Assembly (NCBI GenBank): GCA_016212185.1
Contig: JACRGX010000056.1
Span: forward strand, 31,240-95,239
Source: Nitrospirota bacterium
GTDB lineage: Bacteria > Nitrospirota > Thermodesulfovibrionia > UBA6902 > DSMQ01
Reading direction: 5' to 3'
DNA length: 64,000 nt
In this document: piece after piece, positions 1 to 64,000 of the stretch
How the letters are laid out: every line of letters starts with the position of its first letter
How positions within the stretch are numbered: the stretch's first letter is position 1
Position numbers and translations under genes: made by a program
Notes under the pieces: generated by a model
The model's input: the letters and a program-made list of their open reading frames with translations, nothing else
What the model was told of the DNA's origin: nothing
Database searches by the model: none

Positions 1-686
1 AGGATAACATTTATACAGAAAGTACATTTGTAACTGCACCCGATGCCGGTTATAATAGGATACACAAGGCAGTTTTTATATGCATCGCCATAAAAATCCT
101 CAACAGCTATTACATTATTTCTTGAATAACGTAGATGGTCTATCAAAGAAAAGTCCAAGGCAGGGATATTGCTGAGGTCATCTTTAACGGGGTTGGGGGG
201 GGTCTGTACTATTGAATGCTTCGCAGTCTTATAATATACTCCCGGAACTCCAGAGAGGTCCCCGCCTTCGGACAATGTCAAGCTTAGCGGGATAATCGTA
301 GCCGCCGCATCATTTACCACTACAATATCTACTGCCTTATCTTCAACGGTCTGCTCCGGGAAAAGTGTTGGGTGAACCCCTCCCCATACTATCACTGCAT
401 TGCTGTGTCTTTGCTTTATTGCCTGCGACACATGATATGCCCACGGCAGTTGCACAGTCATTACCGAAAAACCGACGAATATAACTCTTTCGTCAATTTC
501 TTTAAGAATAGAGTTTACAGCCTCATCAATCCTCTGATACCTGCCGTCAACCACAATGACTTGAAAACCTGCGTTATGGAGTATTGTTGCAAGAACCATT
601 ATTGCAGTATTCGGATAGGCGCCATATGACATAATCTCCTGAAAATGTGTGCCGGGGTTTACCAGAATTATCTTATTCTTCTTCAT
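1..686 (-). CDS. B12-binding radical SAM protein (N-terminal part; C-terminus lies beyond window start)
   Basis: Manual translation of minus strand from ATG at 684-686: MKKNKIILVNPG... Rossmann-like cobalamin-binding N-domain followed by GIGCSYKCTFC (CxxxCxxC). Open to position 1; not in ORF track because it runs off the window. Confidence 0.65.
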   Translation of the reverse strand, partial: MKKNKIILVNPGTHFQEIMSYGAYPNTAIMVLATILHNAGFQVIVVDGRYQRIDEAVNSILKEIDERVIFVGFSVMTVQLPWAYHVSQAIKQRHSNAVIVWGGVHPTLFPEQTVEDKAVDIVVVNDAAATIIPLSLTLSEGGDLSGVPGVYYKTAKHSIVQTPPNPVKDDLSNIPALDFSLIDHLRYSRNNVIAVEDFYGDAYKNCLVYPIITGIGCSYKCTFCINVI

Positions 687-2304
687 AGTATTTTCTGTGA
701 GTAAAAATTTTCATCTTAGATAAAAAAGTCTTTATAGTTAACTGCAACGCATAACCAATGCGTCCATGCCAGTAATACATTACAGCATAATCCTGTCTGT
801 TATGATTGCCTATATTCTGCTTGCAGCGTTCAATATCTTTTATGAAACTATACTCGCTGTAAAGTGATTCAATCAAATTCCTGCCCTCAGTTGTCATATT
901 GGATCTTATATAGCACCAGTAAAGCAACGGCACATAAGGCAGAAAAATCTCTCTGTTCATGCGCGGAGGATAATCGGCAAGCCATTCTCTTTCCATAGCC
1001 TGCAATTTCTCACCTCTTAAATATATCTTCCTGATCCAGAGGCTTTGCAGTATCCACTCCATATAACTGCCACGAAGCCATTTCTGCAGCAACAGGATAT
1101 CTTTAAGGTCAACCCTGCAGAGAAACAATTTTTCTATTTCATTTGAAAAAGGTATGCATGAAAATTTTTTATGTGCAAGTGACAATGCTTTTAAAGCCTG
1201 CGGCATACAGCCGGTAAACGCCCAAAAAATTGAGAGCAGTGACATTCTTTCCTCGGGTTTGTATAATTCTCCTTTATTCGCTATTTTCTTTATTCTGTCA
1301 AGGGTCTTCTCCAGCGCCAGTTCAGGGGAAACAGCAAGATGAGTTTTAAATATCGGGGCATAAACATCCATTTTTCTTTCTTCCACAATATGTAATATAT
1401 TTTTTATGTCCCCCCCGCTGTTTACTATCATATTGTCTAAAAGATTATGGAAAAATGTTTTCCTTCCCGCCGGCACTGCCACTACCGGCACATTTCTTTG
1501 CAGGGCATCTATAATCACCTGAGAGTTCCCACGGTTAAAAAGCACATCGGCAATGTCCAGAATATGATCTATGGGTGTATATTGATTTGCAATTTTTGCA
1601 TCAGGGGCATGCCTTTTTATAAATTCATAGATGTTTTTGTCCTGTTCGGCAGGATGGGGTTTAACAATAAGCTCATATCTCGCAGGCAGTCCTTTTGATA
1701 TGCACGCAAGCAGCTCTTTCCTGACTGCAGGAGTTTCTCCGCTTGGCGTCAGATATGCAAGACTCAGCACCGCTACGAGTTTGTTGTCGGATATCTTTAG
1801 TTCTTTTCTTAACGCTTCTTTCTTGTTTGAATCGGATGAATATAATTTTTTATACCTGAATACGCACCCAGTGGTTTCAACCACATCGCCGGGAACCCCT
1901 GTTTCAATAAACTTCTGCTGCTCATATTCCGACGCAACAAGCAAATGGTCAACAGGCAAAAAATATTCGTTTACAAAACCCTGCTCCAGCATCATCTGAA
2001 GTACCTCCTCAATTGCAATTACAGGAACTCCGAGCAGTGCAGCTTTCTGAATCAGATTGAGATGAGGCATTCTCGGTTGCGCTGAAAAGAGTATTAAAGC
2101 CTTTACATTGTCAAACAGCCCTTCCGGGGGATACCCGTCATTTAAAAAAAAGTTCCCGTTAATATGCCTTTTTTTATCAGAAAACCATTTAAGCTTAGGG
2201 TTATAAACACACTTTATATCCCATCCGGGCAGGAACTGCCTGAAGATTTCTATACTTCTATCGTGAACAATACTGACAGGATTAAAAAGAAGGGTATTCT
2301 TCAT
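673..2304 (-). CDS. TagF/Capsule_synth-like Rossmann-fold glycosyl- or phosphotransferase (putative)
   Basis: 543 aa ORF; motif LIVKPHPAEQ (KxHP-type motif of CDP-glycerol glycerophosphotransferase/capsule-synthesis families) followed by conserved C-terminal block; paralogous to 3 other ORFs in the locus. Confidence 0.4.
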   Translation of the reverse strand: MKNTLLFNPVSIVHDRSIEIFRQFLPGWDIKCVYNPKLKWFSDKKRHINGNFFLNDGYPPEGLFDNVKALILFSAQPRMPHLNLIQKAALLGVPVIAIEEVLQMMLEQGFVNEYFLPVDHLLVASEYEQQKFIETGVPGDVVETTGCVFRYKKLYSSDSNKKEALRKELKISDNKLVAVLSLAYLTPSGETPAVRKELLACISKGLPARYELIVKPHPAEQDKNIYEFIKRHAPDAKIANQYTPIDHILDIADVLFNRGNSQVIIDALQRNVPVVAVPAGRKTFFHNLLDNMIVNSGGDIKNILHIVEERKMDVYAPIFKTHLAVSPELALEKTLDRIKKIANKGELYKPEERMSLLSIFWAFTGCMPQALKALSLAHKKFSCIPFSNEIEKLFLCRVDLKDILLLQKWLRGSYMEWILQSLWIRKIYLRGEKLQAMEREWLADYPPRMNREIFLPYVPLLYWCYIRSNMTTEGRNLIESLYSEYSFIKDIERCKQNIGNHNRQDYAVMYYWHGRIGYALQLTIKTFLSKMKIFTHRKYYEEE

Positions 2305-3218
2305 TTAGCATTTTTCTTTAGATTATAATAAGCTGTATTTGTAGCGCCGACTTTAGAATTTTTTATCGTGGTGTATACCAGGACATCATCTCTTTTATGC
2401 AGCTGGTCGCATACATTACAAAAGGGAAACTTGTAAAAATTCCCTTCCTGGTGCGCCTGCCTGAACGCATTATACTCTTTGCTATGCAATACCTCGTGCA
2501 GAGTCTGTTTTTTAAAATCGCCTAAAACAATCTTGCTGTCATAATCAAAGCAGCAGGGAACCGCCAATCCGTCCCACTGCACCTGAACAGGCCCTGTAAA
2601 CGGACGGCCGCAGCTGGTTTTTTTCTCATCAAAGGGTCTGTATGTTCTTCCGTCTCCCCAGTTATGGGGCTTCCATACAGAAATGCCATCAGCTATTTCT
2701 TCATAACGCCTGAGAAAATCCTTCATCTCATGCTCATTTTCCGGCATTAATAAAAAATACATTTCTATCCTTAATTTACTGTTTTCCCTCCGGCGGGTCT
2801 CAAATAAATTCGCGACATTTTTACTGACATCTTCAAAAGACAGCCCTTTATGTATTCCTTCATAGGTTAACTTTGTTGTCCCGTACATGCTGATGCGTAT
2901 TTTATCAAACAGGTCTGCAACCTTTTCCGCCTTCTTTTCATCAAGAATGGAGCCGTTTGTTATGGTGTAAACCTCAAGTCCCTTTGATTTTGCATATTCA
3001 GCGCGCTCAAAGATATATGGATCCAGAAAGCTTTCCCCGTAATTTTCAAGCGAAACCAGCTTAGCCCCGCCGCCTACGGCTTCATCCAGAACTTTTTTAT
3101 AAAGGTTAAGGTCGAGGACGCCCTGGCGCCGTGTCATCCTCTCGCGCGGGCACATTATACATTTTGCATTACATTTGTTTGTTACTTCAAAACGTATTTC
3201 CGGGTTAATTAATTTCAT
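2301..3218 (-). CDS. radical SAM protein with C-terminal Cys-rich (SPASM/twitch-like) region
   Basis: N-terminal CNAKCIMCPRE (CxxxCxxC) radical SAM motif; C-terminal PCCFDYDS...CNVCDQ cysteine cluster. Confidence 0.7.
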   Translation of the reverse strand: MKLINPEIRFEVTNKCNAKCIMCPRERMTRRQGVLDLNLYKKVLDEAVGGGAKLVSLENYGESFLDPYIFERAEYAKSKGLEVYTITNGSILDEKKAEKVADLFDKIRISMYGTTKLTYEGIHKGLSFEDVSKNVANLFETRRRENSKLRIEMYFLLMPENEHEMKDFLRRYEEIADGISVWKPHNWGDGRTYRPFDEKKTSCGRPFTGPVQVQWDGLAVPCCFDYDSKIVLGDFKKQTLHEVLHSKEYNAFRQAHQEGNFYKFPFCNVCDQLHKRDDVLVYTTIKNSKVGATNTAYYNLKKNAK

Positions 3219-3278
3219 TTCAAATCCGCCTTTTCTTAGATTTATTTAAAAATACTATACAGCATTTTCATATTCCGG

Positions 3279-5189
3279 TTATTTTCTTATGAGCAGATCT
3301 TTGAAATAAGCGCTCAATTTTACTATTTCCTTATCATCAAAAACATGCTTTGCCCATACAGCTTCAGGCACTGTCCCATGAAAATGGTTTTTAATCAGCC
3401 AATTCAGCGCCCACGGGAAATTATCTGCCGAGTTCACATAATAGCATGAATCCGGCTCAGGCTTTGTCTCAGGAGCAAGTATCTGACATGGTATGTGGCA
3501 GTATTTACCTGTGGGATCATACTGCAAAACCGGAATTCTGTTTTGCAGGGCTTCTTCAATCGTTGTTGATGAGTAACTGACAAGCATGTCAGAGAGGGAC
3601 AGATACTCTTCAAACGACCCTTCGGTATGGATGTCGTAACAATCGGATTCAACCAATAAAGACTCTAAATCATTTTTTGATAAATAATCTTTCGGCCTGA
3701 ACCGGATAATTAAATGTAAATCACTAACTTTTTCCACAGCACTGATAAGTGAGTTCAGATTGCCGATATATTCATCCACTGTCTGATAAACATAAAATCT
3801 TAAATCATTATGCAGTCTGGGAGTATCGGCATGCAGTAGTATGATTTTATTTTCATACCCTCGAAGAAGTTTTTTTCTTAAAAGCACCCTCGTGTTTTCA
3901 TTTTTGTTAACCTTTGCAAAAAGTAGCGGACCTGTAATAATATGTGTGCTCCGTGTTGAAATCTCCTGAAGATATGCCCTTGCCCATGGAGATTGAACGG
4001 CAATATATTGATAGCGGGTATTCACTAAACCAAGACCGTGTTCCTTCCATTCCATCATCTCATACTGGTTTTTGGGAGGGACATGCGAACCATGTGAAAC
4101 CAGCAATGACGGTATATTATATAAAGAAGCGAGTTCACCGAGGTTATAATTCATAAACCTTGCCATCTGCGAAATAATAATTGCCGGTCTTAATTTCTTT
4201 AAAAACCCGTTTAGATGTAAGGTTTGATTATGTATATTAGAAATAGTGGAAACAATGTCGTCCCTGATTTTTTTAAATACTATCTCTTTAACGCTAATCC
4301 CTCTGTAGCTGAAAATTTCATCGCTGCCCGCTGATTCCCAAAGTCTTTGTACCGATTGATTTATTGTTTTTTTAAATCTTTTTTGTTTTTTGCCGCCAAT
4401 AACCGGCAAAGGGAAAAAAATATCTCCATCAGCCCTGAATAAAAAACTTAGTATTGAACTGGGATTTTTATCTGCCAAATAAAGCACACGGGCATCTGGC
4501 AATACCGGCATTAATTCATTGATGACCCTCTGAAAGTTATAACTCATTGACGGTGCAATAATAATTTGCCGGGCTTTAAGCAGACTGCTCATCGACAGTA
4601 TTAATTTATAGATAAGAAACTTACATAAATCAGAAGCATTTTTTTTAACCGCTCCGGCTGCCGGATTCCTGCTTATATGGACGCCCTGCATTAATTCATG
4701 TGCTATGCAGAGCTTTTCAGATATCCTCTTGCTGATAGTTCCTGCATATCCTTCGCTATCGGACAAATATGGATTAAGCGAATAGCTGCCGTCTCTTGAA
4801 AATGCGATTATTTGCTCAATATTCCAAAGTAAGCAGGCCCTGTAAATAATTTCAATAAGCCATAAAAAATAATGAATAAATGTTCTCAGGTAAAAGAGAA
4901 CGGTTATGTTATATCCCTGTGTTATTCTAAGTTCATCCTCTATCGTTAATAGAGATTCGCAGAATTTGTATATCTCATCCGATTTCAGTAATGCCTGTTC
5001 ATGCCCTTCTCTTCCAAAAAGTTCATAAGTGGTAAAAAAACGGATTCCATTGCGTTTTAACTGCAGTTGTGCCTCAGGGAGAATTGCAAGAACATAAGTG
5101 TCTTCCTTCCTTAGTTCCTCAATAGACCTCCGGGCGATGAAGGAATCTACTTCGTCTTTGAATTCAAATATGATAAGGGTTCTGCTCAA
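3279..5189 (-). CDS. hypothetical protein, TagF/Capsule_synth-like C-terminal domain
   Basis: 636 aa; C-terminal IIRFRPKDY...SYSSTTIEEAL pattern parallels KxHP paralogs 673-2304, 12548-14632, 14632-15678. Confidence 0.3.
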   Translation of the reverse strand: MSRTLIIFEFKDEVDSFIARRSIEELRKEDTYVLAILPEAQLQLKRNGIRFFTTYELFGREGHEQALLKSDEIYKFCESLLTIEDELRITQGYNITVLFYLRTFIHYFLWLIEIIYRACLLWNIEQIIAFSRDGSYSLNPYLSDSEGYAGTISKRISEKLCIAHELMQGVHISRNPAAGAVKKNASDLCKFLIYKLILSMSSLLKARQIIIAPSMSYNFQRVINELMPVLPDARVLYLADKNPSSILSFLFRADGDIFFPLPVIGGKKQKRFKKTINQSVQRLWESAGSDEIFSYRGISVKEIVFKKIRDDIVSTISNIHNQTLHLNGFLKKLRPAIIISQMARFMNYNLGELASLYNIPSLLVSHGSHVPPKNQYEMMEWKEHGLGLVNTRYQYIAVQSPWARAYLQEISTRSTHIITGPLLFAKVNKNENTRVLLRKKLLRGYENKIILLHADTPRLHNDLRFYVYQTVDEYIGNLNSLISAVEKVSDLHLIIRFRPKDYLSKNDLESLLVESDCYDIHTEGSFEEYLSLSDMLVSYSSTTIEEALQNRIPVLQYDPTGKYCHIPCQILAPETKPEPDSCYYVNSADNFPWALNWLIKNHFHGTVPEAVWAKHVFDDKEIVKLSAYFKDLLIRK

Positions 5190-5200
5190 GGTTAATGCAG

Positions 5201-6574
5201 CTAAACTGACTTCCCTGCCTGCCGGTCAGGCGGGTGAATCCAGAAATCAATAAGCCTTTCCGCCATTCTAAAGTCTTCTTCCTCTCTCACTTCAAGCGGC
5301 GAGTAAGGGTTGTTCACCGCGTAAATGCCTATTTTTTCGCCGAGCAGGGAGCCTTCGCGAATAAATTCAGGATGCGTGACTGAACACAGCCCTTTGATTC
5401 CGATAAATGAAGGTTCTTTGTATTTTCGCGGGATATCGCCTTTGTCTATTCTCTCAATTTTATTATCTTCCTGCTTCCATATAGACCTGTATTCGGTTCT
5501 GGCGGCAATAACGCTGTCCAGTCCTTCTTTAATTAATTGCTCTATTATGCTGTCTATGAGCTTTTTGGTCCTGAAAGGGAATGTCTCCTCAAGATAGACG
5601 ATAATATCAGGAAATATTTTTTGCTCTTCAAGCTTATTCAAAGAATACTGAAGCACCTTCTCAATATCAACAAAATCTCTTGAGAGCGCTTCATCTCTTA
5701 CAAACGGGGCGCTTGCTCCAAGAGTTTTTACAAGCTTTGCAAGCTCATGGTTATCCGTAGACACTATTACCTCTTTGATGTATTTTGATGCAAGCGCCTG
5801 TTCAATGGTATACCCTATAAGAGGCTTGCCTTTAAGATAATTAATCTTCCCCTTTACAGGTATAACAGCCATAATCCTGAGGTTTTTAATATCTACATGT
5901 ATATTGTTTTTTGTCTCCGGATTCAGCGATTCAAGTATATTCACCACACTTGCACACCTTTTCTTGTCTCCGCCCTGGTGAATGCCATGGTAGTGGTAAA
6001 CACTCGCATGAGGTTCATACACAATTACATATCCCTTTTGAAGCATTTTTTCCGCCCATATCCTGTCCTCAATATTCGCAGCCGTCTCGTCAAAAGGCAT
6101 CTCATTCCATGCTGATTTCCTTAGAATGCTGTTTGCATTGTGGAAAAAACTGTCTTTTTTCTGAACTCTCCGGTCCATGCCGAATATTATTGAGAGGTCT
6201 CTCTTATCTATATCCGGCGTATAGGCAAGCGGTTCCTGCCGTCCGTACACTCCAACCACTTTCGGGTCGTCAAAATTATTTAATAAACTTGACAGCCATT
6301 TTTCGTCAATAGGAATACAGTGGCCTGAAAGGCAGACAATATAATCTCCTCTGGATTCCCGTATCCCCATATTAAGGGCAAGCCCGGGTCTGTAGTCCTT
6401 GCACGTTATGACCTTTGCAATATTAAACTGCTGTGCCTTCTCAATTGTCTTGTCCGTGCTCTCATTATCAACTACAATAACTTCAAAATCAGTGAAATCC
6501 TGTTTGAATACCCCCATCAGACACGAGGTTATCCATCTTTCCTCATTTTTAGTCCTGATAATAATAGATACCAT
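5201..6574 (-). CDS. bifunctional GT2 glycosyltransferase / acylneuraminate-cytidylyltransferase-like protein
   Basis: N-term MVSIIIRTKNEERW...VVDNESTD (GT2 DxD region); C-term MAVIPVKGKINYLKGKPLIGYTIEQA... resembles CMP-NeuAc synthetase fold. Confidence 0.55.
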   Translation of the reverse strand: MVSIIIRTKNEERWITSCLMGVFKQDFTDFEVIVVDNESTDKTIEKAQQFNIAKVITCKDYRPGLALNMGIRESRGDYIVCLSGHCIPIDEKWLSSLLNNFDDPKVVGVYGRQEPLAYTPDIDKRDLSIIFGMDRRVQKKDSFFHNANSILRKSAWNEMPFDETAANIEDRIWAEKMLQKGYVIVYEPHASVYHYHGIHQGGDKKRCASVVNILESLNPETKNNIHVDIKNLRIMAVIPVKGKINYLKGKPLIGYTIEQALASKYIKEVIVSTDNHELAKLVKTLGASAPFVRDEALSRDFVDIEKVLQYSLNKLEEQKIFPDIIVYLEETFPFRTKKLIDSIIEQLIKEGLDSVIAARTEYRSIWKQEDNKIERIDKGDIPRKYKEPSFIGIKGLCSVTHPEFIREGSLLGEKIGIYAVNNPYSPLEVREEEDFRMAERLIDFWIHPPDRQAGKSV

Positions 6575-6714
6575 TCTTATCTAAATTCCTCTCGAATAAA
6601 AGAATTCATTGTAAATTTAACAATGCAAATTTAGCATTTAAAATTTGAAATGTTAATTGATAATTTTGCAATTTAAAATGTTCAGCATTATTTCTCTGCG
6701 TTCTCTGTAGTAAA

Positions 6715-7434
6715 TTACTTTTTTGAGGTTTTGACTATTTCATCATACTGAATCACATAACCGCCGGATGATGCCTTTGCCCTCATTACATAGTCTGCAA
6801 GCATGATGTCTTCCTTTGTTTTGATAATAATAGCCGTTTCTTTGCTCACCGGATGATATCCGATTTTGCCACAGAACAATGCGTGTCCATTTTTTTCAAA
6901 TGCGTCAATAAAGGTCTTGTTCTTCCACATCATAATTGAATACACAAAAGGCTGGACAGGCATCAAGTCCTGTGTCTGGGCGAAAATTTCATCAGTTTTA
7001 AAATTTACAGGGCTGCCTTTAAAAATACAGTGAACTTGTTCATTCTTAACAGTTATGAGGGTATCAAGATTTTCTTTAATGAAATAGTCTATAACTTCCT
7101 TTATCTCTTCGCCTGTCTGCAAGGGAGATGTCGGGTTAACCCATGCAACAATATCCGAAGGGTGCTTTAGCATAAAATCATATACAACATTATCTGATTT
7201 TGTAGCAGATGAACCGAGGTCTTTCGGCCTTAGATAAAATTCAACGCTGTATCTTCTGGCAATATCGGAAAATATTTCATCATCAGAATTAACAACTACC
7301 CTGCTGAAAACACCTGAAGCCTTTGCCGCCTCAATAGCATAGGAAATAAGGGGCTTCCCGTTTATAAGGGCAAGGTTCTTCATCTTAAGACGCGTACTGC
7401 CTATCCTTGCCGGAATCATAGCTATAATATTCAT
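6715..7434 (-). CDS. CMP-nonulosonic acid synthetase (acylneuraminate cytidylyltransferase family, NeuA/PseF/LegF-like)
   Basis: NIIAMIPARIGSTRLKMKNLALINGKPLISYAIEAA matches NeuA N-terminal IPARxGSKxxxxKN signature. Confidence 0.8.
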   Translation of the reverse strand: MNIIAMIPARIGSTRLKMKNLALINGKPLISYAIEAAKASGVFSRVVVNSDDEIFSDIARRYSVEFYLRPKDLGSSATKSDNVVYDFMLKHPSDIVAWVNPTSPLQTGEEIKEVIDYFIKENLDTLITVKNEQVHCIFKGSPVNFKTDEIFAQTQDLMPVQPFVYSIMMWKNKTFIDAFEKNGHALFCGKIGYHPVSKETAIIIKTKEDIMLADYVMRAKASSGGYVIQYDEIVKTSKK

Positions 7435-7484
7435 CGTTCTCCTTTCTACTATTGAGTAAGCACTGTGTAATAAATGTCCGAGGT

Positions 7485-7566
7485 CTTGCCATTCCCGCAG
7501 GTCTTAAGCGGGAATCCAGATGTTTTTAAAAGGCCCTGGATTCCGTGTCAAGCACAGAATGACACA
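7485..7566. repeat. MITE/REP-like element copy (two hairpin modules: ATTCCCGC-N9-GCGGGAATCCAG and inverted GGATTCCGTGTCAAGCACAGAATGACA)
   Basis: Shares GTCATTCC ... GGAATCCAG/GGAATGACA modules with 7 other copies in the window. Confidence 0.6.
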
Positions 7567-7589
7567 GAAAGAACATCTATGAAAAATGG

Positions 7590-8666
7590 TCATATCCCCA
7601 CAGAAAAGTCTGTAGAACCAAAAAATTTGATTTTATATTTTTCTGCCAATGCCTTGAACGCATTTAAATCAAGTTCTTTTACCGGAATGCCGTTTTTTGT
7701 CCGGTCCGCAAGGTTTTTCTTTTCCGGGTCGCCCGGCGACATTACAGGGGTATCCGCATCCCTTCCCGGCTCATTGCGAATATCATCCATAAGTTTTTTC
7801 ATCCTCTTTTTGAATAAACCGAGCGGCTGAAAAGCATCAATCTTTATTGCCATGTAGAACTGTCCGAGATGGCGTTTTTCAGAAAGCGGTGTCTTATACA
7901 TATCCGGAATATCCCTGCCAACCTTCATCCCGGTAAGCAGTCCGCATAGTATGTCAACAATCATTGCAAGTCCAAAACCCTTATAGCCGCCGATGGGAAG
8001 GAGCTGTGTCACCTTATGAGAATAACTTGTTGGACTGCCATTTTCATCCGCACCGCTAAGAACAGGCGCATCAAGATTTTCCTGGCGTAACTGCAGCAGT
8101 CTGTTCCATGTAATCACAGACGGCGCTGAATCATAGCAAAAAGGCTCTTCACCTTCGCAGGGCACAGCCATGGCTATAGGGTTCAGTCCAAAAAAGGGGC
8201 GTGTTGAGCCCGGCGTATTCAGCAGTGCATTTGCGTGTGTAAATGCCAATCCTATAAAATCTTTTTTTGCCGCTTCAACGGCAAAGAATGCAGATGTCCC
8301 GCAGTGGCTGGAATTATAAACCGAAACAAGTCCTGCGCCTGCTTCCCTTGCCATATCCACAGCCTTACGCATGGCTTCAATGCCTGCAGCATGTCCAAAG
8401 GTATGGTCCGCATCAAAAGTGCCTGCCGCAGAAGCCGTGCGTTCAAACTTGTACTGCGGATTGGGATTGAGCCGGCCCCCTTCAACTGAGGCAATATAAT
8501 GAGGCAGCAGTCTTATGCCGTGTGAATCAACGCCTCTCAGCGAGGCGTTCAGCAGCCCGTCCGCTACATGTACGGCAACATCATCTCTGACATTCACAGC
8601 CTTTAATACAGATTGTAAGAATTTGTATATTCTATCAGTGCTGAATTTCTTAATACTGTCAGACAA
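7590..8666 (-). CDS. Ldh_2 family (malate/L-lactate/sulfolactate dehydrogenase-type) oxidoreductase
   Basis: 358 aa; HVADGLLNASLRGVDSHGIRLLPHY and SSHCGTSAFF blocks typical of Ldh_2 family. Confidence 0.55.
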   Translation of the reverse strand: MSDSIKKFSTDRIYKFLQSVLKAVNVRDDVAVHVADGLLNASLRGVDSHGIRLLPHYIASVEGGRLNPNPQYKFERTASAAGTFDADHTFGHAAGIEAMRKAVDMAREAGAGLVSVYNSSHCGTSAFFAVEAAKKDFIGLAFTHANALLNTPGSTRPFFGLNPIAMAVPCEGEEPFCYDSAPSVITWNRLLQLRQENLDAPVLSGADENGSPTSYSHKVTQLLPIGGYKGFGLAMIVDILCGLLTGMKVGRDIPDMYKTPLSEKRHLGQFYMAIKIDAFQPLGLFKKRMKKLMDDIRNEPGRDADTPVMSPGDPEKKNLADRTKNGIPVKELDLNAFKALAEKYKIKFFGSTDFSVGI

Positions 8667-8668
8667 GT

Positions 8669-9889
8669 TTATTCTCCTCCCTGTTTATAATTAGATTTTA
8701 TATTTATCCATTTGCCGTTCCCGGCAAGACTCTTATTTACAGCTTCAATAATTGCAGTGGGGATAATGGAGTCCTTAAATGTCGGCCGTTTGCCTTCAAG
8801 TCCGGCAATTTTTACTGTCCCCGATTCAATAGCGCATACATCAGCGAGGAATTGAAGCACGCTCTCAATCCCATACCCGCGAAATGATACATCTCCGGCA
8901 GCAGTTCCGTACATAGAACAAAAATCAGGATTCGGCTCTTCTATTCCATTTCCATCTGTGATTATGCGTATCCCGCGATTTTTTTGGTCCGCTTCATAAC
9001 GCCCCTTTGTCCCAATCACTTTTATCTTCTGGTCAGACATCGCAGAGGTGTTTTCAGGGTCGATCCAGTTGGTAAAAAAGGAAGATGTGAAAACAGCGCC
9101 TGAGGGCATTTCCCATTCAATAACAGCCTGAATAGAATCATATGTATCAATGCCTTTTGAAATAAGGAATCTTTTCTGTCCTGTTGCCATTACCCTGAGA
9201 GGAATGGCTTTTGTCGCAAAATAAATTATATCAACATAGTGAACACCGAGATATTGGAATATGTTAGCCGTCTCAACCCAGCCCTTAAATCTTTCAGTCG
9301 GAATGCTTTTTCGCTGGCTGTATTCCACTATAAAATATAAAGGGGTACCGATTTTGCCGCTTGAAATGGCATCTTTTAATTTAAGGTTTGAACGGTCAAA
9401 CCGTTTATGAAATTCCACTGCTCCATAAACATTATGCCCTTGCTGAAGTTCAACGAGTTCCAATGTTTCCTTTAAGGCAGGCGCAAGAGGCTTTACTACA
9501 AGGGTATGCAAACCATTTTCAATAGTATCGCCTGCAATCTTTCGGTGAAGATTGTCAGGGACCGCCACAATGGCGCAGGCCGGTTTAGGAATATCCTTTA
9601 TTGCCTTCTTGTATGCGTTTACATCACTGTCTCCGGCACCGGGGTAATATCTTAAATTAACCTTAATACCTGTTAATTTGCTGAGTTCCACGGATTTTTT
9701 CTTTAAAATATTGATGCCCTTTGGATTTGTTCCGGCTATATAAACATCCCCGGCTTTCCCTTGTTTTTTCCATTCATAAATTGCAGGCAGTATCGTACCG
9801 TAACCATCTGTACCTCTCCCGCACACATACATGCCGGTGCCGATAACAAGGATGTTGAGGTTTTTGGGAGAAACAACAGTTTTTTTCAT
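8669..9889 (-). CDS. Gfo/Idh/MocA-like NAD(P)-dependent oxidoreductase (putative sugar dehydrogenase)
   Basis: N-terminal LNILVIGTGMYVCGRG Rossmann motif, about 400 aa two-domain layout. Confidence 0.45.
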   Translation of the reverse strand: MKKTVVSPKNLNILVIGTGMYVCGRGTDGYGTILPAIYEWKKQGKAGDVYIAGTNPKGINILKKKSVELSKLTGIKVNLRYYPGAGDSDVNAYKKAIKDIPKPACAIVAVPDNLHRKIAGDTIENGLHTLVVKPLAPALKETLELVELQQGHNVYGAVEFHKRFDRSNLKLKDAISSGKIGTPLYFIVEYSQRKSIPTERFKGWVETANIFQYLGVHYVDIIYFATKAIPLRVMATGQKRFLISKGIDTYDSIQAVIEWEMPSGAVFTSSFFTNWIDPENTSAMSDQKIKVIGTKGRYEADQKNRGIRIITDGNGIEEPNPDFCSMYGTAAGDVSFRGYGIESVLQFLADVCAIESGTVKIAGLEGKRPTFKDSIIPTAIIEAVNKSLAGNGKWINIKSNYKQGGE

Positions 9890-9893
9890 CGTT

Positions 9894-10349
9894 CTATACC
9901 CTGACCTTTACTACGATTTTTCTTACATGCCCGGGTTTATCAATAAAACAGCCTGGCATATGCGCATCCGCCGGATAAAATACGGCAAATATCCCCGGCG
10001 TCAAGATAAGTTGAGACCTACCTTCAGCGTCATGATAAAAAATCACATCTTTGTCCTCTGAGTACGGCGTCATTATTCCCAATTCATAGACAGGCAGCCA
10101 TCCAATTGCCTCTCTGCCTGAAACAATATATTGTATATCAATATATTGTCTGTGACTTTCAAATTTCTTAGTTTCCAGTGCATCTGTGCAGTAACTCTGC
10201 ACCATTGCATATATTTCATCACCTATAATATCATACCGCCCGTCAGGAGTATTCTCATTGAACACTTCAGTTATAAATTTGAAACCTTTATACATATCCG
10301 ATTCTTTATTAAAATAACCGCCCCAGTTTTCAATCCGGTCTAATATCAT
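9894..10349 (-). CDS. YhcH/YjgK/YiaL (DUF386) cupin-like protein
   Basis: 151 aa; family is associated with sialic-acid (nonulosonic acid) operons; FYPADAHMP cupin-like segment. Confidence 0.45.
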   Translation of the reverse strand: MILDRIENWGGYFNKESDMYKGFKFITEVFNENTPDGRYDIIGDEIYAMVQSYCTDALETKKFESHRQYIDIQYIVSGREAIGWLPVYELGIMTPYSEDKDVIFYHDAEGRSQLILTPGIFAVFYPADAHMPGCFIDKPGHVRKIVVKVRV

Positions 10350-10359
10350 CTCTATAAAT

Positions 10360-11145
10360 TTACTCCTTTCTCAAGATTGCATAGTAATAGCGCCATCCGG
10401 CACGGTGATAAAAAGTCGGTTTATCCTTGCACAAGTCACCTTTATGAAGGTAAAATTCAGCAGTAAACCCCTCTTCCTTAAAAATATCCTTCAGCTCTCT
10501 TATTGTCCTCCAGTGCTCTCCGTCAAAGGGGTTTGGCGACCTCAAATTTTTAAGATCAAACCCGAGTTTCTTTTTATTCCCTAAGTGTTTGAAATAGGAA
10601 ATAAAACGTTTTATCACCCAGACTGAATTCACATAATGCTCATTCGCTATCAGCACCCTGCCTTCCGGATTGAGCAGTTTTCTAATGTTCCTGAAAAGCT
10701 CCTGGATATATTTATCATAACAGTGATGAAATGAAGCGCATAAAACAAAAAGGTCAATTTTTTGAGTGATAGCAATTTCTTCAAAATTGCCGTTTAAAAT
10801 AGTAACTTTTCCTTCCGGCGCCCTTAAGTGTTTAAAGACACATTCAGCATGCCTGAGCCGTTCAGCGCTCGGTTCAACTGAATAGACATGCTTCACATAA
10901 GGCAGGTTTGCCAGTATCGCAGAAGTCCAGCAGATGCCTGAACCTATATCTGCCACTGTTATCCCTTTTTTGAGCCTTTCACTCCCAAAATGTCTCTGCA
11001 TCTCTTCAACAGCTTCTTCAAAATAGGGTTTAAAATTTGACTTTACTTCAAGCTGTTCCATCAGCCGGCTGAAGCTCTCTTTTGTTTCATCCACCTGCCA
11101 GTGCAGTGCCAGTGATTCATCTACAAATCTTTGCGCTATTTTCAC
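10360..11145 (-). CDS. class I SAM-dependent methyltransferase
   Basis: VADIGSGICWTSAILA glycine-rich SAM-binding motif. Confidence 0.7.
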   Translation of the reverse strand: MKIAQRFVDESLALHWQVDETKESFSRLMEQLEVKSNFKPYFEEAVEEMQRHFGSERLKKGITVADIGSGICWTSAILANLPYVKHVYSVEPSAERLRHAECVFKHLRAPEGKVTILNGNFEEIAITQKIDLFVLCASFHHCYDKYIQELFRNIRKLLNPEGRVLIANEHYVNSVWVIKRFISYFKHLGNKKKLGFDLKNLRSPNPFDGEHWRTIRELKDIFKEEGFTAEFYLHKGDLCKDKPTFYHRAGWRYYYAILRKE

Positions 11146-11171
11146 AGAATTATATTAACCTTTGACCTCTG

Positions 11172-12518
11172 CTATTTATCCGGCTTATCCGCCATAAAGT
11201 ATGATAAAGCCCCTTTCCATGCACTCAGTTCAAAAACGGCCATCCACGGCATGGGGTAAAGCCTGTTAACAAACATCCATGTAAGAATAAAAAAGGTAAG
11301 ATAAGCAAGGAAAGTTGCCTGCGCCGCACCAATGGCTCCATTAATCCTAATTAGTGCAAAGTTGGCGGCAACTGCCACCAGCCCCGACAGGAGTGTTATC
11401 CATGCAAGCAGATATGTCTTCCTTGAGAATGTGATGAATATCGCGAGAAGCCGGTACATTGCAAAGGCAACCTGCGACATTGCTATCCAGAAAATAAATA
11501 CCCCTGCACCGTAAAACCTCTCCCCCACAAGAAGCCTGAGGATGTAAGGGCCCGCCATTGATATAACAAATGCCGCCAGAATAAAAACGGCCAGATATAT
11601 GATAAAAAAGCAGACGAATTTTTTCTTCCCATTATCTTCATCCTTTCCAAGCATTCTATATATATGCGGGGAAACAGCATTGTCAAACGGAGCGGCAAGC
11701 ATAATGATAACTGTGCCAAATGTATATCCGACATTATAAACACCCAGTGTTTCCATCCCAAACATGGCATTTAAAAAAAACTTATCAATAGTCCCTATCA
11801 TCATAAGCCCGAGAGAATGAGGGAACAGCGGGAAGCCGAAAATTGCCACCTCTCTGAAATATTGCTTATTCAGCCGGAAATGCAGCCCGTCCTCTTTCAG
11901 AAGAAAGTAGAAACTAATCCCGAAGAAAATGATTTCAGCCATAATTATTCCGGCTATTCTTCCGCGCCAGTCAAACCAGAAAAAGGATATCATCAGGAAG
12001 GATAACCCTATATTCAGAAACGATTTGGCAACCAGAGTCGTCCCGTAGTGCAAAGGCTTTTCCTGATATATCCATAATTTAGCTTTGAAATTTCCAAATG
12101 ACGAAAAAAGCGCAAGCAGTGGAACAAACCATACCCACAGAACAGGAAAGTGCAGTTTATCTGAAATGACGCCCTGCAAAAAACACAGCAGTATTGCAAC
12201 AATAAAAAACAGCGCCAGATTGAATGCCATCGCATTAAATATGTAGCCCGGGAAGTCAAACCCTTTTTGATTCCTGTCAACCTGCGCCCTGCAGACAGCC
12301 CCGGCAGACGACATGGTTACCGCCGGCTCCATATTAGACCTGATGGCATTGAACGTTCCGATATAGCCATAATCGGCAGGCGTCAGCCAACGCGTCAGAA
12401 TTGGCAGAAAAACGAAAGGGACGGCCATATTGATTGTATTGCTGACCAGATAGATGCTGCTTGAAAGAAAAAATTTTTTTATATTTTCAGATAAATTCAT
12501 ATCTCTAAATCTGTCCAA
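11172..12518 (-). CDS. Wzx-like oligosaccharide/polysaccharide flippase (MOP superfamily)
   Basis: 448 aa, about 12-14 predicted TM helices, polysaccharide biosynthesis protein architecture. Confidence 0.65.
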   Translation of the reverse strand: MDRFRDMNLSENIKKFFLSSSIYLVSNTINMAVPFVFLPILTRWLTPADYGYIGTFNAIRSNMEPAVTMSSAGAVCRAQVDRNQKGFDFPGYIFNAMAFNLALFFIVAILLCFLQGVISDKLHFPVLWVWFVPLLALFSSFGNFKAKLWIYQEKPLHYGTTLVAKSFLNIGLSFLMISFFWFDWRGRIAGIIMAEIIFFGISFYFLLKEDGLHFRLNKQYFREVAIFGFPLFPHSLGLMMIGTIDKFFLNAMFGMETLGVYNVGYTFGTVIIMLAAPFDNAVSPHIYRMLGKDEDNGKKKFVCFFIIYLAVFILAAFVISMAGPYILRLLVGERFYGAGVFIFWIAMSQVAFAMYRLLAIFITFSRKTYLLAWITLLSGLVAVAANFALIRINGAIGAAQATFLAYLTFFILTWMFVNRLYPMPWMAVFELSAWKGALSYFMADKPDK

Positions 12519-12547
12519 TGTTTCTGCGCCGTGATTAAGACTGCCGG

Positions 12548-14632
12548 TTACACGACCTTGTCACTGCCCCATTTCTCGGAATATCTTCGCCTGCTTTCGG
12601 CTATAACATCCTCTCTGCTTAATCCAGCCTCAAAACCTTCAAGGCACCATCTTAGACACTCAGAGATACGTTCTGATGAAGCGCTGTCCATGAAAGGGTC
12701 CAGTATCTCATGAACCGCGCTGCAGTCGCCAAATCCGTCAAATCCGCCTTCTATATGCTTATGCAACGAGCCGAGCAATAACGGCATGCTGTCAAAGATG
12801 CAGATGTTTTTAAGGTTCTGCTGATAAAAAATACCCCTTATTGTCCTTAGAGGGTTAAACACAGCCGTGCGTTTTCCGCAGCATATGGATGTAAACATCG
12901 CGGTGGAAGGAAGACTGACTGCCATGTCAGCTACCTTTGACGAAAGCGTGACAGTGGTAAAAGGGTCCAGGATAAAACATCGCCGCTTTTCAACCAGAGA
13001 TTTAAAACCTTTCAATATATCCGCAGGCATGCGGCTGAAAAATTTCTCTTTCTTGGGTTTTATTACAACTGAGTATCCGCCCCTTTCCTCCATATCATTG
13101 AACAAGGTGCGGTAAAAATCAAAAATAACATCCCTGCCGTATATAAACCCGGGTTCATCAAAAACTGCTATCAGCGGACCGTTTTCAAAAGCGCCCATAT
13201 CTTTCAATTTGTCTTTAAGAAGATTAACCTGTTCACTAAGAGCTTCACTGTCCATCTGGTCATGATAGTAGCCGCTGATGACTTTATTAATGGCTTTATC
13301 CGGGTCAATAACCTGGCTAAGACTGTAACTGCCGGATAAAAAGGATACATTTGCCGGCCTGTCATCATAATATGAATGATTGCTGTATACCATGCTTCGT
13401 TCCACAAGGGCATTTATGCCGCCTGCCATCTCCATGGCAACCGCCCTCTGGTATATTTCAGCTCCGTAGGCGTCTTCAACATAAACTTTTATACTGTTTG
13501 ACATGAAATAGTCATACCACCATGCAACCCCTTTCAGTAAAAAAGCCGTCTGTACGTATGTCCAGAGGCGCTTGCGGCTGAACAGTATAATGTTTATCAG
13601 AAACAGACCCAAAAGCTTTAGAGACTTTGTAAGAATAATTTCATAATAAAGACCCGTCGGCTTCCATAGAGGGAATGAACCTTCTTCTGTGCCGGCATAA
13701 CCTCTTCTCCTTCCGTGGACTTTCATTTGAAGCCTGCCCGCCAACTCAAATTCCGCGTCGGTCGGCTGACGGTAGTCATTCTCCCAAAGACCTGCCAGAT
13801 GTGCGGGACTAAGCGCCCTTCCCCAAGCCCAATTAAGGTTGTTGCGCATATCAGGGGAAATTCCGTCAGAAATACTTGTAGCGATATAATAACCGAATAT
13901 TTTATGCGGCGCACCTGATGTTGAGATTTTTCCAAGAAAAGGGGCAATAAAAGGCAGCTGCGTTTCTGCCCGCTTATTCCTTACCAAATTGTTATCATGG
14001 GATTTATTAAGAAAAATTTTATTGAATATCTTTTCCGCATACCACGATGTAAAACCGGGATAACCGCCTCCGACAATCACTGCAAAAGGCATCTCCCTCA
14101 AATAAACTGCCAGTTCTTTCCCCCACCAGTTTGCCGGTACAAATAAAATGAACTCCTCTTTATCATCAGTTTTGCTCTTAGCCTGCCGCGATAAAATGTA
14201 AAATGCAAGATAGACAGCGGCTTCTATTTCCTGTGCAATCCTGAATTCTATGTATGCGGGTACAAATAAGCCGGCACTCAGTCCCGGCACAAGTGAACTG
14301 AAAGCATTTCTGTGTTCATTGGAAGAAACAATTTTTTTTGCTAATTGTATCACGGTATCATTTGCCCTTTCCCTGAGATTGTTACCGTTCTCATCGCAAA
14401 GCTCCTTTGCCGGAAGCGCATTAGGGCTGCAGGCAAGTCTCCTGGCGGTAATTTTTCTGGGAAATACTCTTGTCAGTAATGCAACCAGATGCTCAGCAAT
14501 AAAGTTTGCTTTCCAGTAGACAATCTCTAAAGAATTATATCTAAGGCAGACCTGCATTATGCGGATAAACAGCGATAATGAGATAAAAACAAAAACTATC
14601 GAACAGCGCCTGCCCCTGACCGACTTATGCAT
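12548..14632 (-). CDS. large hypothetical protein with TagF/Capsule_synth-like C-terminal domain
   Basis: 694 aa; C-terminal VVIKPKKEKF...STAMFTSICCGKR parallels KxHP paralogs. Confidence 0.3.
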   Translation of the reverse strand: MHKSVRGRRCSIVFVFISLSLFIRIMQVCLRYNSLEIVYWKANFIAEHLVALLTRVFPRKITARRLACSPNALPAKELCDENGNNLRERANDTVIQLAKKIVSSNEHRNAFSSLVPGLSAGLFVPAYIEFRIAQEIEAAVYLAFYILSRQAKSKTDDKEEFILFVPANWWGKELAVYLREMPFAVIVGGGYPGFTSWYAEKIFNKIFLNKSHDNNLVRNKRAETQLPFIAPFLGKISTSGAPHKIFGYYIATSISDGISPDMRNNLNWAWGRALSPAHLAGLWENDYRQPTDAEFELAGRLQMKVHGRRRGYAGTEEGSFPLWKPTGLYYEIILTKSLKLLGLFLINIILFSRKRLWTYVQTAFLLKGVAWWYDYFMSNSIKVYVEDAYGAEIYQRAVAMEMAGGINALVERSMVYSNHSYYDDRPANVSFLSGSYSLSQVIDPDKAINKVISGYYHDQMDSEALSEQVNLLKDKLKDMGAFENGPLIAVFDEPGFIYGRDVIFDFYRTLFNDMEERGGYSVVIKPKKEKFFSRMPADILKGFKSLVEKRRCFILDPFTTVTLSSKVADMAVSLPSTAMFTSICCGKRTAVFNPLRTIRGIFYQQNLKNICIFDSMPLLLGSLHKHIEGGFDGFGDCSAVHEILDPFMDSASSERISECLRWCLEGFEAGLSREDVIAESRRRYSEKWGSDKVV

Positions 14633-15678
14633 TATTTCAACTTGGATAAAACAAGACCGGCAACAGCGTCAACGGCGCCCCTGTGGTCAGGGGCTGATGC
14701 CTTAACCTCTTTCCAATCCCCCAGGTAACCGTGCCCTGCAAGATAATTCCAAAGCCTAGGCAGGAGAAATGAATTCTCCGGACTCCATCCTGAAAGAAAC
14801 GGCTCAACATTATATGTGGGAACCCCATATGCAACGCTTAACTGCGTAAACATTGAGGTAAGCCCGTAAACCCTGTCTGATATGCCGAGTACCGTCATCT
14901 CATCAGCCTCTTCAAATCCTATCCGCCTGAGTCTGTTATCAACCTTGTTTTTTTCATTTGGATGCGGCCTGACCAGAATAAGCACGTCTTTTCCTTCTTT
15001 TTCAACTATTTTTGCTTTTAAAGCAACACCCCCTGCATCCATATCAAACAGGCTGCCGCATCCTGCATCGCACGGCTCATAAAATGAGTGGCTATGGATA
15101 ATCTCTGACGCCAGAAAACAGACTTCTTTATCTTCTGGAATGCTTAGCTTTTTTTTTGTTTCTGTTTTCACTTTCTCAGACATTTTGGTCAAACTGCATT
15201 TTTCAAGATAGGGATGACCGGTAACCACAAGCTTGTCTTCAGGCATTCCCATATCAGCCAGCGCTGTTTTTGCGGCACTGTCCATCACCGCAAGTATATC
15301 CGGCATGTCATGCGTCAGCCCTCCGTCAGGTTCCAAAAATCTCTCAAGACCTTTGTAGTTGTCCAGAAAAGCAATACTAAACAGCCCCCTCTTTCCGGCT
15401 TCTCTAAAGATTTCCCGGTTAATCGTGTGTTTTGGATGACCATAGCCTGTCAATAAGAGGCTGAACTCTTTTGCAGGGAAATCCACCCAGCTCATGATTT
15501 TACTGTAATGTTTTTTATATACGATGTCTGACGGCGGTAGGGCATAAATATCTAACATAAGACCGGCTGACATCAATTTTCCAATAACCGGGATCAGTGC
15601 AGCAGCTGAACCTGCCTGCTGTGAAAAAATAAGTATGGATTTATCCGCTGCCTGTCTCAAGTTTTCTGAGTTCATCAA
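14632..15678 (-). CDS. TagF/Capsule_synth-like Rossmann transferase (putative)
   Basis: LILVRPHPNEKNK (RPHP) motif; 348 aa. Confidence 0.35.
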   Translation of the reverse strand: MMNSENLRQAADKSILIFSQQAGSAAALIPVIGKLMSAGLMLDIYALPPSDIVYKKHYSKIMSWVDFPAKEFSLLLTGYGHPKHTINREIFREAGKRGLFSIAFLDNYKGLERFLEPDGGLTHDMPDILAVMDSAAKTALADMGMPEDKLVVTGHPYLEKCSLTKMSEKVKTETKKKLSIPEDKEVCFLASEIIHSHSFYEPCDAGCGSLFDMDAGGVALKAKIVEKEGKDVLILVRPHPNEKNKVDNRLRRIGFEEADEMTVLGISDRVYGLTSMFTQLSVAYGVPTYNVEPFLSGWSPENSFLLPRLWNYLAGHGYLGDWKEVKASAPDHRGAVDAVAGLVLSKLK

Positions 15679-16936
15679 TATTTGCCTGTATCTTCCTGAG
15701 CGCTTTTACAAACTCTTCTACTTCTTTTTCAGTATGAGGATACCTGCATATATTAGTCACAACCATTTTCGTATCATGGATCAATTCCGCTTCAGGACAT
15801 ATTCCGGGAGAGTAGTCGGGCTTGCAATTATATTCAGGGAAAAGCCTTTTAAAGTTACCGGCTGCAGGGTCCTGATGTTCCTGATATATAGGGCACCTGT
15901 AGATAGGCGCAGCATAGTTAGATGCATGCACGCCTTCGGCAATTAACGACTTCAGCAAAAGATCGCGGGTTATTCCAAGTTTTTCACTTTTATAAAGCAT
16001 GGGGTAAAGATAAAAGACATGTGTGCATTCCTTACGAATTGCCGGCGGCATAATGAAATCTATCTCACCTAATGCAGCAGTAAGTTTCCCTGCAAGCGAA
16101 ATGCGTCCGGAATTCAGGGTTCCAAGCTTATTAAGCTGAGGGATGGCGACTGCTGCATGGAGTTCTGAAAGCCTGTAATTGAAGCCCACAACATCTGCAT
16201 TCCTGTTCGTCTCCCAGTCAAGAAGCACAACCTCTCCATGGTTCCGGCAAAGCTGCAGGCGCTCTGCAAACCGGCTGTCATCAGTCAGGACAACGCCTCC
16301 TTCTCCGCACTGGATAGTCTTGTGGCGGTTAAGGCTGAACACGCCCATATGGCCTGTCCTTCCGGTAAACCTTCCCTTGTATTTTGCTCCGGGCGCCTGG
16401 GCATTATCTTCAACAACTATAAGACCATGCCTTGCGGCTGTATCCATAACAGGATCCATGTCGGATGAAAGTCCGAAAAGATTTACCGCTATTACAGCTT
16501 TTGTGCGTTCAGTAACCGCAGCCTCCAGTTTTGACGGATCCAGGCAAAACATCTCAGGCTCTATGTCAATAAAGACAGGCACTGCATGGCACATAAGCAC
16601 TGCGGCTGCCGTTGCGCTCATGGAATAAGGCGGCACAATCACCTCATCGCCCGGGCCTATGCCTGCTGCAATCATGGTCCCGTGCAAAGCAGACGTGGCG
16701 GAGTTAAAGGAAATTGCATATCTGCTTCCGTACTTGGTGCAGAAAAGCGCTTCAAGCTCTCTGACCTTTGCGCCTCCGTAGAACTGTTCGTTTCCCCTCC
16801 CCACAAAGCCGGACAAAACTCCGGTATCAAGAACAGACATTGCCATTTTCTTTTCTTCATCGCCTATTGTGTTATAAGGGGGATAAGGCTCTCTGCGAAC
16901 AGGCTCGCCGCCAAACATCGCAAGTTTTTCAGGCAT
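15641..16936 (-). CDS. DegT/DnrJ/EryC1/StrS-family PLP-dependent sugar aminotransferase
   Basis: FNSATSALHGTMIAAGIGPGDEVIVPPYSMSATA and NRHKTIQCGEGG blocks characteristic of the family. Confidence 0.85.
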   Translation of the reverse strand: MPEKLAMFGGEPVRREPYPPYNTIGDEEKKMAMSVLDTGVLSGFVGRGNEQFYGGAKVRELEALFCTKYGSRYAISFNSATSALHGTMIAAGIGPGDEVIVPPYSMSATAAAVLMCHAVPVFIDIEPEMFCLDPSKLEAAVTERTKAVIAVNLFGLSSDMDPVMDTAARHGLIVVEDNAQAPGAKYKGRFTGRTGHMGVFSLNRHKTIQCGEGGVVLTDDSRFAERLQLCRNHGEVVLLDWETNRNADVVGFNYRLSELHAAVAIPQLNKLGTLNSGRISLAGKLTAALGEIDFIMPPAIRKECTHVFYLYPMLYKSEKLGITRDLLLKSLIAEGVHASNYAAPIYRCPIYQEHQDPAAGNFKRLFPEYNCKPDYSPGICPEAELIHDTKMVVTNICRYPHTEKEVEEFVKALRKIQANIDELRKLETGSG

Positions 16937-17939
16937 GATTATTTCTCCCTGAACTATACTGCTTATTAATCACCTCTGTGACATCTCCTATAAGCTTTGC
17001 CGTTTTTACGGAATCTTCAGGCGGTGAAAAAGTTGAATCACCGTTACCTTCAACCGCTTCAATCAGATTTGCAAGAGCCCTTGTAAACGAATCTTTCCAT
17101 CTGCAGATTACGGTTTCAGGTTCAGGGTTAAGAATATTCAAATGAGGGAACTCCTTATCGCTCATTACATGATAAATTTCAATCCGCCTTCCGTTTTCAC
17201 AGATGCGTATCCTAGCGTTTTCACAAAATATATCAAGTTCAAAAATATTGTAGCCGCCGCTTAAAGGCTGCAATATGCTGTATATTCCTCCGCGTGTTTT
17301 GCAGACCATATATACCGGACCGTCTCCGCCTCCTAAAAAACCGGCGGCAGGTTGAGCATGCATAAGAGAAAATTCCTCCTCAAAGAAATTCATCAGGTCA
17401 ATCATATGCGAACCATTCCGCACATAGCCCCCTGTGTACAGTCCGCTCATCATCTTTATTTTCCCGTAGAGCCCTCTGATGATATCGCTCCGTATCTCTG
17501 CTATTTCAGGTATGAACCGCCTGAAATAATTTATCTGCACCAGGATCCCCGATTCTCTGCTTCTGCCGCTTATTTCTTCTGCAGACCTGCCGTCAAGCGC
17601 CATGGGTTTTTCACACCATATGCCTTTCACTCTGCGGTTAATAGCTTTCACTAATAATTCATAATGTGAATCATCCGGAGTGCATATGCTCAATATATCA
17701 ACCTGCTCGTTATTGACAAGACTATCAAAATCCTCGTACGCCCTCAGTTGAGGAAACGCTTTCTTAACAGCAGTCCGCTGCGCCTTGTCGGTTTCTGCAA
17801 AAGCAATCAGCTCTACATGCCCGCTCAACTCCATATAGCTCCTGACATGTGTCATAGGATATTTTTTTTCTCCTATGCCTGTTGCAATAGTTCCGGCTCC
17901 GACTATGGCGGAATACAGCTTCTTTTCTGTGTAATTCAA
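16929..17939 (-). CDS. Gfo/Idh/MocA family oxidoreductase
   Basis: LYSAIVGAGTIATGIG N-terminal Rossmann; EKP motif region CEKPMALD. Confidence 0.75.
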   Translation of the reverse strand: MNYTEKKLYSAIVGAGTIATGIGEKKYPMTHVRSYMELSGHVELIAFAETDKAQRTAVKKAFPQLRAYEDFDSLVNNEQVDILSICTPDDSHYELLVKAINRRVKGIWCEKPMALDGRSAEEISGRSRESGILVQINYFRRFIPEIAEIRSDIIRGLYGKIKMMSGLYTGGYVRNGSHMIDLMNFFEEEFSLMHAQPAAGFLGGGDGPVYMVCKTRGGIYSILQPLSGGYNIFELDIFCENARIRICENGRRIEIYHVMSDKEFPHLNILNPEPETVICRWKDSFTRALANLIEAVEGNGDSTFSPPEDSVKTAKLIGDVTEVINKQYSSGRNNHA

Positions 17940-17984
17940 TTCTGCCCTGCCTCCGGAGGATAAATAAACATGCGGGTTTTTCTT

Positions 17985-18788
17985 TCACTTAACAGCAAAT
18001 ATAATTATATTCCAGCAGTATCTTTTTAAAAAAGGGAGTTGGTGTAAAAAATAATTATCAATCCTTTCCAGCCTCATATAGGTCTTTTCAAGTTTTCTGT
18101 GTTCCTTGAGAATTTTTTTCCAGTATCTTTCTTTGTTGGGGTCCACCCTGTCAATAAGATAATATTTAATGAATATCCAGAGAAGAAAGAACCATGTCGC
18201 ATAAGTTTCCAGGCGTGAAAAATATTTATTAAATATTTTCAGATCCCTCATGCTGAGCGGATGCTCATCTTCTGTTCTGACCTCATTGGCTATCCGCCTG
18301 TATATATTCAGTAGGATATTATGCGCAAGCGGGTCCCATGATACGAATATTCCGCCTTTTCTCAAAACCCTGTGAGCTTCTCTGACTGTACTTTCAATAT
18401 CAACATGATGAAGCAGGTTTGCGGCATAAACGATATCAAATGTCTCGTCTTCAAAAATAGTCTTATGTGAGTCTAACTGCTCGGTCAGTATGCTGACGCC
18501 GTGTTTTGAAGCAACTTTCTTTACGACTTCAAGCATCCCGGCTGAAATATCCGTCGCAATGACATCAGCGCCCTTTTTTGCAAAATATACAGAAGCCTCT
18601 CCAGCGCCGCAGCCGAGTTCCAGTATCTTTTTACCTTTCAGGTCTCCCAGTTTCCTGATAATCAGCCTGTTTTCAGGGGAAGTGCATGCCTCAAAAGATT
18701 CGTCAACCATGACCTCGTTAATATTTATTGAATCCGCCCACCTGTCATGGAATATCTCTTCTTTCCGGAATGCCTTATTCTCTGTCAC
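17985..18788 (-). CDS. class I SAM-dependent methyltransferase
   Basis: ILELGCGAGEASVYFAKKGADVIATD motif I. Confidence 0.75.
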   Translation of the reverse strand: MTENKAFRKEEIFHDRWADSININEVMVDESFEACTSPENRLIIRKLGDLKGKKILELGCGAGEASVYFAKKGADVIATDISAGMLEVVKKVASKHGVSILTEQLDSHKTIFEDETFDIVYAANLLHHVDIESTVREAHRVLRKGGIFVSWDPLAHNILLNIYRRIANEVRTEDEHPLSMRDLKIFNKYFSRLETYATWFFLLWIFIKYYLIDRVDPNKERYWKKILKEHRKLEKTYMRLERIDNYFLHQLPFLKRYCWNIIIFAVK

Positions 18789-18813
18789 AAAACCCTTTTA
18801 ACAAAAATGAGGC

Positions 18814-19758
18814 TTATTCAATATTTTTTCTGCCCTCTATTAAATATAACGGCCTGTTTTTTGCCTCTTCAAATATTCTGCCGATATATTCACCTACAAT
18901 GCCAAGCATAATAATCTGAAAGCCCCCTATTATTACAATTGTAATGATTACGGTAGATATACCCGGAGCAGACAGATGGGTAAATAATCTAAGATATGCT
19001 ATAAAAAGTCCTCCTAAAACGCCTACCCCCACTATCGCAATCCCAAAATATGTCGCAATCCTCAGGGGCACATTAGAAAAAGAAAAGACTGCGTCCAGCG
19101 CAAAGTTGACCATTTTGCTTACCGGATACTTAGTCTTGCCGGCATATCTTTCATCCCTTTGATAAACCAGGGGAGCGCTCTTAAAACCGCACCATGGAAC
19201 CATCCCCCTTATGAAACGGTGTTTTTCCCTCATCTGATTAAGCGACTTTAAAACCCGGCGCGTTATAAGACGGAAATCTCCGGTATCAGCCGGGATACTG
19301 ATATTGCACATTTTGTTCAGAAGCTTATAAAATATTTTGGCTGTAAATTTTTTAAAAAAAGAATCCCCCTTACGCTGATCTCTTTGCCCATAAATAATGT
19401 CAAATCCTTCTTTCGCCTTTTTGTACATATCCTCTATAAGCTCAGGCGGGTCCTGCAGGTCCCCGTCAATTATGGCGACATAATCAGCGTCTGCGTGGTC
19501 AAGCCCTGCTGTGACAGCGATCTGATGACCAAAATTCCTGCTAAGATTAATGACCTTGATGCAGTCGTGCTTATCAGCATATTTGTGCATCAGTTCTAGG
19601 CTCCGGTCTTTTGAGCCGTCATTTATCAATATAAAACTAATATCCAACTCACTGAGCTTTTCCTTAAATGCCAACAGCCTTTTCAGCAGCTCGGTAATGC
19701 AGAGCTCCTCATTATATACAGGAATTATAACCTCTAATTTTTCTTTTTCCTGTAGCAT
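18814..19758 (-). CDS. GT2 polyprenyl-phosphate glycosyltransferase (ArnC/GtrB/DPM1-like)
   Basis: VIIPVYNEE...LINDGSKDRS, DGDLQDPPE, C-terminal TM helices. Confidence 0.75.
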   Translation of the reverse strand: MLQEKEKLEVIIPVYNEELCITELLKRLLAFKEKLSELDISFILINDGSKDRSLELMHKYADKHDCIKVINLSRNFGHQIAVTAGLDHADADYVAIIDGDLQDPPELIEDMYKKAKEGFDIIYGQRDQRKGDSFFKKFTAKIFYKLLNKMCNISIPADTGDFRLITRRVLKSLNQMREKHRFIRGMVPWCGFKSAPLVYQRDERYAGKTKYPVSKMVNFALDAVFSFSNVPLRIATYFGIAIVGVGVLGGLFIAYLRLFTHLSAPGISTVIITIVIIGGFQIIMLGIVGEYIGRIFEEAKNRPLYLIEGRKNIE

Positions 19759-20651
19759 GCTGTTATTACACCTCCATTCCCCGGGAATAGTGAATCATAC
19801 AGTGAAAGCAATATTGCCGGCATAAGAAATAGAACTGCCAATGCATAGTTATAAATATCCAGAAACAGCAGTCTCTTTTTGCTTTTGTCAAAAACCTGCA
19901 TCCGTTTTTTTCTGTAATAGAAATAGTTGTGCGTAGAGTTGCATTTATTCATAAATCCCTGCAGATATCCAAAAATATTATATACCGACGACCTGAAGAT
20001 TTGGACCTTATCAAAACCGGAATTCTCCATAAGTCTGTTTAATGAGTCGGCAGAAAACTGATGAATATGGTTCTGCAGGTCATAAAATGCATAACCCTCA
20101 CCGAAGAGTCTGTACTGCAGGGAAAAGTTATTTGGGACAGAAATAACGATTCTTGTATTATCAAACGAGAGGCTCCTGACATGGCACAATATCTTTTTTA
20201 TATCATCTGCAGGCATGTGCTCCAGTGAATGCCAAAATGTAGCTACTGATATAGGACTTGTAATGGCGGCTACATCTGTCATAATATTCAACCTCAGCAC
20301 ATCTCTTGAAAACCTGATACATTCAGGCGTTATTTCAATACCGGCATGATTATGGAACATCTTCTTGTTATTAAAGAGAAACTTGCCGGAAGAGGCTCCT
20401 ACATCAAGAAGAAAATCATGCGCCTTAGAGCAATTTGCAATTACGCTCCGCTTAAATTTCTCAAGTAAATCAATTTTTTTGACCTTTTCCTCTGATAAAA
20501 TATCATTTATGATAAACTGCTGCTTATTTTTTTCTTTAAGCATCTCATGGCCGCAAACCGAACATTTCACATATGCATTTTCTCTTGCATTAGAAATTAT
20601 TTTGCCGCCGCATATAAAACATACCTGATCGAAGCTTCCATTAATGCCCAT
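19734..20651 (-). CDS. zinc-ribbon-containing class I methyltransferase (sugar C-/N-methyltransferase-like)
   Basis: N-terminal CFICGG...CSVCGHE zinc-binding domain followed by MTase fold (LLDVGASSGKF). Confidence 0.55.
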   Translation of the reverse strand: MGINGSFDQVCFICGGKIISNARENAYVKCSVCGHEMLKEKNKQQFIINDILSEEKVKKIDLLEKFKRSVIANCSKAHDFLLDVGASSGKFLFNNKKMFHNHAGIEITPECIRFSRDVLRLNIMTDVAAITSPISVATFWHSLEHMPADDIKKILCHVRSLSFDNTRIVISVPNNFSLQYRLFGEGYAFYDLQNHIHQFSADSLNRLMENSGFDKVQIFRSSVYNIFGYLQGFMNKCNSTHNYFYYRKKRMQVFDKSKKRLLFLDIYNYALAVLFLMPAILLSLYDSLFPGNGGVITACYRKKKN

Positions 20652-20679
20652 ATATTATCAGCTTGTGCATGAATTATTA

Positions 20680-22161
20680 TCAAAACCAGTCTACTGAAAA
20701 TGCCGCCTTAATCGTAGCGAATAAGGTTTTGTTCCTGACAGAGTGTATAAACCTTCTCAAGATGTACTGCGGGTTTAAATAAAAATTCCGGTAAAATTTT
20801 TTCTGAAATTTCTCAATTATCTCCCACTCAAGCGAAGGATGCCTGTAGACTTCTTTGGGAGAAGTATATACATTATATTCTCTATAATCTCCCGGCGGTT
20901 TCAACAGGCCGAGTTCTCTGTATTTATTATGAAGGGGGGATCCCGGAAACGGCATAATGAGACTGGCCTTGGCAAAATCAAGAGGGAGGCTTCTGGCAAA
21001 TCTGACTGTATCCTGCATAGTATCTTCTGTGTCGTCAAGGAACCCGAACATAAAATATCCAAAGACTTCCAGCCCGGCTTTCTTTGCCATCTTTACTGCT
21101 GATTCAATCTGGGATAAAGTGATCTTCTTGCCCAAATTATCCAGGACACTCTGGTTTCCGCTTTCCATACCAAATGAAAGTCTGTAACAACCCGCTTTAC
21201 GCATCTTGACTAATAGCCCCGGAGTTACCCTATCCACTCTTATCCCGTTTATACAAGCCCAGGTGACAGATAAATTCCTGCTGATTAACCCGTCACATAT
21301 TTCTTCTGCACGTTTCATATTGGATGTAAAACCATCATCGGCTATCAAAAATTCTCTGACACCCATCTTATAATAAAACTCAATTTCATTAAGGACTCTG
21401 ACGGATGATTTCGGTCTGAACGTCTGCCCATGAACCACTTTATTGCAGATCATGCAGTCAAACGGACATCCCCTGCTTGTCTCTATCCACAAAACAGGAT
21501 TTTGCCGTGCATGCATATTGGGCAGATAATAATTTGATAAATCATAAAGAGAGTACTCAGGAAAGGGGAATTTGTCCAGATCTTTTAAAAAACCTGTACT
21601 CGGCCTTATATGAAGGCTGCCGTCATTTTTTTTAAAAGCCAGACCTTCTATGTCTTCAGGATTAATGCCATTAAGAAACTGCCTGAAAGATATTTCCGCT
21701 TCTCCTATAAAAAGGTAATCAAAGCAGTTATTGTTCAGAGTATCTTCAACTGTAGAACTTGCATGCGGGCCTCCAATCAATATCCTGGCGCCAGGCTGCT
21801 TTTTCCTGATAAATCTTGCTATTTCCAACACATGAAAATAAATAGCAGTTGTGCCGGTTAAACAAACATATGCCGGATTAGGCGATAATTTTCCCTCCAG
21901 TATTTTTTCAAAATTATCATAGAGGGTCAGATCTAATACCTCCGGAATATATCCGGATTCTTTAGCCGCAGCGCCTAAAATCGCAAAGGCCAGTGAAGGC
22001 AGATGAAAGGAGCCTACTTTGACAGAAACATTTTCATAGACCTTTTTTTCATCCGGTATTATAAATAGTATTTTTTTGTCGTCCATGTCTAGTTTTATAC
22101 TTATCTCATCCTTGAAAAAAGCTTGCCCCATAGCTTTATATTTATCTCTCTCGGCAGGCAT
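20680..22161 (-). CDS. B12-binding radical SAM protein
   Basis: N-terminal cobalamin-binding-like domain then TSRGCPFDCMICNK (CxxxCxxC). Confidence 0.8.
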   Translation of the reverse strand: MPAERDKYKAMGQAFFKDEISIKLDMDDKKILFIIPDEKKVYENVSVKVGSFHLPSLAFAILGAAAKESGYIPEVLDLTLYDNFEKILEGKLSPNPAYVCLTGTTAIYFHVLEIARFIRKKQPGARILIGGPHASSTVEDTLNNNCFDYLFIGEAEISFRQFLNGINPEDIEGLAFKKNDGSLHIRPSTGFLKDLDKFPFPEYSLYDLSNYYLPNMHARQNPVLWIETSRGCPFDCMICNKVVHGQTFRPKSSVRVLNEIEFYYKMGVREFLIADDGFTSNMKRAEEICDGLISRNLSVTWACINGIRVDRVTPGLLVKMRKAGCYRLSFGMESGNQSVLDNLGKKITLSQIESAVKMAKKAGLEVFGYFMFGFLDDTEDTMQDTVRFARSLPLDFAKASLIMPFPGSPLHNKYRELGLLKPPGDYREYNVYTSPKEVYRHPSLEWEIIEKFQKKFYRNFYLNPQYILRRFIHSVRNKTLFATIKAAFSVDWF

Positions 22162-23798
22162 CCTGCAAAAAACAGCAGAAGTTTTGTTTTCACTCCCAGA
22201 ATTACGACACTTCTCTTTTTATCAATAGCTTTCAATAGTCTATGCGCTACATATTCGGGCGTCAGTAGTCCTTTACCTTCATTAACAACTTTTACACCGG
22301 CTCCTTTTTGAAAATTCGTGAATGTGCCTGATGGCGAAAAAGTGATTACCTTATTTGTCTTTCTCAGTTCATAGGAAAGCGCCTCTGACCAGTTTGCCAG
22401 AAACGCTTTTGAAGCAGAATACAATGACATTCCGGGCAGAGGATTATACGCAACACTGCTTGCGACGTTGACAATCACGCTCCTGTTTTCAATTAAAGCA
22501 TCAAGCATTAATTTCGTAAAAATAACCGGATAAAATATATTTACATCTACCGTCTTTCTGATTTTTTCAAGGTCAATTTCACGCAGCGAGCCCCGGAAAC
22601 CAACGCCGGCATTGTTTACCAGACAGAATATTTTGTACTGTTTTACGTTATCTGCCAGTCTTTCAATTTCACCGTATCTGCCCAGGTCAGCCCTGAGGAC
22701 AGTCTGGTTTTTAAAGCTGTCAAGGTTATTTGTGTCTTTATCAATCAGAATCAGTTTCTTGTTCAGAGCGTTCAGCTTCCTTGCAAGCTCAAGCCCTATC
22801 CCGCTGTTTGCCCCTGTGATTACCCAATAGCCGTTATGTATATTCGTTGAGATAATTTCATCCGCACCGTCAATTAACCTCCTGACGCCGTCAATCTGAA
22901 AATCCTTTCTGAAATCCGCGTCTTCGGCATATAGATAATCCAGAAAAAGGTTTGAGACGGTTACCGGCAGTCTGTGATGAATTCTTTTAAACAAAAAATG
23001 AAGCGCCGGCATACTGATCTGTCCGGGCTTTCTGTTCCGGATCCTGCTGTAAATGATATTGAAAATATTTCCGATGGACAATGCCTCAGTCTCGGCAAAA
23101 TAAATCTTGTTTATGACTCTATCGTTATTGATGCACCTGACAAATGCCCGGCAGAGATCATCCGTATGTATCAAAGATACCTTGCCGGGAAAGCCCACCC
23201 GGGAAACAGGGCTGTTCTCGTACACCATAGATACGAATTTGTTGATATGCGAGTCTGCTCTCATATTTTTTCCATAAACCCAGGTTGGCCTGATTATTGT
23301 ATGCGGGATACCGCTTTTTTTAATATATTTTTCGGATTTTAATTTAGACTCCCCGTACAAAGACCTGGGGTTGGGAGAGCTCTTAACCGTCATAGGGTTA
23401 CTGCAATCATCGCCTTTGCTCCTGTCAACCGCCCCTATGGTGCTGACAAAGATAAAGTTCCTGAGGCTGCTACTCTTTTTAAGCAGGTCTACTATCTGAA
23501 CAGTGGGATCATAGTTAACCTTGTCATAATTAATGTCACTGCCAAAAACAGGATTTGCCGCAATATGGAAAAAGTATTCACACTGCAGTATTTCGTCTTT
23601 AAATTTTGTTATCTCTTCAAGGCTCCCGTTCAACTGTGTTATCCTGCTGTCGTCAAATAACGCCTTTTTCCGCACCAGCACAAAGCACCTGTCATCAGCT
23701 CCCATGGCAGGATACAGCTGCTCCATGAAGTTCTTTCCGATAAAACCAGTTGCACCTGTTATAAAAATATTCATTCTCTCCCGTCTCTGTCGTTCCAC
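22101..23798 (-). CDS. fusion of NAD-dependent epimerase/dehydratase domain and short-chain dehydrogenase (SDR) domain
   Basis: N-term IFITGATGFIGKNF and YGESK; C-term VITGANSGIGLELARKL and YSASK. Confidence 0.65.
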   Translation of the reverse strand: MERQRRERMNIFITGATGFIGKNFMEQLYPAMGADDRCFVLVRKKALFDDSRITQLNGSLEEITKFKDEILQCEYFFHIAANPVFGSDINYDKVNYDPTVQIVDLLKKSSSLRNFIFVSTIGAVDRSKGDDCSNPMTVKSSPNPRSLYGESKLKSEKYIKKSGIPHTIIRPTWVYGKNMRADSHINKFVSMVYENSPVSRVGFPGKVSLIHTDDLCRAFVRCINNDRVINKIYFAETEALSIGNIFNIIYSRIRNRKPGQISMPALHFLFKRIHHRLPVTVSNLFLDYLYAEDADFRKDFQIDGVRRLIDGADEIISTNIHNGYWVITGANSGIGLELARKLNALNKKLILIDKDTNNLDSFKNQTVLRADLGRYGEIERLADNVKQYKIFCLVNNAGVGFRGSLREIDLEKIRKTVDVNIFYPVIFTKLMLDALIENRSVIVNVASSVAYNPLPGMSLYSASKAFLANWSEALSYELRKTNKVITFSPSGTFTNFQKGAGVKVVNEGKGLLTPEYVAHRLLKAIDKKRSVVILGVKTKLLLFFAGCLPREINIKLWGKLFSRMR

Positions 23799-25015
23799 AA
23801 CCGCTGCGGAATATTTGAAGCCTTAGGCCATTTTTTCCCGTCTCTGTACCGGAATTCCCTTTCCTTTCCGTAAACATTATACTTGCGCTTAATCATATTT
23901 ATTGTCTCAAACAGCTCATCTTCTTCAACCGGCTTCAGCCCCGAAGCTCTGGCTTTAAACTGTAAGCGCACCCGTTCTCTGATAGTAGAAAATGATCTTG
24001 CGGAAAGGGTGATCTCCGGGAAACTTCCAAAATTACAGCCTGAACACTTATGTGTTATGCTTCTTACCTTCTCACGAAACTCCCGCGACTTAAAAATCTT
24101 CGGGAACTCAGGGTCAGACACGTATATGTCCTCCTTTAGTTTATAGTCACAGCATGGAGCAAACCGCCCGTCAGGCAGGATGACAAAATACAGATACGGG
24201 GAATCGCAGATCCCTTTATGCCGCCAGTCAGGACTGCCGGTGGTAATAAAATGATGCACTGAATCAAGGTAGTCGTCAGAATCAAACAGTTTAGCGCCCT
24301 CCCGTTTTTTCTTTTTCAGTCTTTCAATAAGCGCCCTGATTTTGGGAAAGTCTTTTTCATTAAAACTGAACAATTCATCATAACCCCTGAAATTCAGCGG
24401 AGCGTCAGGATTTGTGATATGTACCGGAACGAGGGACAGCCACCAGCCTATCTGTGTTGCAAAATCAAGCACTGCCTCTATTTCGTCAATATTATAACTT
24501 GACATAACACACCCCAGCGCACAGATGGAATCACTGCGGGGGAAGGTCCTTGATATAAATGATATTGTCCTGATTGCATTCCTCCATGACCCTTCTGCGC
24601 CGTTGATGTAGTCCGAGAGCCGCTCGTCCAGGGAATCCAGGCTCACATTAATATCCCTTGCGCCGTACTGGACGCATTTGCGGATTTTCTCCCTTTTTGA
24701 GTACAGCCCGGCAGTTTGAAGCCTTATGTCCAGCCCTCTTGATTTAAATATGCGAACTATTTCATCAATGTCGTCCCTTAAAAAAGGCTCCCCTCCGGTC
24801 AGCAAAACAACGCCTGCCCCTACCTTGACGAGATTATCGGCAATCATCCCAATATTTTCGGTTTTAAAAGGGTGGATATCGGCATTTGCCTCAACTATAT
24901 TGCACATCTTGCATTTCAGATAGCAGACGTTTGAAACATAGAACTGCACATAAAAAGGAGACCTTTTTGTCAGTAGCGCTTTTGCCATTGATAATTTAGT
25001 GCGGAAAGTAAACAT
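23771..25015 (-). CDS. radical SAM protein with SPASM-like C-terminal domain
   Basis: SNVCYLKCKMCNI CxxxCxxC; C-terminal APCCDYK...CSGCNFG cysteine clusters. Confidence 0.75.
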   Translation of the reverse strand: MFTFRTKLSMAKALLTKRSPFYVQFYVSNVCYLKCKMCNIVEANADIHPFKTENIGMIADNLVKVGAGVVLLTGGEPFLRDDIDEIVRIFKSRGLDIRLQTAGLYSKREKIRKCVQYGARDINVSLDSLDERLSDYINGAEGSWRNAIRTISFISRTFPRSDSICALGCVMSSYNIDEIEAVLDFATQIGWWLSLVPVHITNPDAPLNFRGYDELFSFNEKDFPKIRALIERLKKKKREGAKLFDSDDYLDSVHHFITTGSPDWRHKGICDSPYLYFVILPDGRFAPCCDYKLKEDIYVSDPEFPKIFKSREFREKVRSITHKCSGCNFGSFPEITLSARSFSTIRERVRLQFKARASGLKPVEEDELFETINMIKRKYNVYGKEREFRYRDGKKWPKASNIPQRLWNDRDGRE

Positions 25016-25017
25016 TT

Positions 25018-26427
25018 TTATGAACTCAATACGGATTTAAGCTTGACAAACAACGCCCTGCCGCCGCGCTTTTTAAGAACAAACTCCCTGAAAAGCCTCT
25101 TGAGCGGTTTTAGTCTTAAATAAAATTTCATATACGCATATCTCTGCAGCTGTTTCAGCTTCTCAGGGGAAACAAGACTGTTCCTAAAAATCACCTTGTC
25201 AGGCTTCATATCGTCCCAGTTGATTCTGTCTATCTCAAGCGCCCCGCCTGCAACAAGTTCATCAAATATCTCAGAACCGGGCAGGGGCATGAAAATTGAA
25301 AAATTCGTTTTATCAATATCAAGCTCAATCGCAAAATCAATGGTCTTCCTTATATCCTCTTCTGTCTCATCCGGAAAGCCGACCATAAAAAGCCCCTGAG
25401 GAACAACCTTTGAGCGTTTTACCATAGCGACTTTTTCCCGTATCACTTCAGTTGAAATATTCTTCTTCATGCTCTTCAGTATCCTGTTGTTTCCGCTTTC
25501 TATGCCGACAGAGATATACCGGCAGCCGGCCTTGTACATAATATCAAGAACTTCATCGTCCAGCGTATCAAGTCTTACGCCGTTGGAACATTCCCATTTC
25601 AGATTTAGTCCGCTTTTTATTAAACCTTTGCAAAGATCAATAAAATAATTACGGTTCAGTGTCAGCTCATCATCACTGAAATTAAAACCCTCAATTTTAT
25701 GAGTTTCCTTAAGAAACCGCAGTTCATCAATAACATTTTCTACTGAACGATATCTCATTTTGCGCCCCACAATAGAATGGGCTGCGCAATATTTACACTG
25801 GAAAGGGCATCCTCTCGTTGCCATAACCGGAATAAAAGGCAGTGATGTGAGAAAGTCAGGATAGTCTTCAATACTGACGTCTTCCCACTGGATGCGCGGC
25901 AGTCTGTCAAGCTCATCAACTGCCACACATTTGTTTTGTACAACACCTTTTTCCCTTCTGTAGGCAATGTTCGGAGCTTCCAGCAGCGGCTTCCCTGCAA
26001 GAACCTTTTCACAAAAAACGGGAAACCCCGCCTCCCCCTCTCCTCTGAAGACATAATCTATCCCCGGCATATCTTCAAGAATATATTCCGGCAGGCATGT
26101 AGGATGAGGTCCGCCTGCAACAGTTACACATTCAGGAAGAACCTGTTTTGCAATCAATGACATCCTTTTTACTGAATTATGGTCCACAGAGAACATTTTA
26201 AACCCGATAGTCTTTATATGAAGGTTTGCCTGAAGTATCTCCCTGAATTTTTCTTCGGTTATACCGTCTTTAGGGCAGTGCATTATTGTTGAAACAATAC
26301 CCTTAGCCTTTAGTGCGCTGTAAATATGAAGAAGTCCGAGGTCTATCGTGATACCGGAATAACCCTTCCTGACCGGCACAACCAGCAAAATGTCTGATGT
26401 AATTTTATTATTCCCCTGCTGAAACAT
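25018..26427 (-). CDS. B12-binding radical SAM protein
   Basis: N-terminal B12-binding-like domain; ATRGCPFQCKYCAAH CxxxCxxC. Confidence 0.8.
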   Translation of the reverse strand: MFQQGNNKITSDILLVVPVRKGYSGITIDLGLLHIYSALKAKGIVSTIMHCPKDGITEEKFREILQANLHIKTIGFKMFSVDHNSVKRMSLIAKQVLPECVTVAGGPHPTCLPEYILEDMPGIDYVFRGEGEAGFPVFCEKVLAGKPLLEAPNIAYRREKGVVQNKCVAVDELDRLPRIQWEDVSIEDYPDFLTSLPFIPVMATRGCPFQCKYCAAHSIVGRKMRYRSVENVIDELRFLKETHKIEGFNFSDDELTLNRNYFIDLCKGLIKSGLNLKWECSNGVRLDTLDDEVLDIMYKAGCRYISVGIESGNNRILKSMKKNISTEVIREKVAMVKRSKVVPQGLFMVGFPDETEEDIRKTIDFAIELDIDKTNFSIFMPLPGSEIFDELVAGGALEIDRINWDDMKPDKVIFRNSLVSPEKLKQLQRYAYMKFYLRLKPLKRLFREFVLKKRGGRALFVKLKSVLSS

Positions 26428-26432
26428 GATTT

Positions 26433-28898
26433 TTAATAAACGTTTTCTGTTTTTCTTTTCTCAAAAATCATAATAACGATAAAAATAATAAATCCGCAGG
26501 CTGAGATAACAGTCCATCCCCAATAATGCCTGAGGCTGTACTGAATCACAGCCTTTTCTGTCATATCAATGTCAACTATCCTGAACGGTCCGTTAGATAA
26601 TGGAAAATCAACACGCGATTTATTCTCCTTAACAACTTCCCATCTCCCTTCCGCGGGAATATTGGTCAGGGGAAAACTGATATTTCTGTGATATTCCAGA
26701 GGGTGGTTCATAAAAAGGGCGCCTCCCGTGCCTCTCAAATCAGGCGGCGCAGAGACCTCCCACCTGATATTGGAACTGCGTGAAAAATTCAATTTGCGTT
26801 TAAGCCTGTCTAAAACCAAAAAATCATAAACTGCTTTTTGGGAGCCTCTTGCTAATCCCTGAATAGTCTCTTTCAAAAACCTGCTGTCCGCCCCAGGGAA
26901 ATAAGTTATGTCAGGCCATGGTTCACCAAGCTCATACAGGCGCAGTCCACTGGTCTGTTTTATTTTCTTTGCCCCGATGTCATTTATTTCACGGTCTGTA
27001 AAAAGATATTTTACCCCAAGCGCCCTGAAGAGGCTTTTTGCAGAAATAACCATACTTGAATCTTTTTCAGATATCACTTTTTCAGAGCATATCCAGTTTA
27101 CCTCCATGAGATTTACGCCTTTTTTATTCAGTTCTTCAATATCATTAAGCGGCGCCCAGAAGCACCTCATCTCGGTAAAAATGCCTGTATCCGTAGGGCC
27201 GTCAAATGTGCTGAAACCCGCTAATGTAGCCTCATTGCGATACCACTGGTGTCCGGCAGAGCCGCAGTCTTCCAGGGTCAGCGCCTTATCCCTGTTTTTT
27301 ATTTCAATGCCGGAAAAAATCGGATGTCTTAAAACATCATATTTAGAAAGAAGGTCCGGCCTCTGAAACTGGTAAATTAAGAGGTAGCCGATTCCAATAA
27401 GAAGCACCAGCAGGAGCTGTGCCCTGGAAGTGTTCTTTGAAGAACTGCTGTAAACATTGAGGCGCCAGAAAGAAAAAAAAAAGATTGATATCAGTAATCC
27501 AAGTCCGGTAGTAAAAAACCGCTCCTCATGATTATGGATTAGCCCTGCGAATTCAGGCAGTTTGCCGGGCAATGCCCTCACTAACTCAGGTGAAAGCATC
27601 TGCAAAACAGAAACTGACCAGTAGACAGCATTTGCCAGGAGTACAACAGCAAGGACCAGCAATATAATTTTCATAAAATTCTTACCTGCTTTCTCCTTGT
27701 TGTTTTTAAAATATTCCGACAGCCATGCGATAAGAATAAAGCCAAACAGATTGGCAAAAAAAAGCATACGGAATAATGCATTATTAGAATATTTCATTCC
27801 CGGCATTACGCTGCGGAATATCGCCTGAAGACCCTCAAAACTCGTAATCAAAAAGGCGGCTACCCAGAAATATATCATCGCAATTATCCCTACAGGGAAA
27901 TTTTTCAATAAAGACAGATACAGCAGGATAGGGAGTATAAACAAAAAAGGGACATAAGCGTTATTGCCCAATCCAAAAACACTCAGCGAACTTATCACGG
28001 CATTCAAGTTGTTCCACGGCGCATAGCTTGAATAACTTGGGGCTACAGGCTCCCTGACAAGATAGCTCTCCAGAAGTATGGGCCCGAGGAAAAAAGAGCA
28101 AAAAAGAACTGCGGAGGAATAGCATGCAACGCCTCTTGCGATACGGCTGACCCTCTCCTTCCTTGGTATCGTGGAGTGCAAAACAAAGGCAACAGAAATC
28201 ACAACAAGGAATAAAGATATAAAAAGAAGTACTGAAAGAAAATTAGTGATAATTGAAAGGCTTAAAAAAATAAAAAGCAGGGACAAATAAAATGGGTTTC
28301 TGTGCTGCAGATATAAATAATATGCCAGAGTTATATATAACCCTGAATATAGGATTCCCGGTTGATGCGTATGAGCGTAAAAATGAAGTGACAGCGGAGT
28401 AAATAACCCGAATATCATAACCATAAACGTCCAGACAGGTGAAATTTGCAAAGTTCTGCACCAGAACAAAAACCCCAGCATCCCGTAATTCAGCAATAGA
28501 AATATCTGCACCCCCTTTGCAATATGGTCATCTGAAATGACAAGCCAGGGCAAATGGAAGGGAGAGAGGTAGCTGTATATCATTGAATCTTCCTGTGATA
28601 CCCCTCCAAAAGTCCTTTCGTTCCAGAATGGCAAATCACCTTTAAGAATGCTCTCTCTGTAAAACCTGAGAAATATGCGCTCCTGGTCAAAGAAGTCTCT
28701 CTGACCATACTGGTTGCGGAGCGTCATAGCCTCATGCACCTGCCCCGAAGATGCAAATGTGCCTGTGTACAAAACCTCTTTTGGGGCATAGGCGTACCTG
28801 CCTGAAAGATACGGCAATGCTGTCAGGATAATTATGATTTCAATCAATATGACAATTTTTACGAGTTCGCTGTTTTTATTGAACATTCTTAAGCTCAC
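26433..28898 (-). CDS. large polytopic membrane protein, YfhO/GT-C-like glycosyltransferase (putative)
   Basis: 821 aa; N-terminal about 450 aa multi-TM region plus soluble C-terminal domain, typical of GT-C enzymes. Confidence 0.4.
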   Translation of the reverse strand: MSLRMFNKNSELVKIVILIEIIIILTALPYLSGRYAYAPKEVLYTGTFASSGQVHEAMTLRNQYGQRDFFDQERIFLRFYRESILKGDLPFWNERTFGGVSQEDSMIYSYLSPFHLPWLVISDDHIAKGVQIFLLLNYGMLGFLFWCRTLQISPVWTFMVMIFGLFTPLSLHFYAHTHQPGILYSGLYITLAYYLYLQHRNPFYLSLLFIFLSLSIITNFLSVLLFISLFLVVISVAFVLHSTIPRKERVSRIARGVACYSSAVLFCSFFLGPILLESYLVREPVAPSYSSYAPWNNLNAVISSLSVFGLGNNAYVPFLFILPILLYLSLLKNFPVGIIAMIYFWVAAFLITSFEGLQAIFRSVMPGMKYSNNALFRMLFFANLFGFILIAWLSEYFKNNKEKAGKNFMKIILLVLAVVLLANAVYWSVSVLQMLSPELVRALPGKLPEFAGLIHNHEERFFTTGLGLLISIFFFSFWRLNVYSSSSKNTSRAQLLLVLLIGIGYLLIYQFQRPDLLSKYDVLRHPIFSGIEIKNRDKALTLEDCGSAGHQWYRNEATLAGFSTFDGPTDTGIFTEMRCFWAPLNDIEELNKKGVNLMEVNWICSEKVISEKDSSMVISAKSLFRALGVKYLFTDREINDIGAKKIKQTSGLRLYELGEPWPDITYFPGADSRFLKETIQGLARGSQKAVYDFLVLDRLKRKLNFSRSSNIRWEVSAPPDLRGTGGALFMNHPLEYHRNISFPLTNIPAEGRWEVVKENKSRVDFPLSNGPFRIVDIDMTEKAVIQYSLRHYWGWTVISACGFIIFIVIMIFEKRKTENVY

Positions 28899-28919
28899 TG
28901 CAGATAAATTCTGGAAACC

Positions 28920-29738
28920 CTATTTGCCGGCTTTAGCTCTGAGCCGCTCGTGTGCAATCCTCTGCTGAACACCGGCATTTATCGCCTTCAGTTCCGGATT
29001 TTCTGAAACCAGCTTTATGGCTTCAAGGGATGAAAACGCAGGATTACGATGATAAAGCATATTGTATATTCGGGACATCAACTCATAGTCTTCAGGCGTA
29101 TCAACTGTAAAGCGCAGTTCAGGATGTCTCCATTCAATGTATTTCCCTTCCGCCTGAAAATCACCGAGTTTATATTTGCCGTCTGTACGGTTATATATTC
29201 CGTAGGTTCCGTGCTCCCGGATTTTAATGTCTTTTATTTCCTCAGAAACATCAAGAATTATTCCCGCCCTGATGACCTGGACCGAGATGCCCGCAGGGAA
29301 TGTACGTTCAGCCATCCACTTATCCGAATGGTGCATATGCGTGCTGGCTGCATAATCATACCCCTTGCTGAAGAAAAAACTGACCATGTCGTCAATAAGC
29401 ACGGGGTCTATCAGCGGATTATCGCCGGTAAGGCTGACGACTACATCAGGGGTATATTTTTTTATTGCGCCTGCAAGCCTGTCCAGCACATCTTCCTCGC
29501 TTCCCCTGTAATAGTCTGTGCCGAGTTCTTCTGCAAGATGAACAAGGACGTCATCCCTTTTCTCCGTAGTAGTAGCCAAGACCACCCGGTCAATACTTCC
29601 GGCTCCGGCAGCCCTCTCAAAAACACGCTGAAGCATAGGGGCGCCTGCAAGCGGTTTTAATACTTTTCCGGGAAGGCGCGTAGAGCCCATCCGGGCTTCA
29701 ATGGTTGCTATTATTTTTTTTTGGACTGCCATCGGCAT
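28920..29738 (-). CDS. cytidylyltransferase (SpsF/PseF/acylneuraminate cytidylyltransferase family)
   Basis: KIIATIEARMGSTRLPGKVLKPLAGAPML N-terminal signature. Confidence 0.75.
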   Translation of the reverse strand: MPMAVQKKIIATIEARMGSTRLPGKVLKPLAGAPMLQRVFERAAGAGSIDRVVLATTTEKRDDVLVHLAEELGTDYYRGSEEDVLDRLAGAIKKYTPDVVVSLTGDNPLIDPVLIDDMVSFFFSKGYDYAASTHMHHSDKWMAERTFPAGISVQVIRAGIILDVSEEIKDIKIREHGTYGIYNRTDGKYKLGDFQAEGKYIEWRHPELRFTVDTPEDYELMSRIYNMLYHRNPAFSSLEAIKLVSENPELKAINAGVQQRIAHERLRAKAGK

Positions 29739-29783
29739 CAGGAATTGTTCTCAATGCCTTCCTGACATTGCATATTGGTGAGG

Positions 29784-30323
29784 TTATTTCTGCTTTTTTA
29801 TCACTGCTAAACGAACTACATCGGTAAAAAGACCGTTTCTCAGAAAATGATCCCTGAATATCCCTTCCTCAACAAAGCCTGCTTTCTTATATGCCCTGAT
29901 TGCGGCCTCATTATGGGCATTAACACCGAGACCTATCCTGTGAAGGTTCAGCTTATTAAATGCATGTGCCGCCAATAAATTTATCGCCTCGGTTCCATAG
30001 CCCTTTAATTGAGCATCTTTTTCACCTATCAAAATTGCCAGCTCGGCGCGCCTGTGAATCCAGTTTATCTCATGCAGACCGATATTCCCTATATGACGGT
30101 CGGTTGATTTTTCATGTATACAGAAAACCACGTCGTTTTTGTGTCCGCTGACGCGTTTATAAAAAACCCTCATCTTCTCCTTTGTATTCGGCCACATGGC
30201 GTGACTTGTATAGAGGTCATTGTCATGGTCGTTGAGCCACTGGAAGTATCTGTCATTATTCAGGTCAGACTCTTCAATCCCCCGGAGATAGACCTTATTG
30301 CCGATTAAAAAAGGATCCTTCAT
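29784..30323 (-). CDS. GNAT family N-acetyltransferase (RimL/PseH-like)
   Basis: 179 aa; NIGLHEINWIHRRAELAILIGEKDAQLKGYGTEA acetyl-CoA binding motif region. Confidence 0.75.
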   Translation of the reverse strand: MKDPFLIGNKVYLRGIEESDLNNDRYFQWLNDHDNDLYTSHAMWPNTKEKMRVFYKRVSGHKNDVVFCIHEKSTDRHIGNIGLHEINWIHRRAELAILIGEKDAQLKGYGTEAINLLAAHAFNKLNLHRIGLGVNAHNEAAIRAYKKAGFVEEGIFRDHFLRNGLFTDVVRLAVIKKQK

Positions 30324-30329
30324 AATTTT

Positions 30330-31703
30330 TTATACAGTCTCAATCCCTGTTCCGCCTTCAGCTACTTTTACGGGCGGCACTAATTCCAGGTCATCAAGAT
30401 AGTCAAGAAAATTTATAAGAAGCAGGTCATTATATCTTTTTGCTACAACCTGAAGGCCAAACGGGAGTCCTTTCGGTCCTGTAAATACCGGCACATTTAC
30501 AGCCGGGACATGGCATAAGGTCCAGATAGGACAATAATCTTTATCCCTCGCCTCTTCTACAGGCGCCTCTCCAAATGAGGACAGGCTTAGCAAAATGTCG
30601 TACTCTTCAAATACGCTGTCAAGCCTGTGAATCAGTGTCCTCTGCTCTTTCAATGCACTTGAATAATTATCAGGCGGATATGAAAACCCGAGTTTAATAT
30701 GATGCTTTAAAACATCACTCATTAACTCAGGCTGTCTGTAATATTCTTCTTTGAAATAATAGGCAAGGTCTGAATTATAGATATGAGAATGAATCGCATG
30801 GACATTTTCAAATCCTTCGGGAAGTCCGGCTTCTTCTATTAATATATTTTCATTTGCCAGTCGGCTGATAAAATCAATGAAGTCCTTCTTAGCATATTCA
30901 GAAACACCATTCCATATACTGCCTTTAACAATACCCACTTTCCAGAATTTTCTTCCTATATCCTTTAACAGTTTTTCTTCTTTGAGGGGATGGTCCCTGC
31001 CTCCTATTCTTGCGGAATCGAACAGCAGCTTAATGTCACGGACTGAACGCGTAAAAAACCCTACCTGGTCCAGAGTTTCCATTGTCTTAAGCACCCCTGT
31101 CCTCGGAATCATGCCAAAAGTGGGTTTCATGGCATATATACCGCAGTAGCTCGCCGGTCGTATCAAGGAGCCTGCTGTCTGTGTACCCAGAGCAACAGGA
31201 ACCATCAAGGATGCAACCGCTGCGGCAGAACCGCTTGAAGAAGTTCCGGGCGTGTGTTTGATATTGTGAGGGTTTCTTGTCGCCCCGGGAAAATGAACGG
31301 CAAATTCGGCAGTAACAGTTTTGCCCATGATTATCCCGTCATCCCACATCATCTGTTCTACAACCCTCGCGTCATTGCCGGCCTTATGCCCCTTCCATAT
31401 CGGACTCCCCATTTCAACAGGGAACCCCCTTGTATTAAATATGTCCTTAACGCCGATTGGAACCCCGCACAGTCTGCCGCAAACCTTACCGCGTGACAAA
31501 TTATTGTCCACTGCGGCGGTCTGTTCAAAGACATGCTCCTCATTAAGAAATTCCCATGCGCTGATTTTCCCCTCCAAACTTCTGATTCTTTCAAGATATG
31601 TCATGGCAACATCAGCGGCGGAAAGATTCCCGGACCGTATTTCTTTGACAATATCAGATGCCGTTTTAATTAATTTGATATTGACTACGCCTGAACTATT
31701 CAT
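30330..31703 (-). CDS. amidase signature family protein
   Basis: GTSSSGSAAAVASLMVPVALGTQTAGSLIRPAS amidase signature (GGSSGG-type). Confidence 0.8.
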   Translation of the reverse strand: MNSSGVVNIKLIKTASDIVKEIRSGNLSAADVAMTYLERIRSLEGKISAWEFLNEEHVFEQTAAVDNNLSRGKVCGRLCGVPIGVKDIFNTRGFPVEMGSPIWKGHKAGNDARVVEQMMWDDGIIMGKTVTAEFAVHFPGATRNPHNIKHTPGTSSSGSAAAVASLMVPVALGTQTAGSLIRPASYCGIYAMKPTFGMIPRTGVLKTMETLDQVGFFTRSVRDIKLLFDSARIGGRDHPLKEEKLLKDIGRKFWKVGIVKGSIWNGVSEYAKKDFIDFISRLANENILIEEAGLPEGFENVHAIHSHIYNSDLAYYFKEEYYRQPELMSDVLKHHIKLGFSYPPDNYSSALKEQRTLIHRLDSVFEEYDILLSLSSFGEAPVEEARDKDYCPIWTLCHVPAVNVPVFTGPKGLPFGLQVVAKRYNDLLLINFLDYLDDLELVPPVKVAEGGTGIETV

Positions 31704-31728
31704 CTAAAAACCGCCGTCTCTGGAGCTA

Positions 31729-32874
31729 TCAGGGCAAACGCCCTGCCGCTCCTTTTCTCTGTCCCTTTATTTCCTTTATTATCTCTGCTTCGCTGAGGCC
31801 TGTAATTTCCATATAATATTTCAGCGCTTCAGGTTTAAGTGAATCATATTTTTTTATCATTTCAAAGCCCTCTTCCTGCGTCAATATGCCGGCCCTGACG
31901 TCTCTGGTGGCATGGTCAGTGGTGCGTCCGAAGCCGCGTTTCAGATATTTTAAATAATCATGCACTCCTGCCATGTTACATTCTACGCTTTTATAACCTT
32001 TGTATGTACCTTCAACATCTCCCTCTCTCCAGCCATATTCCTTCTTTATAAAATCCACCTGCCGTTCATCATCCCAGAATATATAATCTCCAAGATGTAT
32101 TCCTTCAACCCCTGCCTTCCTCATCTCTTCAGCTGTGGGAAACATGAAAGGCCTCAATTCACTTCTTTTAATCTCATCACTTACCATTTGGTCAATGCCG
32201 ACTTTTGAAGATATCTTTTGAAAATATTCCGCGTCATATCTGACAGGGTTAAAGTATGTAGCCTTAGTGCCGTTTTCAGCCGCTGATTCACCCCAAATAA
32301 TAAGTTTTATGCCGAATTTTATGGCTACCTGCAGGGGAAATGCGCCAACCCCTGCGTGGCAGTGCCAGCAGGAGTCGCCTATTTTATAAAGCGACTGTTT
32401 TGCAAGGCGGTCTACAAGGCTTTTCTTGGGTGTGAACATTATATGGTCAATATCAAATTTTTCAAGACAGTTCTGCAAATTATATTTCCCTGTTTCAGAA
32501 AACCATGTATGGCTGAAAGTCACGGCAAGAGGACGCATTCCCAAAACTTTTGTAACAACATGAAGCTGGTATGTGCTGTCTTTACCGCCGCTGATAGGCA
32601 CAATACAGTGATAATTATCCCCTGCAATTTTTTTATTATGCTCCACTTTCTTAAGCAATTCGTTCCATCTGTCTTCCCAGTTTATCTTCATCTTCTGTTC
32701 CGAACTGTTACAACCCGAGCATATTCCTCTCTCATCAAAGGTTATACCCTCAACAGTCTCAGGCAGACAGCAGCGGACACAGTATTTCAACTGGGGGAAA
32801 GGGACTTCAAGCTCTCCTTTTTTTACGGCTTTTTCTGTTTTGATTTTATCAATTAATTTCATAATTGCCTCCAC
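31729..32874 (-). CDS. N-acetyl sugar amidotransferase (PP-loop ATPase; PseA/WbuX-like)
   Basis: N-terminal CxxC zinc ribbon plus IVPISGGKDSTYQ PP-loop (SGGKDS). Confidence 0.75.
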   Translation of the reverse strand: MEAIMKLIDKIKTEKAVKKGELEVPFPQLKYCVRCCLPETVEGITFDERGICSGCNSSEQKMKINWEDRWNELLKKVEHNKKIAGDNYHCIVPISGGKDSTYQLHVVTKVLGMRPLAVTFSHTWFSETGKYNLQNCLEKFDIDHIMFTPKKSLVDRLAKQSLYKIGDSCWHCHAGVGAFPLQVAIKFGIKLIIWGESAAENGTKATYFNPVRYDAEYFQKISSKVGIDQMVSDEIKRSELRPFMFPTAEEMRKAGVEGIHLGDYIFWDDERQVDFIKKEYGWREGDVEGTYKGYKSVECNMAGVHDYLKYLKRGFGRTTDHATRDVRAGILTQEEGFEMIKKYDSLKPEALKYYMEITGLSEAEIIKEIKGQRKGAAGRLP

Positions 32875-32900
32875 GTATCTTTATTTAACCTTAACCCCGG

Positions 32901-33935
32901 TTAGCTGCCTGCTTTATCAATATTATTGTACGTCAATGGCTCTTCGCTATCTATATCCTTTTGGGCGATAAATGAGCTGACAGTATCAAAATCTTCAAAA
33001 GAGACACTGTTTGCAGGTACCGGTCTTAACCAGATGACGTCTGCGGCAGTTATTTTTTGTCCTTTACGGATATTGTATTTAGCATATGCACTGCGGCGCA
33101 GGTTTGTCCTTCCGTATTCCTCAGAGGGCTGGATTTTTCTCGGATAATCTCCCATCATTTTCTCCAGCCGCCTGATGTCCCTGATAAAGTCTGACATCTC
33201 CTTAGGCTCAAGTGAAAGCGCACGGTCCCCCCCGGGAATAGACCGGTCAAGAATAAAATGCTTCTCAATTACAACCGCCCCAGTTGCCACTGCAGCAAGC
33301 GGGGCAAGGGTGTCAGCAGTATGGTCGGAATATCCCACCGGCAACCCGTATCTTTGATTATAAAAAGGTATCAGAGACAGACCTGTTTCATTATCAGGGA
33401 CAGGATACGCGCCGATACAGTGAAGCAGAATTGACCCTTTTTTCGGGAGCATTTCAGCAAGCCTGTCTACCTCCTCCTGCTTGCAAAATCCGGTTGATAC
33501 GAGAACCGGCTTGCCTTTTGAAATAACGTGCCTAAGCAAAGGCAGATTATTTGCATCTCCTGATGCAACTTTGAACGCCGGTACAATATCATCAAGAAAA
33601 TCAGCGCTCTTTTCGTCAAAAGGGGTGCATAAAAATACCATGCCAATAGATTCCGCCTTCTGCGCCAATTCCCGGAAGACTCCTCCGGGAAGAACCATAC
33701 TTTTAAATCTCTCCCTTTGTGTGCCGTGTGATTTATCAGGCACATGTTTAAGCACCGGCGCATCTTTGCTTACAAGGAGCTCCGGGTCAAAAAGCTGGAA
33801 TTTAACGGCATCCGCCCCGCTTGCAGCCGCAGCTTCAAGGGTTTTCATGGCAAGCTCGGCATCGCCCAAATGATTGTTTCCGATTTCGGCAATTATAAAT
33901 GTCTTTCTGCCAATTTCAAAATTACCTATTTTCAT
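32901..33935 (-). CDS. nonulosonic acid synthase (N-acetylneuraminate synthase family, NeuB/PseI/LegI-like)
   Basis: FIIAEIGNNHLGDAELAMKTLEAAAASGADAVKFQ hallmark; C-terminal SAF-like domain. Confidence 0.9.
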   Translation of the reverse strand: MKIGNFEIGRKTFIIAEIGNNHLGDAELAMKTLEAAAASGADAVKFQLFDPELLVSKDAPVLKHVPDKSHGTQRERFKSMVLPGGVFRELAQKAESIGMVFLCTPFDEKSADFLDDIVPAFKVASGDANNLPLLRHVISKGKPVLVSTGFCKQEEVDRLAEMLPKKGSILLHCIGAYPVPDNETGLSLIPFYNQRYGLPVGYSDHTADTLAPLAAVATGAVVIEKHFILDRSIPGGDRALSLEPKEMSDFIRDIRRLEKMMGDYPRKIQPSEEYGRTNLRRSAYAKYNIRKGQKITAADVIWLRPVPANSVSFEDFDTVSSFIAQKDIDSEEPLTYNNIDKAGS

Positions 33936-33965
33936 TTATCAATAAAAAGACGCCCGCAGGCGGTA

Positions 33966-35384
33966 TTACTTTTCATAAAGGTACTTATCTTTCGGTACCC
34001 TGTCCAAATATCCCTCTTTCATGATTTGAGAAGCCAGCCATATTGAAAATTCATTATTTACTACTTCAATGCTTTCATTCTGCGACAGCTCAATAAAACC
34101 GATGGAATTCCCGAGCCAGTCTTTTCCAAGCAGATTTTTTGTCTTAACAATTCGTATGCCGCCGGTCTCCAAATATAGGGTATCGCTGTCTTCCTTCATT
34201 ATCTTTCTGTCATACCCGAATGGCACCAGTCCGCTTGGTCCTGGTCTCCAGTAAAAGTCATAATGCTCCATAACTGAGATCACTGAGTCATAATCATGTA
34301 TCAACATTGTATCAATAGCCTCGGTCAGATGATAAGATTTTATAAAAGGACAGTTTATTGAAATCGTTGCCATTATGTCAGGCATGCTATGCCCCCTTTT
34401 ATCCATCTCTCTGACAAAGTAGCTCACAACTTCACCCCTTGTTACAGTCGGGCTTGCTAATCCCTTTGGGTGCAGTCCCAGCGACTTTGCTCCGTATTTT
34501 ACGGCAATCTCCTCTACTTCCTCATCATCGGTCAATATATAAACATCCTGCATATATTCACATTCCATTAATGCATTAAGGGAATAATTTATGAGCGGCA
34601 TGCCATTTATATCTGCAAGTGCAATCTTAGGAATGCCCGATTTCTTAAGAAAAACTGATTCGCGAATCAATCCAATAACCTTCCTGTCTGCCCCAACTTT
34701 TTCTCTGACAAATTCGTGCTTGACATGCCTGCGCGCCATTGACCGTTTCTCTGAGTTTGTTGACATAGTTCCTTCATGTCTGCGGTAATACATAAGCGGC
34801 AGCCTTACATTATAGACATTGAACCTGTTGATAAAACGGAGCCAGAAGTCATAATCCTCCTGATATTTTAGTTCCTCATTATAACCGCCGATTTCGTCAT
34901 AGCACTGTTTCCTGTACATAGCCCCTGCGCCTAATGGAGCCCTGTCCAGGAGTTTGATCTCATCATTGCTCTTCATCAGCCTGTAATGCTCTATAATATT
35001 GCCGGAGTAGTCAACTTTAAAATAGTCCGAATAGACAAGGTGGACCTCTGGCTTAGAGTCCAGTATCCGGCTTTCAACCAATAAGGCATTTTCATCAAAG
35101 TAGTCATCGGCGTCCAGCCTTATGATGTATTGCCCCCTTGACTCCCTGATTGCAGCGTTGCATGCAGCAGCCAGCCCCACGCCTTTAAGTCTGACGACCC
35201 TGACTTTAGGATGTTTAGTATATTTTTCAAGAACTTCATCCGTATGGTCGGTGCTGCCGTCTTCAGCTATGATAAGTTCAAACTCCTGGCATGTCTGGTT
35301 TAGTACGCTATCTATTGCCTGCCCCAGAAACTTTGCATAATTATGCGCTGTCAGTATTACGCTTATTTTTGGTTTGTCACTCAT
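33966..35384 (-). CDS. bifunctional GT2 glycosyltransferase / cytidylyltransferase-like protein
   Basis: ISVILTAHNYAKFL...IIAEDGSTDHT (GT2) then C-terminal CMP-sugar synthetase-like domain. Confidence 0.55.
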   Translation of the reverse strand: MSDKPKISVILTAHNYAKFLGQAIDSVLNQTCQEFELIIAEDGSTDHTDEVLEKYTKHPKVRVVRLKGVGLAAACNAAIRESRGQYIIRLDADDYFDENALLVESRILDSKPEVHLVYSDYFKVDYSGNIIEHYRLMKSNDEIKLLDRAPLGAGAMYRKQCYDEIGGYNEELKYQEDYDFWLRFINRFNVYNVRLPLMYYRRHEGTMSTNSEKRSMARRHVKHEFVREKVGADRKVIGLIRESVFLKKSGIPKIALADINGMPLINYSLNALMECEYMQDVYILTDDEEVEEIAVKYGAKSLGLHPKGLASPTVTRGEVVSYFVREMDKRGHSMPDIMATISINCPFIKSYHLTEAIDTMLIHDYDSVISVMEHYDFYWRPGPSGLVPFGYDRKIMKEDSDTLYLETGGIRIVKTKNLLGKDWLGNSIGFIELSQNESIEVVNNEFSIWLASQIMKEGYLDRVPKDKYLYEK

Positions 35385-35394
35385 TATTAATTCT

Positions 35395-36393
35395 CTATTT
35401 ACTGTTCTTGAAATATTTAAATGTTTTTTTCAGCCCGGATTTCAGGTCATGTTCCGGTTCAAACCCAAGGATATTTTTTGCCTTTGAAATATCTGCAAAG
35501 TTTCTCTTTACATCACCGGGTCTCTGTTCTGAATAAATAATATTCACATCCCTGCCGGTTTCTTTCTTCACAATTTCCTTTATTGCCTCCGCAATCTCAT
35601 TTACCGTGGTCTCCTTATGCGTAGCGATCTGGAAGACCTCGCCTCCTATGTCAGCCTTCACAGAAAGCATAATAGCATTAATTAGGTCCTCAATAAATAT
35701 AAAATCCCTTGTCTGTTCCCCATTGCCGTAAATCTCAATGCGCTCCCCGGCAAGCGCATTTTTAAAGAATTTTGCCACCACACTGTTTTTATTTTTTGAC
35801 AGATGGCCGTAAACGTTGCTGAATCTGAGGGCTATTGTTTTCACGCCGAAGGTCCTGAAATAGGCTGAACAGTATGCCTCACCTGCAAGTTTGCTTGCAC
35901 CGTATGGTGATACCGGTCTTGGCGCCTTATCCTCATGAACAGGCGGAACAACATCACCCAGCGGGGCCCCGGAAGAGGCAAAAATAAACTTTTTTATGCC
36001 CTGCCGCCTTGATGCTTCCAGCATATTTAATGTTCCAATGACATTTGCCTCCATATCTGCCCTTGGATTTTCAACAGACTGCGGGACGCCCGTGCTTGCC
36101 GCAAGATGGACAACAACATCTACCGAACTGCAGCAACGAATGCAGGCCTCAGGGTTTCTGATGTCGCCGATGACGAGTTCAAGCCCTTCAGGGCGGCCTT
36201 TAAGTGACAATACATCTTTCTCTATAAAAGGTCCGGCTCCTGACAGTGCATCCCTGCTTCCTGAAGAAAGATTATCAAGTATTCTTATATTAACACCCGG
36301 GACTTCTTTCAGCAGTCTGTATATTAATGTGCTTCCTATAAATCCGCAGCCGCCGGTTATAAGCCATGACCGGGCATCTAAAAGTTCAGTCAA
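35395..36393 (-). CDS. NAD-dependent epimerase/dehydratase (UDP-sugar 4-epimerase/decarboxylase-like)
   Basis: ITGGCGFIGSTL, YGASK catalytic YxxxK. Confidence 0.8.
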   Translation of the reverse strand: MTELLDARSWLITGGCGFIGSTLIYRLLKEVPGVNIRILDNLSSGSRDALSGAGPFIEKDVLSLKGRPEGLELVIGDIRNPEACIRCCSSVDVVVHLAASTGVPQSVENPRADMEANVIGTLNMLEASRRQGIKKFIFASSGAPLGDVVPPVHEDKAPRPVSPYGASKLAGEAYCSAYFRTFGVKTIALRFSNVYGHLSKNKNSVVAKFFKNALAGERIEIYGNGEQTRDFIFIEDLINAIMLSVKADIGGEVFQIATHKETTVNEIAEAIKEIVKKETGRDVNIIYSEQRPGDVKRNFADISKAKNILGFEPEHDLKSGLKKTFKYFKNSK

Positions 36394-36405
36394 AATATCA
36401 ATCCC

Positions 36406-37596
36406 CTATTTACCATTAATGAAGTCGCACCTTACCCTCTTCCCGTCCCAGCGGATGTCAGGTATGAGAGCCTCTTTGCGCGCCTCTATTCTGTTTTTGT
36501 ACTTTATAAGGTCCTTTAACATAATGCCGATTTCATGCTCAATATCATGGGTTGGTTTATATCCAAGGTCAAGAAGGCGCTGATGGTCCGGTTTAAAATA
36601 ATGCTCTTCAAGCTCCTTCCTCGGATTAATCAGATTTCTGATCTGAACATCCAGCCCAAAACTATCGCCGACTTTTTTTACCTTCCCGGCGAGTTCAGTA
36701 ATGTCATAAACCTCCTCAAACTGGTTAAACACTCTGTACTCACCGGCTCCAGGAGGATTCTCAACAGTAATCGCCAAACATTGCATTGAGTCCCTCAAAG
36801 GGAGAAAACCCCTTTTCTGATGTCCCTTGCCATAAGGAGACAGAGGATGCCCTATTACCGCCTCACAGCAAAAACGGTTAATAGCCGTACCAAAGCTCTG
36901 GTCAAAATCCAGTCTGGTCAGCAAACGTTCGTCATCGCCCATCTCGTCAATACGCGTTCCGAATACCACACCCTGCATAATATCCGTTGAGCGCAGGTTC
37001 CATATTCTGCACGCCATCATAACATTGTTGCTGTCATGGACCTTGCTCTGATGATACCAGCTACCGGCCTGTTTTGGAAAAGGCAGGTAATCCTTCCTAC
37101 CCCTGAACTCTACTTCAAAGAATCCCTCGGGAATATCAATTTTAGGCGTCCCATATTCTCCCATGGTCCCCAGTTTAACCAGATGGGACTCAGGACATAT
37201 GTCACGCATGGCATAAAGTATATTAAGGGTCCCAACAATATTATTTACCTGTGTCCATGTGGCGTGTTCAACGTCAATCATGCTGTATGGAGCAGACGGC
37301 ATCTCCCCAAGATGTACTATTGCCTCCGGTTTAAAATGCCTGAAAATATTCTCAATAAAATTATATTCCGTAAGGTTCCCCTTGAAAAACCTTAGGTTCT
37401 TTCCGAAGTTCTCGCGAAAAGCCTCAAGCCTCTCCGTCATTTTACATATAGGGGTTGCAGACTGAGACCCCATCTCTTGTACCCAGTCCCTTCTTAAATA
37501 ATTATCCGCTCCAGAAACCTCATGCCCCCTTTTAGTCAAATACATTGCAAGCGCCCAGCCCAGATAACCGTCAATTCCAGCGATAAAGACTCTCAA
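36406..37596 (-). CDS. UDP-sulfoquinovose synthase homologue (SQD1/SqdB/Agl3-like)
   Basis: Long colinear similarity to plant SQD1 recalled from memory: IAGIDGYLGWA, SAPYSMID, VKLGTMGEYGTP, PKQAGSWYHQSKVHD, DQSFGTAINRFC, GHPLSPYGKGHQKRGFL, FRVFNQFEE. Confidence 0.75.
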   Translation of the reverse strand: MRVFIAGIDGYLGWALAMYLTKRGHEVSGADNYLRRDWVQEMGSQSATPICKMTERLEAFRENFGKNLRFFKGNLTEYNFIENIFRHFKPEAIVHLGEMPSAPYSMIDVEHATWTQVNNIVGTLNILYAMRDICPESHLVKLGTMGEYGTPKIDIPEGFFEVEFRGRKDYLPFPKQAGSWYHQSKVHDSNNVMMACRIWNLRSTDIMQGVVFGTRIDEMGDDERLLTRLDFDQSFGTAINRFCCEAVIGHPLSPYGKGHQKRGFLPLRDSMQCLAITVENPPGAGEYRVFNQFEEVYDITELAGKVKKVGDSFGLDVQIRNLINPRKELEEHYFKPDHQRLLDLGYKPTHDIEHEIGIMLKDLIKYKNRIEARKEALIPDIRWDGKRVRCDFINGK

Positions 37597-37759
37597 ATCA
37601 TCTCCCCCTTTAATTATAATTTATACATATATATTTGCCTTTTTGAAGACTGCTCCGCCCTTTCAGTCACATCTAAGCAACCGGCAGAGTTAAGAGTTAA
37701 AAGTTAATTTTTTCTTTTTTGCACTATAACTCTTAACTTATAACTTTCAACTTTTAACT
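37597..37759 (-). promoter_or_regulatory. leader between NusG paralog and first biosynthetic gene with repeated AACT(T/C)TTAACT motifs, T-tract and inverted repeat
   Basis: gagttaagagttaaaagttaattttttctttttt ... aactcttaacttataactttcaacttttaacttta; position matches where NusG-paralog-dependent antitermination leaders occur. Confidence 0.35.
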
Positions 37760-38281
37760 TTATACTCTCTCAACATTAGCCGCTTCTATCTTTACCGCCA
37801 CTCCCTGACGGAGAATATCAACCGAAAGCACCAGCATATGCTGTCCCAGTTTTTCAACGAGTATTCCCTCAACACCGCTCAGGGAGCCGTATTTAATCCT
37901 TACCCTTTGCCCTTCTTGCAGATATGGATAAGGGTCCAGCGTTTCCTTGCTTTCAATAAGTTTTTTAAGCGATATTATTTGTTCGTCAGGGATAGGCTCA
38001 GGCTCTCCGCGTCCTGCGCCGAGGAGCCGCACCACTCCCTTAATCCGGACCACATTTAATATATCCTGCGACCTTTTTGTTGTATAAACAAATATGTACC
38101 CCGGGAACAGGGGAAATGTAACTGCTTTTTTCCTGTCCTTCCATTTTCTGAGCCGCTCCACTGCAGGCAGAAAAGCCTCAATGCCTTTCATTTTAAGCCT
38201 GTCATACACCTGAAATTCATGACGGGACCTTGTATGGACCGCATACCAGTTCTGTTCTGCATTTGCCGTTAGTTCCATCAT
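37760..38281 (-). CDS. NusG-paralog transcription antiterminator (UpxY/LoaP/RfaH-like)
   Basis: NGN domain WYAVHTRSRHEF..LPGYIFV plus C-terminal KOW (GQRVRIKYGSLSGVEGILVEK). Confidence 0.8.
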   Translation of the reverse strand: MMELTANAEQNWYAVHTRSRHEFQVYDRLKMKGIEAFLPAVERLRKWKDRKKAVTFPLFPGYIFVYTTKRSQDILNVVRIKGVVRLLGAGRGEPEPIPDEQIISLKKLIESKETLDPYPYLQEGQRVRIKYGSLSGVEGILVEKLGQHMLVLSVDILRQGVAVKIEAANVERV

Positions 38282-38886
38282 CCCTCTTTAGAAAGCAAAA
38301 ATAATTTTTTTGTATCTGCACCCATATCCATAGCCCTCTGCCTTTCGTTTTCCTTGTCTTTTAAGGATGTAATCAAAATGGCGTCATAATTTAAGCCGGC
38401 TAAATCCTGCGGGGCATAAATGTTATGCCCGAAAAAACCGTTGTCCGCCCTTTTATTGTCAATTATTCCAATCAGATTAAGCGGCAAGCCCCGCAGGGAA
38501 ACATAACATAATTCCGCAACTTCCCCGTCGCCCCATAACAGGAGGTTTTTTGCCCCTGATGAAATCATCTGTTTATAGACATTGTCTATTCTCTGGCGGA
38601 TGTCCTTGAAATAACTCAGGGAGAAATGCATATATTCATAGGTCAATCTTACCTTCTCTGTAAAACCTTTGGGGGTAAGGATATATTTGACCCTGTTTTG
38701 CGGGATAGTGGTAACCTTTATATACCCTTTTTTAGCCAGCCGCTTCATGTAGGCATTCACAAGCCCAAGGGCAACATCAAGCTTGCCCGATAGAGAGCGC
38801 TGTGTGACATGAGGCTCTTTGCTTAATTCGTCAAGGATTCTTAGTGTAATATCATCATCATGCCTGTCAGTCTTAAGCTTGTTCAT
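38278..38886 (-). CDS. Rex-like winged-helix transcriptional regulator with C-terminal Rossmann/CoA-binding-type domain
   Basis: N-term wHTH RLAKKGYIKV resembles Rex ALGKKGYGY; C-term LLLWGDGEVA...LIGIIDNKRADNGFFGHNIYAP...DAILITS parallels Rex NADH-binding domain layout. Overlaps nusG-paralog start by 4 nt. Confidence 0.45.
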   Translation of the reverse strand: MNKLKTDRHDDDITLRILDELSKEPHVTQRSLSGKLDVALGLVNAYMKRLAKKGYIKVTTIPQNRVKYILTPKGFTEKVRLTYEYMHFSLSYFKDIRQRIDNVYKQMISSGAKNLLLWGDGEVAELCYVSLRGLPLNLIGIIDNKRADNGFFGHNIYAPQDLAGLNYDAILITSLKDKENERQRAMDMGADTKKLFLLSKEG

Positions 38887-38948
38887 ATTATGAACATGAT
38901 AAGGGGTTTGAGACGGTTTGTCAAGTAAAATGATAAATTAAGAAGCCT

Positions 38949-39215
38949 CTATTCGCTTCCTATGCCCTTTCTCAGTTTCCTGTCCGCCTTAATAATCTCC
39001 TCTGCATTGTCACCGCTTATTTCCCATGAGTAGTCATTCTTTGCGTCGCGTTTGAGTTTTATCTTCGGGGGTTTTTCAGGTTTTATTTCCCTAATCTCCG
39101 GAATCTGTTTAAATACAGGCTGAACCTGCTGTTTATCTTCCTTGGGCGCGCATGAAAAAATAAATATTACAAAAAAAACCAGCAGCAAACGCTTAACAAA
39201 CATTTTAACCTCCAA
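38949..39215 (-). CDS. small secreted/lipoprotein, hypothetical
   Basis: Signal peptide with lipobox-like FIFSC; 88 aa. Confidence 0.4.
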   Translation of the reverse strand: MEVKMFVKRLLLVFFVIFIFSCAPKEDKQQVQPVFKQIPEIREIKPEKPPKIKLKRDAKNDYSWEISGDNAEEIIKADRKLRKGIGSE

Positions 39216-39239
39216 TTTTTATTTTAAATCATGCTGCAG

Positions 39240-40985
39240 TCAGTAGCTTCTGTATCTATTTGTAATCGGAAACCGCCTGTCCTTCCCGAATGCCCTCGGC
39301 GTTATCTTTATCCCGGGCGGCGCCTGACGCCTTTTATATTCAGAGCAGTCAATCATTTTAATGACCTTTTGAGCGCACTCAAGGTCGCAGCCCATTTTCA
39401 ATATCTCATCAAAACCCTTATCCTCTTCCACATATGCCTTTAAAATAGGATCCAGCACAGGGTAGGGCGGCAGAGTGTCAGTGTCTCTCTGTTCCGGCTT
39501 GAGCTCTGCCGTAGGTTCTTTCCAAAAAACCCTTTCGGGTATAAGATTTTTTCTTTCCTTTTCATTCCTCCACTTACAAAGGTCATATACCATTGTCTTT
39601 GGCACATCTTTAATGACAGCAAACCCTCCTGCCATATCACCGTAAAGTGTTGCATATCCCACGCTCATCTCGGATTTATTCCCGGTTGTGAGCACAAGCC
39701 ATCCGAATTTATTGGAAAACGCCATTAATATATTACCCCTGATTCTTGCCTGAAGATTTTCTTCGGTGATGTCTTTTTTTGCGCCCTTGAATTTCACCGC
39801 AAGCGTATTAAGATATGTCTTAAATATCTTATCAATCGGAACCCTGATAATTTTTATGCCGAGATTTTTTGCAAGGCGGTAGGCATCTTCACGGCTTTCT
39901 TTTGATGTATAAGGCGACGGCATAAACAGCCCCTGCACATTTTCCCTGCCGATTGCATCAACGGCTATTGCCGCAACAAGCGCGGAATCAATGCCTCCGC
40001 TTAATCCGATTATCACGCCGTTGAATCCGTTTTTCCGCACATAATCTTTTGTGCCAAACAAAAGCGCATTATAGACCTCTTCTTCGGGAGAAAGCGTAAT
40101 AAATTTTTTGGGCTTAATAGCAGGCTTGCCGGTTTTGATTAAATAGTCTATTTTTATTTTCTCAATATTGTCTTCCGAAGAAACGTAGGACTGAGTTTTT
40201 TCTGCAACCTTATCAGATGTTTTTAATGCTTCCATGCCAATATCAAAAACAATCAACTCTTCCTTAAATTGACCCGTCCTTAAAATGATTTTCCCTGATT
40301 TATCAGCAGCAAAACTGCCCCCGTCAAAGACAAGTTCATCCTGCCCCCCGACCATATTCACATAAGCTATTGCAACTTTATTCTTCAATGCCTGAGCGGC
40401 GATTAACTGCTCCCTGAAAGAAATTTTCCCCGTATGATAAGGCGATGCATTGATATTGATAATTATATCCGCTCCGGCGACTGCCTGAATATTTACAGGT
40501 CCATGCTCATGCCATATATCCTCGCAGATATTAACGCTGAATTTTACTGCGCCAATATCATAAACAGGGTATCTTATGCCCGGCTTAAAATAGCGGTACT
40601 CGTCAAAGACGCTGTAATTTGGCAGATGCATTTTGTGATAAACGTCTGCTAATTTGCAGTCTGAAATTACGGCAGCGGCATTGTGCAGGCCCCGCGAGTC
40701 AAGATAGCTCATGCGTATATTTTCATCAACAAAGCCCGCAATGGAAATTATGTCTTTTGAGGCGGCGATTATCTTATTCAGCGCATCAATATTGTCTTTT
40801 ATAAACTGGGGCTTTAAGAGCAGGTCTTCGGGCGGGTATCCTGTGACAGCAAGCTCGGGGAATGCAACAATATCAGTCCTTAAATCCCTTGCCTTTTTCA
40901 TAAAGGCAATTATTTTTTTTACATTTCCGGACAGGTCGCCGACCGTAGGGTTCATCTGGGCAAGGGCAATCCTCAGCATTTTCAT
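39240..40985 (-). CDS. nadE: glutamine-dependent NAD+ synthetase
   Basis: N-terminal CN-hydrolase domain plus C-terminal NAD synthetase with GLSGGIDSALVAAIA PP-loop. Confidence 0.9.
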   Translation of the reverse strand: MKMLRIALAQMNPTVGDLSGNVKKIIAFMKKARDLRTDIVAFPELAVTGYPPEDLLLKPQFIKDNIDALNKIIAASKDIISIAGFVDENIRMSYLDSRGLHNAAAVISDCKLADVYHKMHLPNYSVFDEYRYFKPGIRYPVYDIGAVKFSVNICEDIWHEHGPVNIQAVAGADIIININASPYHTGKISFREQLIAAQALKNKVAIAYVNMVGGQDELVFDGGSFAADKSGKIILRTGQFKEELIVFDIGMEALKTSDKVAEKTQSYVSSEDNIEKIKIDYLIKTGKPAIKPKKFITLSPEEEVYNALLFGTKDYVRKNGFNGVIIGLSGGIDSALVAAIAVDAIGRENVQGLFMPSPYTSKESREDAYRLAKNLGIKIIRVPIDKIFKTYLNTLAVKFKGAKKDITEENLQARIRGNILMAFSNKFGWLVLTTGNKSEMSVGYATLYGDMAGGFAVIKDVPKTMVYDLCKWRNEKERKNLIPERVFWKEPTAELKPEQRDTDTLPPYPVLDPILKAYVEEDKGFDEILKMGCDLECAQKVIKMIDCSEYKRRQAPPGIKITPRAFGKDRRFPITNRYRSY

Positions 40986-41291
40986 TATCTAAATGATAAT
41001 TAAACAAACCGTGTTTGTCTACCCCATTGGAATTTAACGGGGTGAATCATTGAGGATGTGAGGGCAGTATGGAACTGGGTGCTGGGCAATTATCCTGAGT
41101 TAATGCACTTGGCATTATATGCGGTAAATGAAAGATTCGGAGATTTTAAATTAACATGGGCGTCCTGCCTTGACATGGAAGAAGGCTCCAGGGTAATAGC
41201 CCCTGCATGGAGGCCCGGAGGGGTGCGGAGCGTAAGGGTGACGTAATTAGCATAGCATCTTATGTTATAATTGAAACATAGGAGGTTATAA

Positions 41292-41513
41292 ATGGGCATA
41301 TCTGTGAACCTTCCCGAATTAAATATATCAGAGAAAGAATTAAAATTATTGCTTGCTATCAAGCTTTTTGACGACGGCTTAGTGTCTCTTGGTAAGGCAT
41401 CTGAGATAGCCGGCTATTCTGAAAAGGCATTTGTAGAAATATTGTTGCAAAAAGGAATGTCTCCGCTAAAATACCAGAAGTTAAATCTTGATAAAGAACT
41501 GTCCAATGCCTGA
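41292..41513 (+). CDS. UPF0175-family antitoxin-like protein
   Basis: 73 aa; RBS ggagg 7 nt upstream; family normally paired with DUF3368 PIN toxins. Confidence 0.45.
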   Translation: MGISVNLPELNISEKELKLLLAIKLFDDGLVSLGKASEIAGYSEKAFVEILLQKGMSPLKYQKLNLDKELSNA

Positions 41514-41739
41514 AACAGTTATTGTTGACGCCTCTGTTTTAATAGCCTTTGAAAAAATAAATCTTTGCTTGCTAAGATGGCAAAAAATAAATAATCTTTA
41601 TTGCTTTTAGATGAGAATTAAAACATCTAACAACAAACTGCCTATACCGCTTTATCATGGAACATCAAGTTTTTTCTGTGGGTCTATCCTTAAAAATGGG
41701 CTTGGTGCTATTAATATAGTAGAAGAATATGTGATATGA
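41506..41739 (+). pseudogene. degraded toxin gene remnant (PIN/DUF3368-like N-terminus MPETVIVDASVLIAFEKI then stops)
   Basis: ATG overlaps antitoxin stop; 34-codon fragment then second 42-codon fragment. Confidence 0.35.
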
Positions 41740-41802
41740 TTATGTTCTTGAGTTGCTAAAAAACTATTTTATACTTTTTGCCGTCATTGACCTGAAAATA
41801 GA

Positions 41803-41922
41803 CTGTCATTGTCCGGCTTGACCGGACAATCCAGTACTTTCATATTCTGGTTCCCCGCTTTCGCGGGAACGGCACCTGCCGGCAGGCAGGTCTGGATACC
41901 CCGATTAAATCGGGGTATGACA
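41803..41922. repeat. MITE/REP-like composite element (3 hairpins plus CCTGCCGGCAGG palindrome)
   Basis: tgtcattgtccggcttgaccggacaatccag...ggttccccgctttcgcgggaac...cctgccggcagg...tggataccccgattaaatcggggtatgacaat. Confidence 0.6.
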
Positions 41923-41941
41923 ATTGAAAAGGAGGGGTGTT

Positions 41942-42424
41942 ATGCAAGTCTTGATTCTTTACTATTCCAAAGGGGGCAATACAAAAAAGCTTGCGGAGAT
42001 CATTGCAAAAGGCGTGGAGTCCGCCGGCGTAAAGGCTGTAATGAAAACCACGCAGGAGGTTACAAAGGATGACTTTCTTAATTCCGCAGGAATAATTGCC
42101 GGCTCTCCTGTTTATTTCGGGGTAATGGCTGCTGACCTTAAGCGGATATTTGACGAGTTTATCGGCACCAGGAGAAAAATTGGCGATTTTAAAGTCGGCG
42201 CTGCCTTTGCCACTGGAGGTCATCACACAGGAGGCAAGGAAACTACCATTATTTCCATCCTTCAGTGCATGCTCATATACGGAATGATTATAGTAGGGGA
42301 CCCTATGAGCGCATCTGGACATTACGGCGTAGGCTGTGTAGGCGCGCCGGATAAAACAGCTGATGATGAGGGCTTTAAGCTCGGCGCGCGTGTGGCAGAA
42401 CTTTGCAAGAGATTAAAAGGATAA
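41942..42424 (+). CDS. flavodoxin-like fold protein (WrbA/NAD(P)H:quinone oxidoreductase-type or flavodoxin)
   Basis: MQVLILYYSKGGNTKKLAEIIAKG flavodoxin signature; RBS aaaggagggg upstream; track ORF begins at an upstream TTG (41924) inside the repeat. Confidence 0.7.
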   Translation: MQVLILYYSKGGNTKKLAEIIAKGVESAGVKAVMKTTQEVTKDDFLNSAGIIAGSPVYFGVMAADLKRIFDEFIGTRRKIGDFKVGAAFATGGHHTGGKETTIISILQCMLIYGMIIVGDPMSASGHYGVGCVGAPDKTADDEGFKLGARVAELCKRLKG

Positions 42425-42428
42425 CTTT

Positions 42429-43184
42429 ATGGACTGGATAACTGACCCGCAGGCATGGATAGCGCTGGCAACACTTACAGCGCTTGAAATTGTGCTGGGC
42501 ATTGACAATATTATTTTCATCTCCATACTGACAGGCAAACTGCCTGTGCATCAGCGGAGAAAATCGCAGACCATCGGCCTCGCGCTGGCAATGCTTACGC
42601 GCATTATGCTTTTGTTTTCCCTTACATGGCTTATGCGACTTACCGCACCGCTTTTTTCCGTGCTGGAAAACAACATCTCAGGCAGGGACCTTATCCTGAT
42701 TACCGGCGGGTTGTTCCTTATTGGCAAAAGTACATTTGAAATTCACGACAAGCTTGAGGGCGAGGCTGGGCATTCTTCCGGCCGGACTGCGGCTTCCTTT
42801 GCAAGCGTTATCATACAGATAATGTTCCTTGACATTATTTTTTCGCTTGACTCCGTCATCACTGCCATAGGCATGGCAAATCAACTGATAATTATGGTTT
42901 TGGCAGTTGTCATTGCAGTAGTGTTTATGATGATGTCGGCAGGCAGGGTAAGCGGTTTTATTGAAAGGCATCCGACAATAAAAGTGCTTGCGTTAAGCTT
43001 CCTTCTTCTAATAGGCGTGGCCCTGATAGCTGATGGACTTGATTCCCACATTCCCAAAGGCTACATTTATTTTGCAATGGCATTCTCTGTATTTGTGGAG
43101 ATGCTGAACATCAGGGTGCGGCGCCGAGCCGTCCCCGTTAAACTTCACCAGTCGTATGTTGAAGAAGACGGCAATAATCCCTGA
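42429..43184 (+). CDS. TerC family integral membrane protein
   Basis: ALEIVLGIDNIIFISIL and second DSVITAIG repeat typical of TerC. Confidence 0.8.
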   Translation: MDWITDPQAWIALATLTALEIVLGIDNIIFISILTGKLPVHQRRKSQTIGLALAMLTRIMLLFSLTWLMRLTAPLFSVLENNISGRDLILITGGLFLIGKSTFEIHDKLEGEAGHSSGRTAASFASVIIQIMFLDIIFSLDSVITAIGMANQLIIMVLAVVIAVVFMMMSAGRVSGFIERHPTIKVLALSFLLLIGVALIADGLDSHIPKGYIYFAMAFSVFVEMLNIRVRRRAVPVKLHQSYVEEDGNNP

Positions 43185-43195
43185 AAATGGTTTTG

Positions 43196-43225
43196 TTGAC
43201 AGTAATCACGTCTGCTATTTATAAT
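43196..43225 (+). promoter_or_regulatory. candidate sigma70 promoter TTGACA-N18-TATAAT upstream of htrA
   Basis: ttgaca gtaatcacgtctgctatt tataat; second TAGTATAAT at about 43273-43281. Confidence 0.35.
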
Positions 43226-43285
43226 TCTAATAATAAGGATACCTAAACTACTCTGCGACAAAACCTCAGGGTAGTATAATCATAA

Positions 43286-43372
43286 CGTCATTCCGTGCTT
43301 GACACGGAATCCAGAATTTGTACTACAAAAACTGCAAACTACTGGATTCCCCGATTAAATCGGAGAATGACA
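43286..43372. repeat. MITE/REP-like element in htrA 5' region
   Basis: cgtcattccgtgcttgacacggaatccag ... ctggattccccgattaaatcggagaatgacag. Confidence 0.6.
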
Positions 43373-43388
43373 GCCAAAGGAGTTTACT

Positions 43389-44849
43389 ATGTCTTTAAGA
43401 AAAAATTTCAAGATTCTTTTAACTATTGCCCTTGCATCAGGCATAATCTTTTCTGTTACTGCGGGATTCACTCCCAATGCTTATTCTGAGACGCCGAAGA
43501 TTTCAAAAGAATCTGTAGATGTTCTCACAAAAACAGGCCAGGCAATGGCAGATGTGGCAGCCGCTGTTAAACCTGCTGTTGTAAATGTGTCAACTTCGCG
43601 CACCGTTAAAACCCCCCAGAGTGATTTCGGCCCGTTTTTTAACGACCCGTTTTTTAGAAGGTTTTTTGGCGATGAATTCAGCCAGAGGCGGATGCCCAGG
43701 GAACACAAGACAGAAAGCCTCGGCTCAGGAGTGATTGTATCGCCTGACGGGTATATCCTTACAAACAACCATGTCATTAAAGATGCCGATGAAATAAAAG
43801 TTATGCTTTCAGACAAAAGGGAATTCAACGGCACGGTCAAAGGTGTTGACCCAAAAACAGACATCGCCGTCATTAAGATAGACGCCGTAAACCTCCCGAC
43901 AGTTCCGTGGGGAGATTCTGACAGGCTACGGGTAGGCGAAATAGTGCTTGCGGTTGGAAGCCCTTACGGGCTTAACCAGACTATAACAATGGGCATAGTC
44001 AGTGCAGTAGGAAGGGCAAATGTCGGCATTGCTGATTATGAAGATTTTATCCAGACAGACGCCGCAATAAATCCCGGCAACTCAGGCGGGGCAATGGTCA
44101 ATGCAAAAGGCGAGCTTATCGGCATCAACACTGCTATCTTCAGCACAAGCGGCGGGTATCAGGGCATTGGTTTTGCAATACCGAGCAACATGGCAAAGAC
44201 TGTCATGGACAGCCTTATCAAAAAAGGCAAGGTCATACGCGGCTGGCTCGGCGTATCAATACAGCCGGTTACCCCTGAGCTTGCAAAACAATTTAACCTA
44301 AAGGAAGAATATGGCGCGCTTGTCAGTGATATCGTTGAAAAAAGCCCGGCTGAAAATGCCGGCATTATGCGCGGTGACGTTATCATTGAAATTGAAGGCA
44401 AAAAAGTTGACGAACCTGATCATTTAAGAAATATGGTGGCAGGCACTCCTCCGGGCACTGAGATTAACCTTAAGGTGATAAGAGAAGGCAAATCAAAATC
44501 CTTTAAGATTACAGTAGGCGAACTTCCTGCTGAGATGCAGAAGACGACAGGAGGCGAATATGACAATGTCCTGAAGGGCGTAAGCGTACAGGATTTAACC
44601 TCTGAGATATCAAAGCAGTTAAACATCCCTTCAAGGATAAAGGGAGTCGTCATTACCGATATTGCAGAGGGAGCTCCTTCAGAAGGAACCCTCAGGCAAG
44701 ATGACGTTATTGTGGAGATAAACAGGAAGAAAATTACTGACATCAAGAGTTATGAGAATATCGTCTCAAAGATAAAATCAAAAGAAGATATCCTGCTGAC
44801 GGTTTTTAGAAACGGGGCTGCAATTTATATACCGCTTTCTTGGAAGTAA
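43389..44849 (+). CDS. htrA: HtrA/DegP/DegQ-family periplasmic serine protease with two PDZ domains
   Basis: Signal peptide; catalytic triad context (HVI, D, GNSGGAMVN); two PDZ domains. Confidence 0.9.
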   Translation: MSLRKNFKILLTIALASGIIFSVTAGFTPNAYSETPKISKESVDVLTKTGQAMADVAAAVKPAVVNVSTSRTVKTPQSDFGPFFNDPFFRRFFGDEFSQRRMPREHKTESLGSGVIVSPDGYILTNNHVIKDADEIKVMLSDKREFNGTVKGVDPKTDIAVIKIDAVNLPTVPWGDSDRLRVGEIVLAVGSPYGLNQTITMGIVSAVGRANVGIADYEDFIQTDAAINPGNSGGAMVNAKGELIGINTAIFSTSGGYQGIGFAIPSNMAKTVMDSLIKKGKVIRGWLGVSIQPVTPELAKQFNLKEEYGALVSDIVEKSPAENAGIMRGDVIIEIEGKKVDEPDHLRNMVAGTPPGTEINLKVIREGKSKSFKITVGELPAEMQKTTGGEYDNVLKGVSVQDLTSEISKQLNIPSRIKGVVITDIAEGAPSEGTLRQDDVIVEINRKKITDIKSYENIVSKIKSKEDILLTVFRNGAAIYIPLSWK

Positions 44850-44858
44850 GCGAAGTAA

Positions 44859-45146
44859 TCACAGCGTCCCGAAGCTTCGGGACGCTGCAAAGTCCAATGC
44901 CGCATTCAAGCCTTCCTTTGTCAATGTCGGATAACCGCGCAGGATATCCTCTTTAGTCATGCCGGATGCAATATTTTGCAGTATTAAGGCAATAGATATT
45001 TTTGTGCCTTTTTTCTCTCTTGCAGTGCCAATTTTTTCCAAGTAGATATTTAGTCTTAGTTTGGTGAAGGGTTGTGATTTACCAAGTCTATACAGGGATT
45101 TCTTCTGGCTTGAGCCAAACAATTTTGCCATTACGCCATACAACAA
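44859..45146 (-). CDS. DUF433 domain protein (antitoxin-like HTH)
   Basis: C-terminal GTKISIALILQNIASGMTKEDILRGYPTLTKEGLNAALDFAA matches DUF433 pattern. Confidence 0.45.
   Translation of the reverse strand: MLYGVMAKLFGSSQKKSLYRLGKSQPFTKLRLNIYLEKIGTAREKKGTKISIALILQNIASGMTKEDILRGYPTLTKEGLNAALDFAASRSFGTL
44863..44887. terminator. perfect 12-bp palindromic hairpin between convergent htrA and DUF433 gene ends
   Basis: agcgtcccgaag/cttcgggacgct; no U-tract. Confidence 0.3.
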
Positions 45147-45273
45147 CCGGGTTGCCAGCCTGTTTGTGTTTCAACAGAGCATCCCTTACACCCCGAGTAA
45201 GCGCCTTAGTTATCTTGTCAGGGTCAGCAAAGGCTTCTGCTATTCTGTCTTTATGTTTTTCTTTTACCGCCAT
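45088..45273 (-). CDS. small hypothetical protein, possible partner/antitoxin of downstream P-loop kinase
   Basis: 61 aa; start overlaps kinase gene stop by 23 nt. Confidence 0.3.
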   Translation of the reverse strand: MAVKEKHKDRIAEAFADPDKITKALTRGVRDALLKHKQAGNPVVVWRNGKIVWLKPEEIPV

Positions 45274-45850
45274 ATGTTACCTCAATATTATGCCAGATAT
45301 CTGAATCATTTACCACTAATCCTTGTTTATGATCGCAATAGGCTATCAATGCAGGTTCTTCACCTGAGTTGTCATAAAAAAACCATGTATCCGATAGGGG
45401 GCAATAGAGCTTAAAAAAATTCCTAATACCAGCATGATAACGACGTCTGATGGTTTCTTCAGGAACATTGTGTCCGCCCATACGTACCCTTTCTGCCACA
45501 CGGTCAATAGCAAATTCTTCATTTGGCAGCCATAAAAAAATCAGATGAAGTGCGTAACCTGTCTTACGAAGTTCAGTAATCCATGGAGCAAAAGTACGGC
45601 TTGCTAATGTTGTTTCAAAGGCAAAATCAACACGTTTTTTTGCAAGATAATGTATGCGCTCAAGCATAACACGTCCTGCATGAAAAACTGCGCCTTCAGG
45701 CTGAAATCCGGAGAGACCTTGTGCTATTAGGTCTGCATTAACAAACTCGGTAACCTTAAGCGTACCTTTCAGTAAGGAAGGCGCGGTTGTTGATTTCCCT
45801 GCACCGTTAGGGCCTGCAATAACTATAAGATTTTGCCGCTGAATTTTCAT
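45251..45850 (-). CDS. P-loop kinase of zeta-toxin/AAA_33 type
   Basis: LIVIAGPNGAGKST Walker A; about 200 aa. Confidence 0.5.
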   Translation of the reverse strand: MKIQRQNLIVIAGPNGAGKSTTAPSLLKGTLKVTEFVNADLIAQGLSGFQPEGAVFHAGRVMLERIHYLAKKRVDFAFETTLASRTFAPWITELRKTGYALHLIFLWLPNEEFAIDRVAERVRMGGHNVPEETIRRRYHAGIRNFFKLYCPLSDTWFFYDNSGEEPALIAYCDHKQGLVVNDSDIWHNIEVTYGGKRKT

Positions 45851-45872
45851 GTTAAGTATAATTTTGTTGCGA

Positions 45873-47051
45873 CTAAACGATTAAGGCTCTATCTGATTTT
45901 TTCATAACCTCAATCAGGGGCTTATTCAGCTTCTCCGCAATTTTTTTGCAGTCTTCATATTCAGGCGCGGATTTCAGAATCTCATTCCCCAGCTTTGAAA
46001 TTTTCACGCGTACATTTCCAAACTCAGTTTTTACTGTCTTAATCTCACGCTGTAATGTAATTCTGTCTGCCTCATAAAATCTTACTCCAATGCTTGTTGT
46101 CTCTTTTAAAATTATTTTGATTAAGCCCTCTTTTTTATCCGCACTGCACAGCACGGTAAGCACTATGCCGGGCCTGTCCTTTTTCATAATTACCTGTGTT
46201 AAAAATACGTCAAGCGCGCCTGCCTTAAAAAGCCTCTCCATAACGTATTCATAAACCTGCGGGTTCATATCGTCAATATTGGTTTCTATAATAGTAACCC
46301 CCTGACCCCTGACCCCTGACCCCTGACCCTCTCCCACAAACACTCTCAAAACATTCGGGTGCGTTTTAAAATCCCTGCCTCCTGCGCCTATGCCGATTTT
46401 AGAAACGCTCATCACGGGCATCTGCCCGAAACCGTCAGCAAGCGAGGATATGAGCACTGCGCCTGTCGGTGTAGTAAGTTCAAATTTTGTATCCGATGAA
46501 TAAACAGGTATGTACTTCAGTAATTCCAAGGTTGCAGGCGCGGGCACGGGCAGTATGCCGTGCTCTGTCTTTATCATGCCGCTTCCTAAATTCAACGGGG
46601 AAGCATAGATTTTTTTTACCCCTAAGATATCCAGTCCGATTAACGCGCCGAAAATATCCACAATGCAGTCAACAGCGCCGAGTTCATGCAGATGGACTTT
46701 ATCAACCCTCTCCCCATGCACCTTTGCCTCTGCCTCAAAAAGCCGTCTAAAGATTGATAAACCTTTCTGCTTTACAATATTGGGAAGGGAAGATTTTTTA
46801 ATTATTCTCTCTATATCCTTCCATCTTCTGACTTCTGACTTCTGACTCCTGACTCCTGTTTTTAAGATGACCTCAATCTTCGTCGCCAAAAATCCCGCGC
46901 GTTTCACTTTCCGTGATTCTAATTCATACCCGCGCATAGGAAGTTTGGAGAGTTCCTTTTTTAATTTTTCAAGGGGAACGCCGGCATCAACCAGCGCGCC
47001 CAGAATCATATCACCGCTTATGCCTGATGAAGTGTCAAAGTATATGATCAT
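45873..47051 (-). CDS. larC: nickel-pincer cofactor biosynthesis protein LarC (DUF111)
   Basis: MIIYFDTSSGISGDMILGALVDAGVP N-terminal hallmark; contains two in-frame heptamer repeat tracts. Confidence 0.8.
   Translation of the reverse strand: MIIYFDTSSGISGDMILGALVDAGVPLEKLKKELSKLPMRGYELESRKVKRAGFLATKIEVILKTGVRSQKSEVRRWKDIERIIKKSSLPNIVKQKGLSIFRRLFEAEAKVHGERVDKVHLHELGAVDCIVDIFGALIGLDILGVKKIYASPLNLGSGMIKTEHGILPVPAPATLELLKYIPVYSSDTKFELTTPTGAVLISSLADGFGQMPVMSVSKIGIGAGGRDFKTHPNVLRVFVGEGQGSGVRGQGVTIIETNIDDMNPQVYEYVMERLFKAGALDVFLTQVIMKKDRPGIVLTVLCSADKKEGLIKIILKETTSIGVRFYEADRITLQREIKTVKTEFGNVRVKISKLGNEILKSAPEYEDCKKIAEKLNKPLIEVMKKSDRALIV
46298..46333. repeat. tandem heptamer (CCCCTGA)x4 inside larC CDS
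   Basis: Encodes GQGSGVRGQGV on minus strand. Confidence 0.8.
46825..46858. repeat. tandem heptamer (CTTCTGA)x3 plus (CTCCTGA)x2 inside larC CDS
   Basis: Encodes GVRSQKSEVRR on minus strand. Confidence 0.8.
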
Positions 47052-47068
47052 AATAGTTCTTCGTTAGT

Positions 47069-47142
47069 GTGTCATTCCCGTGAAAACGGGAATCCAGAAT
47101 ACAAAAAATCTGGATGCCCGATTAAGAATCTCGGGCATAACA
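47069..47142. repeat. MITE/REP-like element between larC and larB
   Basis: tgtcattcccgtgaaaacgggaatccag ... ctggatgcccgattaagaatctcgggcataaca. Confidence 0.6.
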
Positions 47143-47147
47143 GATCC

Positions 47148-47882
47148 TTATAACGTATTTATTTTATGCGCTAAAACCCCGGCGCCGAAGCCATTGTCAA
47201 TGTTCATAACCGCAATGCCCGGAACGCATGAATTAAGCATTGCAAAGAGCGCTGTTAATCCCGCAAAGCTTGTGCCGTAACCGACAGATGTAGGAACAGC
47301 AATCACAGGTTTGTCCGTCATCCCGCCCACAACAGAGGGAAGGGCACCTTCCATGCCTGCAACAACAATTATCACATGCGCTTTTTTCAAATATTCAGCA
47401 TTCCCCATCAGCCTGTGGAGCCCTGCCACCCCTACATCATAAACAGTGGTTACACTGCTTCCAAGAAATTCCGCAGTCACCGCCGCCTCTTCCGCAACAG
47501 CAATATCAGAGGTCCCCGCGGTCAAAACAAGCACATGGCCCTTTTTCTTTATTTCCCCGCCGATTGAGATCATGCCTGATGCAGAATGGAATACGGCATT
47601 TTTTATTTTCAGGGAATTATAAATCCTCTCCGTTGCCTTTGAAATAAGAAGCCTCCGACTCTTTTTATACATTGCCTCTGCAATCTTTATCACCTGCTCC
47701 TCAGTCTTGCCCGCGGCAAAAATAACCTCCGGAACTCCGAGCCTGAGATGCCTGTGGTGGTCCACCTTTGCAAATGAAATGTCCTCATACGGCAGGTGCT
47801 TGAATTTTTTTACTGCCTCATCCACGGAGATACTGCCTGATTTTACAGAATTTAGAATTCGTTGTAATTTTTTATTGTCCAT
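47148..47882 (-). CDS. larB: nickel-pincer cofactor biosynthesis protein LarB (PurE-like)
   Basis: N-terminal extension plus PurE-like fold (VLVLTAGTSDIAVAEEA...VVAGMEGALPSVVGG). Confidence 0.8.
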   Translation of the reverse strand: MDNKKLQRILNSVKSGSISVDEAVKKFKHLPYEDISFAKVDHHRHLRLGVPEVIFAAGKTEEQVIKIAEAMYKKSRRLLISKATERIYNSLKIKNAVFHSASGMISIGGEIKKKGHVLVLTAGTSDIAVAEEAAVTAEFLGSSVTTVYDVGVAGLHRLMGNAEYLKKAHVIIVVAGMEGALPSVVGGMTDKPVIAVPTSVGYGTSFAGLTALFAMLNSCVPGIAVMNIDNGFGAGVLAHKINTL

Positions 47883-47892
47883 AATTTTAACC

Positions 47893-47985
47893 TGTCATTC
47901 CGCACTTGATGCGGAATCCAGGGTTCCCCGTGAAAACAGGGCTCTAAATCCTAATGTCTGGATTCCCGCCTTCGCGGGAATGACA
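47893..47985. repeat. MITE/REP-like element with clear terminal inverted repeats (TGTCATTCCGC ... GCGGGAATGACA)
   Basis: tgtcattccgcacttgatgcggaatccag ggttccccgtgaaaacaggg ... ctggattcccgccttcgcgggaatgaca. Confidence 0.65.
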
Positions 47986-47994
47986 AAAACCATG

Positions 47995-48984
47995 TTAGAA
48001 CTCCGCCTTAAGCGCCCTTGTCATAAGCAATCTTACCGCATCCCCGGGATTTTTACCCTGATAAATAACCTCATAAACCTGCTCAACTATCGGCATTTCT
48101 ACATTATGCTTTTTTGAAAGCTCATAGGCAGACTGTGCAGTCGCCACCCCCTCTGCAACGCTTTTTTTGGCTGAAAGAATGTCTTTGAGCTTTATTCCTT
48201 TGCCGAGATTTATGCCTACGGTATAATTCCTTGAAAGCGGTCCTGTGCAGGTAAGCACAAGGTCGCCAAGCCCGCTTAAGCCTGAAAAGGTCCTCGGGTC
48301 AGCACCCATCGTCTTCCCCAATCTCACAATCTCTGCAAGCCCTCTTGTTATAAGCGCTGCCCTTGCATCATGCCCAAGCCCAAGCCCGTCTGATATGCCT
48401 GACGCTATTGCGATGACGTTCTTGAGCGCGCCGCCAAGCTCAGCCCCAAGCACGTCAGTGTGAGTATAAACCCTGAAATAGTTCGTATTGAAAATTTCCT
48501 GAAGCCTTTGTCCTGTTTCAGGATTGTCTGTTGCAAGCGTAACAGCCGTAGGCAATTTTTTAATCACCTCTTTTGCAAAGCTCGGGCCGGAGAGCGCCGC
48601 CGCCTGCCTGCCTGTGATTTCCCTAATGATTGCCGATACCGTAAGCAGGGTCTTTTGTTCAATGCCCTTTGAGGCGCTGATGATTACGGCGCTTGGCGGA
48701 ATAAGATTTGCCGCTTTTTTAAATATGGCGCGCGTAAACTGCGCCGGCACAACGCTTAATATGCAGTCAGCATTTTTTACCGCATGTTCAATGTCGTCTG
48801 TTGCCTTTAAATTTGCCGGCAGGTACGCCTCAGGAATATATATGCTGTTTGTGTGTGCATTATTAATCTCAACAGCAGTCTCTTTCTCAAACGCCCAGAG
48901 CAGGACCTCATACCCTTTTCCGGCAAGCAGGCTTGCAAGGACCGTTCCCCAGCTTCCGGCGCCTATGACAGTAATGCGTTTCAT
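47995..48984 (-). CDS. gpsA: NAD(P)H-dependent glycerol-3-phosphate dehydrogenase
   Basis: [21 protein letters not shown]; start placed at MKRITV because it abuts the glnS stop (longest ORF extends to 49014). Confidence 0.9.
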
Positions 48985-50660
48985 TTCTTTTGTCCCTTTT
49001 CTATCTTCGCCCATTCATCTTTTAACGTAACCGTGCGGTTAAATACAAGCTTCCCTGCAGATGAATCAGGGTCCACGCAAAAATAACCCAATCGCTCAAA
49101 TTGAAACCTCTCGCATGCTTTTGCGCCAGCAAGCCCCGGCTCTGTCTTGCACAATGTCAATTTTTCAAGAGAGGCTGGATTTAAAGCAGCCTCCTCCGTG
49201 TCAGTCTTTAAAAAAAGCTGGTCGTACAACCTTACCTCCGCAGTGACCGCATGCGGGGCAGAGACCCAGTGCAGGGTTGCTTTGACCTTGCGCTTGTCAG
49301 GCGCATCTCCGCCGCGCGTCTCAGGGTCATATGTGCAGTGAATCTCAATCAGCTCTCCTGTTTGGGGGTCTTTGACAACACTATTGCATTTGATAAAATA
49401 CGCATACCTAAGCCTCACCTCGCGCCCGGGCGCAAGACGGAAAAACTGTTTGGGCGGATCCTCGCGGAAATCCTCCTGTTCAATGTACAGTGTTTTTGAA
49501 AAAGGAACCTTGCGCATTCCCTTTCCCGGGGCTTCGGGATTATTCACTGCGTCAAGCTCTTCACTCTGATTTTCCGGATAGTTTGTTATGATGACCTTAA
49601 GGGGACGGAGCACTGCCATGACGCGCGGCGTTTTCTTGTTTAAATCCTCGCGCACGCAGTATTCAAGCAATGCCGAGTCAACCACGCTGTCCCTTTTGGC
49701 AACACCAATGCGCTCGCAGAAATTTCTTACTGCCTCAGGCGTATAGCCGCGCCTTCTTATGCCTGCTATTGTAGGCATCCTCGGGTCGTCCCATCCCGCA
49801 ACCTGCTTCTCATTCACAAGCCCGATAAGCTTCCTCTTGCTGAGCACCGTGCGGCTCAAATTAAGACGCGCAAACTCTATCTGCTGAGGATGATAAATGT
49901 TCAGCTCATTTAAAAACCAGTCATAAAGCAGGCGGTGGTCTTCAAATTCAAGCGTGCAGATTGAATGTGTGATGCCTTCAATGGAATCCGATATGCAGTG
50001 CGCATAATCATACATCGGATAAATGCACCACTTGTTTCCTGTCCTGTGATGTTCAGCGCGAAGAATGCGGTACATGACCGGGTCGCGCATATTGATATTG
50101 CCCGATGTCATATCAATCATTGCCCTGAGCGTGCGTGAGCCGTCCGGGAATTCTCCCGCGCGCATGCGCTTAAATAAATCTAAGTTTTCCTCAACAGGGC
50201 GGCTGCGATACGGGCTTTCTTTGCCCGGCTCAGTCAACGTTCCGCGGTATTTTCTGATTTCATCAGCGCTCAAATCGCAGACATACGCCTTTCCTTTTTG
50301 AATCAACTGCACGGCATATTCATACATCCGCTCAAAATAATCTGATGCATAATAAAGCCTGTCCTGCCAGTCAAAGCCAAGCCACCTCACATCTTCTTTT
50401 ATTGATTCCACATACTCAACTTCTTCTTTTGACGGGTTTGTGTCATCAAAGCGCAGGTTGCAAAGCCCTTTAAATTCAGCGGCAGCGCCGAAATTAAGGC
50501 AGATGGATTTTGCGTGTCCTATGTGCAGATAGCCGTTTGGCTCCGGCGGAAAGCGGGTATGGACCCGGCTGTCGTTTTTGCCTGTCCGAAGGTCTTCCTT
50601 GATAATCTCCCGGATAAAATCAGCGCGGGAGGCATCGGTTGTGGATATATCTTTTTCCAT
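48981..50660 (-). CDS. glnS: glutaminyl-tRNA synthetase
   Basis: [21 protein letters not shown] motif, about 560 aa. Confidence 0.9.
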
Positions 50661-50730
50661 AAATTATATCTCTTATGCGGGTTTGATGGGATATTTTAAC
50701 ACATTAAGTAGTTTTATCAGAGGGCGTTTT

Positions 50731-52164
50731 CTATCCTATCGTCTTTATCGCCTTGTCCAGTCTCTTCAGCGCTTTTTCCTTGCCCAGCACTTCAAGCACT
50801 TCAAATATCCCCGGGCTTTCCGTGCCGCCGGTCATGGCAACGCGCACAGGCTGTGCAAGGTCTTTAAGCTTGACCCCGTGCTTTTCTGTAACCGCCTTAA
50901 ATGCCCCTTCAAGCTCCTGATGGGAGAATCCTGTAAGGGATATCAGGCTGCTTTTCAGCTCTGATAATAATTCCCTGCTTTTTTCATTTAGAAATTTCTC
51001 TTTTGCTTTTTCGTTGTATTCAACCTCTTCGGCAATATAGTATCTGAGTGAGTTTGCAAGCTCCACCAGCGTCTTTGAACGTTCTTTAAGGGTATTATTT
51101 GCCTTTGACAGCCATTCTTTATTTAATTCCTGCCCCTCGCTGATTATTTTGTCTTTAATAAGAAACAGCAGGACCAGTTCTGCAAGTTTTTCAGCCGGCG
51201 TATTGATAATGTACTGGCCGTTAAGCCAGAGGAGTTTTTCAGGATTAAACACTGCCGCCGCCTTGCCGACATGTTCAAAAGAAAATTTTTCTATCAACTC
51301 TTTGCGGGAAAATATTTCCTGGTCCCCGAAAGACCATCCGAGCCTTACGAGATAGTTAACAAGTGCGTCCGGCAGAAAGCCCATTTCCTGATATGCCATG
51401 ACAGCGGTTGCACCGTGTCTTTTTGAAAGCCGCGTCTTGTCAGCGCCTAAAATCATGGGCAGATGCGCAAATTTAGGAATTTCATAACCGAGCGCCTTGT
51501 AAATGTGTATTTGTTTGGGGGTATTGTTAAGGTGGTCGTCCCCGCGGATGACGTGGGTGATATTCATATCTACATCATCAACAACAACCGTAAAATTGTA
51601 TGTAGGCGTTCCGTCAGAGCGGAGGATAATCAGGTCGTCAAGCTGTGAATTATCAAATATAACCGCCCCTCTTATCAGGTCGTCAACAATAGTCTGCCCG
51701 TCTGCCGGCATTTTAAACCTCACTGCAGCGCCTTGTTCTTGACCCCTTGAATCCTTGACCCCTTGAACCCTTTCTGTCGCTCTGCACCTTCCGTCATATT
51801 TTTGAGGCAGACCTTTTGCCGCCGCCTCTTTGCGCCTTGCCTCAAGCTCTTCAGGGGTGCAGAAGCAATAATACGCCTTGCCCTCTTTCAACAGCTTATC
51901 AACATATCCCCTGTAAACATCAAACCGGTCCGTCTGCCTGAACGGTCCCTCGTCCCATTCAAGCCCAAGCCATTTCATCCCTTCAATTATTGCCTCAATG
52001 TATTCGTCTGTTGAGCGGCTCCTGTCCGTGTCCTCAATTCTTAAAATGAACGCGCCGCCCTGGTGTCTTGCAAGGAGATAGTTGAAAAGCGCTGTTCTTG
52101 CGCCTCCTATGTGAAGGTGCCCGGTCGGGCTTGGTGCAAATCTTACGCGTATTTTATCAGGCAA
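50731..52164 (-). CDS. gltX: glutamyl-tRNA synthetase
   Basis: RFAPSPTGHLHIGGARTALFN; proposed TTG start at 52162-52164 preceded by AAAGGAG RBS (track ORF extends to GTG at 52209). Carries an in-frame repeat-derived insertion. Confidence 0.9.
   Translation of the reverse strand: MPDKIRVRFAPSPTGHLHIGGARTALFNYLLARHQGGAFILRIEDTDRSRSTDEYIEAIIEGMKWLGLEWDEGPFRQTDRFDVYRGYVDKLLKEGKAYYCFCTPEELEARRKEAAAKGLPQKYDGRCRATERVQGVKDSRGQEQGAAVRFKMPADGQTIVDDLIRGAVIFDNSQLDDLIILRSDGTPTYNFTVVVDDVDMNITHVIRGDDHLNNTPKQIHIYKALGYEIPKFAHLPMILGADKTRLSKRHGATAVMAYQEMGFLPDALVNYLVRLGWSFGDQEIFSRKELIEKFSFEHVGKAAAVFNPEKLLWLNGQYIINTPAEKLAELVLLFLIKDKIISEGQELNKEWLSKANNTLKERSKTLVELANSLRYYIAEEVEYNEKAKEKFLNEKSRELLSELKSSLISLTGFSHQELEGAFKAVTEKHGVKLKDLAQPVRVAMTGGTESPGIFEVLEVLGKEKALKRLDKAIKTIG
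51738..51770. repeat. CTTGACCCCTTGAATCCTTGACCCCTTGAACCC repeat inside gltX CDS
   Basis: 27-nt stretch identical (reverse complement) to 56770-56796; encodes VQGVKDSRGQEQG loop. Confidence 0.8.
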
Positions 52165-52195
52165 AATAAAACTCCTTTGAATCCAATTGGCTGGT

Positions 52196-52363
52196 TTACA
52201 GTCTGTCACAGCGGTGGTTTGTTAATTTATCCCATGTGTGTTCGTCTATTTCAGAGATATAGTCCTGTATAGAAAATTCTTTACCGCACCCCGTGCAGTA
52301 TAAGCGGACATGGCTTCAACTGAAAATTACTCTTAGCTCCCCTTCACATTTTTTGCATTTCAT
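52196..52363 (-). CDS. C4 zinc-ribbon small protein with in-frame TGA (selenoprotein candidate, recoded gene or pseudogene)
   Basis: MKCKKCEGELRVIFS-[TGA]-SHVRLYCTGCGKEFSIQDYISEIDEHTWDKLTNHRCDRL*; CxxC-N20-CxxC needs read-through of the TGA at 52316-52318; stem-loop (ACUGCAC-GGG-GUGCGGU) begins about 17 nt after UGA. Confidence 0.35.
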
Positions 52364-52423
52364 TATTGCCCTTTCTCTGTAGTGGAATCAATTTAATTCT
52401 TTATAATATCATATTTTAATTTC

Positions 52424-53524
52424 TTAAGCCTCTTTTATCCTCCCCTTGTTTATCAACATCCTTTTTTTGCCGTTTTTATAAATCATCCATACGGTCGGTT
52501 TGAAAAATATATAGTCCTGATGAAACGGCGTGCTTACCTTGCCTCCGAAGGAGCTGTTGTCGCCAAAGGCGATGTGGATTGTGCCGAGGATTTTTTCGGT
52601 CTCAAGGATGCTGTCAGGTCTTGATGCCTTATCATTAGTTCCAATGCCGAGCTCTGCAATATTTGCATTCTCCGGTCTTTCTGAAAACTTTTTTCTTAAA
52701 AAACCCGCGTATTCTTCTTTCCCTTTTACATCAACGGCTATTCCGTTTTTAACGGTAATTGTTATCGCTGATTTTAATTTTTGTGTCGGCGCCCACTCTA
52801 AAATTAATTTTCCGTTAGCCGTGCCTTCAACTGGCGCAAAATAGACCTCTCCTGCAGGCAGGTTGCTGTAAGCGCCTTTTTGTGTGATAATCCCTGTATC
52901 TGCTTTTGCCTTACGCCCCCTTTTTGAAAATGAAATGTGCGTGCCGTTTGGCGTTCTTATCTTCACCCTGTCTGCTTTATTTATGGTTTGCGCTATTTTT
53001 TCAGTCCTTTCTGCCATTTTCCCCCAGTCAACGTTCATTGCGCCTTTGAGCATTCTCTTTTCAAAAAGCGGCATGCTTGCATAGCGTGCCTTGCATATTT
53101 CCGTAAGAAATCTGCGGAAATTTGTGTGCGTTGTTGAATAGTGTGACAATGCAACTACAATATTGACTGAATCTTTTTTAAATTTTTTTATTATCTTTTC
53201 TGCCTCTTTAAGACTGGCTTTATTTATTTTTTTATCACGCAGGGGCTTAAAAATCTTTTTAGCCTTTAATTCTTTTACTACATTCCTACTAAATGCCTTT
53301 AGCCATAAAGCCTCTGGAGGCTCTGCCCCGTGACTGCCTGTAACCTGATATTTCAGAAAAGCAACTCTCTTTGTAAAATTTTTTCCCTCTTTTGTAATTA
53401 ATTTTGCCGTTTTGGTCAACTCATTACTGTATCTATCCGTAAATACAATAACGCTTTCGCTCTTTTTAATCTTGAAATTTACCTTGTAGATATTTGTTAT
53501 TGTATTTTGAATAACATTTTTCAC
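52424..53524 (-). CDS. aminopeptidase (M29/AmpS-like) family protein
   Basis: C-terminal IAELGIGTNDKA...ILETEKILGTIHIAFGDN resembles M29 family blocks (from memory). Confidence 0.45.
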   Translation of the reverse strand: MKNVIQNTITNIYKVNFKIKKSESVIVFTDRYSNELTKTAKLITKEGKNFTKRVAFLKYQVTGSHGAEPPEALWLKAFSRNVVKELKAKKIFKPLRDKKINKASLKEAEKIIKKFKKDSVNIVVALSHYSTTHTNFRRFLTEICKARYASMPLFEKRMLKGAMNVDWGKMAERTEKIAQTINKADRVKIRTPNGTHISFSKRGRKAKADTGIITQKGAYSNLPAGEVYFAPVEGTANGKLILEWAPTQKLKSAITITVKNGIAVDVKGKEEYAGFLRKKFSERPENANIAELGIGTNDKASRPDSILETEKILGTIHIAFGDNSSFGGKVSTPFHQDYIFFKPTVWMIYKNGKKRMLINKGRIKEA

Positions 53525-53544
53525 ATTAAGCTCCGTATTTTACT

Positions 53545-53604
53545 TGTCATTCCCGCAAGCCCCGAACAAGTTCTAACAAACCGGAATAACTGCGGGGTAT
53601 TTCA
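53545..53604. repeat. truncated MITE/REP-like element (first 29 nt identical to copy at 59721)
   Basis: cttgtcattcccgcaagccccgaacaagt shared exactly. Confidence 0.55.
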
Positions 53605-53922
53605 TTATAATTTATTGTCAAGTCTTTATTCTTTTTTATCTTTATTCTTTAATAATCCTTTTAGAAGTAGTAGTAATAATGTAGGTAGATTTGTGAATTA
53701 AACAGAAACAGCATGATAATTAATTAAAATTAATGTTAAAAACTTCACCGAAAACCATAGAATGTTTTCTTGACAAACAGCAGTTGAAATGATACGCTTT
53801 TAAGTCGGTTATATTTATTTTTAATTAATGAGTAGGTTATAATTCTTTATCCACCAAAAATCCACAGGTATTAACAAATTGCTAAGGAAATAGATAGAAA
53901 AAAGGAAAGTAAAGGTATTAGA

Positions 53923-55005
53923 ATGTCACGCAGATATAATTTTAGCGCAGGACCGGCAATGCTTCCCAAGGAAGTGCTTGAGAAAGCTGCTTCAGAAATG
54001 ATTGACTGGCGCGGCAGCGGTATGTCAATTATGGAAATGAGCCACCGCGACAAGGAATTTATTGCAGTTGCAGAAAAAGCCGAAGCAGACCTGAAAGAGC
54101 TTTTGGCAATACCGCAGAATTATAAGGTTTTGTTTCTTCAGGGCGGGGCTTCGTCTCAGTTTGCCATGGTGCCGATGAACCTTTTAAGAGGCCGGAAGAC
54201 CGCTGATTATATTAATACGGGGCAGTGGTCAAAAAAGGCAATATCAGAGGCAAAGCGTTACTGTAGTGTAAATATTGCCGCGACAAGCGAGCCGACGAAA
54301 TTTACAACAATACCTGAGCCCGCAGAATGGTCCCTGAATCCTGAGGCAGCTTATGTGCACTACACGCCTAATGAAACAATAGGTGGGGTTGAATTTCCGT
54401 ATATTCCTGAAACAGGCAGCGTACCGCTAATTGCCGATATGTCTTCAACAATACTTTCACGGCCGCTAAATGTTTCAAAATTCGGAGTTATTTATGCCGG
54501 TGCGCAGAAAAACATAGGACCTGCAGGGCTGACAATTGTAATTATACGCGAAGATCTAATAGGCGGAGAACTGCCTAGCACCCCGACAATGTTCAGCTAT
54601 AAAATTCATGCCGAAAACAACTCTATGTACAACACCCCGCCCACGTACGGCTGGTATATTGCAGGGCTTGTATTTGAATGGATTAAGCAAAAAGGCGGAC
54701 TAAAGGCAATGGCAGAGATTAACAGGCGCAAGGCGGGGAAGCTCTATAATTTTATAGACAATTCCGCTTTTTATAAAAACCCGGTAAGCATTTCCTGCCG
54801 CTCTTGGATGAATGTGCCGTTTACGCTTGTCAAACAGGAGCTTGACAAGAAATTTCTTGAAGAGGCAGGCAAAGCCGGGCTTGTTGCGCTTAAGGGACAC
54901 CGCTCTGTCGGAGGCCTGAGGGCGAGTATTTACAATGCCATGCCGGAGCAAGGCATTGATGCGCTTATTGAATTTATGGCGGACTTTAAAAAGAGCAATG
55001 CTTAA
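53923..55005 (+). CDS. serC: phosphoserine aminotransferase
   Basis: NFSAGPAMLP N-terminus, 360 aa class-V aminotransferase. Confidence 0.9.
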   Translation: MSRRYNFSAGPAMLPKEVLEKAASEMIDWRGSGMSIMEMSHRDKEFIAVAEKAEADLKELLAIPQNYKVLFLQGGASSQFAMVPMNLLRGRKTADYINTGQWSKKAISEAKRYCSVNIAATSEPTKFTTIPEPAEWSLNPEAAYVHYTPNETIGGVEFPYIPETGSVPLIADMSSTILSRPLNVSKFGVIYAGAQKNIGPAGLTIVIIREDLIGGELPSTPTMFSYKIHAENNSMYNTPPTYGWYIAGLVFEWIKQKGGLKAMAEINRRKAGKLYNFIDNSAFYKNPVSISCRSWMNVPFTLVKQELDKKFLEEAGKAGLVALKGHRSVGGLRASIYNAMPEQGIDALIEFMADFKKSNA

Positions 55006-55041
55006 AATAAAAAAAGGGAGAAGCTTATATGGAGTATTTTT

Positions 55042-55130
55042 TGTCATTCCCGTGCAAACCTGCCTACCGGCAGGCAGATGGGAAGCCAGAGGATTGTTTT
55101 TACTGGATTCCTGCTTTCGCAGGAATTACA
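55042..55130. repeat. MITE/REP-like element between serC and serA
   Basis: tgtcattcccgtgcaaacctgcctaccggcaggcag ... ctggattcctgctttcgcaggaattaca. Confidence 0.55.
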
Positions 55131-55176
55131 GCTTGTTTCCGAAACGTTATATAATATTTGAACAGAAAGAGAAACT

Positions 55177-56766
55177 ATGAAAGTTCTTGTAAGCGACAGC
55201 ATATCTGAGAAAGGCGTTAATATTCTAAAAAAAGCCGGGTTTGATGTAACCGTAAAGACAGGGCTTAAGCCCGAGGAGCTTAAGGCGGAGATCGGCACAT
55301 ACGACGCCCTTATCGTAAGAAGCGCCACAAAGGTGACGGCAGACATCATAAGCGCCGCCAAAAACCTGAAGGTTATAGGACGCGCAGGCTCGGGGCTTGA
55401 CAATGTTGATAAAAACGCCGCCACCAAGCAGGGCATTGTGGTGATGAACACGCCCGGCGGCAATACAATTACCACAGCCGAGCACACAATGGCGCTGCTT
55501 TTTTCCATGGCGAGGCTCATACCGCAGGCAACGGCCTCCATGAAAAGCGGCAAGTGGGAAAAGAAAAAATTTATGGGTATTGAGCTTTACAATAAGACGC
55601 TTGGAATAATAGGTTTTGGCAATATCGGCGCCCATGTGGCGCGTATGGCTCACGGCATAGGGATGAATGTAATTACCTTTGACCCGTTTTTGAATGAGGA
55701 AAAGGCAAAAACGCTGGGCGTTAAGGTCGTGGAGCTTGACGAATTAATACAAAAATCGGATTTTATAACCATACACACACCGCTTACAAACGAAACAAAA
55801 TATCTTATCAATGCGGAAAAAATTGCCATGATGAAAGATGGCGTGAGGATTATTAATGCCGCAAGAGGCGGAATTGTTGATGAAAAGGCGCTTTACAATG
55901 CGCTGAAGTCAGGCAAGGTAGGCGGCGCTGCGCTGGATGTCTTTGAAAAGGAGCCGTCTGACACCGTGTCCTGTCCGCTGCTTGAGAGTGATAACATTAT
56001 CTGCACCCCGCATCTCGGCGCAGCCACAGAAGAGGCGCAGGAAAATGTTGCAATTGCCATTGCAGAGCAGATAGTAGAATACCTTGTCTCAGGGACCATC
56101 AGAAATGCGGTCAACTTCCCCTCGGTGCCTTCAGATGCCCTGCCGAGACTTCAGCCTTACATAAATCTTGCGGAAAGGCTCGGCAGTTTCCTCTCACAGG
56201 GTATAAACGGCGGCATTAATGAGGTCACAATAGAGTTTATGGGCGAGGTGACGAAGCTTACGCTTGCGCCAATAACAATTGCCGTGTTAAAGGGGATTCT
56301 GACGCCCATACTTGAGGAAACGGTCAATTTTGTAAATGCGCCCTTAATTGCAAAGGAACGCGGCATTGCCGTCAGAGAAATTACTACAACCGAGGCCGGT
56401 GATTATCACAGCATGCTTAAGGTCAGGGTAAAGGTTGATTCAAAGGAACACATTGTCGCAGGCGTGCTTTACGGCAAGAAAGAACCGCGCATCATAACAA
56501 TAAATGATTTTGCCATAGAAGTAGTCCCCGAGGGGGCGATGCTGGTGCTGTCAAATGTTGACAAGCCCGGCGTAATTGGGAACGTAGGCACACTGCTTGG
56601 CAAAAACAATATCAATATCGCACGGATGCAGTTTGGGAGGGAGCAGTTAGGCGGCAGGGCCATATCTGTTGTCAGCATAGATACGCCTGCGTCAAAAGAA
56701 ATACTTGCAGAGATAAAAAAACTTCCCAATGTCCTTTCCGTAAAACAGATTTATCTGCCGGTATAA
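55177..56766 (+). CDS. serA: D-3-phosphoglycerate dehydrogenase (with ASB and ACT domains)
   Basis: 529 aa; GIIGFGNIGAHVARMA NAD-binding; C-terminal ACT. Confidence 0.9.
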   Translation: MKVLVSDSISEKGVNILKKAGFDVTVKTGLKPEELKAEIGTYDALIVRSATKVTADIISAAKNLKVIGRAGSGLDNVDKNAATKQGIVVMNTPGGNTITTAEHTMALLFSMARLIPQATASMKSGKWEKKKFMGIELYNKTLGIIGFGNIGAHVARMAHGIGMNVITFDPFLNEEKAKTLGVKVVELDELIQKSDFITIHTPLTNETKYLINAEKIAMMKDGVRIINAARGGIVDEKALYNALKSGKVGGAALDVFEKEPSDTVSCPLLESDNIICTPHLGAATEEAQENVAIAIAEQIVEYLVSGTIRNAVNFPSVPSDALPRLQPYINLAERLGSFLSQGINGGINEVTIEFMGEVTKLTLAPITIAVLKGILTPILEETVNFVNAPLIAKERGIAVREITTTEAGDYHSMLKVRVKVDSKEHIVAGVLYGKKEPRIITINDFAIEVVPEGAMLVLSNVDKPGVIGNVGTLLGKNNINIARMQFGREQLGGRAISVVSIDTPASKEILAEIKKLPNVLSVKQIYLPV

Positions 56767-56769
56767 AAT

Positions 56770-56844
56770 AAGGGGTCAAGGATTCAAGGGGTCAAGTTTA
56801 CGACAATTCACTTGAACCCTTGACCGCAGGAATCCTTGAACCCT
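56770..56844. repeat. inverted-repeat hairpin built from GGGTCAAGG-type units in serA-purA spacer
   Basis: aaggggtcaaggattcaaggggtcaag [loop] cttgaacccttgaccgcaggaatccttgaaccc; left arm identical to gltX internal repeat. Confidence 0.75.
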
Positions 56845-56864
56845 GTCTTTAAGGAGTTAACTAA

Positions 56865-58208
<1,344 letters not shown>

Positions 58209-58215
58209 TTTAAGT

Positions 58216-58977
58216 ATGAAAACGATACAGAAGCACAAAAGGCTTTTATTTCTATTTCTTGCAGTTTCTATCCTCCTTTCTGCCTGCGGCGGCAAAAAAG
58301 AAGTAGCGCCTGTCTTTAATCCGGATGCGTCTTTTAAGCAGGCGGCGGAAAAGGCAAAGGAAGGCTATTATGAAGAAGCCAGAAAAATACTTGAAGAGGT
58401 AAAGGCACAGGATGCGTCAGGCAAATATTCTCCGCTGGCACAGATACGCATCGGAGATATGTATTTTGAGGAAGGCTCTTATGAGGAGGCGGCCGCCGAA
58501 TACGAGCGATTTCTTGACATCCATTCTTATCACAGATATGCCTATTACGCTCAGTATCAGCTGGCCATGTGTTATTACAGGAGAATTGATACTATTGACG
58601 TAAGTTATGGATGGGCGCGGCAAGCCTTAACGGAATTTGAAAAACTTCAGACGACATATCCGCGCAATCCTTATATGAATGTTACTGAAAGCAGGATAAA
58701 GGAGTGCAGGAATATCCTTGCAGGGTTTGAATTTTATGTCGGAGAGTTTTATTTTAAGAAGGAGTCCTTTAATGCGGCTGTACTGCGGTTTAATCAGGTG
58801 CTTCAGAAATATCCCGATTCAAAAAAAGAAAGCGATGCGCTTTATTATCTGGCGCTGTCTTACAAAAACCTTGGGGATAAAGACAAAGCCATAGAGGCGC
58901 TTAACATGCTTCTTGATAAGCATCCGACAACAAGGCAGGCTGATGCAGCGAAAAAACTGATGACAACTTTAAAATGA
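58216..58977 (+). CDS. bamD: outer membrane assembly lipoprotein BamD-like (TPR lipoprotein)
   Basis: Lipobox LSACGG; TPR repeats; C-terminal YPDSKKESDALYYLALSYKNL parallels E. coli BamD. Confidence 0.65.
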   Translation: MKTIQKHKRLLFLFLAVSILLSACGGKKEVAPVFNPDASFKQAAEKAKEGYYEEARKILEEVKAQDASGKYSPLAQIRIGDMYFEEGSYEEAAAEYERFLDIHSYHRYAYYAQYQLAMCYYRRIDTIDVSYGWARQALTEFEKLQTTYPRNPYMNVTESRIKECRNILAGFEFYVGEFYFKKESFNAAVLRFNQVLQKYPDSKKESDALYYLALSYKNLGDKDKAIEALNMLLDKHPTTRQADAAKKLMTTLK

Positions 58978-59034
58978 GGATGAAGGCAGTTTTATTTTCT
59001 CTTCATCCTTCAGAATTCAACCTTCAACCTTTCA

Positions 59035-59658
59035 ATGAACTACTATCCGGTATATTTAAATCTTAGAGGTAAAAAAGCGGTTGTTGCCGGCGGCGGCAAT
59101 GTTGCGGAAAGAAAAGCGCTGGCCCTGCTGAAGGCAGGCGCCGCTGTTGCGGTTGTCAGCCCAGAGCTTACGGAACGGCTGGGATATCTGAAAAAAAAGG
59201 GCAAAATAACTCATATCAGAAGACAGTATAAAAAAGGCGACCTCAGGAATGCATTTATCGTTGTCGCCTGCACTTCTTCGGAAAAGACCAATACAGAAAT
59301 TGCCCGCAATGCAAAGTGCCTTGTAAATGTCGTTGGTACGCCTTCAGAGGGGAACTTTATTGTCCCCTCTACGGTAAAAAGAGGACATTTGACTATTGCC
59401 GTTTCAACGGGAGGCGTAAGCCCGGCGGTTTCAAAGGCCATCAGGAAAGAGCTTGAAAAGCTTTACGGCAGGGAGTTTGCGCATTATCTCAGGGCGCTTG
59501 TACAGATGCGCAGGAAGGCAATTAAGAAAATAAAAGACATCAAAAAAAGAAGAAAGAAATTTAAAGACCTTGCCTCAGAGGAAATGTTTAATATTCTCAG
59601 GAGCAAGGGCTTTAAAGCCGCCAGTGAGAAAGTAAGACAGTTATTTGATAGGGGATAA
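59035..59658 (+). CDS. precorrin-2 dehydrogenase / sirohydrochlorin ferrochelatase (CysG N-terminal / SirC-Met8 type)
   Basis: YPVYLNLRGKKAVVAGGGNVAERK signature. Confidence 0.8.
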   Translation: MNYYPVYLNLRGKKAVVAGGGNVAERKALALLKAGAAVAVVSPELTERLGYLKKKGKITHIRRQYKKGDLRNAFIVVACTSSEKTNTEIARNAKCLVNVVGTPSEGNFIVPSTVKRGHLTIAVSTGGVSPAVSKAIRKELEKLYGREFAHYLRALVQMRRKAIKKIKDIKKRRKKFKDLASEEMFNILRSKGFKAASEKVRQLFDRG

Positions 59659-59722
59659 GTTATGCATCAAACACAAAGTCATTGACCAGAAAACACCCTA
59701 TGGGTTTAATCAAAAAATTGCT

Positions 59723-59820
59723 TGTCATTCCCGCAAGCCCCGAACAAGTCGGGACAGGCTCCACACGTCGGGAATCTTTCTTGAATCCCGATACATCGGG
59801 ACGGACAAGCCGGAATGACA
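59723..59820. repeat. MITE/REP-like element with terminal inverted repeats TGTCATTCCCGC ... GCCGGAATGACA
   Basis: Three internal hairpins (cccgaacaagtcggg, cccgatacatcggg). Confidence 0.65.
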
Positions 59821-59827
59821 GATAAAT

Positions 59828-60238
59828 TTATTTTATCCCTGCCACGGTCGCTATTTCTTCATGTATGCGCTGGGCATCCTGTTTATCTCCGAAATTTCCA
59901 ACGCGCACACTAATAGTGGAAACTCCCTGTCCCCTGTCCGTAATATATATAGCTACCTTTGTGCCGTCTTTCCGAACAGCCGTTATGTTGCCCTTAACTC
60001 CTTCATTAGAACTGTTTGATACTGTTATAGAGAGATTGGCAAGTGCAGTGTTCGTTGTCTCCCAGGCCTTGGTATAGGCAAGGGGATAGTCCCGAGTCAT
60101 ACTGCCTTCAAGATACTTATAAGTACCTGCTCCCACACCTGCACCAATCCCTGCTCCGATTAAAAACACCTCTGCACCACAGCCCCACAAACAAGTTAAT
60201 GACAACAGTAGCACGGTTAACCTAAAAAATTTCTTCAT
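59828..60238 (-). CDS. hypothetical lipoprotein
   Basis: Signal peptide with LWGCGA lipobox; Gly-rich GAGIGAGVGAG segment. Confidence 0.5.
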   Translation of the reverse strand: MKKFFRLTVLLLSLTCLWGCGAEVFLIGAGIGAGVGAGTYKYLEGSMTRDYPLAYTKAWETTNTALANLSITVSNSSNEGVKGNITAVRKDGTKVAIYITDRGQGVSTISVRVGNFGDKQDAQRIHEEIATVAGIK

Positions 60239-60348
60239 TCCTTACCTCCTCTAAGAGTCATTGACCGATTTAGTTTCTGTATAAAGGAATAACAAAAAAA
60301 ATTAAAAATTACAAGTAAAAATTTAATGGCTGTATGTTAGAATGAAAA

Positions 60349-60987
60349 ATGTTACGGCTTTTACTGAGGGAGCATCCGTTAGAAACGGTTTTAAAAAACG
60401 CACTGCAAGCGCTAAAAGATGGCGGTATTATAGCTTATCCTACTGAGAGTTTTTACGCACTTGGGGTTAACGCGCATAATGAAGATGCCATTAGGCGGCT
60501 TTATGAAGTTAAAAAAAGACCTGCTGATAAACCGGCGCCGTTAATTGCCGGCAGTAGGGAAATTCTTAGGACCCTCGTTAAATCCATTCCTCCGCAGGCA
60601 GAAGGGTTAATGAAAAATTTCTGGCCCGGCGCATTGACAATGGTCTTTGACGCCGCAGAAGGTTTGCCGGATGTCTTAACGGCCGGCATAGGAAAGGTGG
60701 CAGTAAGGATTCCCGGAGAAAGTTTTGCTTTGAGTTTAGCAAAGTCGGCGGATTTTCCAATCACGGCAACAAGCGCAAATCACTCAGGAAGTCCCCCGGC
60801 TGAAACTGCGGATGAGGTAATAAAGTATTTTGGAGAAGAGATTGATTTAATCATTGACGCCGGAAAAACCTCAGGCGGGGAACCCTCAACGATTATAAAC
60901 GTTACGGTTATGCCGTTTAAGGTGTTGAGGGAAGGAAGGGTGAAGGTACAAAATTGCCGCGGGCGAATACAGTTATTGGGCCTTTGA
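60349..60987 (+). CDS. tsaC: L-threonylcarbamoyladenylate synthase (YrdC/Sua5 domain)
   Basis: IIAYPTESFYALGVNAHNEDAIRRLYEVKKRP. Confidence 0.85.
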   Translation: MLRLLLREHPLETVLKNALQALKDGGIIAYPTESFYALGVNAHNEDAIRRLYEVKKRPADKPAPLIAGSREILRTLVKSIPPQAEGLMKNFWPGALTMVFDAAEGLPDVLTAGIGKVAVRIPGESFALSLAKSADFPITATSANHSGSPPAETADEVIKYFGEEIDLIIDAGKTSGGEPSTIINVTVMPFKVLREGRVKVQNCRGRIQLLGL

Positions 60988-61172
60988 TAGAAGTGCCTAT
61001 AATGCTGGCGCTCATGTGGTTTGCAAAAAAGACAGAGCACAGGTTTTTTAAGGAGATTAAGGAAAAGGGATAAATTGTGAAAATCAGAATTAGCGCAGGT
61101 TGTGAGATTGCAGAAAGGATTGCAAATCAGGATTTATAAGGGATATAATAAAGTACAAATAAGGAGGTCGTT

Positions 61173-61400
61173 ATGGCTGAGGCAGCAATAAAATTAACAA
61201 AAGAAAAATTAATTGAAGGACTTACAGCACTCAGTTTTAAAGAGATTAAAGATATTATGGATTCTCTGATACAGAAGAAACTTTTCAGTCCCTCTTCTGC
61301 AAAAAATATTTATAAAGAAGCCGCTGAAATTGTAAGAAAGGGGAAAATTAATCCGGTAGTTGCAGAAGAGGCGGTTAAGTGGGCAAGGGCGAAAAAGTAG
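61173..61400 (+). CDS. small protein, probable antitoxin of downstream PIN toxin
   Basis: 75 aa; stop overlaps PIN gene start by 22 nt; RBS aaggagg upstream. Confidence 0.4.
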   Translation: MAEAAIKLTKEKLIEGLTALSFKEIKDIMDSLIQKKLFSPSSAKNIYKEAAEIVRKGKINPVVAEEAVKWARAKK

Positions 61401-61795
61401 TAATTGATACTAATATTTTCATTTCTGCCTTTGGATGGGGCGGCAACCCGCTGCATATAATTGAATTATTAGAGCAAAAGAAATTAATAAACTGCACCTC
61501 GGAAGAAATACTCAACGAACTCAACTGCGCACTTTCTTATCCAAAGCTTGATTTTCCCCAGAAACTTCAGACATATATCTTAGAATTTGTTCTTGCGCAT
61601 TCCAACATCTATAAAACAGAGAAACATTTGAAGATTGCGACTGACCCCGGAGATAACAAGTTTTTAGAATGTGCTGTCTCTGCTAATGCTAAATTTATAA
61701 TCACTGGTGATAAAAAACTTTTGTCTATAAAACAATTTAAAAATGTGAAAATAACCAATGCAGACGATTTTCTTAAAGAAAGAAACTATAAATGA
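61379..61795 (+). CDS. PIN-domain toxin (putative toxin-antitoxin system toxin)
   Basis: VVIDTNIFISAF...ECAVSANAKFIITGDKKLL. Confidence 0.7.
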   Translation: MGKGEKVVIDTNIFISAFGWGGNPLHIIELLEQKKLINCTSEEILNELNCALSYPKLDFPQKLQTYILEFVLAHSNIYKTEKHLKIATDPGDNKFLECAVSANAKFIITGDKKLLSIKQFKNVKITNADDFLKERNYK

Positions 61796-61908
61796 TTAAG
61801 CGTGGAAGTTATACGTTATAATACACAGCGGATATAATAGCTTATGTTGAATAACATCTTAGACAACCTCAAAGAAACTGTACCTGATGCCGTAGAAAAT
61901 CAGCGATA

Positions 61909-62142
61909 ATGTCAGTTAGTGATGCAAAAAAATACAAGGAGTCTTTAAGTGTTCTATTAATCTGTAAGCCATATATAGAAGATGATGCACTAACGTTTAC
62001 AAGTAGTTGCCATAATAAACCTACATTTGATAGCCCAATAGAAATTAACGATAGTGTATTAAGTATAAATGTAGAATTGATTGAAGTTTGGATATATGAT
62101 TTTAAGACTGGCAAGATACTTTATAAGCAAAACTATCTGTAA
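61909..62142 (+). CDS. hypothetical small protein in AT-rich segment
   Basis: 77 aa ORF; an alternative 81 aa minus-strand ORF overlaps, so the coding strand is uncertain. Confidence 0.2.
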   Translation: MSVSDAKKYKESLSVLLICKPYIEDDALTFTSSCHNKPTFDSPIEINDSVLSINVELIEVWIYDFKTGKILYKQNYL

Positions 62143-62203
62143 AAAAATTGTTTTACCGTTTAAAGATAGAAGCGTCCCCTACAAAGCATAGACCAAAAAA
62201 CAT

Positions 62204-63136
62204 TTGATGACTAAGACCACTTATAACATCCCTTCCGGCGCAAAGCCTGAGCGCCTTGATATTTATCTCTCTTTAAAAACCGGATTATCGCGCGGGCGCA
62301 TTCAGAATCACATAAAGCAGGGGCTTGTGCAGGTTAATTCAAAAACGCAAAAGGCAAGTTATAAAATACGGCAGGGCGACAGGATAGAGGTTGCTGTGTC
62401 GGACGAGCCTGAAAATACGCTTGTTCCCGAAGATATTCCAGTAGACATTATTTATGAAGATGAACACATAATAGTTGTCAACAAACCTCCGGGCCTGGTG
62501 GTCTATCCTGCGGCAGGCCATGAGAGCGGCACCCTTATGAATGCCCTGATTTTCAGGTGTAAAAAACTCGCCCCAACAGGCGCGCCGTTAAGGCCCGGGG
62601 TGGTGCATAGGCTTGATAAAGATACATCAGGCGTTATGGTCCTTGCAAAAAATGACAGCGCATATTTAAATCTCTGCAGGCAATTCAGGGAAAGGACCGT
62701 TGAAAAACAGTACATTGCGCTTTTGTACGGCAACCTTAAAAATAATACCGGAGAGATAAACGCGCCAATAGGCAGGGCGGCTTCAGACAGGAAAAAAATG
62801 TCTGTCAGGACAAAAAAAGGCAAAGAGGCAATTACCCGCTATGATGTAATCAAAAGATTCAAATCAGCAATGCTTGCGAAGGTCAGCATTCTTACCGGAA
62901 GGACGCATCAGATAAGGGTGCATTTAGCATCAGCAGGGCATCCGGTGCTTGGGGATAAAACATACGGAAAAAAGGTTGAAGTTAATGCTGAGGCGAAGAA
63001 AAAATTTTTATTTTCAAGGCAAATGCTTCATGCGCACAGTTTAAAAATTAAACACCCGGTAAGCCTTGAACCGCTGGAATTTACCGCCCCTATGCCTGAG
63101 GATATTAAAAAGGCAGTTGCAGAATTAAGCGGCTGA
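62204..63136 (+). CDS. rluD: RluA-family 23S rRNA pseudouridine synthase (RluD-like) with S4 domain
   Basis: HRLDKDTSGVMVLAKN catalytic motif. Confidence 0.85.
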   Translation: MMTKTTYNIPSGAKPERLDIYLSLKTGLSRGRIQNHIKQGLVQVNSKTQKASYKIRQGDRIEVAVSDEPENTLVPEDIPVDIIYEDEHIIVVNKPPGLVVYPAAGHESGTLMNALIFRCKKLAPTGAPLRPGVVHRLDKDTSGVMVLAKNDSAYLNLCRQFRERTVEKQYIALLYGNLKNNTGEINAPIGRAASDRKKMSVRTKKGKEAITRYDVIKRFKSAMLAKVSILTGRTHQIRVHLASAGHPVLGDKTYGKKVEVNAEAKKKFLFSRQMLHAHSLKIKHPVSLEPLEFTAPMPEDIKKAVAELSG

Positions 63137-63262
63137 CAGGTTCAGGTTGACTAAGATGCAATTTTAATGTTATAAATCATAGGGTATAACCTGCCGACTA
63201 CAAGCGAGCATTTAAGCCCTGCCTGAGAATATATTTAGCAGCGCTTACATGGAGGATTTAAG

Positions 63263-64000
63263 TTGGAAGACAAAGAAAAAACCAAACCAGAGAGCAGTCC
63301 TGTATCTGATATTTCTGATAAAATCTGGGATTTTTTTACATCGGTCAAGCTTACAATAGTCATTCTTATCATTATTGCTCTTACCTCAATCATCGGGACC
63401 ATCATAGAGCAGGACGCAGAACCCGAAAAAAATATCCAACTGCTTGCAAAATTTTTTGGCGACAGCATGGCGCCTACGTTTTACAACATTTTTTTAAAGC
63501 TTGATTTTATGAATATGTACCATTCGTGGTGGTTTATTGCCCTCCTTCTGCTTTTTTGCGTTAACCTCATCGTATGCACTCTTGACAGGCTGCCCAAGAC
63601 GCTGAAGATTATCAATGCGCCGATGAAACCCATGGGAGAAACGGTTATAAAAACACTTCCGGTTAAAAAAGAACTGCGGGTCAACGCCGGTCTTGCAGCG
63701 GCAAAGGATGCGTTTTTAAACAGCCTCAGCGCCGCAGGATTCCGGGTATTTGAAGCAACAGAAGGAGATTCGGTTGAGCTTTATACGCAAAAAGGCAGAT
63801 ATAGCCGGCTTGGGCTTTATATTGTCCACTTAAGTATTTTCCTTATATTTATCGGCGCAATTATCGGCGCAAGATTCGGGTTTAATGCAATGTTGAATAT
63901 CCCGGAAGGTGGCACATCGGATATAGCGTATCAACGAGGCGGAAAGCAGATACCATTAGGGTTTACCGTGAAATGCAATTGGTACAGGACAGATTATTAC
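63263..64000 (+). CDS. resB: cytochrome c biogenesis protein ResB/Ccs1 (N-terminal part; continues beyond window)
   Basis: TTG start with GGAGGA RBS 6 nt upstream; DKIWDFFTSVKLTIVILIIIALTSIIGTIIEQ ... YNIFLKLDFMNMYHSWWFIALLLLFCVNLIVCTLDRLP typical ResB N-terminus; open to window end. Confidence 0.7.
   Translation, partial: MEDKEKTKPESSPVSDISDKIWDFFTSVKLTIVILIIIALTSIIGTIIEQDAEPEKNIQLLAKFFGDSMAPTFYNIFLKLDFMNMYHSWWFIALLLLFCVNLIVCTLDRLPKTLKIINAPMKPMGETVIKTLPVKKELRVNAGLAAAKDAFLNSLSAAGFRVFEATEGDSVELYTQKGRYSRLGLYIVHLSIFLIFIGAIIGARFGFNAMLNIPEGGTSDIAYQRGGKQIPLGFTVKCNWYRTDYY

What the first reader, a model, noticed from the sequence alone, without database searches (positions are those of the whole stretch)
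1..38886. 38-kb single-strand glycan super-operon headed by its own NusG paralogue
About 35 consecutive minus-strand genes with minimal spacers begin with a Rex-like regulator and a NusG-paralog antiterminator (37760-38281). They encode a complete nonulosonic-acid toolkit: NeuB-family synthase, aminotransferase, oxidoreductases, GNAT, amidotransferase and four CMP-sugar synthetase domains. The block also contains an SQD1 homologue, five radical SAM enzymes, three class I methyltransferases, four TagF-like transferases, a Wzx flippase, a polyprenyl-phosphate GT2 and a large GT-C-like membrane protein. The combination, especially nonulosonic acid with B12-radical SAM and sulfosugar genes, does not match any characterised pseudaminic, legionaminic or sialic acid locus I know. 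It suggests a new hyper-modified ulosonic-acid glycan (capsule, S-layer or flagellin glycan).
Basis: partly seen in the sequence, partly recalled or inferred. Interest (0 to 1): 0.85.

Follow-up and report, generated by a model that had tools for sequence, protein, structure and literature searches.

The report
Giant antiterminator-headed surface-sugar operon, Nitrospirota
An uncultured Nitrospirota bacterium carries a gene block of at least 48 kb, all on one strand, for a sialic-acid-like surface sugar; known enzyme families make up most of it, but a rare conserved set of sugar-tailoring enzymes and a newly recognised control site make it an unusual variant of a familiar kind of locus.

Summary
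The block is real. The window holds 32 complete minus-strand genes and one truncated at the left edge. An identical contig adds 10 more same-strand genes, so the block is at least 48.7 kb.

- a NusG paralogue of the UpxY family
- a NeuB-family synthase
- four CTP_transf_3 domains
- an SQD1/Agl3-like synthase with its catalytic residues intact
- five radical SAM enzymes, three of them B12-binding
- three methyltransferases, a Wzx flippase and a polyprenyl-phosphate GT2

Two labels fail. The "Rex-like" regulator is a MarR-type EPS regulator, and "TagF-like" holds only at GT-B fold level.

New findings:
- A conserved 24-nt ops-like site (GCGGAGC core) lies between the NusG paralogue and the first enzyme gene, and recurs in 10 related loci.
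- A palindromic operator overlaps the promoter.
- Genes g03-g21 form a core that recurs in about 8 uncultured lineages.
- Inside that core is an 8-gene cassette built around a CsbB/YfhO-type GT2 + GT-C pair. Its GT-C family has only about 10 full-length members among 1.8 billion representative proteins.

The product cannot be deduced from sequence. I rate it a new variant of a known kind, of moderate interest.

The parts
38896..38924 (-). Sigma-70-like promoter P1: TTGACA, 17-nt spacer, TATCAT
   Evidence: Matches 11 of 12 consensus positions. The same layout is conserved upstream of g01 homologues in L008, L009 and L011.
38881..38895 (-). Perfect 15-nt palindrome GTTCATA-A-TATGAAC over the predicted transcription start and the ATG of g01. 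Candidate autoregulatory operator; the mRNA would be leaderless or nearly so.
   Evidence: Read directly from the sequence. Conserved in L008 and L009, and as GTTCATATTATGAAC in L011. Operator function is inferred.
38278..38886 (-). g01: MarR-type winged-helix regulator (EPS-associated type) with a ~95-aa Rossmann-like C-terminal tail; not Rex
   Evidence: HTH_24 50.1 bits; MarR_EPS TIGR04176 70.6 bits against a cutoff of 88; no Rex hit. Paired with g02 in L008, L009 and L011.
37760..38281 (-). g02: specialised NusG paralogue of the UpxY family, a candidate processive antiterminator
   Evidence: Pfam NusG 79.8 bits. NF033644 UpxY 139.8 bits, above the cutoff of 100. RfaH 83 bits and LoaP 75 bits, both below cutoff. 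Matches PDB RfaH/NusG chains.
37686..37759 (-). AT-rich inverted repeat built of AAGTTA-type heptads, just after the g02 stop codon. It contains the promoter-like site P2 (TTGAAA, 16-nt spacer, TATAGT; 37750-37723).
   Evidence: (fold z = -2.4). A hairpin at the same place in L008, and one with a different sequence in L009. Function unknown.
37649..37672 (-). ops-like element ATGTGACTGAAAGGGCGGAGCAGT (core GCG-G-AGC); candidate recruitment and pause site for g02
   Evidence: Unique in the window: PWM score 40.6 against a next best of 6.5. There are 11 strong sites in 10 loci, all on the strand of the NusG paralogue, and none elsewhere in 426 kb. The core fits the E. coli GCGGTAGC and Bacteroides YGCGNAGCR sites. 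No conserved RNA fold.
36406..37596 (-). g03: UDP-sulfoquinovose synthase homologue (SQD1/Agl3 type)
   Evidence: NF041015 567 bits against a cutoff of 575, full-length match. Agl3 residues T144, E147, Y148 and YHxxK are kept.
35395..36393 (-). g04: extended SDR acting on a nucleotide sugar. It resembles a 4-epimerase: motif ASSGAPLGD, with no Asp-Glu dehydratase dyad.
33966..35384 (-). g05: GT2 glycosyltransferase fused to a partial CTP_transf_3-like domain
   Evidence: The fusion family is widespread, with at least 1409 hits across many phyla.
32901..33935 (-). g06: NeuB-family nonulosonic acid synthase with a SAF domain
   Evidence: PF03102 236.8 bits. NeuB_NnaB 280 bits (cutoff 400) and PseI 236 bits (cutoff 340), so the subtype is unresolved.
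29784..32874 (-). g07-g09: WbuX-type N-acetyl-sugar amidotransferase, GatA-like amidase and GNAT. Proposed module for acetamidino formation and N-acylation.
   Evidence: WbuX 335.7 bits, above the cutoff of 203; Amidase 233.5 bits; GNAT 79 bits. The three genes stay together in L004 and L056.
28920..29738 (-). g10: stand-alone cytidylyltransferase (CTP_transf_3; KdsB/NeuA class)
   Evidence: 106.2 bits. Found next to the cassette in 5 other loci.
26433..28898 (-). g11: 821-aa GT-C-fold membrane glycosyltransferase; rare family distantly related to YfhO
17985..26427 (-). g12-g18, the tailoring part of the cassette: B12-rSAM, rSAM-SPASM, double-SDR fusion with a C-terminal TM helix, B12-rSAM, methyltransferase with a TM helix, PgfS/ArnC-like polyprenyl-phosphate GT2, methyltransferase
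   Evidence: All seven travel with g11 in the independent loci L002/L006, L003, L004, L007, L055, L056 and L057.
14632..17939 (-). g19-g21: GFO/IDH/MocA oxidoreductase, DegT aminotransferase and a 348-aa GT-B-like protein with an RPHP motif. g21 may be an NDP-sugar hydrolase/2-epimerase or a transferase.
   Evidence: g21 versus the g32 family by hhalign: probability 91%, E = 1e-6. Conserved in L004, L007, L055 and L056.
12548..14632 (-). g22: 694-aa protein of unknown family with an N-terminal TM helix
   Evidence: No hits. Homologues of 26-30% identity in L003 and L057.
11172..12518 (-). g23: Wzx-type flippase
   Evidence: Polysacc_synt 61.6 bits; 8 or more TM segments.
7590..11145 (-). g24-g27: class I methyltransferase, YhcH/NanQ-like protein, GFO/IDH/MocA oxidoreductase and Ldh_2-family dehydrogenase
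   Evidence: YhcH family 122.8 bits, above the cutoff of 45.5; Ldh_2 320 bits.
5201..7434 (-). g28-g29: second stand-alone cytidylyltransferase (closest to PseF) and a second GT2 + CTP_transf_3 fusion, flanked by 155-nt and 140-nt spacers
673..5189 (-). g30-g32: 636-aa unknown protein (weak GT-B-like signal), rSAM-SPASM, and a 543-aa GT-B-fold protein with an invariant KPHP motif and a helical C-terminal domain. g32 is a candidate CMP-sugar transferase.
   Evidence: Weak hits (E ~0.005) to the BFO_1060 family of T. forsythia Pse/Leg transferases.
1..686 (-). g33: N-terminal 228 aa of a 523-aa B12-binding radical SAM protein, cut by the window edge. The block continues beyond it.
   Evidence: Window 1-6600 is identical to contig L005. 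L005 continues with 10 more same-strand genes: SDRs, RmlA-like, RmlC-like, GT2s, DegT, FemAB-like and a deacetylase.

Best explanation
This is a chromosomal surface-glycan biosynthesis operon of an uncultured Nitrospirota bacterium. It has at least 43 co-directional genes over at least 48.7 kb.

CONTROL
- A promoter overlapped by a palindromic operator drives a MarR-type regulator (g01) and a UpxY-family specialised NusG paralogue (g02).
- RNA polymerase reaches the first enzyme gene either by reading through g02 or from a second promoter in the 163-nt spacer.
- On the way it crosses a conserved ops-like site with a GCG-G-AGC core.
- There the paralogue is proposed to load onto the paused polymerase and make it resistant to termination across the long operon, as RfaH and UpxY do.

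ENZYMES
1. A NeuB-family synthase with its feeder enzymes: SDR, oxidoreductase, DegT aminotransferase, GNAT and a GT-B-like hydrolase/epimerase candidate. A WbuX amidotransferase and an amidase accompany them. Together these would give a di-N-acylated, acetamidino-bearing nonulosonic acid, which cytidylyltransferases then activate as a CMP-sugar.
2. A UDP-sulfoquinovose synthase.
3. A rare 8-gene cassette. A polyprenyl-phosphate GT2 loads a sugar on a lipid carrier. Two B12-radical SAM enzymes, a SPASM radical SAM enzyme, two methyltransferases and a membrane-anchored double SDR tailor a sugar. A YfhO-related GT-C enzyme transfers it to the glycan on the outer face of the inner membrane. This is the logic of the CsbB/YfhO, GtrABC and ArnC/ArnT systems.
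4. GT2 and GT-B transferases and a Wzx flippase.

SHOWN VERSUS INFERRED
- Shown: family and fold assignments, gene order, and conservation of the cis elements and the cassette.
- Inferred: antitermination activity, which sugar each enzyme acts on, the order of steps, and the acceptor.
For: - Gene order and spacing. No intergenic terminator-like sites.
- Family assignments.
- g02 scores above the UpxY cutoff.
- The ops-like motif is unique in the window. It occurs in 10 loci, always on the strand of the paralogue and before the first sugar-nucleotide gene. It is absent from the rest of 426 kb.
- The known recruitment sites have the same core: GCGGTAGC in E. coli and YGCGNAGCR in Bacteroides.
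- NusG paralogues encoded inside long polysaccharide operons are an established pattern.
- g11 has a GT-C fold, and its only distant sequence relatives are YfhO proteins.
- g17's best match is PgfS, E = 2.5e-83, and it has two C-terminal TM helices.
- In L056 a GtrA-family flippase sits beside the GT2.
- Published three-component systems use the same parts.
- The cassette and the NulO genes co-occur in about 8 lineages.
- g03 keeps the Agl3 catalytic residues.
- The flanks are housekeeping genes and include BamD, so the host has an outer membrane.
Against: - There are no transcript data.
- Three spacers of 140-163 nt carry promoter-like hexamers, so internal promoters are possible.
- Every NulO enzyme scores below the Pse, Leg and Neu equivalog cutoffs, and no clear 4,6-dehydratase is identified.
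- No initiating phosphoglycosyltransferase, Wzy, WaaL, oligosaccharyltransferase or export genes lie in the part seen. The glycan class and the acceptor are therefore unknown.
- The window has no GtrA-type flippase.
- The best named matches of the B12-rSAM enzymes are HpnJ and BchE (190-197 bits, cutoffs 480-580). Their chemistry cannot be assigned.
- In Bacteroides the ops site lies upstream of upxY. Here it lies downstream of the paralogue gene.
- No UpxZ partner is present.
Confidence: 0.65

Rival explanations
1. The block is a mosaic of several independently transcribed glycan pathways that merely share a strand. A conserved NulO-plus-cassette core (g03-g21) would be followed by a variable region (g22 onward, including dTDP-sugar genes beyond the window) that makes a different product such as an O-antigen. 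It would then be neither a single operon nor a single glycan.
For: - g03-g21 recur in other loci, but g22-g32 do not.
- Spacers of 155, 140 and 60 nt with promoter-like hexamers lie in the distal part.
- The downstream genes on L005 look like a separate deoxy-sugar set: RmlA-like, RmlC-like, DegT and GT2s.
- Homologues of the regulator pair head unrelated gene sets elsewhere.
Against: - All genes share one strand, there are nine overlaps, and most spacers are 45 nt or less.
- No terminator-like hairpin lies in any spacer.
- A processive antiterminator at the head is the usual way to transcribe such a length.
- The distal part again carries cytidylyltransferases and candidate CMP-sugar transferases, which ties it to the NulO chemistry.
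Confidence: 0.2
2. The g11-g18 cassette modifies a membrane lipid, such as a hopanoid, an ether lipid or a polyprenol, rather than a sugar of the glycan.
For: - The best named matches of both B12-rSAM proteins are HpnJ. There are also hits to lipid-biosynthesis B12-rSAM and tetraether synthase models.
- The double SDR carries a NAD_binding_4 (fatty-acyl reductase type) signal.
Against: - All of these matches are far below the family cutoffs.
- The cassette always includes a PgfS/ArnC-type GT2 and a GT-C transferase, and always sits among NulO and sugar-nucleotide genes.
- No isoprenoid or fatty-acid genes are nearby.
Confidence: 0.08
3. The locus is a flagellin glycosylation island that decorates flagellin with a Pse/Leg-type sugar.
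For: A NeuB-family synthase, cytidylyltransferases and acetamidino-forming enzymes are typical of such islands.
Against: - The window and L005 contain no Maf-type transferase, flagellin gene or flagellar gene.
- A Wzx flippase, a polyprenyl-phosphate GT2 and a GT-C enzyme point to lipid-carrier assembly across the membrane, whereas flagellin glycosylation is cytoplasmic.
Confidence: 0.04

Closest known systems
Bacteroides capsular polysaccharide operons controlled by UpxY, and RfaH/ops-controlled polysaccharide operons of Proteobacteria
   Same: - A specialised NusG paralogue is encoded at the head of a long polysaccharide operon.
- g02 passes the UpxY-family model.
- A conserved DNA element with a GCG-N-AGC core lies in the leader of the biosynthetic genes.

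   Different: - The phylum is Nitrospirota.
- The partner is a MarR-type regulator, not UpxZ.
- The paralogue is the second gene.
- The ops-like site lies downstream of the paralogue gene rather than upstream of it.
- There is no invertible promoter.
- The extended motif TGTGACTGARAG upstream of the core has no counterpart that I know of.
Pseudaminic, legionaminic and neuraminic acid loci (pse, leg/ptm, neu), including the T. forsythia Pse5Am7Gra/Leg O-glycan locus
   Same: - NeuB-family condensing enzyme.
- DegT aminotransferase and GNAT.
- CTP_transf_3 cytidylyltransferases.
- An acetamidino-forming amidotransferase.
- GT-B proteins with an HP motif, as in the T. forsythia NulO transferases.

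   Different: - Every enzyme scores below the Pse, Leg and Neu equivalog cutoffs.
- No PseB/LegB-class dehydratase is recognisable.
- An amidase replaces the usual HisH/HisF-like ammonia donor for WbuX (own knowledge).
- The locus also carries five radical SAM enzymes, an SQD1 homologue and a GT2 + GT-C pair. No paper in the searched library reports these in NulO loci.
Multi-component transmembrane glycosylation systems: CsbB/GtcA/YfhO, PgfS/PgfM, GtrABC and ArnC/ArnT
   Same: - A membrane-anchored GT2 that makes a polyprenyl-phosphate sugar, paired with a GT-C-fold transferase.
- The only distant sequence relatives of g11 are YfhO proteins.
- The best match of g17 is PgfS.
- A GtrA-type flippase is present in the related locus L056.

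   Different: - The GT-C protein fails the YfhO model itself and belongs to a tiny separate family.
- The pair is embedded with two B12-rSAM enzymes, one SPASM rSAM enzyme, two methyltransferases and a double SDR.
- The window itself has no GtrA.
UDP-sulfoquinovose synthases SQD1, SqdB and Agl3
   Same: Full-length match of 567 bits, with residues Thr144, Glu147, Tyr148 and Tyr-x3-Lys conserved.
   Different: - The score is just under the curated cutoff of 575.
- The gene lies in a bacterial glycan operon, with no SQDG-lipid glycosyltransferase of the SqdX/SqdD type (own knowledge of that pathway).
- Sulfoquinovose in a protein-linked glycan is documented for archaeal N-glycans.

Membership tests
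UpxY-family specialised NusG paralogue (NusG-SP) operon control | NGN domain, and a whole-protein match to the UpxY family model above its curated cutoff | tested here: met
   PF02357 79.8 bits. NF033644 139.8 bits against a cutoff of 100, covering residues 12-168 of 173. RfaH, LoaP and housekeeping NusG models all score below their cutoffs.
UpxY-family specialised NusG paralogue (NusG-SP) operon control | Encoded inside, or at the head of, the long operon it controls | tested here: met
   It is the second gene of the co-directional block. Homologues sit before sugar-nucleotide genes in L008, L009, L012, L013 and L033.
UpxY-family specialised NusG paralogue (NusG-SP) operon control | ops/opsX-type recruitment element (GCG..AGC non-template hairpin) in the transcribed leader | tested here: met
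   GGCGGAGC lies within a 24-nt motif conserved in 10 loci; compare. Only sequence presence is tested, not function.
UpxY-family specialised NusG paralogue (NusG-SP) operon control | Adjacent UpxZ trans-inhibitor | tested here: not met
   The neighbours are a MarR-type regulator and an SQD1 homologue. The NCBIfam scans give no UpxZ-type hit.
UpxY-family specialised NusG paralogue (NusG-SP) operon control | Antitermination or anti-pausing activity on RNA polymerase | not testable with these tools
   Needs in vitro transcription or genetics.
Nonulosonic acid (Pse/Leg/Neu) biosynthesis locus | NeuB-family PEP-condensing synthase | tested here: met
   PF03102 236.8 bits plus a SAF domain. The subtype is unresolved: NeuB_NnaB 280 bits (cutoff 400) and PseI 236 bits (cutoff 340).
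Nonulosonic acid (Pse/Leg/Neu) biosynthesis locus | CMP-NulO synthetase | tested here: inconclusive
   CTP_transf_3 scores of 106 and 88 bits pass the Pfam threshold. PseF reaches 88 bits (cutoff 206) and the KdsB models 80 bits (cutoffs 193-255), so the substrate is not assignable.
Nonulosonic acid (Pse/Leg/Neu) biosynthesis locus | PseB/LegB-class NDP-HexNAc 4,6-dehydratase | tested here: not met
   g04 scores 85 bits for PseB (cutoff 408) and 150 bits for LegB (cutoff 475). Its motif ASSGAPLGD lacks the Asp-Glu dyad. The SQD1-like g03 could supply 4-keto-5,6-ene chemistry, but that is an inference.
Nonulosonic acid (Pse/Leg/Neu) biosynthesis locus | PseC/LegC aminotransferase, PseH/LegH N-acetyltransferase and PseG/LegG/NeuC hydrolase or 2-epimerase | tested here: inconclusive
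   - DegT 291.8 bits, but PseC 221 bits (cutoff 424).
- GNAT versus PseH: 55.5 bits (cutoff 93).
- g21 is only GT-B-like: Epimerase_2 E = 0.021; hhalign to the g32 family, probability 91%.

CsbB/YfhO-, GtrABC- and ArnC/ArnT-type polyprenyl-phosphate-sugar glycosylation | Membrane-anchored GT2 that makes a polyprenyl-phosphate sugar | tested here: inconclusive
   g17 matches PgfS at 279.8 bits (E = 2.5e-83, cutoff 500) and ArnC at 179 bits (cutoff 529). It has two C-terminal TM helices. The class is clear but no equivalog is reached.
CsbB/YfhO-, GtrABC- and ArnC/ArnT-type polyprenyl-phosphate-sugar glycosylation | GT-C-fold transferase with conserved acidic residues in the first external loop | tested here: met
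CsbB/YfhO-, GtrABC- and ArnC/ArnT-type polyprenyl-phosphate-sugar glycosylation | Small GtrA- or ArnE/F-type flippase | tested here: not met
   None in the window, whose only flippase is the Wzx protein g23. GtrA_DPMS_TM is present beside the GT2 in L056. Wzx-type flippases are proposed for some systems of this kind.
UDP-sulfoquinovose synthase (SQD1/SqdB/Agl3) | Family model match and catalytic residues | tested here: inconclusive
   567 bits against a cutoff of 575, 8 bits short. All Agl3 residues named in PMC4388408 are present. Sulfite use cannot be tested here.
TagF-like CDP-glycerol glycerophosphotransferases (Pfam Glyphos_transf) | Match to PF04464 | tested here: not met
   Only g21 matches, at E = 0.025 and 14 bits (cutoff 22). 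g22, g30 and g32 give no hit. The g32 model is GT-B, with TagF at rank 6 among GT4 enzymes and 2-epimerases of similar score.
Rex redox-sensing repressor | Match to Rex family models | tested here: not met
   g01 has no Rex hit in Pfam, NCBIfam or the PDB sequences. Its best matches are MarR_EPS and FabT.

The most novel reading that the evidence does not exclude
The conserved 8-gene cassette may build a heavily tailored sugar, possibly the nonulosonic acid itself, on a polyprenyl-phosphate carrier. The tailoring would include C-methylation by B12-radical SAM enzymes. A previously unrecognised YfhO-related GT-C family would then transfer the sugar on the periplasmic face. That would be the first lipid-carrier route for a sialic-acid-like sugar and the first radical-SAM-modified NulO.

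Separately, the ops-like site would show that recognition of a GCG-N-AGC non-template hairpin by NusG paralogues extends to a further phylum beyond Proteobacteria and Bacteroidota.
Probability: 0.12. Interest if true: 0.8.

Novelty: new variant of a known kind. Interest (0 to 1): 0.5.

Why it matters
- NulO chemistry: nonulosonic acids shape how bacterial surfaces are recognised, yet the known chemistry comes almost entirely from pathogens. This locus ties a NeuB-type pathway to a rare, conserved tailoring and transfer cassette: B12-radical SAM enzymes, a SPASM radical SAM enzyme, methyltransferases, a double SDR, a GT2 and a new GT-C family. The cassette is found in uncultured Nitrospirota, Magnetococcales and other lineages. 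It points to NulO-associated sugar chemistry that has not been described.
- Expression target: the core is a defined set of about 20 genes that could be expressed in another host.
- Transcription: the locus pairs a specialised NusG paralogue with its candidate DNA recruitment site in a phylum where none has been studied. That gives a simple test of how old and how general ops-type recruitment is.

Tried and rejected
- Rfam (gathering thresholds) and ARAGORN found nothing in the window.
- PDB sequence searches with g11, g22, g30 and g32 gave nothing significant.
- An exact-sequence look-up of the housekeeping GpsA, meant to name the organism, found nothing. The source was identified through the NCBI names of g11 and g32 instead.
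- 'Rex-like' and 'TagF-like' were tested and not supported as family memberships.
- An RNA-structure reading of the ops-like region was tested by consensus folding of 10 loci. The energy was -0.31 kcal/mol with no compensatory pairs, so the element is treated as a sequence (DNA) motif.
- The AT-rich hairpin after g02 is not followed by a U-run, so it is not an intrinsic terminator.
- g22 and g30 could not be linked convincingly to the g32 family (E = 0.085 and 0.019).
- The scan of 185,579 species genomes found only two loci with a g11 relative.
- Literature searches combining NulO terms with radical SAM or B12, and GT-C with radical SAM, returned nothing relevant.
- The AFDB50 fold library was unavailable.
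- The composition profile shows no sign of a foreign island.

Full report
OBSERVATION

The window carries 32 complete minus-strand ORFs from 38886 down to 673. A 33rd starts at 686 and encodes the first 228 aa of a B12-binding radical SAM protein that runs off the left edge. Of the 31 junctions, 27 are 45 nt or shorter or overlap; the rest are 163, 155, 140 and 60 nt. Terminator-like hairpins are no more frequent than in shuffled sequence, and none lies in a spacer inside the block. The only intergenic one (38962-38939) sits upstream of the promoter, after a small lipoprotein-like ORF.

A Logan contig, L005, is identical to window 1-6600. It continues with 10 more same-strand genes: the rest of the B12-rSAM, SDRs, an RmlA-like and an RmlC-like gene, two GT2s, a DegT, a FemAB-like acyltransferase and a polysaccharide deacetylase. 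The contig ends there.

The source is a MAG named 'Nitrospirae bacterium', with locus tags HZA10_06040 to HZA10_06145 on a 133-kb contig. The flanks are housekeeping genes (NadE, GlnRS, GluRS, SerA, PurA, BamD), and composition is unremarkable.

Most labels hold at family level:
- a NusG paralogue, a NeuB+SAF synthase and a DegT aminotransferase
- two GFO/IDH/MocA oxidoreductases and a GNAT
- a WbuX-type amidotransferase plus an amidase
- four CTP_transf_3 matches, two of them partial domains behind GT2 domains
- three class I methyltransferases and a Wzx flippase
- a PgfS/ArnC-like GT2 with two C-terminal TM helices
- five radical SAM proteins

The SQD1 homologue scores 567 bits against a cutoff of 575. 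It keeps Thr144, Glu147, Tyr148 and the Tyr-His-x-x-Lys motif described for Agl3.

Two labels fail:
- 'Rex-like'. The regulator is a MarR/HTH_24 winged-helix protein closest to the EPS-associated MarR model, with no Rex hit. Only its layout, a winged helix followed by a short Rossmann-like tail, recalls Rex.
- 'TagF-like'. This is not supported by Pfam (E = 0.025, one protein only). The modelled g32 (pLDDT 90) has a GT-B domain followed by a 250-aa helical domain. It matches GT4 enzymes, UDP-GlcNAc 2-epimerases and TagF about equally well. g21 is related to the g32 family and shares a (K/R)PHP motif. g22 and g30 stay unassigned. Weak hits of g30 and g32 to the BFO_1060 family, the Tannerella Pse/Leg transferases with an HP motif, make a CMP-sugar transferase role plausible but unproven.

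CONTROL REGION

The paralogue g02 passes the UpxY-family model (139.8 bits, cutoff 100) and fails the RfaH, LoaP and housekeeping NusG models. I fetched 47 metagenomic loci that encode relatives of g02. The MarR-like gene accompanies it in the closest ones, but the downstream sugar genes differ, so the regulator pair is a portable operon head.

Two conserved cis elements emerged.

1. Promoter and palindrome. The promoter TTGACA-17-TATCAT (38924-38896) is followed at once by a perfect palindrome, GTTCATA-A-TATGAAC (38895-38881). The palindrome spans the predicted transcription start and the ATG of g01. This layout is kept in L008, L009 and L011, although g01 identity falls to 49%. I read it as an autoregulatory operator on a leaderless or nearly leaderless mRNA. 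That reading is an inference.

2. The ops-like motif. The 163-nt spacer between g02 and g03 contains ATGTGACTGAAAGGGCGGAGCAGT (37672-37649).
- A weight matrix built from seven sites finds 11 strong sites in 10 loci. All lie on the strand of the paralogue, usually just before the first sugar-nucleotide gene.
- In L028 the site lies in the leader of the paralogue gene itself.
- Nothing comparable occurs elsewhere in 426 kb, and the next best score in the window is 6.5 against 40.6.
- A more distant locus, L021, has the variant GCGAAGC.
- The core GCG-N-AGC is the one reported for the non-template DNA hairpins that recruit RfaH (GCGGTAGC) and Bacteroides UpxY (YGCGNAGCR).
- Consensus folding of the 10 loci gives no conserved RNA structure. 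This favours DNA recognition over a LoaP-like RNA hairpin.

An AT-rich heptad inverted repeat directly after the g02 stop codon includes a second promoter-like site (37750-37723). A hairpin is kept at the same position in L008, and with a different sequence in L009. Its role is unknown.

NusG paralogues encoded within long polysaccharide operons are a known pattern. The architecture is therefore not new, but this phylum, this partner regulator and this motif have not been described, as far as I could find.

THE CONSERVED CORE AND THE CASSETTE

The GT-C protein g11 belongs to a very small family.
- There are 12 proteins among 5.8 billion and two loci among 185,579 species genomes.
- An exhaustive profile search of 1.84 billion representatives found about 10 full-length members plus fragments. 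After those the scores drop sharply.
- The distant hits beyond the drop are all Pfam YfhO proteins.

YfhO is the GT-C partner of the GT2 CsbB in the multi-component transmembrane glycosylation systems. In those systems a GT2 makes a C55-P-sugar, a GtrA-type or sometimes Wzx-type flippase moves it across the membrane, and the GT-C enzyme transfers it outside the membrane.

In every independent locus that carries g11, the same partners appear in varying order: two B12-rSAM enzymes, a SPASM rSAM enzyme, a roughly 565-aa double SDR with a C-terminal TM helix, a TM-anchored methyltransferase, the polyprenyl-phosphate GT2 and a second methyltransferase. L004 shows only one B12-rSAM in the stretch fetched. 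These loci are two Magnetococcales MAGs, an unclassified MAG and five metagenome contigs, with g11 identity of 32-50%.

The neighbours of the cassette in these loci are also repeatedly the same as in the window: the g10-type cytidylyltransferase, the WbuX/amidase/GNAT trio, the GFO/IDH-DegT-g21 trio, g04- and g05-type genes, and NeuB. NeuB lies directly beside the GT-C gene in L055. L055 also has an SQD1 homologue, and L056 has a GtrA-family gene beside the GT2. Thus g03-g21 form a conserved core, while g22-g32 have no counterparts in the other loci.

MOST LIKELY FUNCTION

The operon makes a surface glycan that contains a di-N-acylated, acetamidino-bearing nonulosonic acid and probably sulfoquinovose. 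It is decorated on the outer face of the inner membrane with a tailored sugar. That sugar is delivered on a polyprenyl-phosphate carrier by a CsbB/YfhO-like pair.

The family and fold assignments and the co-occurrence are shown. Which sugar the radical SAM enzymes, methyltransferases and SDRs act on is not shown, nor are the NulO stereochemistry and the acceptor. Four limits apply:
- All NulO enzymes score below the Pse, Leg and Neu equivalog cutoffs.
- The only candidate dehydratase, g04, looks like an epimerase.
- The best named matches of the B12-rSAM enzymes (HpnJ, BchE, P-methyltransferases) are far below cutoff.
- No initiating transferase, polymerase, ligase or export gene lies in the part seen.

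RIVALS

- Mosaic of separately transcribed pathways (about 0.2). Supporting it are the core/variable split and the three longer spacers. Against it are the uniform strand, the overlaps, the absence of spacer terminators and the antiterminator at the head.
- Lipid-modifying role for the cassette (about 0.08). This rests only on sub-threshold name matches.
- Flagellin glycosylation island (about 0.04). There are no Maf or flagellar genes, and lipid-carrier machinery is present.

NOVELTY AND INTEREST

Each building block belongs to a known family or fold, and the overall kind, a NusG-paralogue-controlled glycan operon with NulO genes, is known. Three things are new:
- the conserved association of NulO genes with a rare rSAM/MT/SDR/GT2/GT-C cassette
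- a tiny GT-C family distantly related to YfhO
- an ops-like site and a MarR-type partner for a UpxY-family paralogue in Nitrospirota

Literature searches found nothing that links NulO loci with radical SAM or B12 enzymes. The GT2 + cytidylyltransferase-like fusion, by contrast, is common in environmental genomes and not special to this locus.

I rate it a new variant of a known kind, with interest of about 0.5. The organism is uncultured, so the chemistry can only be reached by expressing the genes in another host.

Noticed in passing
window 1-686 (-); L005 5985-15804: The gene block does not end at the window edge. A fifth radical SAM gene is cut there, and 10 more same-strand glycan genes follow on an identical contig. 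They include RmlA-like, RmlC-like, DegT, FemAB-like, deacetylase and GT2 genes.
   Followed up: yes
window 38881-38924 (-); L008 ~970-1012, L009 ~5280-5322, L011 ~5330-5372: A conserved promoter is followed by a perfect 15-nt palindrome, GTTCATAATATGAAC, that overlaps the start codon of the MarR-type regulator. It looks like an autoregulatory operator on a leaderless or nearly leaderless mRNA.
   Followed up: partly
window 37649-37672 (-); L008 2198-2227, L009 6624-6653, L012 2851-2880, L013 1629-1658 and 3162-3191, L015 7038-7067, L019 935-964, L028 5931-5960: A 24-nt ops-like motif, ATGTGACTGARAGGGCGGAGC, is conserved next to homologous NusG paralogues. L013 carries two copies, each after a MarR-like gene. 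In L028 the motif lies upstream of the paralogue gene instead of downstream.
   Followed up: yes
window 37686-37759 (-): An AT-rich inverted repeat made of AAGTTA-type heptads lies directly after the NusG-paralogue stop codon. A hairpin is kept at this position in L008, and with a different sequence in L009. It is not followed by a U-run. Its function is unknown.
   Followed up: partly
window 38948-39202 (-): A small 84-aa ORF with a lipoprotein-like signal sequence (…FIFSCAPK…) lies between nadE and the operon promoter. A terminator-like hairpin follows it at 38962-38939.
   Followed up: no
window 33966-35384 and 5201-6574 (-): The GT2 domain fused to a partial cytidylyltransferase-like domain belongs to a large uncharacterised family. 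It has at least 1409 hits in Omnitrophota, Nitrospirota, Alphaproteobacteria including Magnetospirillum, Planctomycetota, Elusimicrobiota and DPANN archaea.
   Followed up: partly
window 673-2304 (-): The g32 family has 67 members with no Pfam domain, mostly from Omnitrophota, Elusimicrobiota and Chloroflexota MAGs. It combines a GT-B domain carrying an invariant K-x-H-P motif with a 250-aa all-helical C-terminal domain.
   Followed up: partly
window 7590-10349 (-): A YhcH/NanQ-like protein, a GFO/IDH/MocA oxidoreductase and an Ldh_2-family dehydrogenase sit together in a biosynthetic operon. From my own knowledge, the first two families are otherwise known from sialic-acid catabolism (nan) clusters. 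They might interconvert ring or keto forms of the NulO.
   Followed up: no
window 45251-47882 (-): LarC (nickel insertion) and a LarB-like AIR-carboxylase-family gene lie next to a zeta-toxin/AAA_33-type kinase. No LarA is seen in the window.
   Followed up: no
window 48981-52209 (-): Two class I Glu/Gln-type tRNA synthetase genes lie side by side. By domain content one is GlnRS-like and the other GluRS-like.
   Followed up: no
L003 16894-20464; L057 18858-22244: In two related cassette loci, a pair of large ABC-transporter proteins follows the cassette. In L003 they precede NeuB. The window has a Wzx flippase instead, which suggests an alternative export or flipping route.
   Followed up: no

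What the first reader, a model, noticed from the sequence alone, without database searches (positions are those of the whole stretch)
1..26427. Five radical SAM enzymes (three B12-binding, two SPASM-like) plus three class I methyltransferases in one sugar pathway
B12-dependent radical SAM enzymes (CxxxCxxC at 1-686, 20680-22161, 25018-26427) typically methylate unactivated carbons, as GenK and Fom3 do. Together with SPASM-type rSAMs (2301-3218, 23771-25015) and a zinc-ribbon C-methyltransferase-like enzyme (19734-20651), this predicts multiple C-methylations or radical epimerisations on a sugar scaffold. That is an unusually dense tailoring set for a glycan locus.
Basis: inference. Interest (0 to 1): 0.7.

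Follow-up and report, generated by a model that had tools for sequence, protein, structure and literature searches.

The report
Radical-SAM-rich surface glycan operon
A Nitrospirota genome fragment carries one very long cell-surface sugar operon with five radical SAM enzymes, three of them in a rare, undescribed gene cassette built around a lipid-carrier sugar loader and a new membrane glycosyltransferase, which points to unknown radical chemistry on bacterial surface sugars.

Summary
Five ORFs carry CxxxCxxC radical SAM cores. Three have Pfam B12-binding domains, two have cysteine-rich SPASM-like tails, and three class I methyltransferases are present. All lie on the minus strand of one operon longer than 48 kb, headed by a UpxY-type antiterminator.

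The context is glycan biosynthesis, not RiPP: no precursor ORF fits, and every RiPP family score is far below its cut-off. It is not one sugar pathway.

- **Cassette 1 (17985-28898).** Two B12-rSAMs, one SPASM-like rSAM, two methyltransferases and a double SDR sit with a GtrB/ArnC-type polyprenyl-phosphate glycosyltransferase. Next to them is an 821-aa protein that I show to be a divergent YfhO-like GT-C enzyme. The set recurs with shuffled gene order in about 9 independent loci. Its GT-C family has only about 10 full-length representatives among 1.84 billion.
- **Cassette 2 (1-7434).** The other two rSAMs sit with cytidylyltransferase genes and also recur elsewhere.

C-methylation is unproven. 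The nearest characterised relatives include non-methylating enzymes (AprD4, HpnJ, BchE, BtrN, DesII, BlsE).

Best model: the rSAMs tailor a sugar that is delivered through a lipid-phosphate donor to a periplasmic GT-C. This is a new variant of a known kind.

The parts
1..686 (-). B12-rSAM 'C': N-terminal 228 aa of a 523-aa B12-binding radical SAM protein. The gene continues past the window start.
   Evidence: Pfam B12-binding 62 bits. CSYKCTFC motif. The full gene in L091 (100% identical overlap) has B12-binding plus Radical_SAM. A 60%-identical orthologue sits next to the SPASM2 orthologue in L093.
673..2304 (-). 543-aa protein of unknown function in cassette 2.
   Evidence: No Pfam hit. Weak hit to TIGR04326, a surface carbohydrate biosynthesis protein (28 bits, cut-off 250).
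2301..3218 (-). SPASM2: 305-aa radical SAM enzyme with a SPASM/twitch-like tail, BtrN-like.
   Evidence: Pfam Radical_SAM plus SPASM. PDB hits BtrN 1e-14 and DesII 1e-4. Well-conserved family, 50-75% identity, at least 461 clusters. Orthologues at 72% in L092 and 64% in L093.
3279..5189 (-). 636-aa protein of unknown function in cassette 2.
   Evidence: No Pfam or NCBIfam hit. A 32%-identical counterpart occupies the same position in L092.
5201..6574 (-). Fusion of a GT2 glycosyltransferase and a cytidylyltransferase (cassette 2).
   Evidence: Pfam Glycos_transf_2 plus CTP_transf_3. 59% orthologue in L092.
6715..7434 (-). Cytidylyltransferase (PseF/KdsB-like, below the equivalog cut-offs); cassette 2.
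   Evidence: Pfam CTP_transf_3 88 bits. PseF 88 bits against a cut-off of 206. 54% orthologue in L092.
10360..11145 (-). Third class I SAM methyltransferase, outside both rSAM cassettes. It lies just downstream of a YiaK-like, GFO-family and YiaL-like trio of genes.
   Evidence: Pfam Methyltransf_25/11. No orthologue in the cassette loci.
11172..12518 (-). Wzx-like (MOP family) polysaccharide flippase.
   Evidence: Pfam Polysacc_synt 61.6 bits. About 8 hydrophobic segments.
17985..18788 (-). Cassette 1: class I methyltransferase (Methyltransf_11 type).
   Evidence: Pfam 83 bits. Orthologues at 47-69% in L002, L004, L087, L088, L089 and L090.
18814..19758 (-). Cassette 1: GtrB/ArnC/PgfS-type polyprenyl-phosphate glycosyltransferase (GT2 with two C-terminal TM helices).
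   Evidence: PDB GtrB 5ekp 5e-85 over the full length, ArnC 9e-45. NCBIfam PgfS 280 bits, ArnC 179 bits. TM helices at 240-258 and 270-288, conserved in orthologues. Orthologues at 42-68% in 6 loci.
19734..20651 (-). Cassette 1: zinc-ribbon class I methyltransferase with a C-terminal membrane anchor.
   Evidence: Pfam Methyltransf_23. CxxC...CxxC motif. A C-terminal TM helix is present in all four orthologues.
20680..22161 (-). Cassette 1: B12-rSAM 'B' (493 aa). This member of the cassette is variable.
   Evidence: Pfam B12-binding plus Radical_SAM. PDB AprD4 1e-18, MgmA 1.5e-17. Orthologues at 61-65% in L087 and L088, 33-35% in L002 and L094/L095, absent from L089 and L090.
22101..23798 (-). 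Cassette 1: fused extended SDR (NDP-sugar epimerase/dehydratase fold) plus classical SDR, with a basic amphipathic C-terminal tail.
   Evidence: Pfam Epimerase plus adh_short. Orthologues in all cassette loci. In L089 it is further fused to a methyltransferase domain (817 aa). Conserved C-terminal motif LPR....LW..L.
23771..25015 (-). Cassette 1: SPASM1, a 414-aa radical SAM enzyme with a truncated SPASM/twitch-like domain.
   Evidence: Pfam Radical_SAM 80.6 bits, SPASM 22.4 bits. PDB BlsE 3e-10, MoaA. Invariant cysteines listed. Orthologues at 43-72%.
25018..26427 (-). Cassette 1: B12-rSAM 'A' (469 aa), the constant rSAM of the cassette.
   Evidence: Pfam B12-binding 50.6 bits, Radical_SAM 99 bits. 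NCBIfam HpnJ 196, Sden_1168 189, BchE 185 bits, all far below their cut-offs. AF2 pLDDT 89.7. Foldseek hits AprD4, MgmA, TsrM, CysS, OxsB, TokK. Orthologues at 52-67%.
26433..28898 (-). Cassette 1: 821-aa polytopic membrane protein, a divergent YfhO-like GT-C glycosyltransferase and a new, very small family.
28920..37596 (-). Nucleotide-sugar supply block. It holds a cytidylyltransferase (28920-29738), a GNAT (29784-30323), an amidase (30330-31703), a WbuX N-acetyl-sugar amidotransferase (31729-32874), a NeuB-family synthase (32901-33935), a GT2-cytidylyltransferase fusion (33966-35384), an extended SDR (35395-36393) and a SqdB-like UDP-sulfoquinovose synthase (36406-37596).
   Evidence: Pfam. 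NCBIfam WbuX 336 bits, above the 203 cut-off. SqdB 567 bits against 575. NeuB 280 bits against 400. The WbuX, amidase, GNAT and CMP-transferase genes co-occur with cassette 1 in L090 and L094.
37760..38886 (-). Head of the operon: a MarR-like EPS regulator (38278-38886) and a UpxY-family NusG-like antiterminator (37760-38281).
   Evidence: NCBIfam UpxY 139.8 bits, above the 100 cut-off. MarR_EPS 70.6 bits, below the 88 cut-off. Promoter-like sites on the minus strand at 38924-38896 (11/12 matches) and 37750-37723 (10/12).

Best explanation
The region is the distal two thirds of one surface-glycan operon longer than 48 kb in a Nitrospirota MAG. About 33 genes lie in the window and at least 9 more beyond it, all on the minus strand. 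A UpxY-type antiterminator heads the operon.

The five radical SAM enzymes are glycan-tailoring enzymes, and they sit in two independently conserved cassettes.

[quoted passage not shown] A GtrB-like GT2 loads a sugar onto polyprenyl phosphate. A new YfhO-like GT-C transfers that sugar to an acceptor on the periplasmic side. The co-inherited enzymes remodel the donor sugar first, so that an unusual sugar is what gets delivered. These enzymes are B12-rSAM A, the optional B12-rSAM B, SPASM-like rSAM 1, a double SDR, and two SAM methyltransferases, one of which is membrane-anchored. The resulting sugar would be methylated and possibly deoxygenated, C-branched or ring-rearranged.

Cassette 2 (1-7434, continuing beyond the window) pairs B12-rSAM C and a BtrN-like rSAM with cytidylyltransferase genes and an NDP-6-deoxyhexose block. 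I propose it tailors a second, nucleotide-activated sugar.

Shown: domain identities; GtrB-type homology; the GT-C fold and its link to YfhO; conservation of both cassettes; absence of RiPP features.

Inferred: that the rSAMs act on the sugar handled by the GT2 and GT-C; whether they act at the lipid-linked or the nucleotide-sugar stage; the reaction type of each rSAM; the acceptor.
For: Domain and motif checks.

GT2 18814-19758: it matches GtrB (5ekp, 5e-85, full length) and ArnC and PgfS, and has two conserved C-terminal TM helices.

Cassette linkage: the same gene set recurs with different gene orders in L002/L003 (Magnetococcales), L087, L088, L089, L090, L094/L095 and L096, and partly in L004, which adds a GtrA gene. 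In L089 a methyltransferase domain is fused to the double SDR. Distant B12-rSAM homologues (41% identity or less) lose the cassette, so the association is specific to this orthologue group.

Membrane proximity: the zinc-ribbon MT keeps a C-terminal TM helix in every orthologue, and the double SDR keeps a basic amphipathic tail.

Sugar chemistry: the nearest solved relatives of the rSAMs are the sugar-acting BtrN, DesII, BlsE and AprD4.

Glycan context of the wider B12-rSAM family: a GT2 occurs in 27 of 80 loci, often within 100 bp of the rSAM gene, along with NDP-sugar SDRs, GT4, GT9 and DegT genes.

Precedent: HpnJ and Cds are proposed rSAMs that act on lipid-linked sugars (review PMC13459092). 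Lipid-donor tailoring is also known from ArnD and DprE1/E2, and auxiliary epimerases occur in three-component systems (PMC11127046).

Cassette 2 conservation.

Single operon: gaps are mostly 60 bp or less, and terminator-like sites are not enriched over shuffles.
Against: There is no biochemical or product data; everything rests on a MAG. No dedicated GtrA- or SMR-type flippase lies in the window's cassette. Only the Wzx-like gene at 11172-12518 is present, and GtrA appears only in L004. In L089 and L004 the large membrane protein beside the cassette is not detectably homologous to the 821-aa family, so the GT-C partner is not universal.

The N-terminal domain of the double SDR has the extended-SDR fold typical of enzymes that act on nucleotide sugars. 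This fits tailoring before lipid loading, as in ArnA/ArnB. Cassette 1 also co-occurs with the WbuX, amidase, GNAT, cytidylyltransferase and DegT genes, so its enzymes could serve that CMP-sugar pathway instead.

Cobalamin binding cannot be read from sequence. No cobalamin riboswitch or cob/btu gene is in the window. AprD4, the closest structural match, binds no cobalamin (PMC12931638).
Confidence: 0.55

Rival explanations
1. All five rSAMs and the methyltransferases act on soluble nucleotide sugars (UDP-, CMP- or dTDP-linked). The three B12-rSAMs are cobalamin-dependent C-methyltransferases of the GenK/Fom3 type. The GT2 and GT-C merely use the finished product or are unrelated.
For: Pfam B12-binding domains score above the gathering cut-off. 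MgmA, TsrM, TokK and CysS, all cobalamin methylases, are among the top structural matches, and MgmA aligns from residue 103, inside the Rossmann domain. The double SDR has an NDP-sugar-type extended SDR domain. Cassette 2 lies beside cytidylyltransferase and NDP-6-deoxyhexose genes. In the Arn pathway most tailoring precedes lipid loading (established knowledge).
Against: No methylase family is matched at or near its cut-off. Equally good matches are non-methylases: AprD4, OxsB, HpnJ and BchE. Cassette 1 contains no nucleotidyltransferase of its own. Its zinc-ribbon MT is membrane-anchored in every orthologue, and its GT2 and GT-C are co-inherited with the rSAMs through gene-order shuffling.
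Confidence: 0.25
2. Cassette 1 makes or modifies a membrane lipid or glycolipid rather than a glycan side chain. This would be HpnI/HpnJ-like or calditol-like headgroup chemistry, or methylation of isoprenoid or alkyl chains. The GT2 would make the glycolipid, and the double SDR would act like a fatty acyl reductase.
For: HpnJ is the best NCBIfam model for both cassette B12-rSAMs (189-196 bits, nearly full length). The SPASM-like rSAM weakly hits tetraether synthase Tes and GDGT-MAS. The SDR hits NAD_binding_4, and the MTs weakly hit CMAS and UbiE. GT2 plus B12-rSAM adjacency is common in the wider family, echoing HpnI-HpnJ (PMC13459092).
Against: The HpnJ score is a third of the 577.6-bit equivalog cut-off. 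No squalene/hopene cyclase or other hopanoid biosynthesis gene, and no ether-lipid gene, is in the window or the cassette loci. The GT2 is GtrB/ArnC-type at 5e-85, not merely a GT2. A YfhO-like GT-C, which uses polyprenyl-phosphate sugar donors, is co-inherited. The cassette is embedded in a polysaccharide operon with a Wzx-like flippase, glycosyltransferases and NulO genes.
Confidence: 0.12
3. The rSAMs are RiPP or protein-modifying maturases that happen to lie in a glycan locus.
For: Weak superfamily-level hits to RiPP rSAM models: ApyD 141-149 bits, rSAM_ocin_1 89-90 bits, and sactipeptide or PqqE-type models for the SPASM-like enzymes.
Against: All these scores are far below their cut-offs (750, 282 and so on). 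Intergenic gaps around every rSAM gene are -61 to +60 bp, and no small ORF lies outside the called genes there. No peptidase, leader-binding or precursor genes are present. Neighbours in every related locus are sugar enzymes.
Confidence: 0.03

Closest known systems
CsbB/YfhO (Bacillus subtilis, Listeria GtlA/GtlB) and PgfS/PgfM (Streptococcus mutans) multi-component transmembrane glycosylation systems
   Same: Both pair a GtrB-type GT2 that makes a C55-P-sugar with a YfhO-family GT-C of about 800 aa that transfers the sugar outside the membrane. The window's GT2 scores best against PgfS (280 bits). The 821-aa protein is a remote YfhO homologue with the same architecture: an N-terminal TM bundle, an extracytoplasmic domain and a final TM helix. 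Systems described in PMC5836110 and PMC8035078 (listed).
   Different: Those systems transfer plain GlcNAc, Glc or Gal and have no radical SAM enzymes, double SDR or methyltransferases. They occur in Gram-positive bacteria and act on teichoic acids or adhesins. The 821-aa family falls below Pfam YfhO detection. No GtcA/GtrA flippase is in the window.
Gtr O-antigen glucosylation (GtrA/GtrB/GtrC) and the pentofuranose three-component systems (GT136; PMC11127046)
   Same: The logic is the same: polyprenyl-P-sugar synthase, then flip, then GT-C adds a side-chain sugar to a finished glycan. Auxiliary SDR epimerases can change which sugar is added.
   Different: These systems have no rSAM or methyltransferase tailoring. 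They use a different GT-C family, and a dedicated flippase gene is present.
Arn pathway (ArnA/B/C/D/E/F/T) and mycobacterial DprE1/E2 arabinose donor synthesis
   Different: Remodelling there is hydrolytic or redox only. There is no radical SAM chemistry, and the acceptor (lipid A or arabinan) is known.
HpnI/HpnK/HpnJ (hopanoid cyclitol ether) and calditol synthase Cds
   Same: A GT2 attaches a hexose to a lipid, and a radical SAM enzyme (HpnJ is B12-domain type) then rearranges the lipid-bound sugar. HpnJ is the top-scoring curated family for both cassette B12-rSAMs. Mechanisms summarised in PMC13459092.
   Different: The scores are a third of the HpnJ cut-off. There are no hopanoid or archaeal lipid genes. 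The carrier here is predicted to be polyprenyl phosphate, and the sugar is passed on by a GT-C.
Aminoglycoside and deoxysugar radical SAM enzymes: GenK, Fom3, AprD4, BtrN, DesII, BlsE
   Same: These are radical SAM enzymes acting on sugars or cyclitols. BtrN (1e-14), DesII, BlsE (3e-10) and AprD4 (1e-18 to 2e-26) are the closest solved sequences.
   Different: Identities are about 20%, and no equivalog model is met. Those enzymes work on soluble secondary-metabolite intermediates, not on cell-surface glycan donors. GenK- or Fom3-type methylation is not demonstrated here.

Membership tests
Radical SAM superfamily | CxxxCxxC cluster motif within a Radical_SAM (PF04055) core | tested here: met
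   The motif is present in all five ORFs. PF04055 is above the gathering score in 2301-3218, 20680-22161, 23771-25015 and 25018-26427 and in the full-length version of 1-686.
Class B (cobalamin-dependent) radical SAM enzymes | N-terminal B12-binding Rossmann domain (PF02310) fused to the rSAM core | tested here: met
   PF02310 scores 62, 42.3 and 50.6 bits against a cut-off of 32.1. The AF2 model of 25018-26427 superposes on MgmA, TsrM, TokK, OxsB and CysS.
Class B (cobalamin-dependent) radical SAM enzymes | Actual cobalamin binding, and methyl transfer (SAH plus 5'-dA formed, +14 Da product) | not testable with these tools
   No sequence motif is diagnostic. MgmA lacks even the usual lower-face residue (PMC11796369). 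AprD4, the top structural match, has the same domain but binds no cobalamin (PMC12931638).
Curated B12-rSAM families (HpnJ, BchE, PhpK/Sden_1168 P-methylases, MgmA, HpnR, KedN5, TsrM, AprD4, RiPP C-methylases) | Score at or above the NCBIfam curated cut-off | tested here: not met
   Best scores are HpnJ 196.5 against 577.6, Sden_1168 189 against 575, BchE 185 against 481, MgmA 138 against 360 and AprD4 105 against 500.
SPASM/twitch radical SAM enzymes | C-terminal Cys-rich auxiliary-cluster domain (the full SPASM domain has 7 Cys: CX9-15GX4C ... CX2CX5CX3C ... C) | tested here: inconclusive
   PF13186 scores above its cut-off in both enzymes (50 and 22.4 bits against 21.5). Only Cx12-13Gx4CC...CxxC is conserved, that is 5 Cys plus C169 in SPASM1. 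This is a truncated, twitch-like pattern, so the number of auxiliary clusters is unknown.
GtrB/ArnC/DPMS-type polyprenyl-phosphate glycosyltransferases | Full-length homology to GtrB or ArnC, including the GT-A domain and two C-terminal TM helices | tested here: met
   5ekp 5e-85 over residues 7-308, ArnC 9e-45. TM helices at 240-258 and 270-288, conserved in 5 orthologues. Below the equivalog cut-offs for PgfS (280 against 500) and ArnC (179 against 529), so the donor sugar is unknown.
GT-C glycosyltransferases / YfhO family | GT-C fold: multi-TM core with an extracytoplasmic loop after TM1 that carries conserved acidic residues | tested here: met
GT-C glycosyltransferases / YfhO family | Match to Pfam YfhO (PF09586) at the gathering score | tested here: not met
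   There is no Pfam hit even at E<=5. The relationship appears only at the profile-profile level (99.5%, E 1.5e-22).
Three-component periplasmic glycosylation system (Gtr-type) | A dedicated small flippase (GtrA/GtcA, SMR or MATE) encoded with the GT2 and the GT-C | tested here: not met
   No GtrA-, SMR- or MATE-like ORF is in the window's operon. Only the Wzx-like gene at 11172-12518 is present. GtrA is adjacent in the related locus L004.
Three-component periplasmic glycosylation system (Gtr-type) | Demonstrated polyprenyl-P-sugar intermediate and transfer to an extracytoplasmic acceptor | not testable with these tools
   This requires lipid extraction with LC-MS and glycan analysis.
RiPP biosynthetic cluster | Precursor peptide gene next to the rSAM maturase, and an rSAM scoring as a RiPP family member | tested here: not met
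   No free small ORF lies near any rSAM, and gaps are at most 60 bp. RiPP family scores are far below their cut-offs.
NDP-hexose C-methyltransferases (TylC3/Methyltransf_13+14 type), for ORF 19734-20651 | Pfam zinc-binding Methyltransf_13 and C-terminal Methyltransf_14 domains | tested here: not met
   Only Methyltransf_23 (54.6 bits) is found, and no NCBIfam family. A zinc ribbon is present, but it is followed by a membrane anchor rather than the C-methyltransferase C-terminal domain.

The most novel reading that the evidence does not exclude
Cassette 1 is the first case of radical SAM chemistry, including B12-domain enzymes, carried out on a polyprenyl-phosphate-linked sugar donor. The membrane-associated rSAMs, the double SDR and the two methyltransferases convert Und-P-hexose into a C-branched, deoxygenated or ring-contracted (carbocyclic, HpnJ/Cds-like) and methylated sugar. 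A new YfhO-related GT-C family then installs that sugar on a nonulosonic-acid-containing surface glycan in the periplasm.
Probability: 0.3. Interest if true: 0.8.

Novelty: new variant of a known kind. Interest (0 to 1): 0.6.

Why it matters
Radical SAM enzymes that tailor sugars are known almost only from antibiotic pathways. For cell-surface glycans, and especially for lipid-phosphate sugar donors, I found no described case in the library searched.

This window gives a compact, portable 11-kb cassette in which the donor synthase, the transferase and the whole tailoring set are co-inherited. The question 'what do glycan-associated B12-rSAMs do?' therefore becomes directly testable by heterologous expression and lipid-linked-sugar mass spectrometry.

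The wider B12-rSAM family is abundant in uncultivated anaerobes: more than 596 genome hits, in arrays of up to 7 paralogues. An answer here would annotate a large block of 'radical SAM protein' dark matter, and could reveal new sugar structures and a new GT-C family.

Tried and rejected
- **RiPP reading: rejected.** No precursor ORF fits in the gaps, and family scores are far below their cut-offs.
- **Hopanoid/HpnJ membership: rejected.** The score is a third of the cut-off, and no hopanoid genes are present.
- **TylC3-type C-methyltransferase for 19734-20651: rejected**.
- **Flagellin-glycosylation island (Maf):** considered for the large unknown proteins. No Maf/DUF115 domain or flagellin gene was found.
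- **Sequence searches of the 821-aa protein** against PDB, Pfam and NCBIfam gave nothing. Only the fold search and profile-profile comparison worked.
- **The genome-contig scan with the B12-rSAM alignment** returned only distant homologues (41% identity or less) without the cassette. It was useful for family context but not for orthologues.
- **L004** has frame problems (its gene does not translate to the query; stop codons), so it was used only through its called-gene table.
- **Rfam (gathering scores) and tRNA scans of the window** were empty, so there is no cobalamin riboswitch.
- **Relaxed Pfam thresholds** for the 543-, 636-, 694- and 348-aa proteins gave only noise.
- **The terminator scan** was not enriched over shuffles.
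- **A cobalamin-binding motif** could not be defined from the MgmA paper.
- **Literature searches** linking rSAM with GtrB or polyprenyl, YfhO, O-antigen or nonulosonic acids found no relevant paper.

Full report
**Source and layout.** The window matches a Nitrospirota MAG. The protein of 25018-26427 is 100% identical to 'MAG: radical SAM protein [Nitrospirae bacterium]' on a 133-kb contig. The 821-aa protein equals HZA10_06145 of the same organism. Every gene from 38886 down to position 1 is on the minus strand. Intergenic gaps are mostly 60 bp or less and several starts overlap the previous gene. Terminator-like sites are no more frequent than in shuffled sequence. A 100%-identical overlapping contig (L091) continues the operon at least 9.2 kb past the window start. 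At its head are a MarR-like EPS regulator and a UpxY-family NusG paralogue (139.8 bits, cut-off 100). Promoter-like sites lie at 38924-38896 and 37750-37723. This is therefore one antiterminated operon longer than 48 kb.

**The observation.** All five ORFs carry CxxxCxxC and Pfam Radical_SAM. Three have Pfam B12-binding domains above the gathering score, and two have SPASM hits. The truncated gene at 1-686 is a complete 523-aa B12-rSAM in L091. The three class I methyltransferases are real, and 19734-20651 has a zinc ribbon. The SPASM-like tails keep only Cx12-13Gx4CC...CxxC, so they are truncated and twitch-like rather than full SPASM domains. The three B12-rSAMs share only 23-27% identity with each other, so they belong to three subfamilies.

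ORF 18814-19758 is not a generic GT2. It is a full-length homologue of GtrB (5ekp, 5e-85) and ArnC, scores best against PgfS, and has the two C-terminal TM helices of this class.

ORF 26433-28898 (821 aa, about 12 TM segments) has no Pfam, NCBIfam or PDB sequence match. I collected its 11 detectable relatives and modelled it (pLDDT 80, pTM 0.85).
- A full HMM scan of 1.84 billion representatives found only 29 hits, about 10 of them full length.
- The weak hits are Pfam YfhO proteins. Profile-profile comparison links the two families at 99.5% probability, E 1.5e-22, over 647 columns.
- Invariant acidic residues follow TM1.

The pair is therefore a GtrB/CsbB-type donor synthase plus a divergent YfhO-type GT-C. 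That is the hallmark of periplasmic glycosylation from a polyprenyl-phosphate sugar (PMC11127046; PMC5836110 and PMC8035078).

**Cassette 1.** Orthologues of B12-rSAM A (52-67% identity) are few. Their loci carry the same genes in different orders: MT11, GtrB-like GT2, zinc-ribbon MT, double SDR, SPASM-like rSAM and, usually, the roughly 820-aa GT-C and B12-rSAM B.
- These loci are L002/L003 (Magnetococcales), L087, L088, L089, L090 and, partly, L004, which adds GtrA.
- Searching with the GT-C instead gave L094/L095, L096 and L098, which carry the same partners.
- In L089 a methyltransferase domain is fused to the double SDR.
- Distant homologues (41% identity or less) lack the cassette.
- The zinc-ribbon MT keeps a C-terminal TM helix in every orthologue, and the SDR keeps a basic amphipathic tail. 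This places the tailoring enzymes at the membrane.
- Cassette 1 also travels with the WbuX amidotransferase, amidase, GNAT, cytidylyltransferase and DegT genes. The acceptor or a companion sugar is therefore probably the acetamidino-type ulosonic acid made by 28920-35384.

**Cassette 2.** The 305-aa rSAM (BtrN 1e-14, DesII) belongs to a well-conserved family with at least 461 clusters. In L092 it keeps the cytidylyltransferase, the GT2-cytidylyltransferase fusion, the protein of about 630 aa and a B12-rSAM. In L093 it sits beside a 60% orthologue of B12-rSAM C, in a locus with six rSAM genes. Downstream in L091 lie NDP-6-deoxyhexose genes.

**Reaction types.** No rSAM reaches any curated family cut-off. 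B12-rSAM A resembles the cobalamin-free sugar diol dehydratase AprD4 (TM 0.74/0.76) and the methylase MgmA (0.70/0.78) about equally. TsrM, CysS, the ring-contracting OxsB and TokK follow. HpnJ, BchE and a P-methylase are its best sequence families. C-methylation is therefore possible but not indicated over dehydration, epimerisation or rearrangement. HpnJ and Cds are precedents, still only proposed, for rSAM chemistry on lipid-bound sugars (PMC13459092).

**Family context.** In 80 genome loci of the wider B12-rSAM A family, the commonest neighbours are a GT2 (27 loci, often within 100 bp), NDP-sugar SDRs, GT4, GT9, methyltransferases, SPASM rSAMs and DegT. Of the 74 loci that hold a member of the B12-rSAM cluster, 22 hold two or more paralogues, up to seven. 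Dense rSAM sets in glycan loci are thus a recurrent but uncharacterised feature of uncultivated anaerobes.

**Rivals.** RiPP is excluded. Lipid-headgroup chemistry and purely nucleotide-sugar-level methylation remain possible and are scored separately.

**Verdict.** The locus is better described as two conserved rSAM cassettes. One of them is a rare radical-SAM-decorated GtrB/YfhO-type system: a new variant of a known kind. Interest 0.6.

Noticed in passing
window 37760-38886 (-): A UpxY-family NusG-like antiterminator (139.8 bits, cut-off 100) and a MarR-like EPS regulator head the >48-kb operon. UpxY is best known from Bacteroides capsule loci; here it is in a Nitrospirota MAG. The 163-bp gap downstream (37597-37759) holds a promoter-like site and may carry the antiterminator's target.
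   Followed up: partly
window 36406-37596 (-): The first biosynthetic gene is a near-equivalog of UDP-sulfoquinovose synthase SqdB/Agl3 (567 bits against a cut-off of 575, full length, E 2e-170). This suggests a sulfonated sugar in this glycan. A 42% homologue sits in the related locus L088.
   Followed up: partly
window 31729-32874 (-) with 30330-31703 and 29784-30323: A WbuX-type N-acetyl-sugar amidotransferase (336 bits, above the 203 cut-off), an amidase and a GNAT form a trio. It co-occurs with cassette 1 in L090 and L094 at 50-75% identity. It probably makes an acetamidino or unusual N-acyl group on the NeuB-derived ulosonic acid.
   Followed up: partly
window 5201-6574 and 33966-35384 (-): There are two separate fusions of a GT2 glycosyltransferase to a CMP-sugar-type cytidylyltransferase domain, plus two stand-alone cytidylyltransferases (6715-7434, 28920-29738). 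Only one NeuB-family synthase is in the window.
   Followed up: no
window 7590-8666, 8669-9889, 9894-10349 (-): A YiaK-like Ldh_2 dehydrogenase, a GFO/IDH/MocA oxidoreductase and a YhcH/YiaL (DUF386) protein sit inside the glycan operon, next to the third methyltransferase. The YiaK/YiaL pairing recalls keto-acid-sugar metabolism. The Ldh_2 and GFO genes are kept in L090.
   Followed up: no
L093 (ENA contig NODE_2_length_428992), whole 15-kb locus; also L062 and L082: Other MAG glycan loci are even denser in rSAMs. L093 has six rSAM genes among GT4, WecG and NDP-sugar genes. L062 (Planctomycetales) and L082 each have seven B12-rSAM paralogues within about 21 kb.
   Followed up: partly
L089 7523-9976 and 11475-13775; L004 12740-14260: In L089 the cassette's methyltransferase is fused to the double SDR (817 aa). 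In L089 and L004 the large polytopic membrane protein beside the cassette is not detectably homologous to the 821-aa GT-C family. This may be non-orthologous replacement of the transferase.
   Followed up: partly
window 45251-47882 (-): LarC-like nickel-insertion protein (45873-47051) and a LarB-like AIR-carboxylase-domain protein (47148-47882), which are genes of the nickel-pincer cofactor pathway. They sit beside a zeta-toxin/AAA-like kinase (45251-45850). They are unrelated to cobalamin.
   Followed up: no
window 38949-39215 (-): An 88-aa ORF upstream of the operon has a signal-peptide-like N-terminus ending in FSC (lipobox-like). It is a possible small lipoprotein, not a RiPP precursor.
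   Followed up: no
window 48981-52209 (-): Adjacent class I synthetase genes: a GlnRS-type (559 aa) and a GluRS-type (492 aa). The window also holds housekeeping genes for NAD synthase, GpsA, SerA and PurA. No tRNA genes or Rfam matches occur anywhere in the 64 kb.
   Followed up: no

What the first reader, a model, noticed from the sequence alone, without database searches (positions are those of the whole stretch)
673..15678. Four paralogous TagF/Capsule_synth-like proteins with K/R-P-H/K-P motifs
ORFs 673-2304 (KPHP), 3279-5189 (RPKD), 12548-14632 (KPKK) and 14632-15678 (RPHP) share a C-terminal Rossmann block. It resembles CDP-glycerol glycerophosphotransferase and KpsC/KpsS beta-Kdo transferase folds. 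Next to an ulosonic-acid pathway they are candidates for retaining ulosonic-acid transferases or polymerases. Two show degenerate motifs and may be non-catalytic.
Basis: inference. Interest (0 to 1): 0.5.

Follow-up and report, generated by a model that had tools for sequence, protein, structure and literature searches.

The report
Four distant GT-B sugar-pathway enzymes
Four genes in a surface-sugar operon of an uncultured Nitrospirota bacterium encode very distantly related two-domain (GT-B) enzymes: three are probably sugar transferases that use cytidine-activated donors, and the fourth is more likely a missing biosynthetic step for a sialic-acid-like sugar. This is a useful annotation, not a new kind of system.

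Summary
The four ORFs are real genes (A 673-2304, B 3279-5189, C 12548-14632, D 14632-15678, all minus strand), and the quoted tetrapeptides are present. They are not close paralogs. Pairwise BLASTP finds nothing, and each has its own orthologous family (67, 49, at least 810 clusters, and about 25 sequences).

A and B keep conserved synteny with KdsB/NeuA-type cytidylyltransferases and radical-SAM enzymes. They are probably cytidine-nucleotide-dependent transferases, as is C.

D sits in a cassette found in about 15 metagenome loci (cytidylyltransferase, oxidoreductase, aminotransferase, D), often beside NeuB. It best fits the missing NDP-sugar hydrolase/2-epimerase step. Moderate interest.

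The parts
673..2304 (-). Protein A (543 aa). GT-B domain (about residues 1-335) plus a conserved helical C-terminal extension (about 340-543). Probable cytidine-nucleotide-dependent glycosyltransferase.
   Evidence: 67 full-length homologs, none with a Pfam domain. Family profile hits the GT28 diacylglycerol glucosyltransferase 9wde at E 5.7e-7 over residues 119-342. Sub-threshold hits to Glyco_trans_1_4, Glyphos_transf, Capsule_synth, polysialyltransferase and Kdo-transferase models. Start codon overlaps the upstream rSAM stop (ATGA).
1651..1662 (-). A motif K215-P216-H217-P218
   Evidence: K215, H217 and P218 are each 67/67 in the family. Coordinates translate to KPHP. Aligned by hhalign to D RPHP and C KPKK.
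2005..2010 (-). A residues E99-E100 at the end of an N-domain strand, a candidate catalytic acid/base. H14 (2263-2265) is also conserved, 64/67.
   Evidence: E100 66/67, E99 59/67, H14 64/67. By position this resembles the D/E-D/E-G motif of sialyltransferases (PMC5420450), but this is inference only.
3279..5189 (-). Protein B (636 aa). GT-B fold with a TagF-like motif set. Probable transferase.
3693..3704 (-). B motif R496-F497-R498-P499. This is the true equivalent of KPHP, with Arg in place of His.
   Evidence: R496 48/49, R498 49/49, P499 49/49, while K500 and D501 are variable. The A-B hhalign register puts H217 opposite R498 and P218 opposite P499. The strand (491-496) followed by this motif is seen in the AF2 secondary structure.
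4089..4097 (-). B residues S365-H366-G367, positionally like TagF W443-H444-G445 (the catalytic His). Also H453-A-D-T-P-R458 (3816-3833), like TagF Y543-A-P-T-W-R548.
   Evidence: H366 97%, G367 100%, H453 89%, T456 93%, P457 95%. The TagF sequences were recovered from PDB 3l7i. The equivalence is by position and order only, not by superposition.
12548..14632 (-). Protein C (694 aa). GT-B fold, TagF/TarL-like, and a member of a large uncharacterised family. It is followed by a Wzx-type flippase gene.
13049..13060 (-). C motif K525-P526-K527-K528, with Lys in place of His.
   Evidence: K525 147/151, K527 146/151, and D492 147/151 lies 35 residues upstream. hhalign places K527 opposite A H217.
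14632..15678 (-). Protein D (348 aa). Compact GT-B protein. Best candidate for the NDP-sugar hydrolase/2-epimerase step (the LegG/NeuC/PseG slot) of nonulosonic-acid synthesis. The alternative is a CMP-sugar transferase.
   Evidence: The cassette CTP_transf_3, GFO/IDH, DegT, D (then often GNAT, WbuX and amidase) recurs in about 15 loci, often next to NeuB. Epimerase_2 is hit weakly by 4 of 5 members, best E 3.5e-6. Family profile against PDB: UDP-GlcNAc 2-epimerase 4neq E 0.0035, TarL 0.018. The stop overlaps C's start codon by 1 nt (TAATG).
14959..14970 (-). D motif R237-P238-H239-P240
   Evidence: Invariant in the 6 close homologs. In the 19-sequence family P240 is invariant and H239 at least 90%. 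Aligned with the HP of the 4neq epimerase.
5201..7434 (-). Context: CTP_transf_3 cytidylyltransferase (6715-7434) and a GT2-CTP_transf_3 fusion (5201-6574), immediately upstream of B.
   Evidence: Pfam and NCBIfam. The order CTP3, GT2-CTP3, B is conserved in L003/L004, L005 and L009, and partly in L001 and L008. The fusion is 60-72% identical across loci, against 29-51% for B.
2301..3218 (-). Context: radical SAM/SPASM enzyme upstream of A. A B12-binding radical SAM gene lies downstream of A (before position 670, cut by the window end).
   Evidence: Pfam. The triad rSAM-SPASM, A, B12-rSAM is conserved in L001/L002, L007, L008 and L009 (Omnitrophota and Planctomycetota MAGs). The neighbours are 57-63% identical, against 36-45% for A.
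15641..17939 (-). Context: DegT aminotransferase (15641-16936) and GFO/IDH oxidoreductase (16929-17939), upstream of D.
   Evidence: Pfam and NCBIfam. Synteny.
28920..33935 (-). Context: NeuB-type synthase (32901-33935), WbuX amidotransferase (31729-32874), amidase (30330-31703), GNAT (29784-30323) and KdsB-like CTP_transf_3 (28920-29738). These are the partners that are contiguous with D in other loci.
   Evidence: Contiguity with D in L013, L014, L022, L027, L034, L035 and L037.
11172..12518 (-). Context: Wzx-type flippase directly downstream of C.
   Evidence: Polysacc_synt, E 1.1e-16. 40% identical ortholog follows the C homolog in L003.

Best explanation
The four ORFs encode four anciently diverged members of the GT-B (double Rossmann) superfamily. 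They belong to the branch that contains TagF/TarL, UDP-GlcNAc 2-epimerases and the CMP-sugar (sialyl/Kdo) transferases.

They share one C-domain nucleotide site (shown by alignment). After strand C-beta-1 comes a conserved acidic or T-P-[KR] loop. After strand C-beta-2 comes basic-x-(H/K/R)-P. About 40-50 residues later comes a D-x6-7-[ST][ST] helix N-terminus.

By analogy with solved CMP complexes (inferred), the first basic residue contacts the cytosine, the Pro or neighbouring residue stacks on it, and the His contacts the phosphate. In B that His is Arg, and in C it is Lys.

A, B and C are most likely cytoplasmic transferases (inferred). They would take cytidine-nucleotide-activated acidic sugars, made by the four KdsB/NeuA-type cytidylyltransferase domains of the operon and further modified by radical-SAM, methyl- and oxidoreductase enzymes. 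They would add these sugars to a lipid-linked glycan that the adjacent Wzx exports.

D is most likely not a transferase (inferred from synteny and pathway completeness). It more probably removes the nucleotide from the NDP-diamino-hexose, with or without 2-epimerisation. That would supply the NeuB-type synthase, filling the LegG/NeuC/PseG slot for which the operon has no other candidate.

For: Motif register. TagF's real sequence (R582-M-H584-Y, W-H444-G, YAPTWR, DYSS) was recovered from PDB.

Meaning of the motif. PMC12887879 describes (K/R)XHP as shared by sialyltransferases and retaining Kdo transferases: Lys/Arg contacts the cytosine, Pro stacks on it and His contacts the phosphate.

Precedent for TagB-like NulO transferases. 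Knock-out of Tanf_01245/BFO_1060 removes the terminal sugar (PMC5420450). A and B weakly hit that NCBIfam model around the motif (E about 0.005).

Donor supply. The operon has four CTP_transf_3 domains and one NeuB, and no TagD- or IspD-type enzyme.

Synteny. CTP3, GT2-CTP3, B and rSAM, A, B12-rSAM recur across Nitrospirota, Omnitrophota, Planctomycetota and Brocadiaceae. A and B diverge faster than their neighbours, as acceptor-specific transferases usually do. C is followed by Wzx.

D. The cassette recurs in about 15 loci. D diverges at the same rate as its cassette partners. Weak Epimerase_2 hits recur. No other Epimerase_2- or PseG-like gene is present in the operon or in the sampled loci.
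Against: No protein reaches any curated Pfam or NCBIfam cut-off, so family assignment rests on remote homology.

Motif equivalences with TagF are positional. hhalign of a single TagF fragment against each family lands in the expected register but is not significant.

The donor identity is inferred from gene neighbourhood only.

D carries a full R-x-H-P motif and is 98% hhalign-related to A. It could equally be a CMP-sugar transferase dedicated to the product of its cassette. The cassette's GFO/IDH oxidoreductase has no place in the canonical Pse/Leg pathways.
Confidence: 0.6

Rival explanations
1. One reading: all four are KpsC/KpsS/WbbB-like retaining ulosonic-acid transferases or polymerases that work by double displacement through an Asp nucleophile. 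B and C would be degenerate, possibly non-catalytic, copies.
For: A and D carry the (K/R)XHP motif (PMC12887879). Sub-threshold Capsule_synth hits occur in 6 of 34 A-family members. KpsC chains appear at E 0.06-0.46 with the D-family profile. The operon encodes a ulosonic-acid pathway.
Confidence: 0.08
2. B and C, and perhaps A, are true TagF-type phosphotransferases. They would polymerise alditol- or sugar-phosphate units from CDP-activated donors, giving a teichoic-acid-like or Hib-capsule-like phosphodiester polymer in a Gram-negative environmental bacterium.
Against: The operon has no CDP-glycerol or CDP-ribitol synthase (TagD/TarI/IspD type). All four cytidylyltransferase domains are of the KdsB/NeuA type, which makes CMP-ketoacid sugars. 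The phosphate-contacting His584 equivalent is not His in B or C. C lacks the WHG His, having [EQ]-R-S instead. No protein reaches the Glyphos_transf cut-off.
Confidence: 0.15
3. D is a CMP-sugar glycosyltransferase. Its cassette would activate an ulosonic acid (CTP_transf_3), oxidise and transaminate it on the CMP handle (GFO/IDH plus DegT), and D would then transfer the amino-ulosonic acid.
For: D has a full R-x-H-P motif. It is 98% hhalign-related to A, itself a likely transferase. TarL, KpsC and SiaD appear among its weak PDB profile hits. It always travels with a cytidylyltransferase. It is translationally coupled to C in this window.
Against: Under this reading the operon and the related loci have no enzyme to free the hexose for NeuB. 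D's best weak hits are 2-epimerases. D evolves at the pace of its pathway partners rather than faster. It is often placed between DegT and GNAT, like pseG/legG in known clusters (the last point is from established knowledge of Pse/Leg clusters).
Confidence: 0.35
4. None of the four is a transferase. All are sugar-nucleotide 2-epimerases or hydrolases of parallel ulosonic-acid pathways.
Against: The window has only one NeuB-type synthase. A, B and C are 540-700 aa with large extra domains, unlike the roughly 370-aa epimerases. B carries the TagF-type motif set. A's best PDB hit is a glycosyltransferase. A and B diverge faster than their neighbours. Without them the operon would have very few glycosyltransferases for so many activated sugars.
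Confidence: 0.07

Closest known systems
TagF / TarL CDP-alditol phosphotransferases (Pfam PF04464; PDB 3l7i, 8va1) and the TagF-like capsule polymerases Bcs3 and Cps3D
   Different: No member reaches the Pfam cut-off. The His584 equivalent is Arg in B and Lys in C. A, C and D lack the WHG His. The operon supplies KdsB/NeuA-type (CMP-sugar) rather than CDP-alditol donors. The N-terminal regions are unrelated.
Tannerella forsythia nonulosonic-acid transferases Tanf_01245 / TFUB4_00887 / BFO_1060 (NCBIfam NF046086), and B. subtilis SpsB
   Same: TagB-like GT-B proteins with an HP motif, encoded beside Pse/Leg biosynthesis genes. Knock-out removes the terminal NulO (PMC5420450). The B. subtilis sps cluster combines SpsA (GT2), SpsB (TagB-like) and SpsF (CTP_transf_3) (PMC7439481), which resembles the arrangement GT2-CTP_transf_3 followed by B here.
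   Different: Only a marginal model match (A and B, 16 bits against a cut-off of 200). Different size and domain composition. No biochemical data exist for either side.
Retaining ulosonic-acid transferases GT99 (WbbB), GT107 (KpsC/KpsS), GT118 (KpsS1) and GT140 (KrkA)
   Same: [quoted passage not shown] Ulosonic-acid context.
   Different: No QXXXD nucleophile motif. No reduced N-domain or helical-subdomain architecture is indicated. These families are not among the top 60 structural neighbours of B or C.
UDP-GlcNAc 2-epimerase family (Pfam PF02350), including the hydrolysing NeuC/LegG enzymes, and the UDP-sugar hydrolase PseG
   Same: GT-B fold without transferase activity. An HP motif at the same position (alignments). 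The same pathway slot as proposed for D. They are among the best weak sequence hits for D and high structural neighbours of B and C.
   Different: D scores 14 bits against a cut-off of 30.6. The GDT Asp and the SGG-QEE/TERPE signatures recalled for the family are not evident in D (from memory, not tested). D lacks PseG's N-terminal catalytic His.
Bacterial sialyltransferases GT38, GT52 and GT80 (D/E-D/E-G plus HP motifs)
   Different: No significant sequence match. There is no Gly after the acidic pair. The A structure was not modelled.

Membership tests
TagF-like CDP-glycerol/ribitol phosphotransferases (PF04464) | Scores above the Pfam gathering threshold | tested here: not met
   D scores 14.0 bits against a cut-off of 22.1. 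Best E among A-family members is 0.0016 (7 of 34). One of 48 C members hits at E 0.056. B has no hit.
TagF-like CDP-glycerol/ribitol phosphotransferases (PF04464) | GT-B fold with TagF/TarL as closest solved structures | tested here: met
TagF-like CDP-glycerol/ribitol phosphotransferases (PF04464) | Catalytic His of the W-H-G motif (TagF H444) | tested here: inconclusive
   The TagF motif was verified from PDB. B has near-invariant S-H366-G367 at the corresponding strand end. A has E99-E100, D has L-D106 and C has [EQ]-R-S. No superposition was possible.
TagF-like CDP-glycerol/ribitol phosphotransferases (PF04464) | Phosphate-binding His of R-x-H584-Y | tested here: inconclusive
   Met in A (H217 67/67) and D (H239). 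Replaced by R498 in B (49/49) and by K527 in C (146/151).
TagF-like CDP-glycerol/ribitol phosphotransferases (PF04464) | A cognate CDP-alditol synthase (TagD/TarI type) in the locus | tested here: not met
   Pfam scans of 29 operon genes found only CTP_transf_3 cytidylyltransferases.
Retaining beta-Kdo/ulosonic transferases GT99/GT107/GT118/GT140 | (K/R)XHP CMP-binding motif | tested here: inconclusive
   Exact in A and D. Variant in B (RFRP) and C (KPKK). Motif definition from PMC12887879.
Retaining beta-Kdo/ulosonic transferases GT99/GT107/GT118/GT140 | QXXXD motif (Asp nucleophile) about 35 residues upstream of HP | tested here: not met
   A column scan of all four family alignments finds no Q/D pair upstream. 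The only one (A Q262/D266) lies 45 residues downstream.
Retaining beta-Kdo/ulosonic transferases GT99/GT107/GT118/GT140 | Modified GT-B with a reduced N-domain and helical subdomain, and structural proximity to KpsC/WbbB | tested here: not met
UDP-GlcNAc 2-epimerase family (PF02350), including NeuC/LegG | Scores above the Pfam gathering threshold | tested here: not met
   D scores 14.1 bits against a cut-off of 30.6. Four of 5 D-family members hit weakly, best E 3.5e-6.
UDP-GlcNAc 2-epimerase family (PF02350), including NeuC/LegG | Occupies the NDP-sugar hydrolase/epimerase slot of a NeuB-dependent pathway, with no competing candidate | tested here: met
   Cassette synteny in about 15 loci. 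No other Epimerase_2- or PseG-like protein is present in the operon or in the sampled loci. This is contextual evidence, not biochemical.
UDP-GlcNAc 2-epimerase family (PF02350), including NeuC/LegG | Catalytic acidic residues of the N-domain and hydrolase/epimerase activity | not testable with these tools
   D has invariant D106, D127 and D133, but equivalence to the epimerase catalytic residues could not be established without a model.
BFO_1060-family NulO transferase (NCBIfam NF046086) | Scores above the NCBIfam cut-off | tested here: not met
   A and B score 16.1 bits each against a cut-off of 200. The match is confined to the motif region.
TIGR04326 surface carbohydrate biosynthesis protein (LIC13510 family) | Scores above the NCBIfam cut-off | tested here: not met
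   A scores 28.2 bits (E 5.9e-7) against a cut-off of 250, matching only profile positions 397-548.

The most novel reading that the evidence does not exclude
The B and C families are unrecognised TagF-like transferases or polymerases in which the phosphate-contacting His is permanently replaced by Arg or Lys. C has at least 810 clusters at 50% identity, and both families occur in Nitrospirota, anammox Planctomycetota, Omnitrophota and relatives. Together with A they would be the missing enzymes that attach or polymerise CMP-activated, radical-SAM-modified nonulosonic or other keto-acid sugars into the acidic surface polymers and EPS of uncultured environmental bacteria. That would make them founding members of new glycosyltransferase families. 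D would found a new LegG/NeuC-analogous hydrolase family.
Probability: 0.2. Interest if true: 0.6.

Novelty: new variant of a known kind. Interest (0 to 1): 0.35.

Why it matters
Nonulosonic acids are widespread in environmental bacteria and in granular-sludge EPS (PMC8053191, PMC10483923). Very few enzymes that transfer them are known (PMC5420450 says so explicitly).

This analysis gives four concrete, conserved and mostly un-annotated protein families tied by synteny to cytidylyltransferases and NeuB. It provides a corrected motif register and near-invariant residues to mutate: C K527 and B R498. It also names a specific candidate, D, for the missing hydrolase/epimerase step.

The result improves annotation of a recurrent glycan module in Nitrospirota, anammox bacteria and Omnitrophota. 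It does not reveal a new principle.

Tried and rejected
- Pairwise BLASTP among the four proteins found nothing significant.
- Pfam and NCBIfam on the single proteins gave nothing above any cut-off.
- PDB profile searches for the B family, the small D family and the C family were uninformative.
- The genome-contig scan with C-family alignments failed. Two alignments were too diverse and the third found patterns but no relatives. The taxonomic spread of C in reference genomes is therefore unknown.
- The afdb50 fold library was unavailable.
- A literature search for 'PFTS' (the name of Pfam PF27878) returned nothing relevant.
- Cluster names for C-family members are all 'hypothetical'.
- I tested whether the 821-aa no-Pfam protein (26433-28898) is a fifth member. 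It is a polytopic membrane protein unrelated to the four.
- hhalign of a single TagF fragment against each family lands on the expected motifs but is statistically insignificant, so it is used only as a register check.
- I considered and rejected 'recent paralogs by duplication': each protein has its own deep orthologous family and distinct conserved neighbours.


Full report
**Origin and setting**

The window comes from a Nitrospirae/Nitrospirota MAG. The four ORF products are identical to NCBI hypothetical proteins HZA10_06040, _06050, _06090 and _06095 on a 133-kb contig.

All four lie in one long minus-strand operon, from about 38.9 kb down past position 1. It opens with an HTH regulator and a NusG-like protein. 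It then encodes:
- SDR dehydratases;
- a NeuB-type synthase;
- a WbuX amidotransferase, an amidase and a GNAT;
- four CTP_transf_3 (KdsB/NeuA-type) cytidylyltransferase domains, two of them fused to GT2 domains;
- several B12-binding and SPASM radical-SAM enzymes;
- methyltransferases;
- a PgfS/ArnC-like polyprenyl-phosphate glycosyltransferase;
- a Wzx flippase;
- GFO/IDH and Ldh_2 oxidoreductases and a YhcH/DUF386 protein.

**Check of the observation**

The ORFs are at the stated coordinates. I call them A (673-2304, 543 aa), B (3279-5189, 636 aa), C (12548-14632, 694 aa) and D (14632-15678, 348 aa). The quoted tetrapeptides are present at residues 215, 498, 525 and 237.

Pairwise BLASTP finds no significant similarity between any two of them (best E 0.05). 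No protein reaches a curated Pfam or NCBIfam threshold. At the level a reader could see, the resemblance is only the short motif. Whether it means anything had to be tested with profiles and structures.

**Each protein has its own family**

| Protein | Homologs found | Main lineages | Pfam status |
|---|---|---|---|
| A | 67 full-length | Omnitrophota, Elusimicrobiota, Planctomycetota, Dehalococcoidia | none |
| B | 49 | Brocadiaceae, Scalindua and others | none |
| C | 810 clusters at E<=1e-3 among 50%-identity representatives | not determined | none in the local library |
| D | 5 at first; 25 loci after a metagenome scan | mostly metagenome contigs of unknown lineage; two homologs are Nitrospirae | none |

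They are therefore not recent paralogs.

**Remote homology is nevertheless real**

| Pair | hhalign probability | E-value |
|---|---|---|
| D-A | 96.6% | 6.6e-10 |
| D-A (19-sequence D alignment, 270 columns) | 98.0% | 1.7e-13 |
| C-A | 93.9% | 1.6e-7 |
| C-B | 81.4% | 1.2e-5 |
| C-D | 61.7% | 7.7e-5 |
| A-B | 16.9% | 1.5e-3 |
| B-D | not significant | |

Family HMMs also cross-hit in a small ORF database. The A HMM hits D, the D HMM hits distant A members, and the C HMM hits B.

**Fold**

The A-family profile matches a solved GT28 diacylglycerol glucosyltransferase (9wde) at E 5.7e-7 over residues 119-342. It also matches WbpI-type 2-epimerases at E 0.014, with the HP residues aligned.

AlphaFold2 models of B (pLDDT 89.5, pTM 0.91) and C (pLDDT 90.1, pTM 0.91) are confident.

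- C: TagF 17.8, TarL 17.4, then 2-epimerases 15.9 and 15.5, Bcs3 15.1.

Foldseek for B ranks NeuC, other 2-epimerases, VldE and CalG1 first, at E about 5e-8.

All four are thus GT-B proteins of the TagF / 2-epimerase / CMP-sugar-transferase neighbourhood. TagF is the nominal best match. Only for C is there any gap to the next family. KpsC and WbbB do not appear in the top 60 for either model.

**The motif, put in register**

I recovered real TagF sequence from the PDB by phmmer:
- 439-YIQTWHGTPLKRLANDM. H444 is in W-H-G, and entry 3l7j is the H444N mutant.
- 537-DKKVIMYAPTWRDDEF.
- 569-LYKELGDDYVILLRMHYL...ISDCLITDYSSVMFDY. H584 is in R-M-H-Y, and entry 3l7m is the H584A mutant.

The four proteins show the same arrangement, a hydrophobic strand followed by the motif:

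| Protein | Strand and motif |
|---|---|
| TagF | YVILL-RMHY |
| A | YELIV-KPHP |
| D | VLILV-RPHP |
| C | YSVVI-KPKK |
| B | HLII-RFRP |

This register is the one given by hhalign for A-D, A-C and A-B. It fits the AF2 strands (B 491-496, C 521-524).

Conservation over all collected homologs:

| Family | Residues | Conservation |
|---|---|---|
| A | K215, H217, P218 | 67/67 each |
| D | R237, H239, P240 | invariant in the close set; P240 invariant and H239 >=90% in 19 sequences |
| B | R496 / R498 / P499 | 48/49, 49/49, 49/49 |
| B | K500, D501 | variable |
| C | K525 / K527 | 147/151, 146/151 |

The variants in B and C are fixed family signatures rather than decay.

About 40-50 residues downstream, all four have the D-x6-7-[ST][ST] element of TagF (SD-x-LITDYSS):

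| Protein | Downstream element |
|---|---|
| B | SDMLVSYSSTTIEE (Y539, S540, S541, T542 and E546 97-100% conserved) |
| C | ADMAVSLPSTAMF |
| A | ADVLFNRGNSQVIID (S261 67/67) |
| D | SDRVYGLTSMF |

B additionally has H453-A-x-T-P-[KR] (compare TagF Y-A-P-T-W-R) and S-H366-G367 (compare W-H444-G), all about 90-100% conserved.

An hhalign of the TagF fragment against each family lands on these same registers but is not significant on its own.

**What the motif means**

A 2026 structural paper on the Kdo transferase KrkA (PMC12887879) states that (K/R)XHP is conserved among sialyltransferases (GT29, 38, 42, 52, 80) and retaining Kdo transferases (GT99, 107). The Lys/Arg hydrogen-bonds the cytosine, the Pro stacks on it, and the His contacts the CMP phosphate. 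TagF binds CDP-glycerol with the same element.

A and D match the motif exactly. In B and C a cationic side chain replaces His, which remains compatible with phosphate binding (inference).

**Gene neighbourhood**

Three conserved modules emerge.

1. CTP_transf_3, then GT2-CTP_transf_3 fusion, then B.
 - Found in this window, two Brocadiaceae contigs, L005 and a Planctomycetales MAG, and partly in Omnitrophota contigs.
 - The fusion protein is 60-72% identical across these loci, while B is only 29-51%.

2. Radical-SAM/SPASM, then A, then B12 radical-SAM.
 - Found in the window and in Omnitrophota and Planctomycetota contigs.
 - The neighbours are 57-63% identical, A 36-45%.
 - A's start overlaps the rSAM stop (ATGA).

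3. GFO/IDH, then DegT, then D.
 - In this window and in L005 this is followed by C, and in this window (and in the Brocadiaceae locus L003) C is followed by Wzx.
 - D's stop overlaps C's start by one base (TAATG).

A and B evolve faster than their neighbours. That pattern is expected for acceptor-specific transferases working with conserved donor-making enzymes.

In a Brocadiaceae locus, another CTP_transf_3 gene is followed by a 619-aa protein carrying L-K-T-H-P. It is 87% hhalign-related to the A family. The pairing of a cytidylyltransferase with an HP-motif GT-B protein is therefore a recurrent theme.

The operon contains no TagD/TarI/IspD-type CDP-alditol synthase.

There is experimental precedent for TagB-like GT-B proteins acting as nonulosonic-acid transferases. 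Knock-out of T. forsythia Tanf_01245/BFO_1060 removes the terminal Pse/Leg derivative (PMC5420450). A and B weakly touch that NCBIfam model at the motif.

The B. subtilis sps cluster likewise combines a GT2 (SpsA), a TagB-like protein (SpsB) and a CTP_transf_3 enzyme (SpsF) (PMC7439481).

**D is different**

Enlarging the D family through a metagenome scan showed a four-gene cassette: KdsB-like CTP_transf_3, GFO/IDH oxidoreductase, DegT aminotransferase and D.
- It recurs in about 15 independent loci.
- It is commonly continued by GNAT, WbuX and amidase, and is often adjacent to NeuB.
- These are the genes that in this window sit at 28.9-33.9 kb.

With the SDR dehydratase at 35395-36393, the operon has one gene for each canonical step of a Pse/Leg-type pathway: dehydratase, aminotransferase, N-acetyltransferase, synthase and CMP-synthetase. 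The one exception is the NDP-sugar hydrolase or hydrolysing 2-epimerase (PseG / LegG / NeuC), which in known pathways is itself a GT-B protein.

No other gene of the operon, and none of ten unassigned ORFs sampled from related loci, resembles Epimerase_2 or PseG.

D-family members give repeated weak Epimerase_2 hits (4 of 5, best E 3.5e-6). The family profile's best PDB hit is a UDP-GlcNAc 2-epimerase (4neq, E 0.0035), with TarL, CapG, KpsC, MurG, TagF and SiaD following at E 0.02-0.6.

D also diverges in step with its cassette partners. For example, D is 28% identical where DegT is 41%, GFO 25-29% and CTP3 29-34%.

I therefore favour D as the missing hydrolase/epimerase, at roughly 55-60%. 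The rival, at about 35%, is that D transfers the cassette's CMP-activated amino-sugar. That rival fits D's exact R-x-H-P motif, its clear homology to A, and the unexplained GFO/IDH partner.

**Verdict**

| Point | Verdict |
|---|---|
| ORFs, motif strings and shared C-terminal Rossmann block | Confirmed |
| Close paralogy | Not confirmed |
| B's motif register | Corrected to R496-F-R498-P499 |
| GT-B / TagF-like fold, and ulosonic-acid transferase candidates (A, B, C) | Supported as the best inference |
| KpsC-like retaining chemistry | Not supported |
| 'Degenerate / non-catalytic' B and C | Not supported |
| D as a transferase | Probably wrong |

These are new, largely un-annotated families within a well-known enzyme superfamily. 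They carry an interesting fixed replacement of His by Lys or Arg in the nucleotide-phosphate position. The finding is useful for annotating nonulosonic-acid glycan loci of uncultured bacteria, whose transferases are mostly unknown (PMC5420450, PMC8053191, PMC10483923). It is not conceptually surprising.

Noticed in passing
window 26433-28898 (-): An 821-aa protein with no Pfam or NCBIfam hit. It is strongly hydrophobic and polytopic with a soluble C-terminal part, and lies directly after the KdsB-like cytidylyltransferase. It may be a GT-C-type or YfhO/polymerase-like membrane glycosyltransferase. It could partner the PgfS/ArnC-like polyprenyl-phosphate glycosyltransferase at 18814-19758.
   Followed up: partly
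window 5201-6574 (-) and 33966-35384 (-): Two fusion proteins, each an N-terminal GT2 glycosyltransferase joined to a C-terminal CTP_transf_3 cytidylyltransferase. The first is 60-72% identical across Nitrospirota, Brocadiaceae, Planctomycetales and Omnitrophota loci, far more conserved than its neighbour B. Its function is unknown. It may couple activation and transfer of one sugar.
   Followed up: partly
window 1-670, 2301-3218, 20680-22161, 23771-25015, 25018-26427 (all -): Five radical-SAM genes in one glycan operon: three B12-binding (HpnJ/BchE/P-methyltransferase-like) and two SPASM/twitch-type. The operon also has four SAM methyltransferases. This suggests heavy C-methylation or other radical modification of the sugars. 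The triad rSAM-SPASM, A, B12-rSAM is conserved across phyla.
   Followed up: partly
window 36406-37596 (-): A protein matching UDP-sulfoquinovose synthase (NF041015) at E 1.9e-170, 567 bits, just under the 575-bit cut-off. It lies at the head of the operon and hints at a sulfonated sugar in the glycan.
   Followed up: no
window 7590-10349 (-): Ldh_2-family dehydrogenase, a 406-aa GFO/IDH oxidoreductase and a YhcH/DUF386 protein (a family linked to sialic-acid handling) lie upstream of the PseF-like cytidylyltransferase. GFO and Ldh_2 are 49-70% identical in Brocadiaceae and L005. This may be a second module that modifies a keto-acid sugar.
   Followed up: no
window 37760-38886 (-): An HTH (MarR/HTH_24) regulator and a NusG-like protein (probably an operon-specific antiterminator) open the roughly 39-kb operon.
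   Followed up: no
L003 12101-19074 (Brocadiaceae MAG JALDQZ010000004.1): Next to the B homolog lies a run of genes: an HMGL-like enzyme, a ferredoxin-like protein, a HAD phosphatase, an HpcH/HpaI aldolase, a CTP_transf_3 enzyme and a 619-aa L-K-T-H-P GT-B protein. It looks like an aldolase-based route to another CMP-activated keto-acid with its own transferase.
   Followed up: partly
L014 9703-11334: A PEP-mutase fused to a nucleotidyltransferase domain, plus an ABC exporter, lie downstream of a D cassette. Phosphonate decoration may accompany this glycan in some relatives.
   Followed up: no
window 12548-14632, residue T581 of C: In 84% of 151 C-family sequences this position, five residues after the S-T pair, is Glu, the usual ribose-binding acid of GT-B enzymes. 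The window's C and its closest relatives have Thr. This is a subfamily-specific change in the nucleotide site.
   Followed up: no
L013 5992-7017 and 12517-13017: One metagenome contig carries two D-family genes. One lies directly after NeuB and one after GFO/IDH and DegT. This could mean the family has split into two roles, for example hydrolase and transferase.
   Followed up: no
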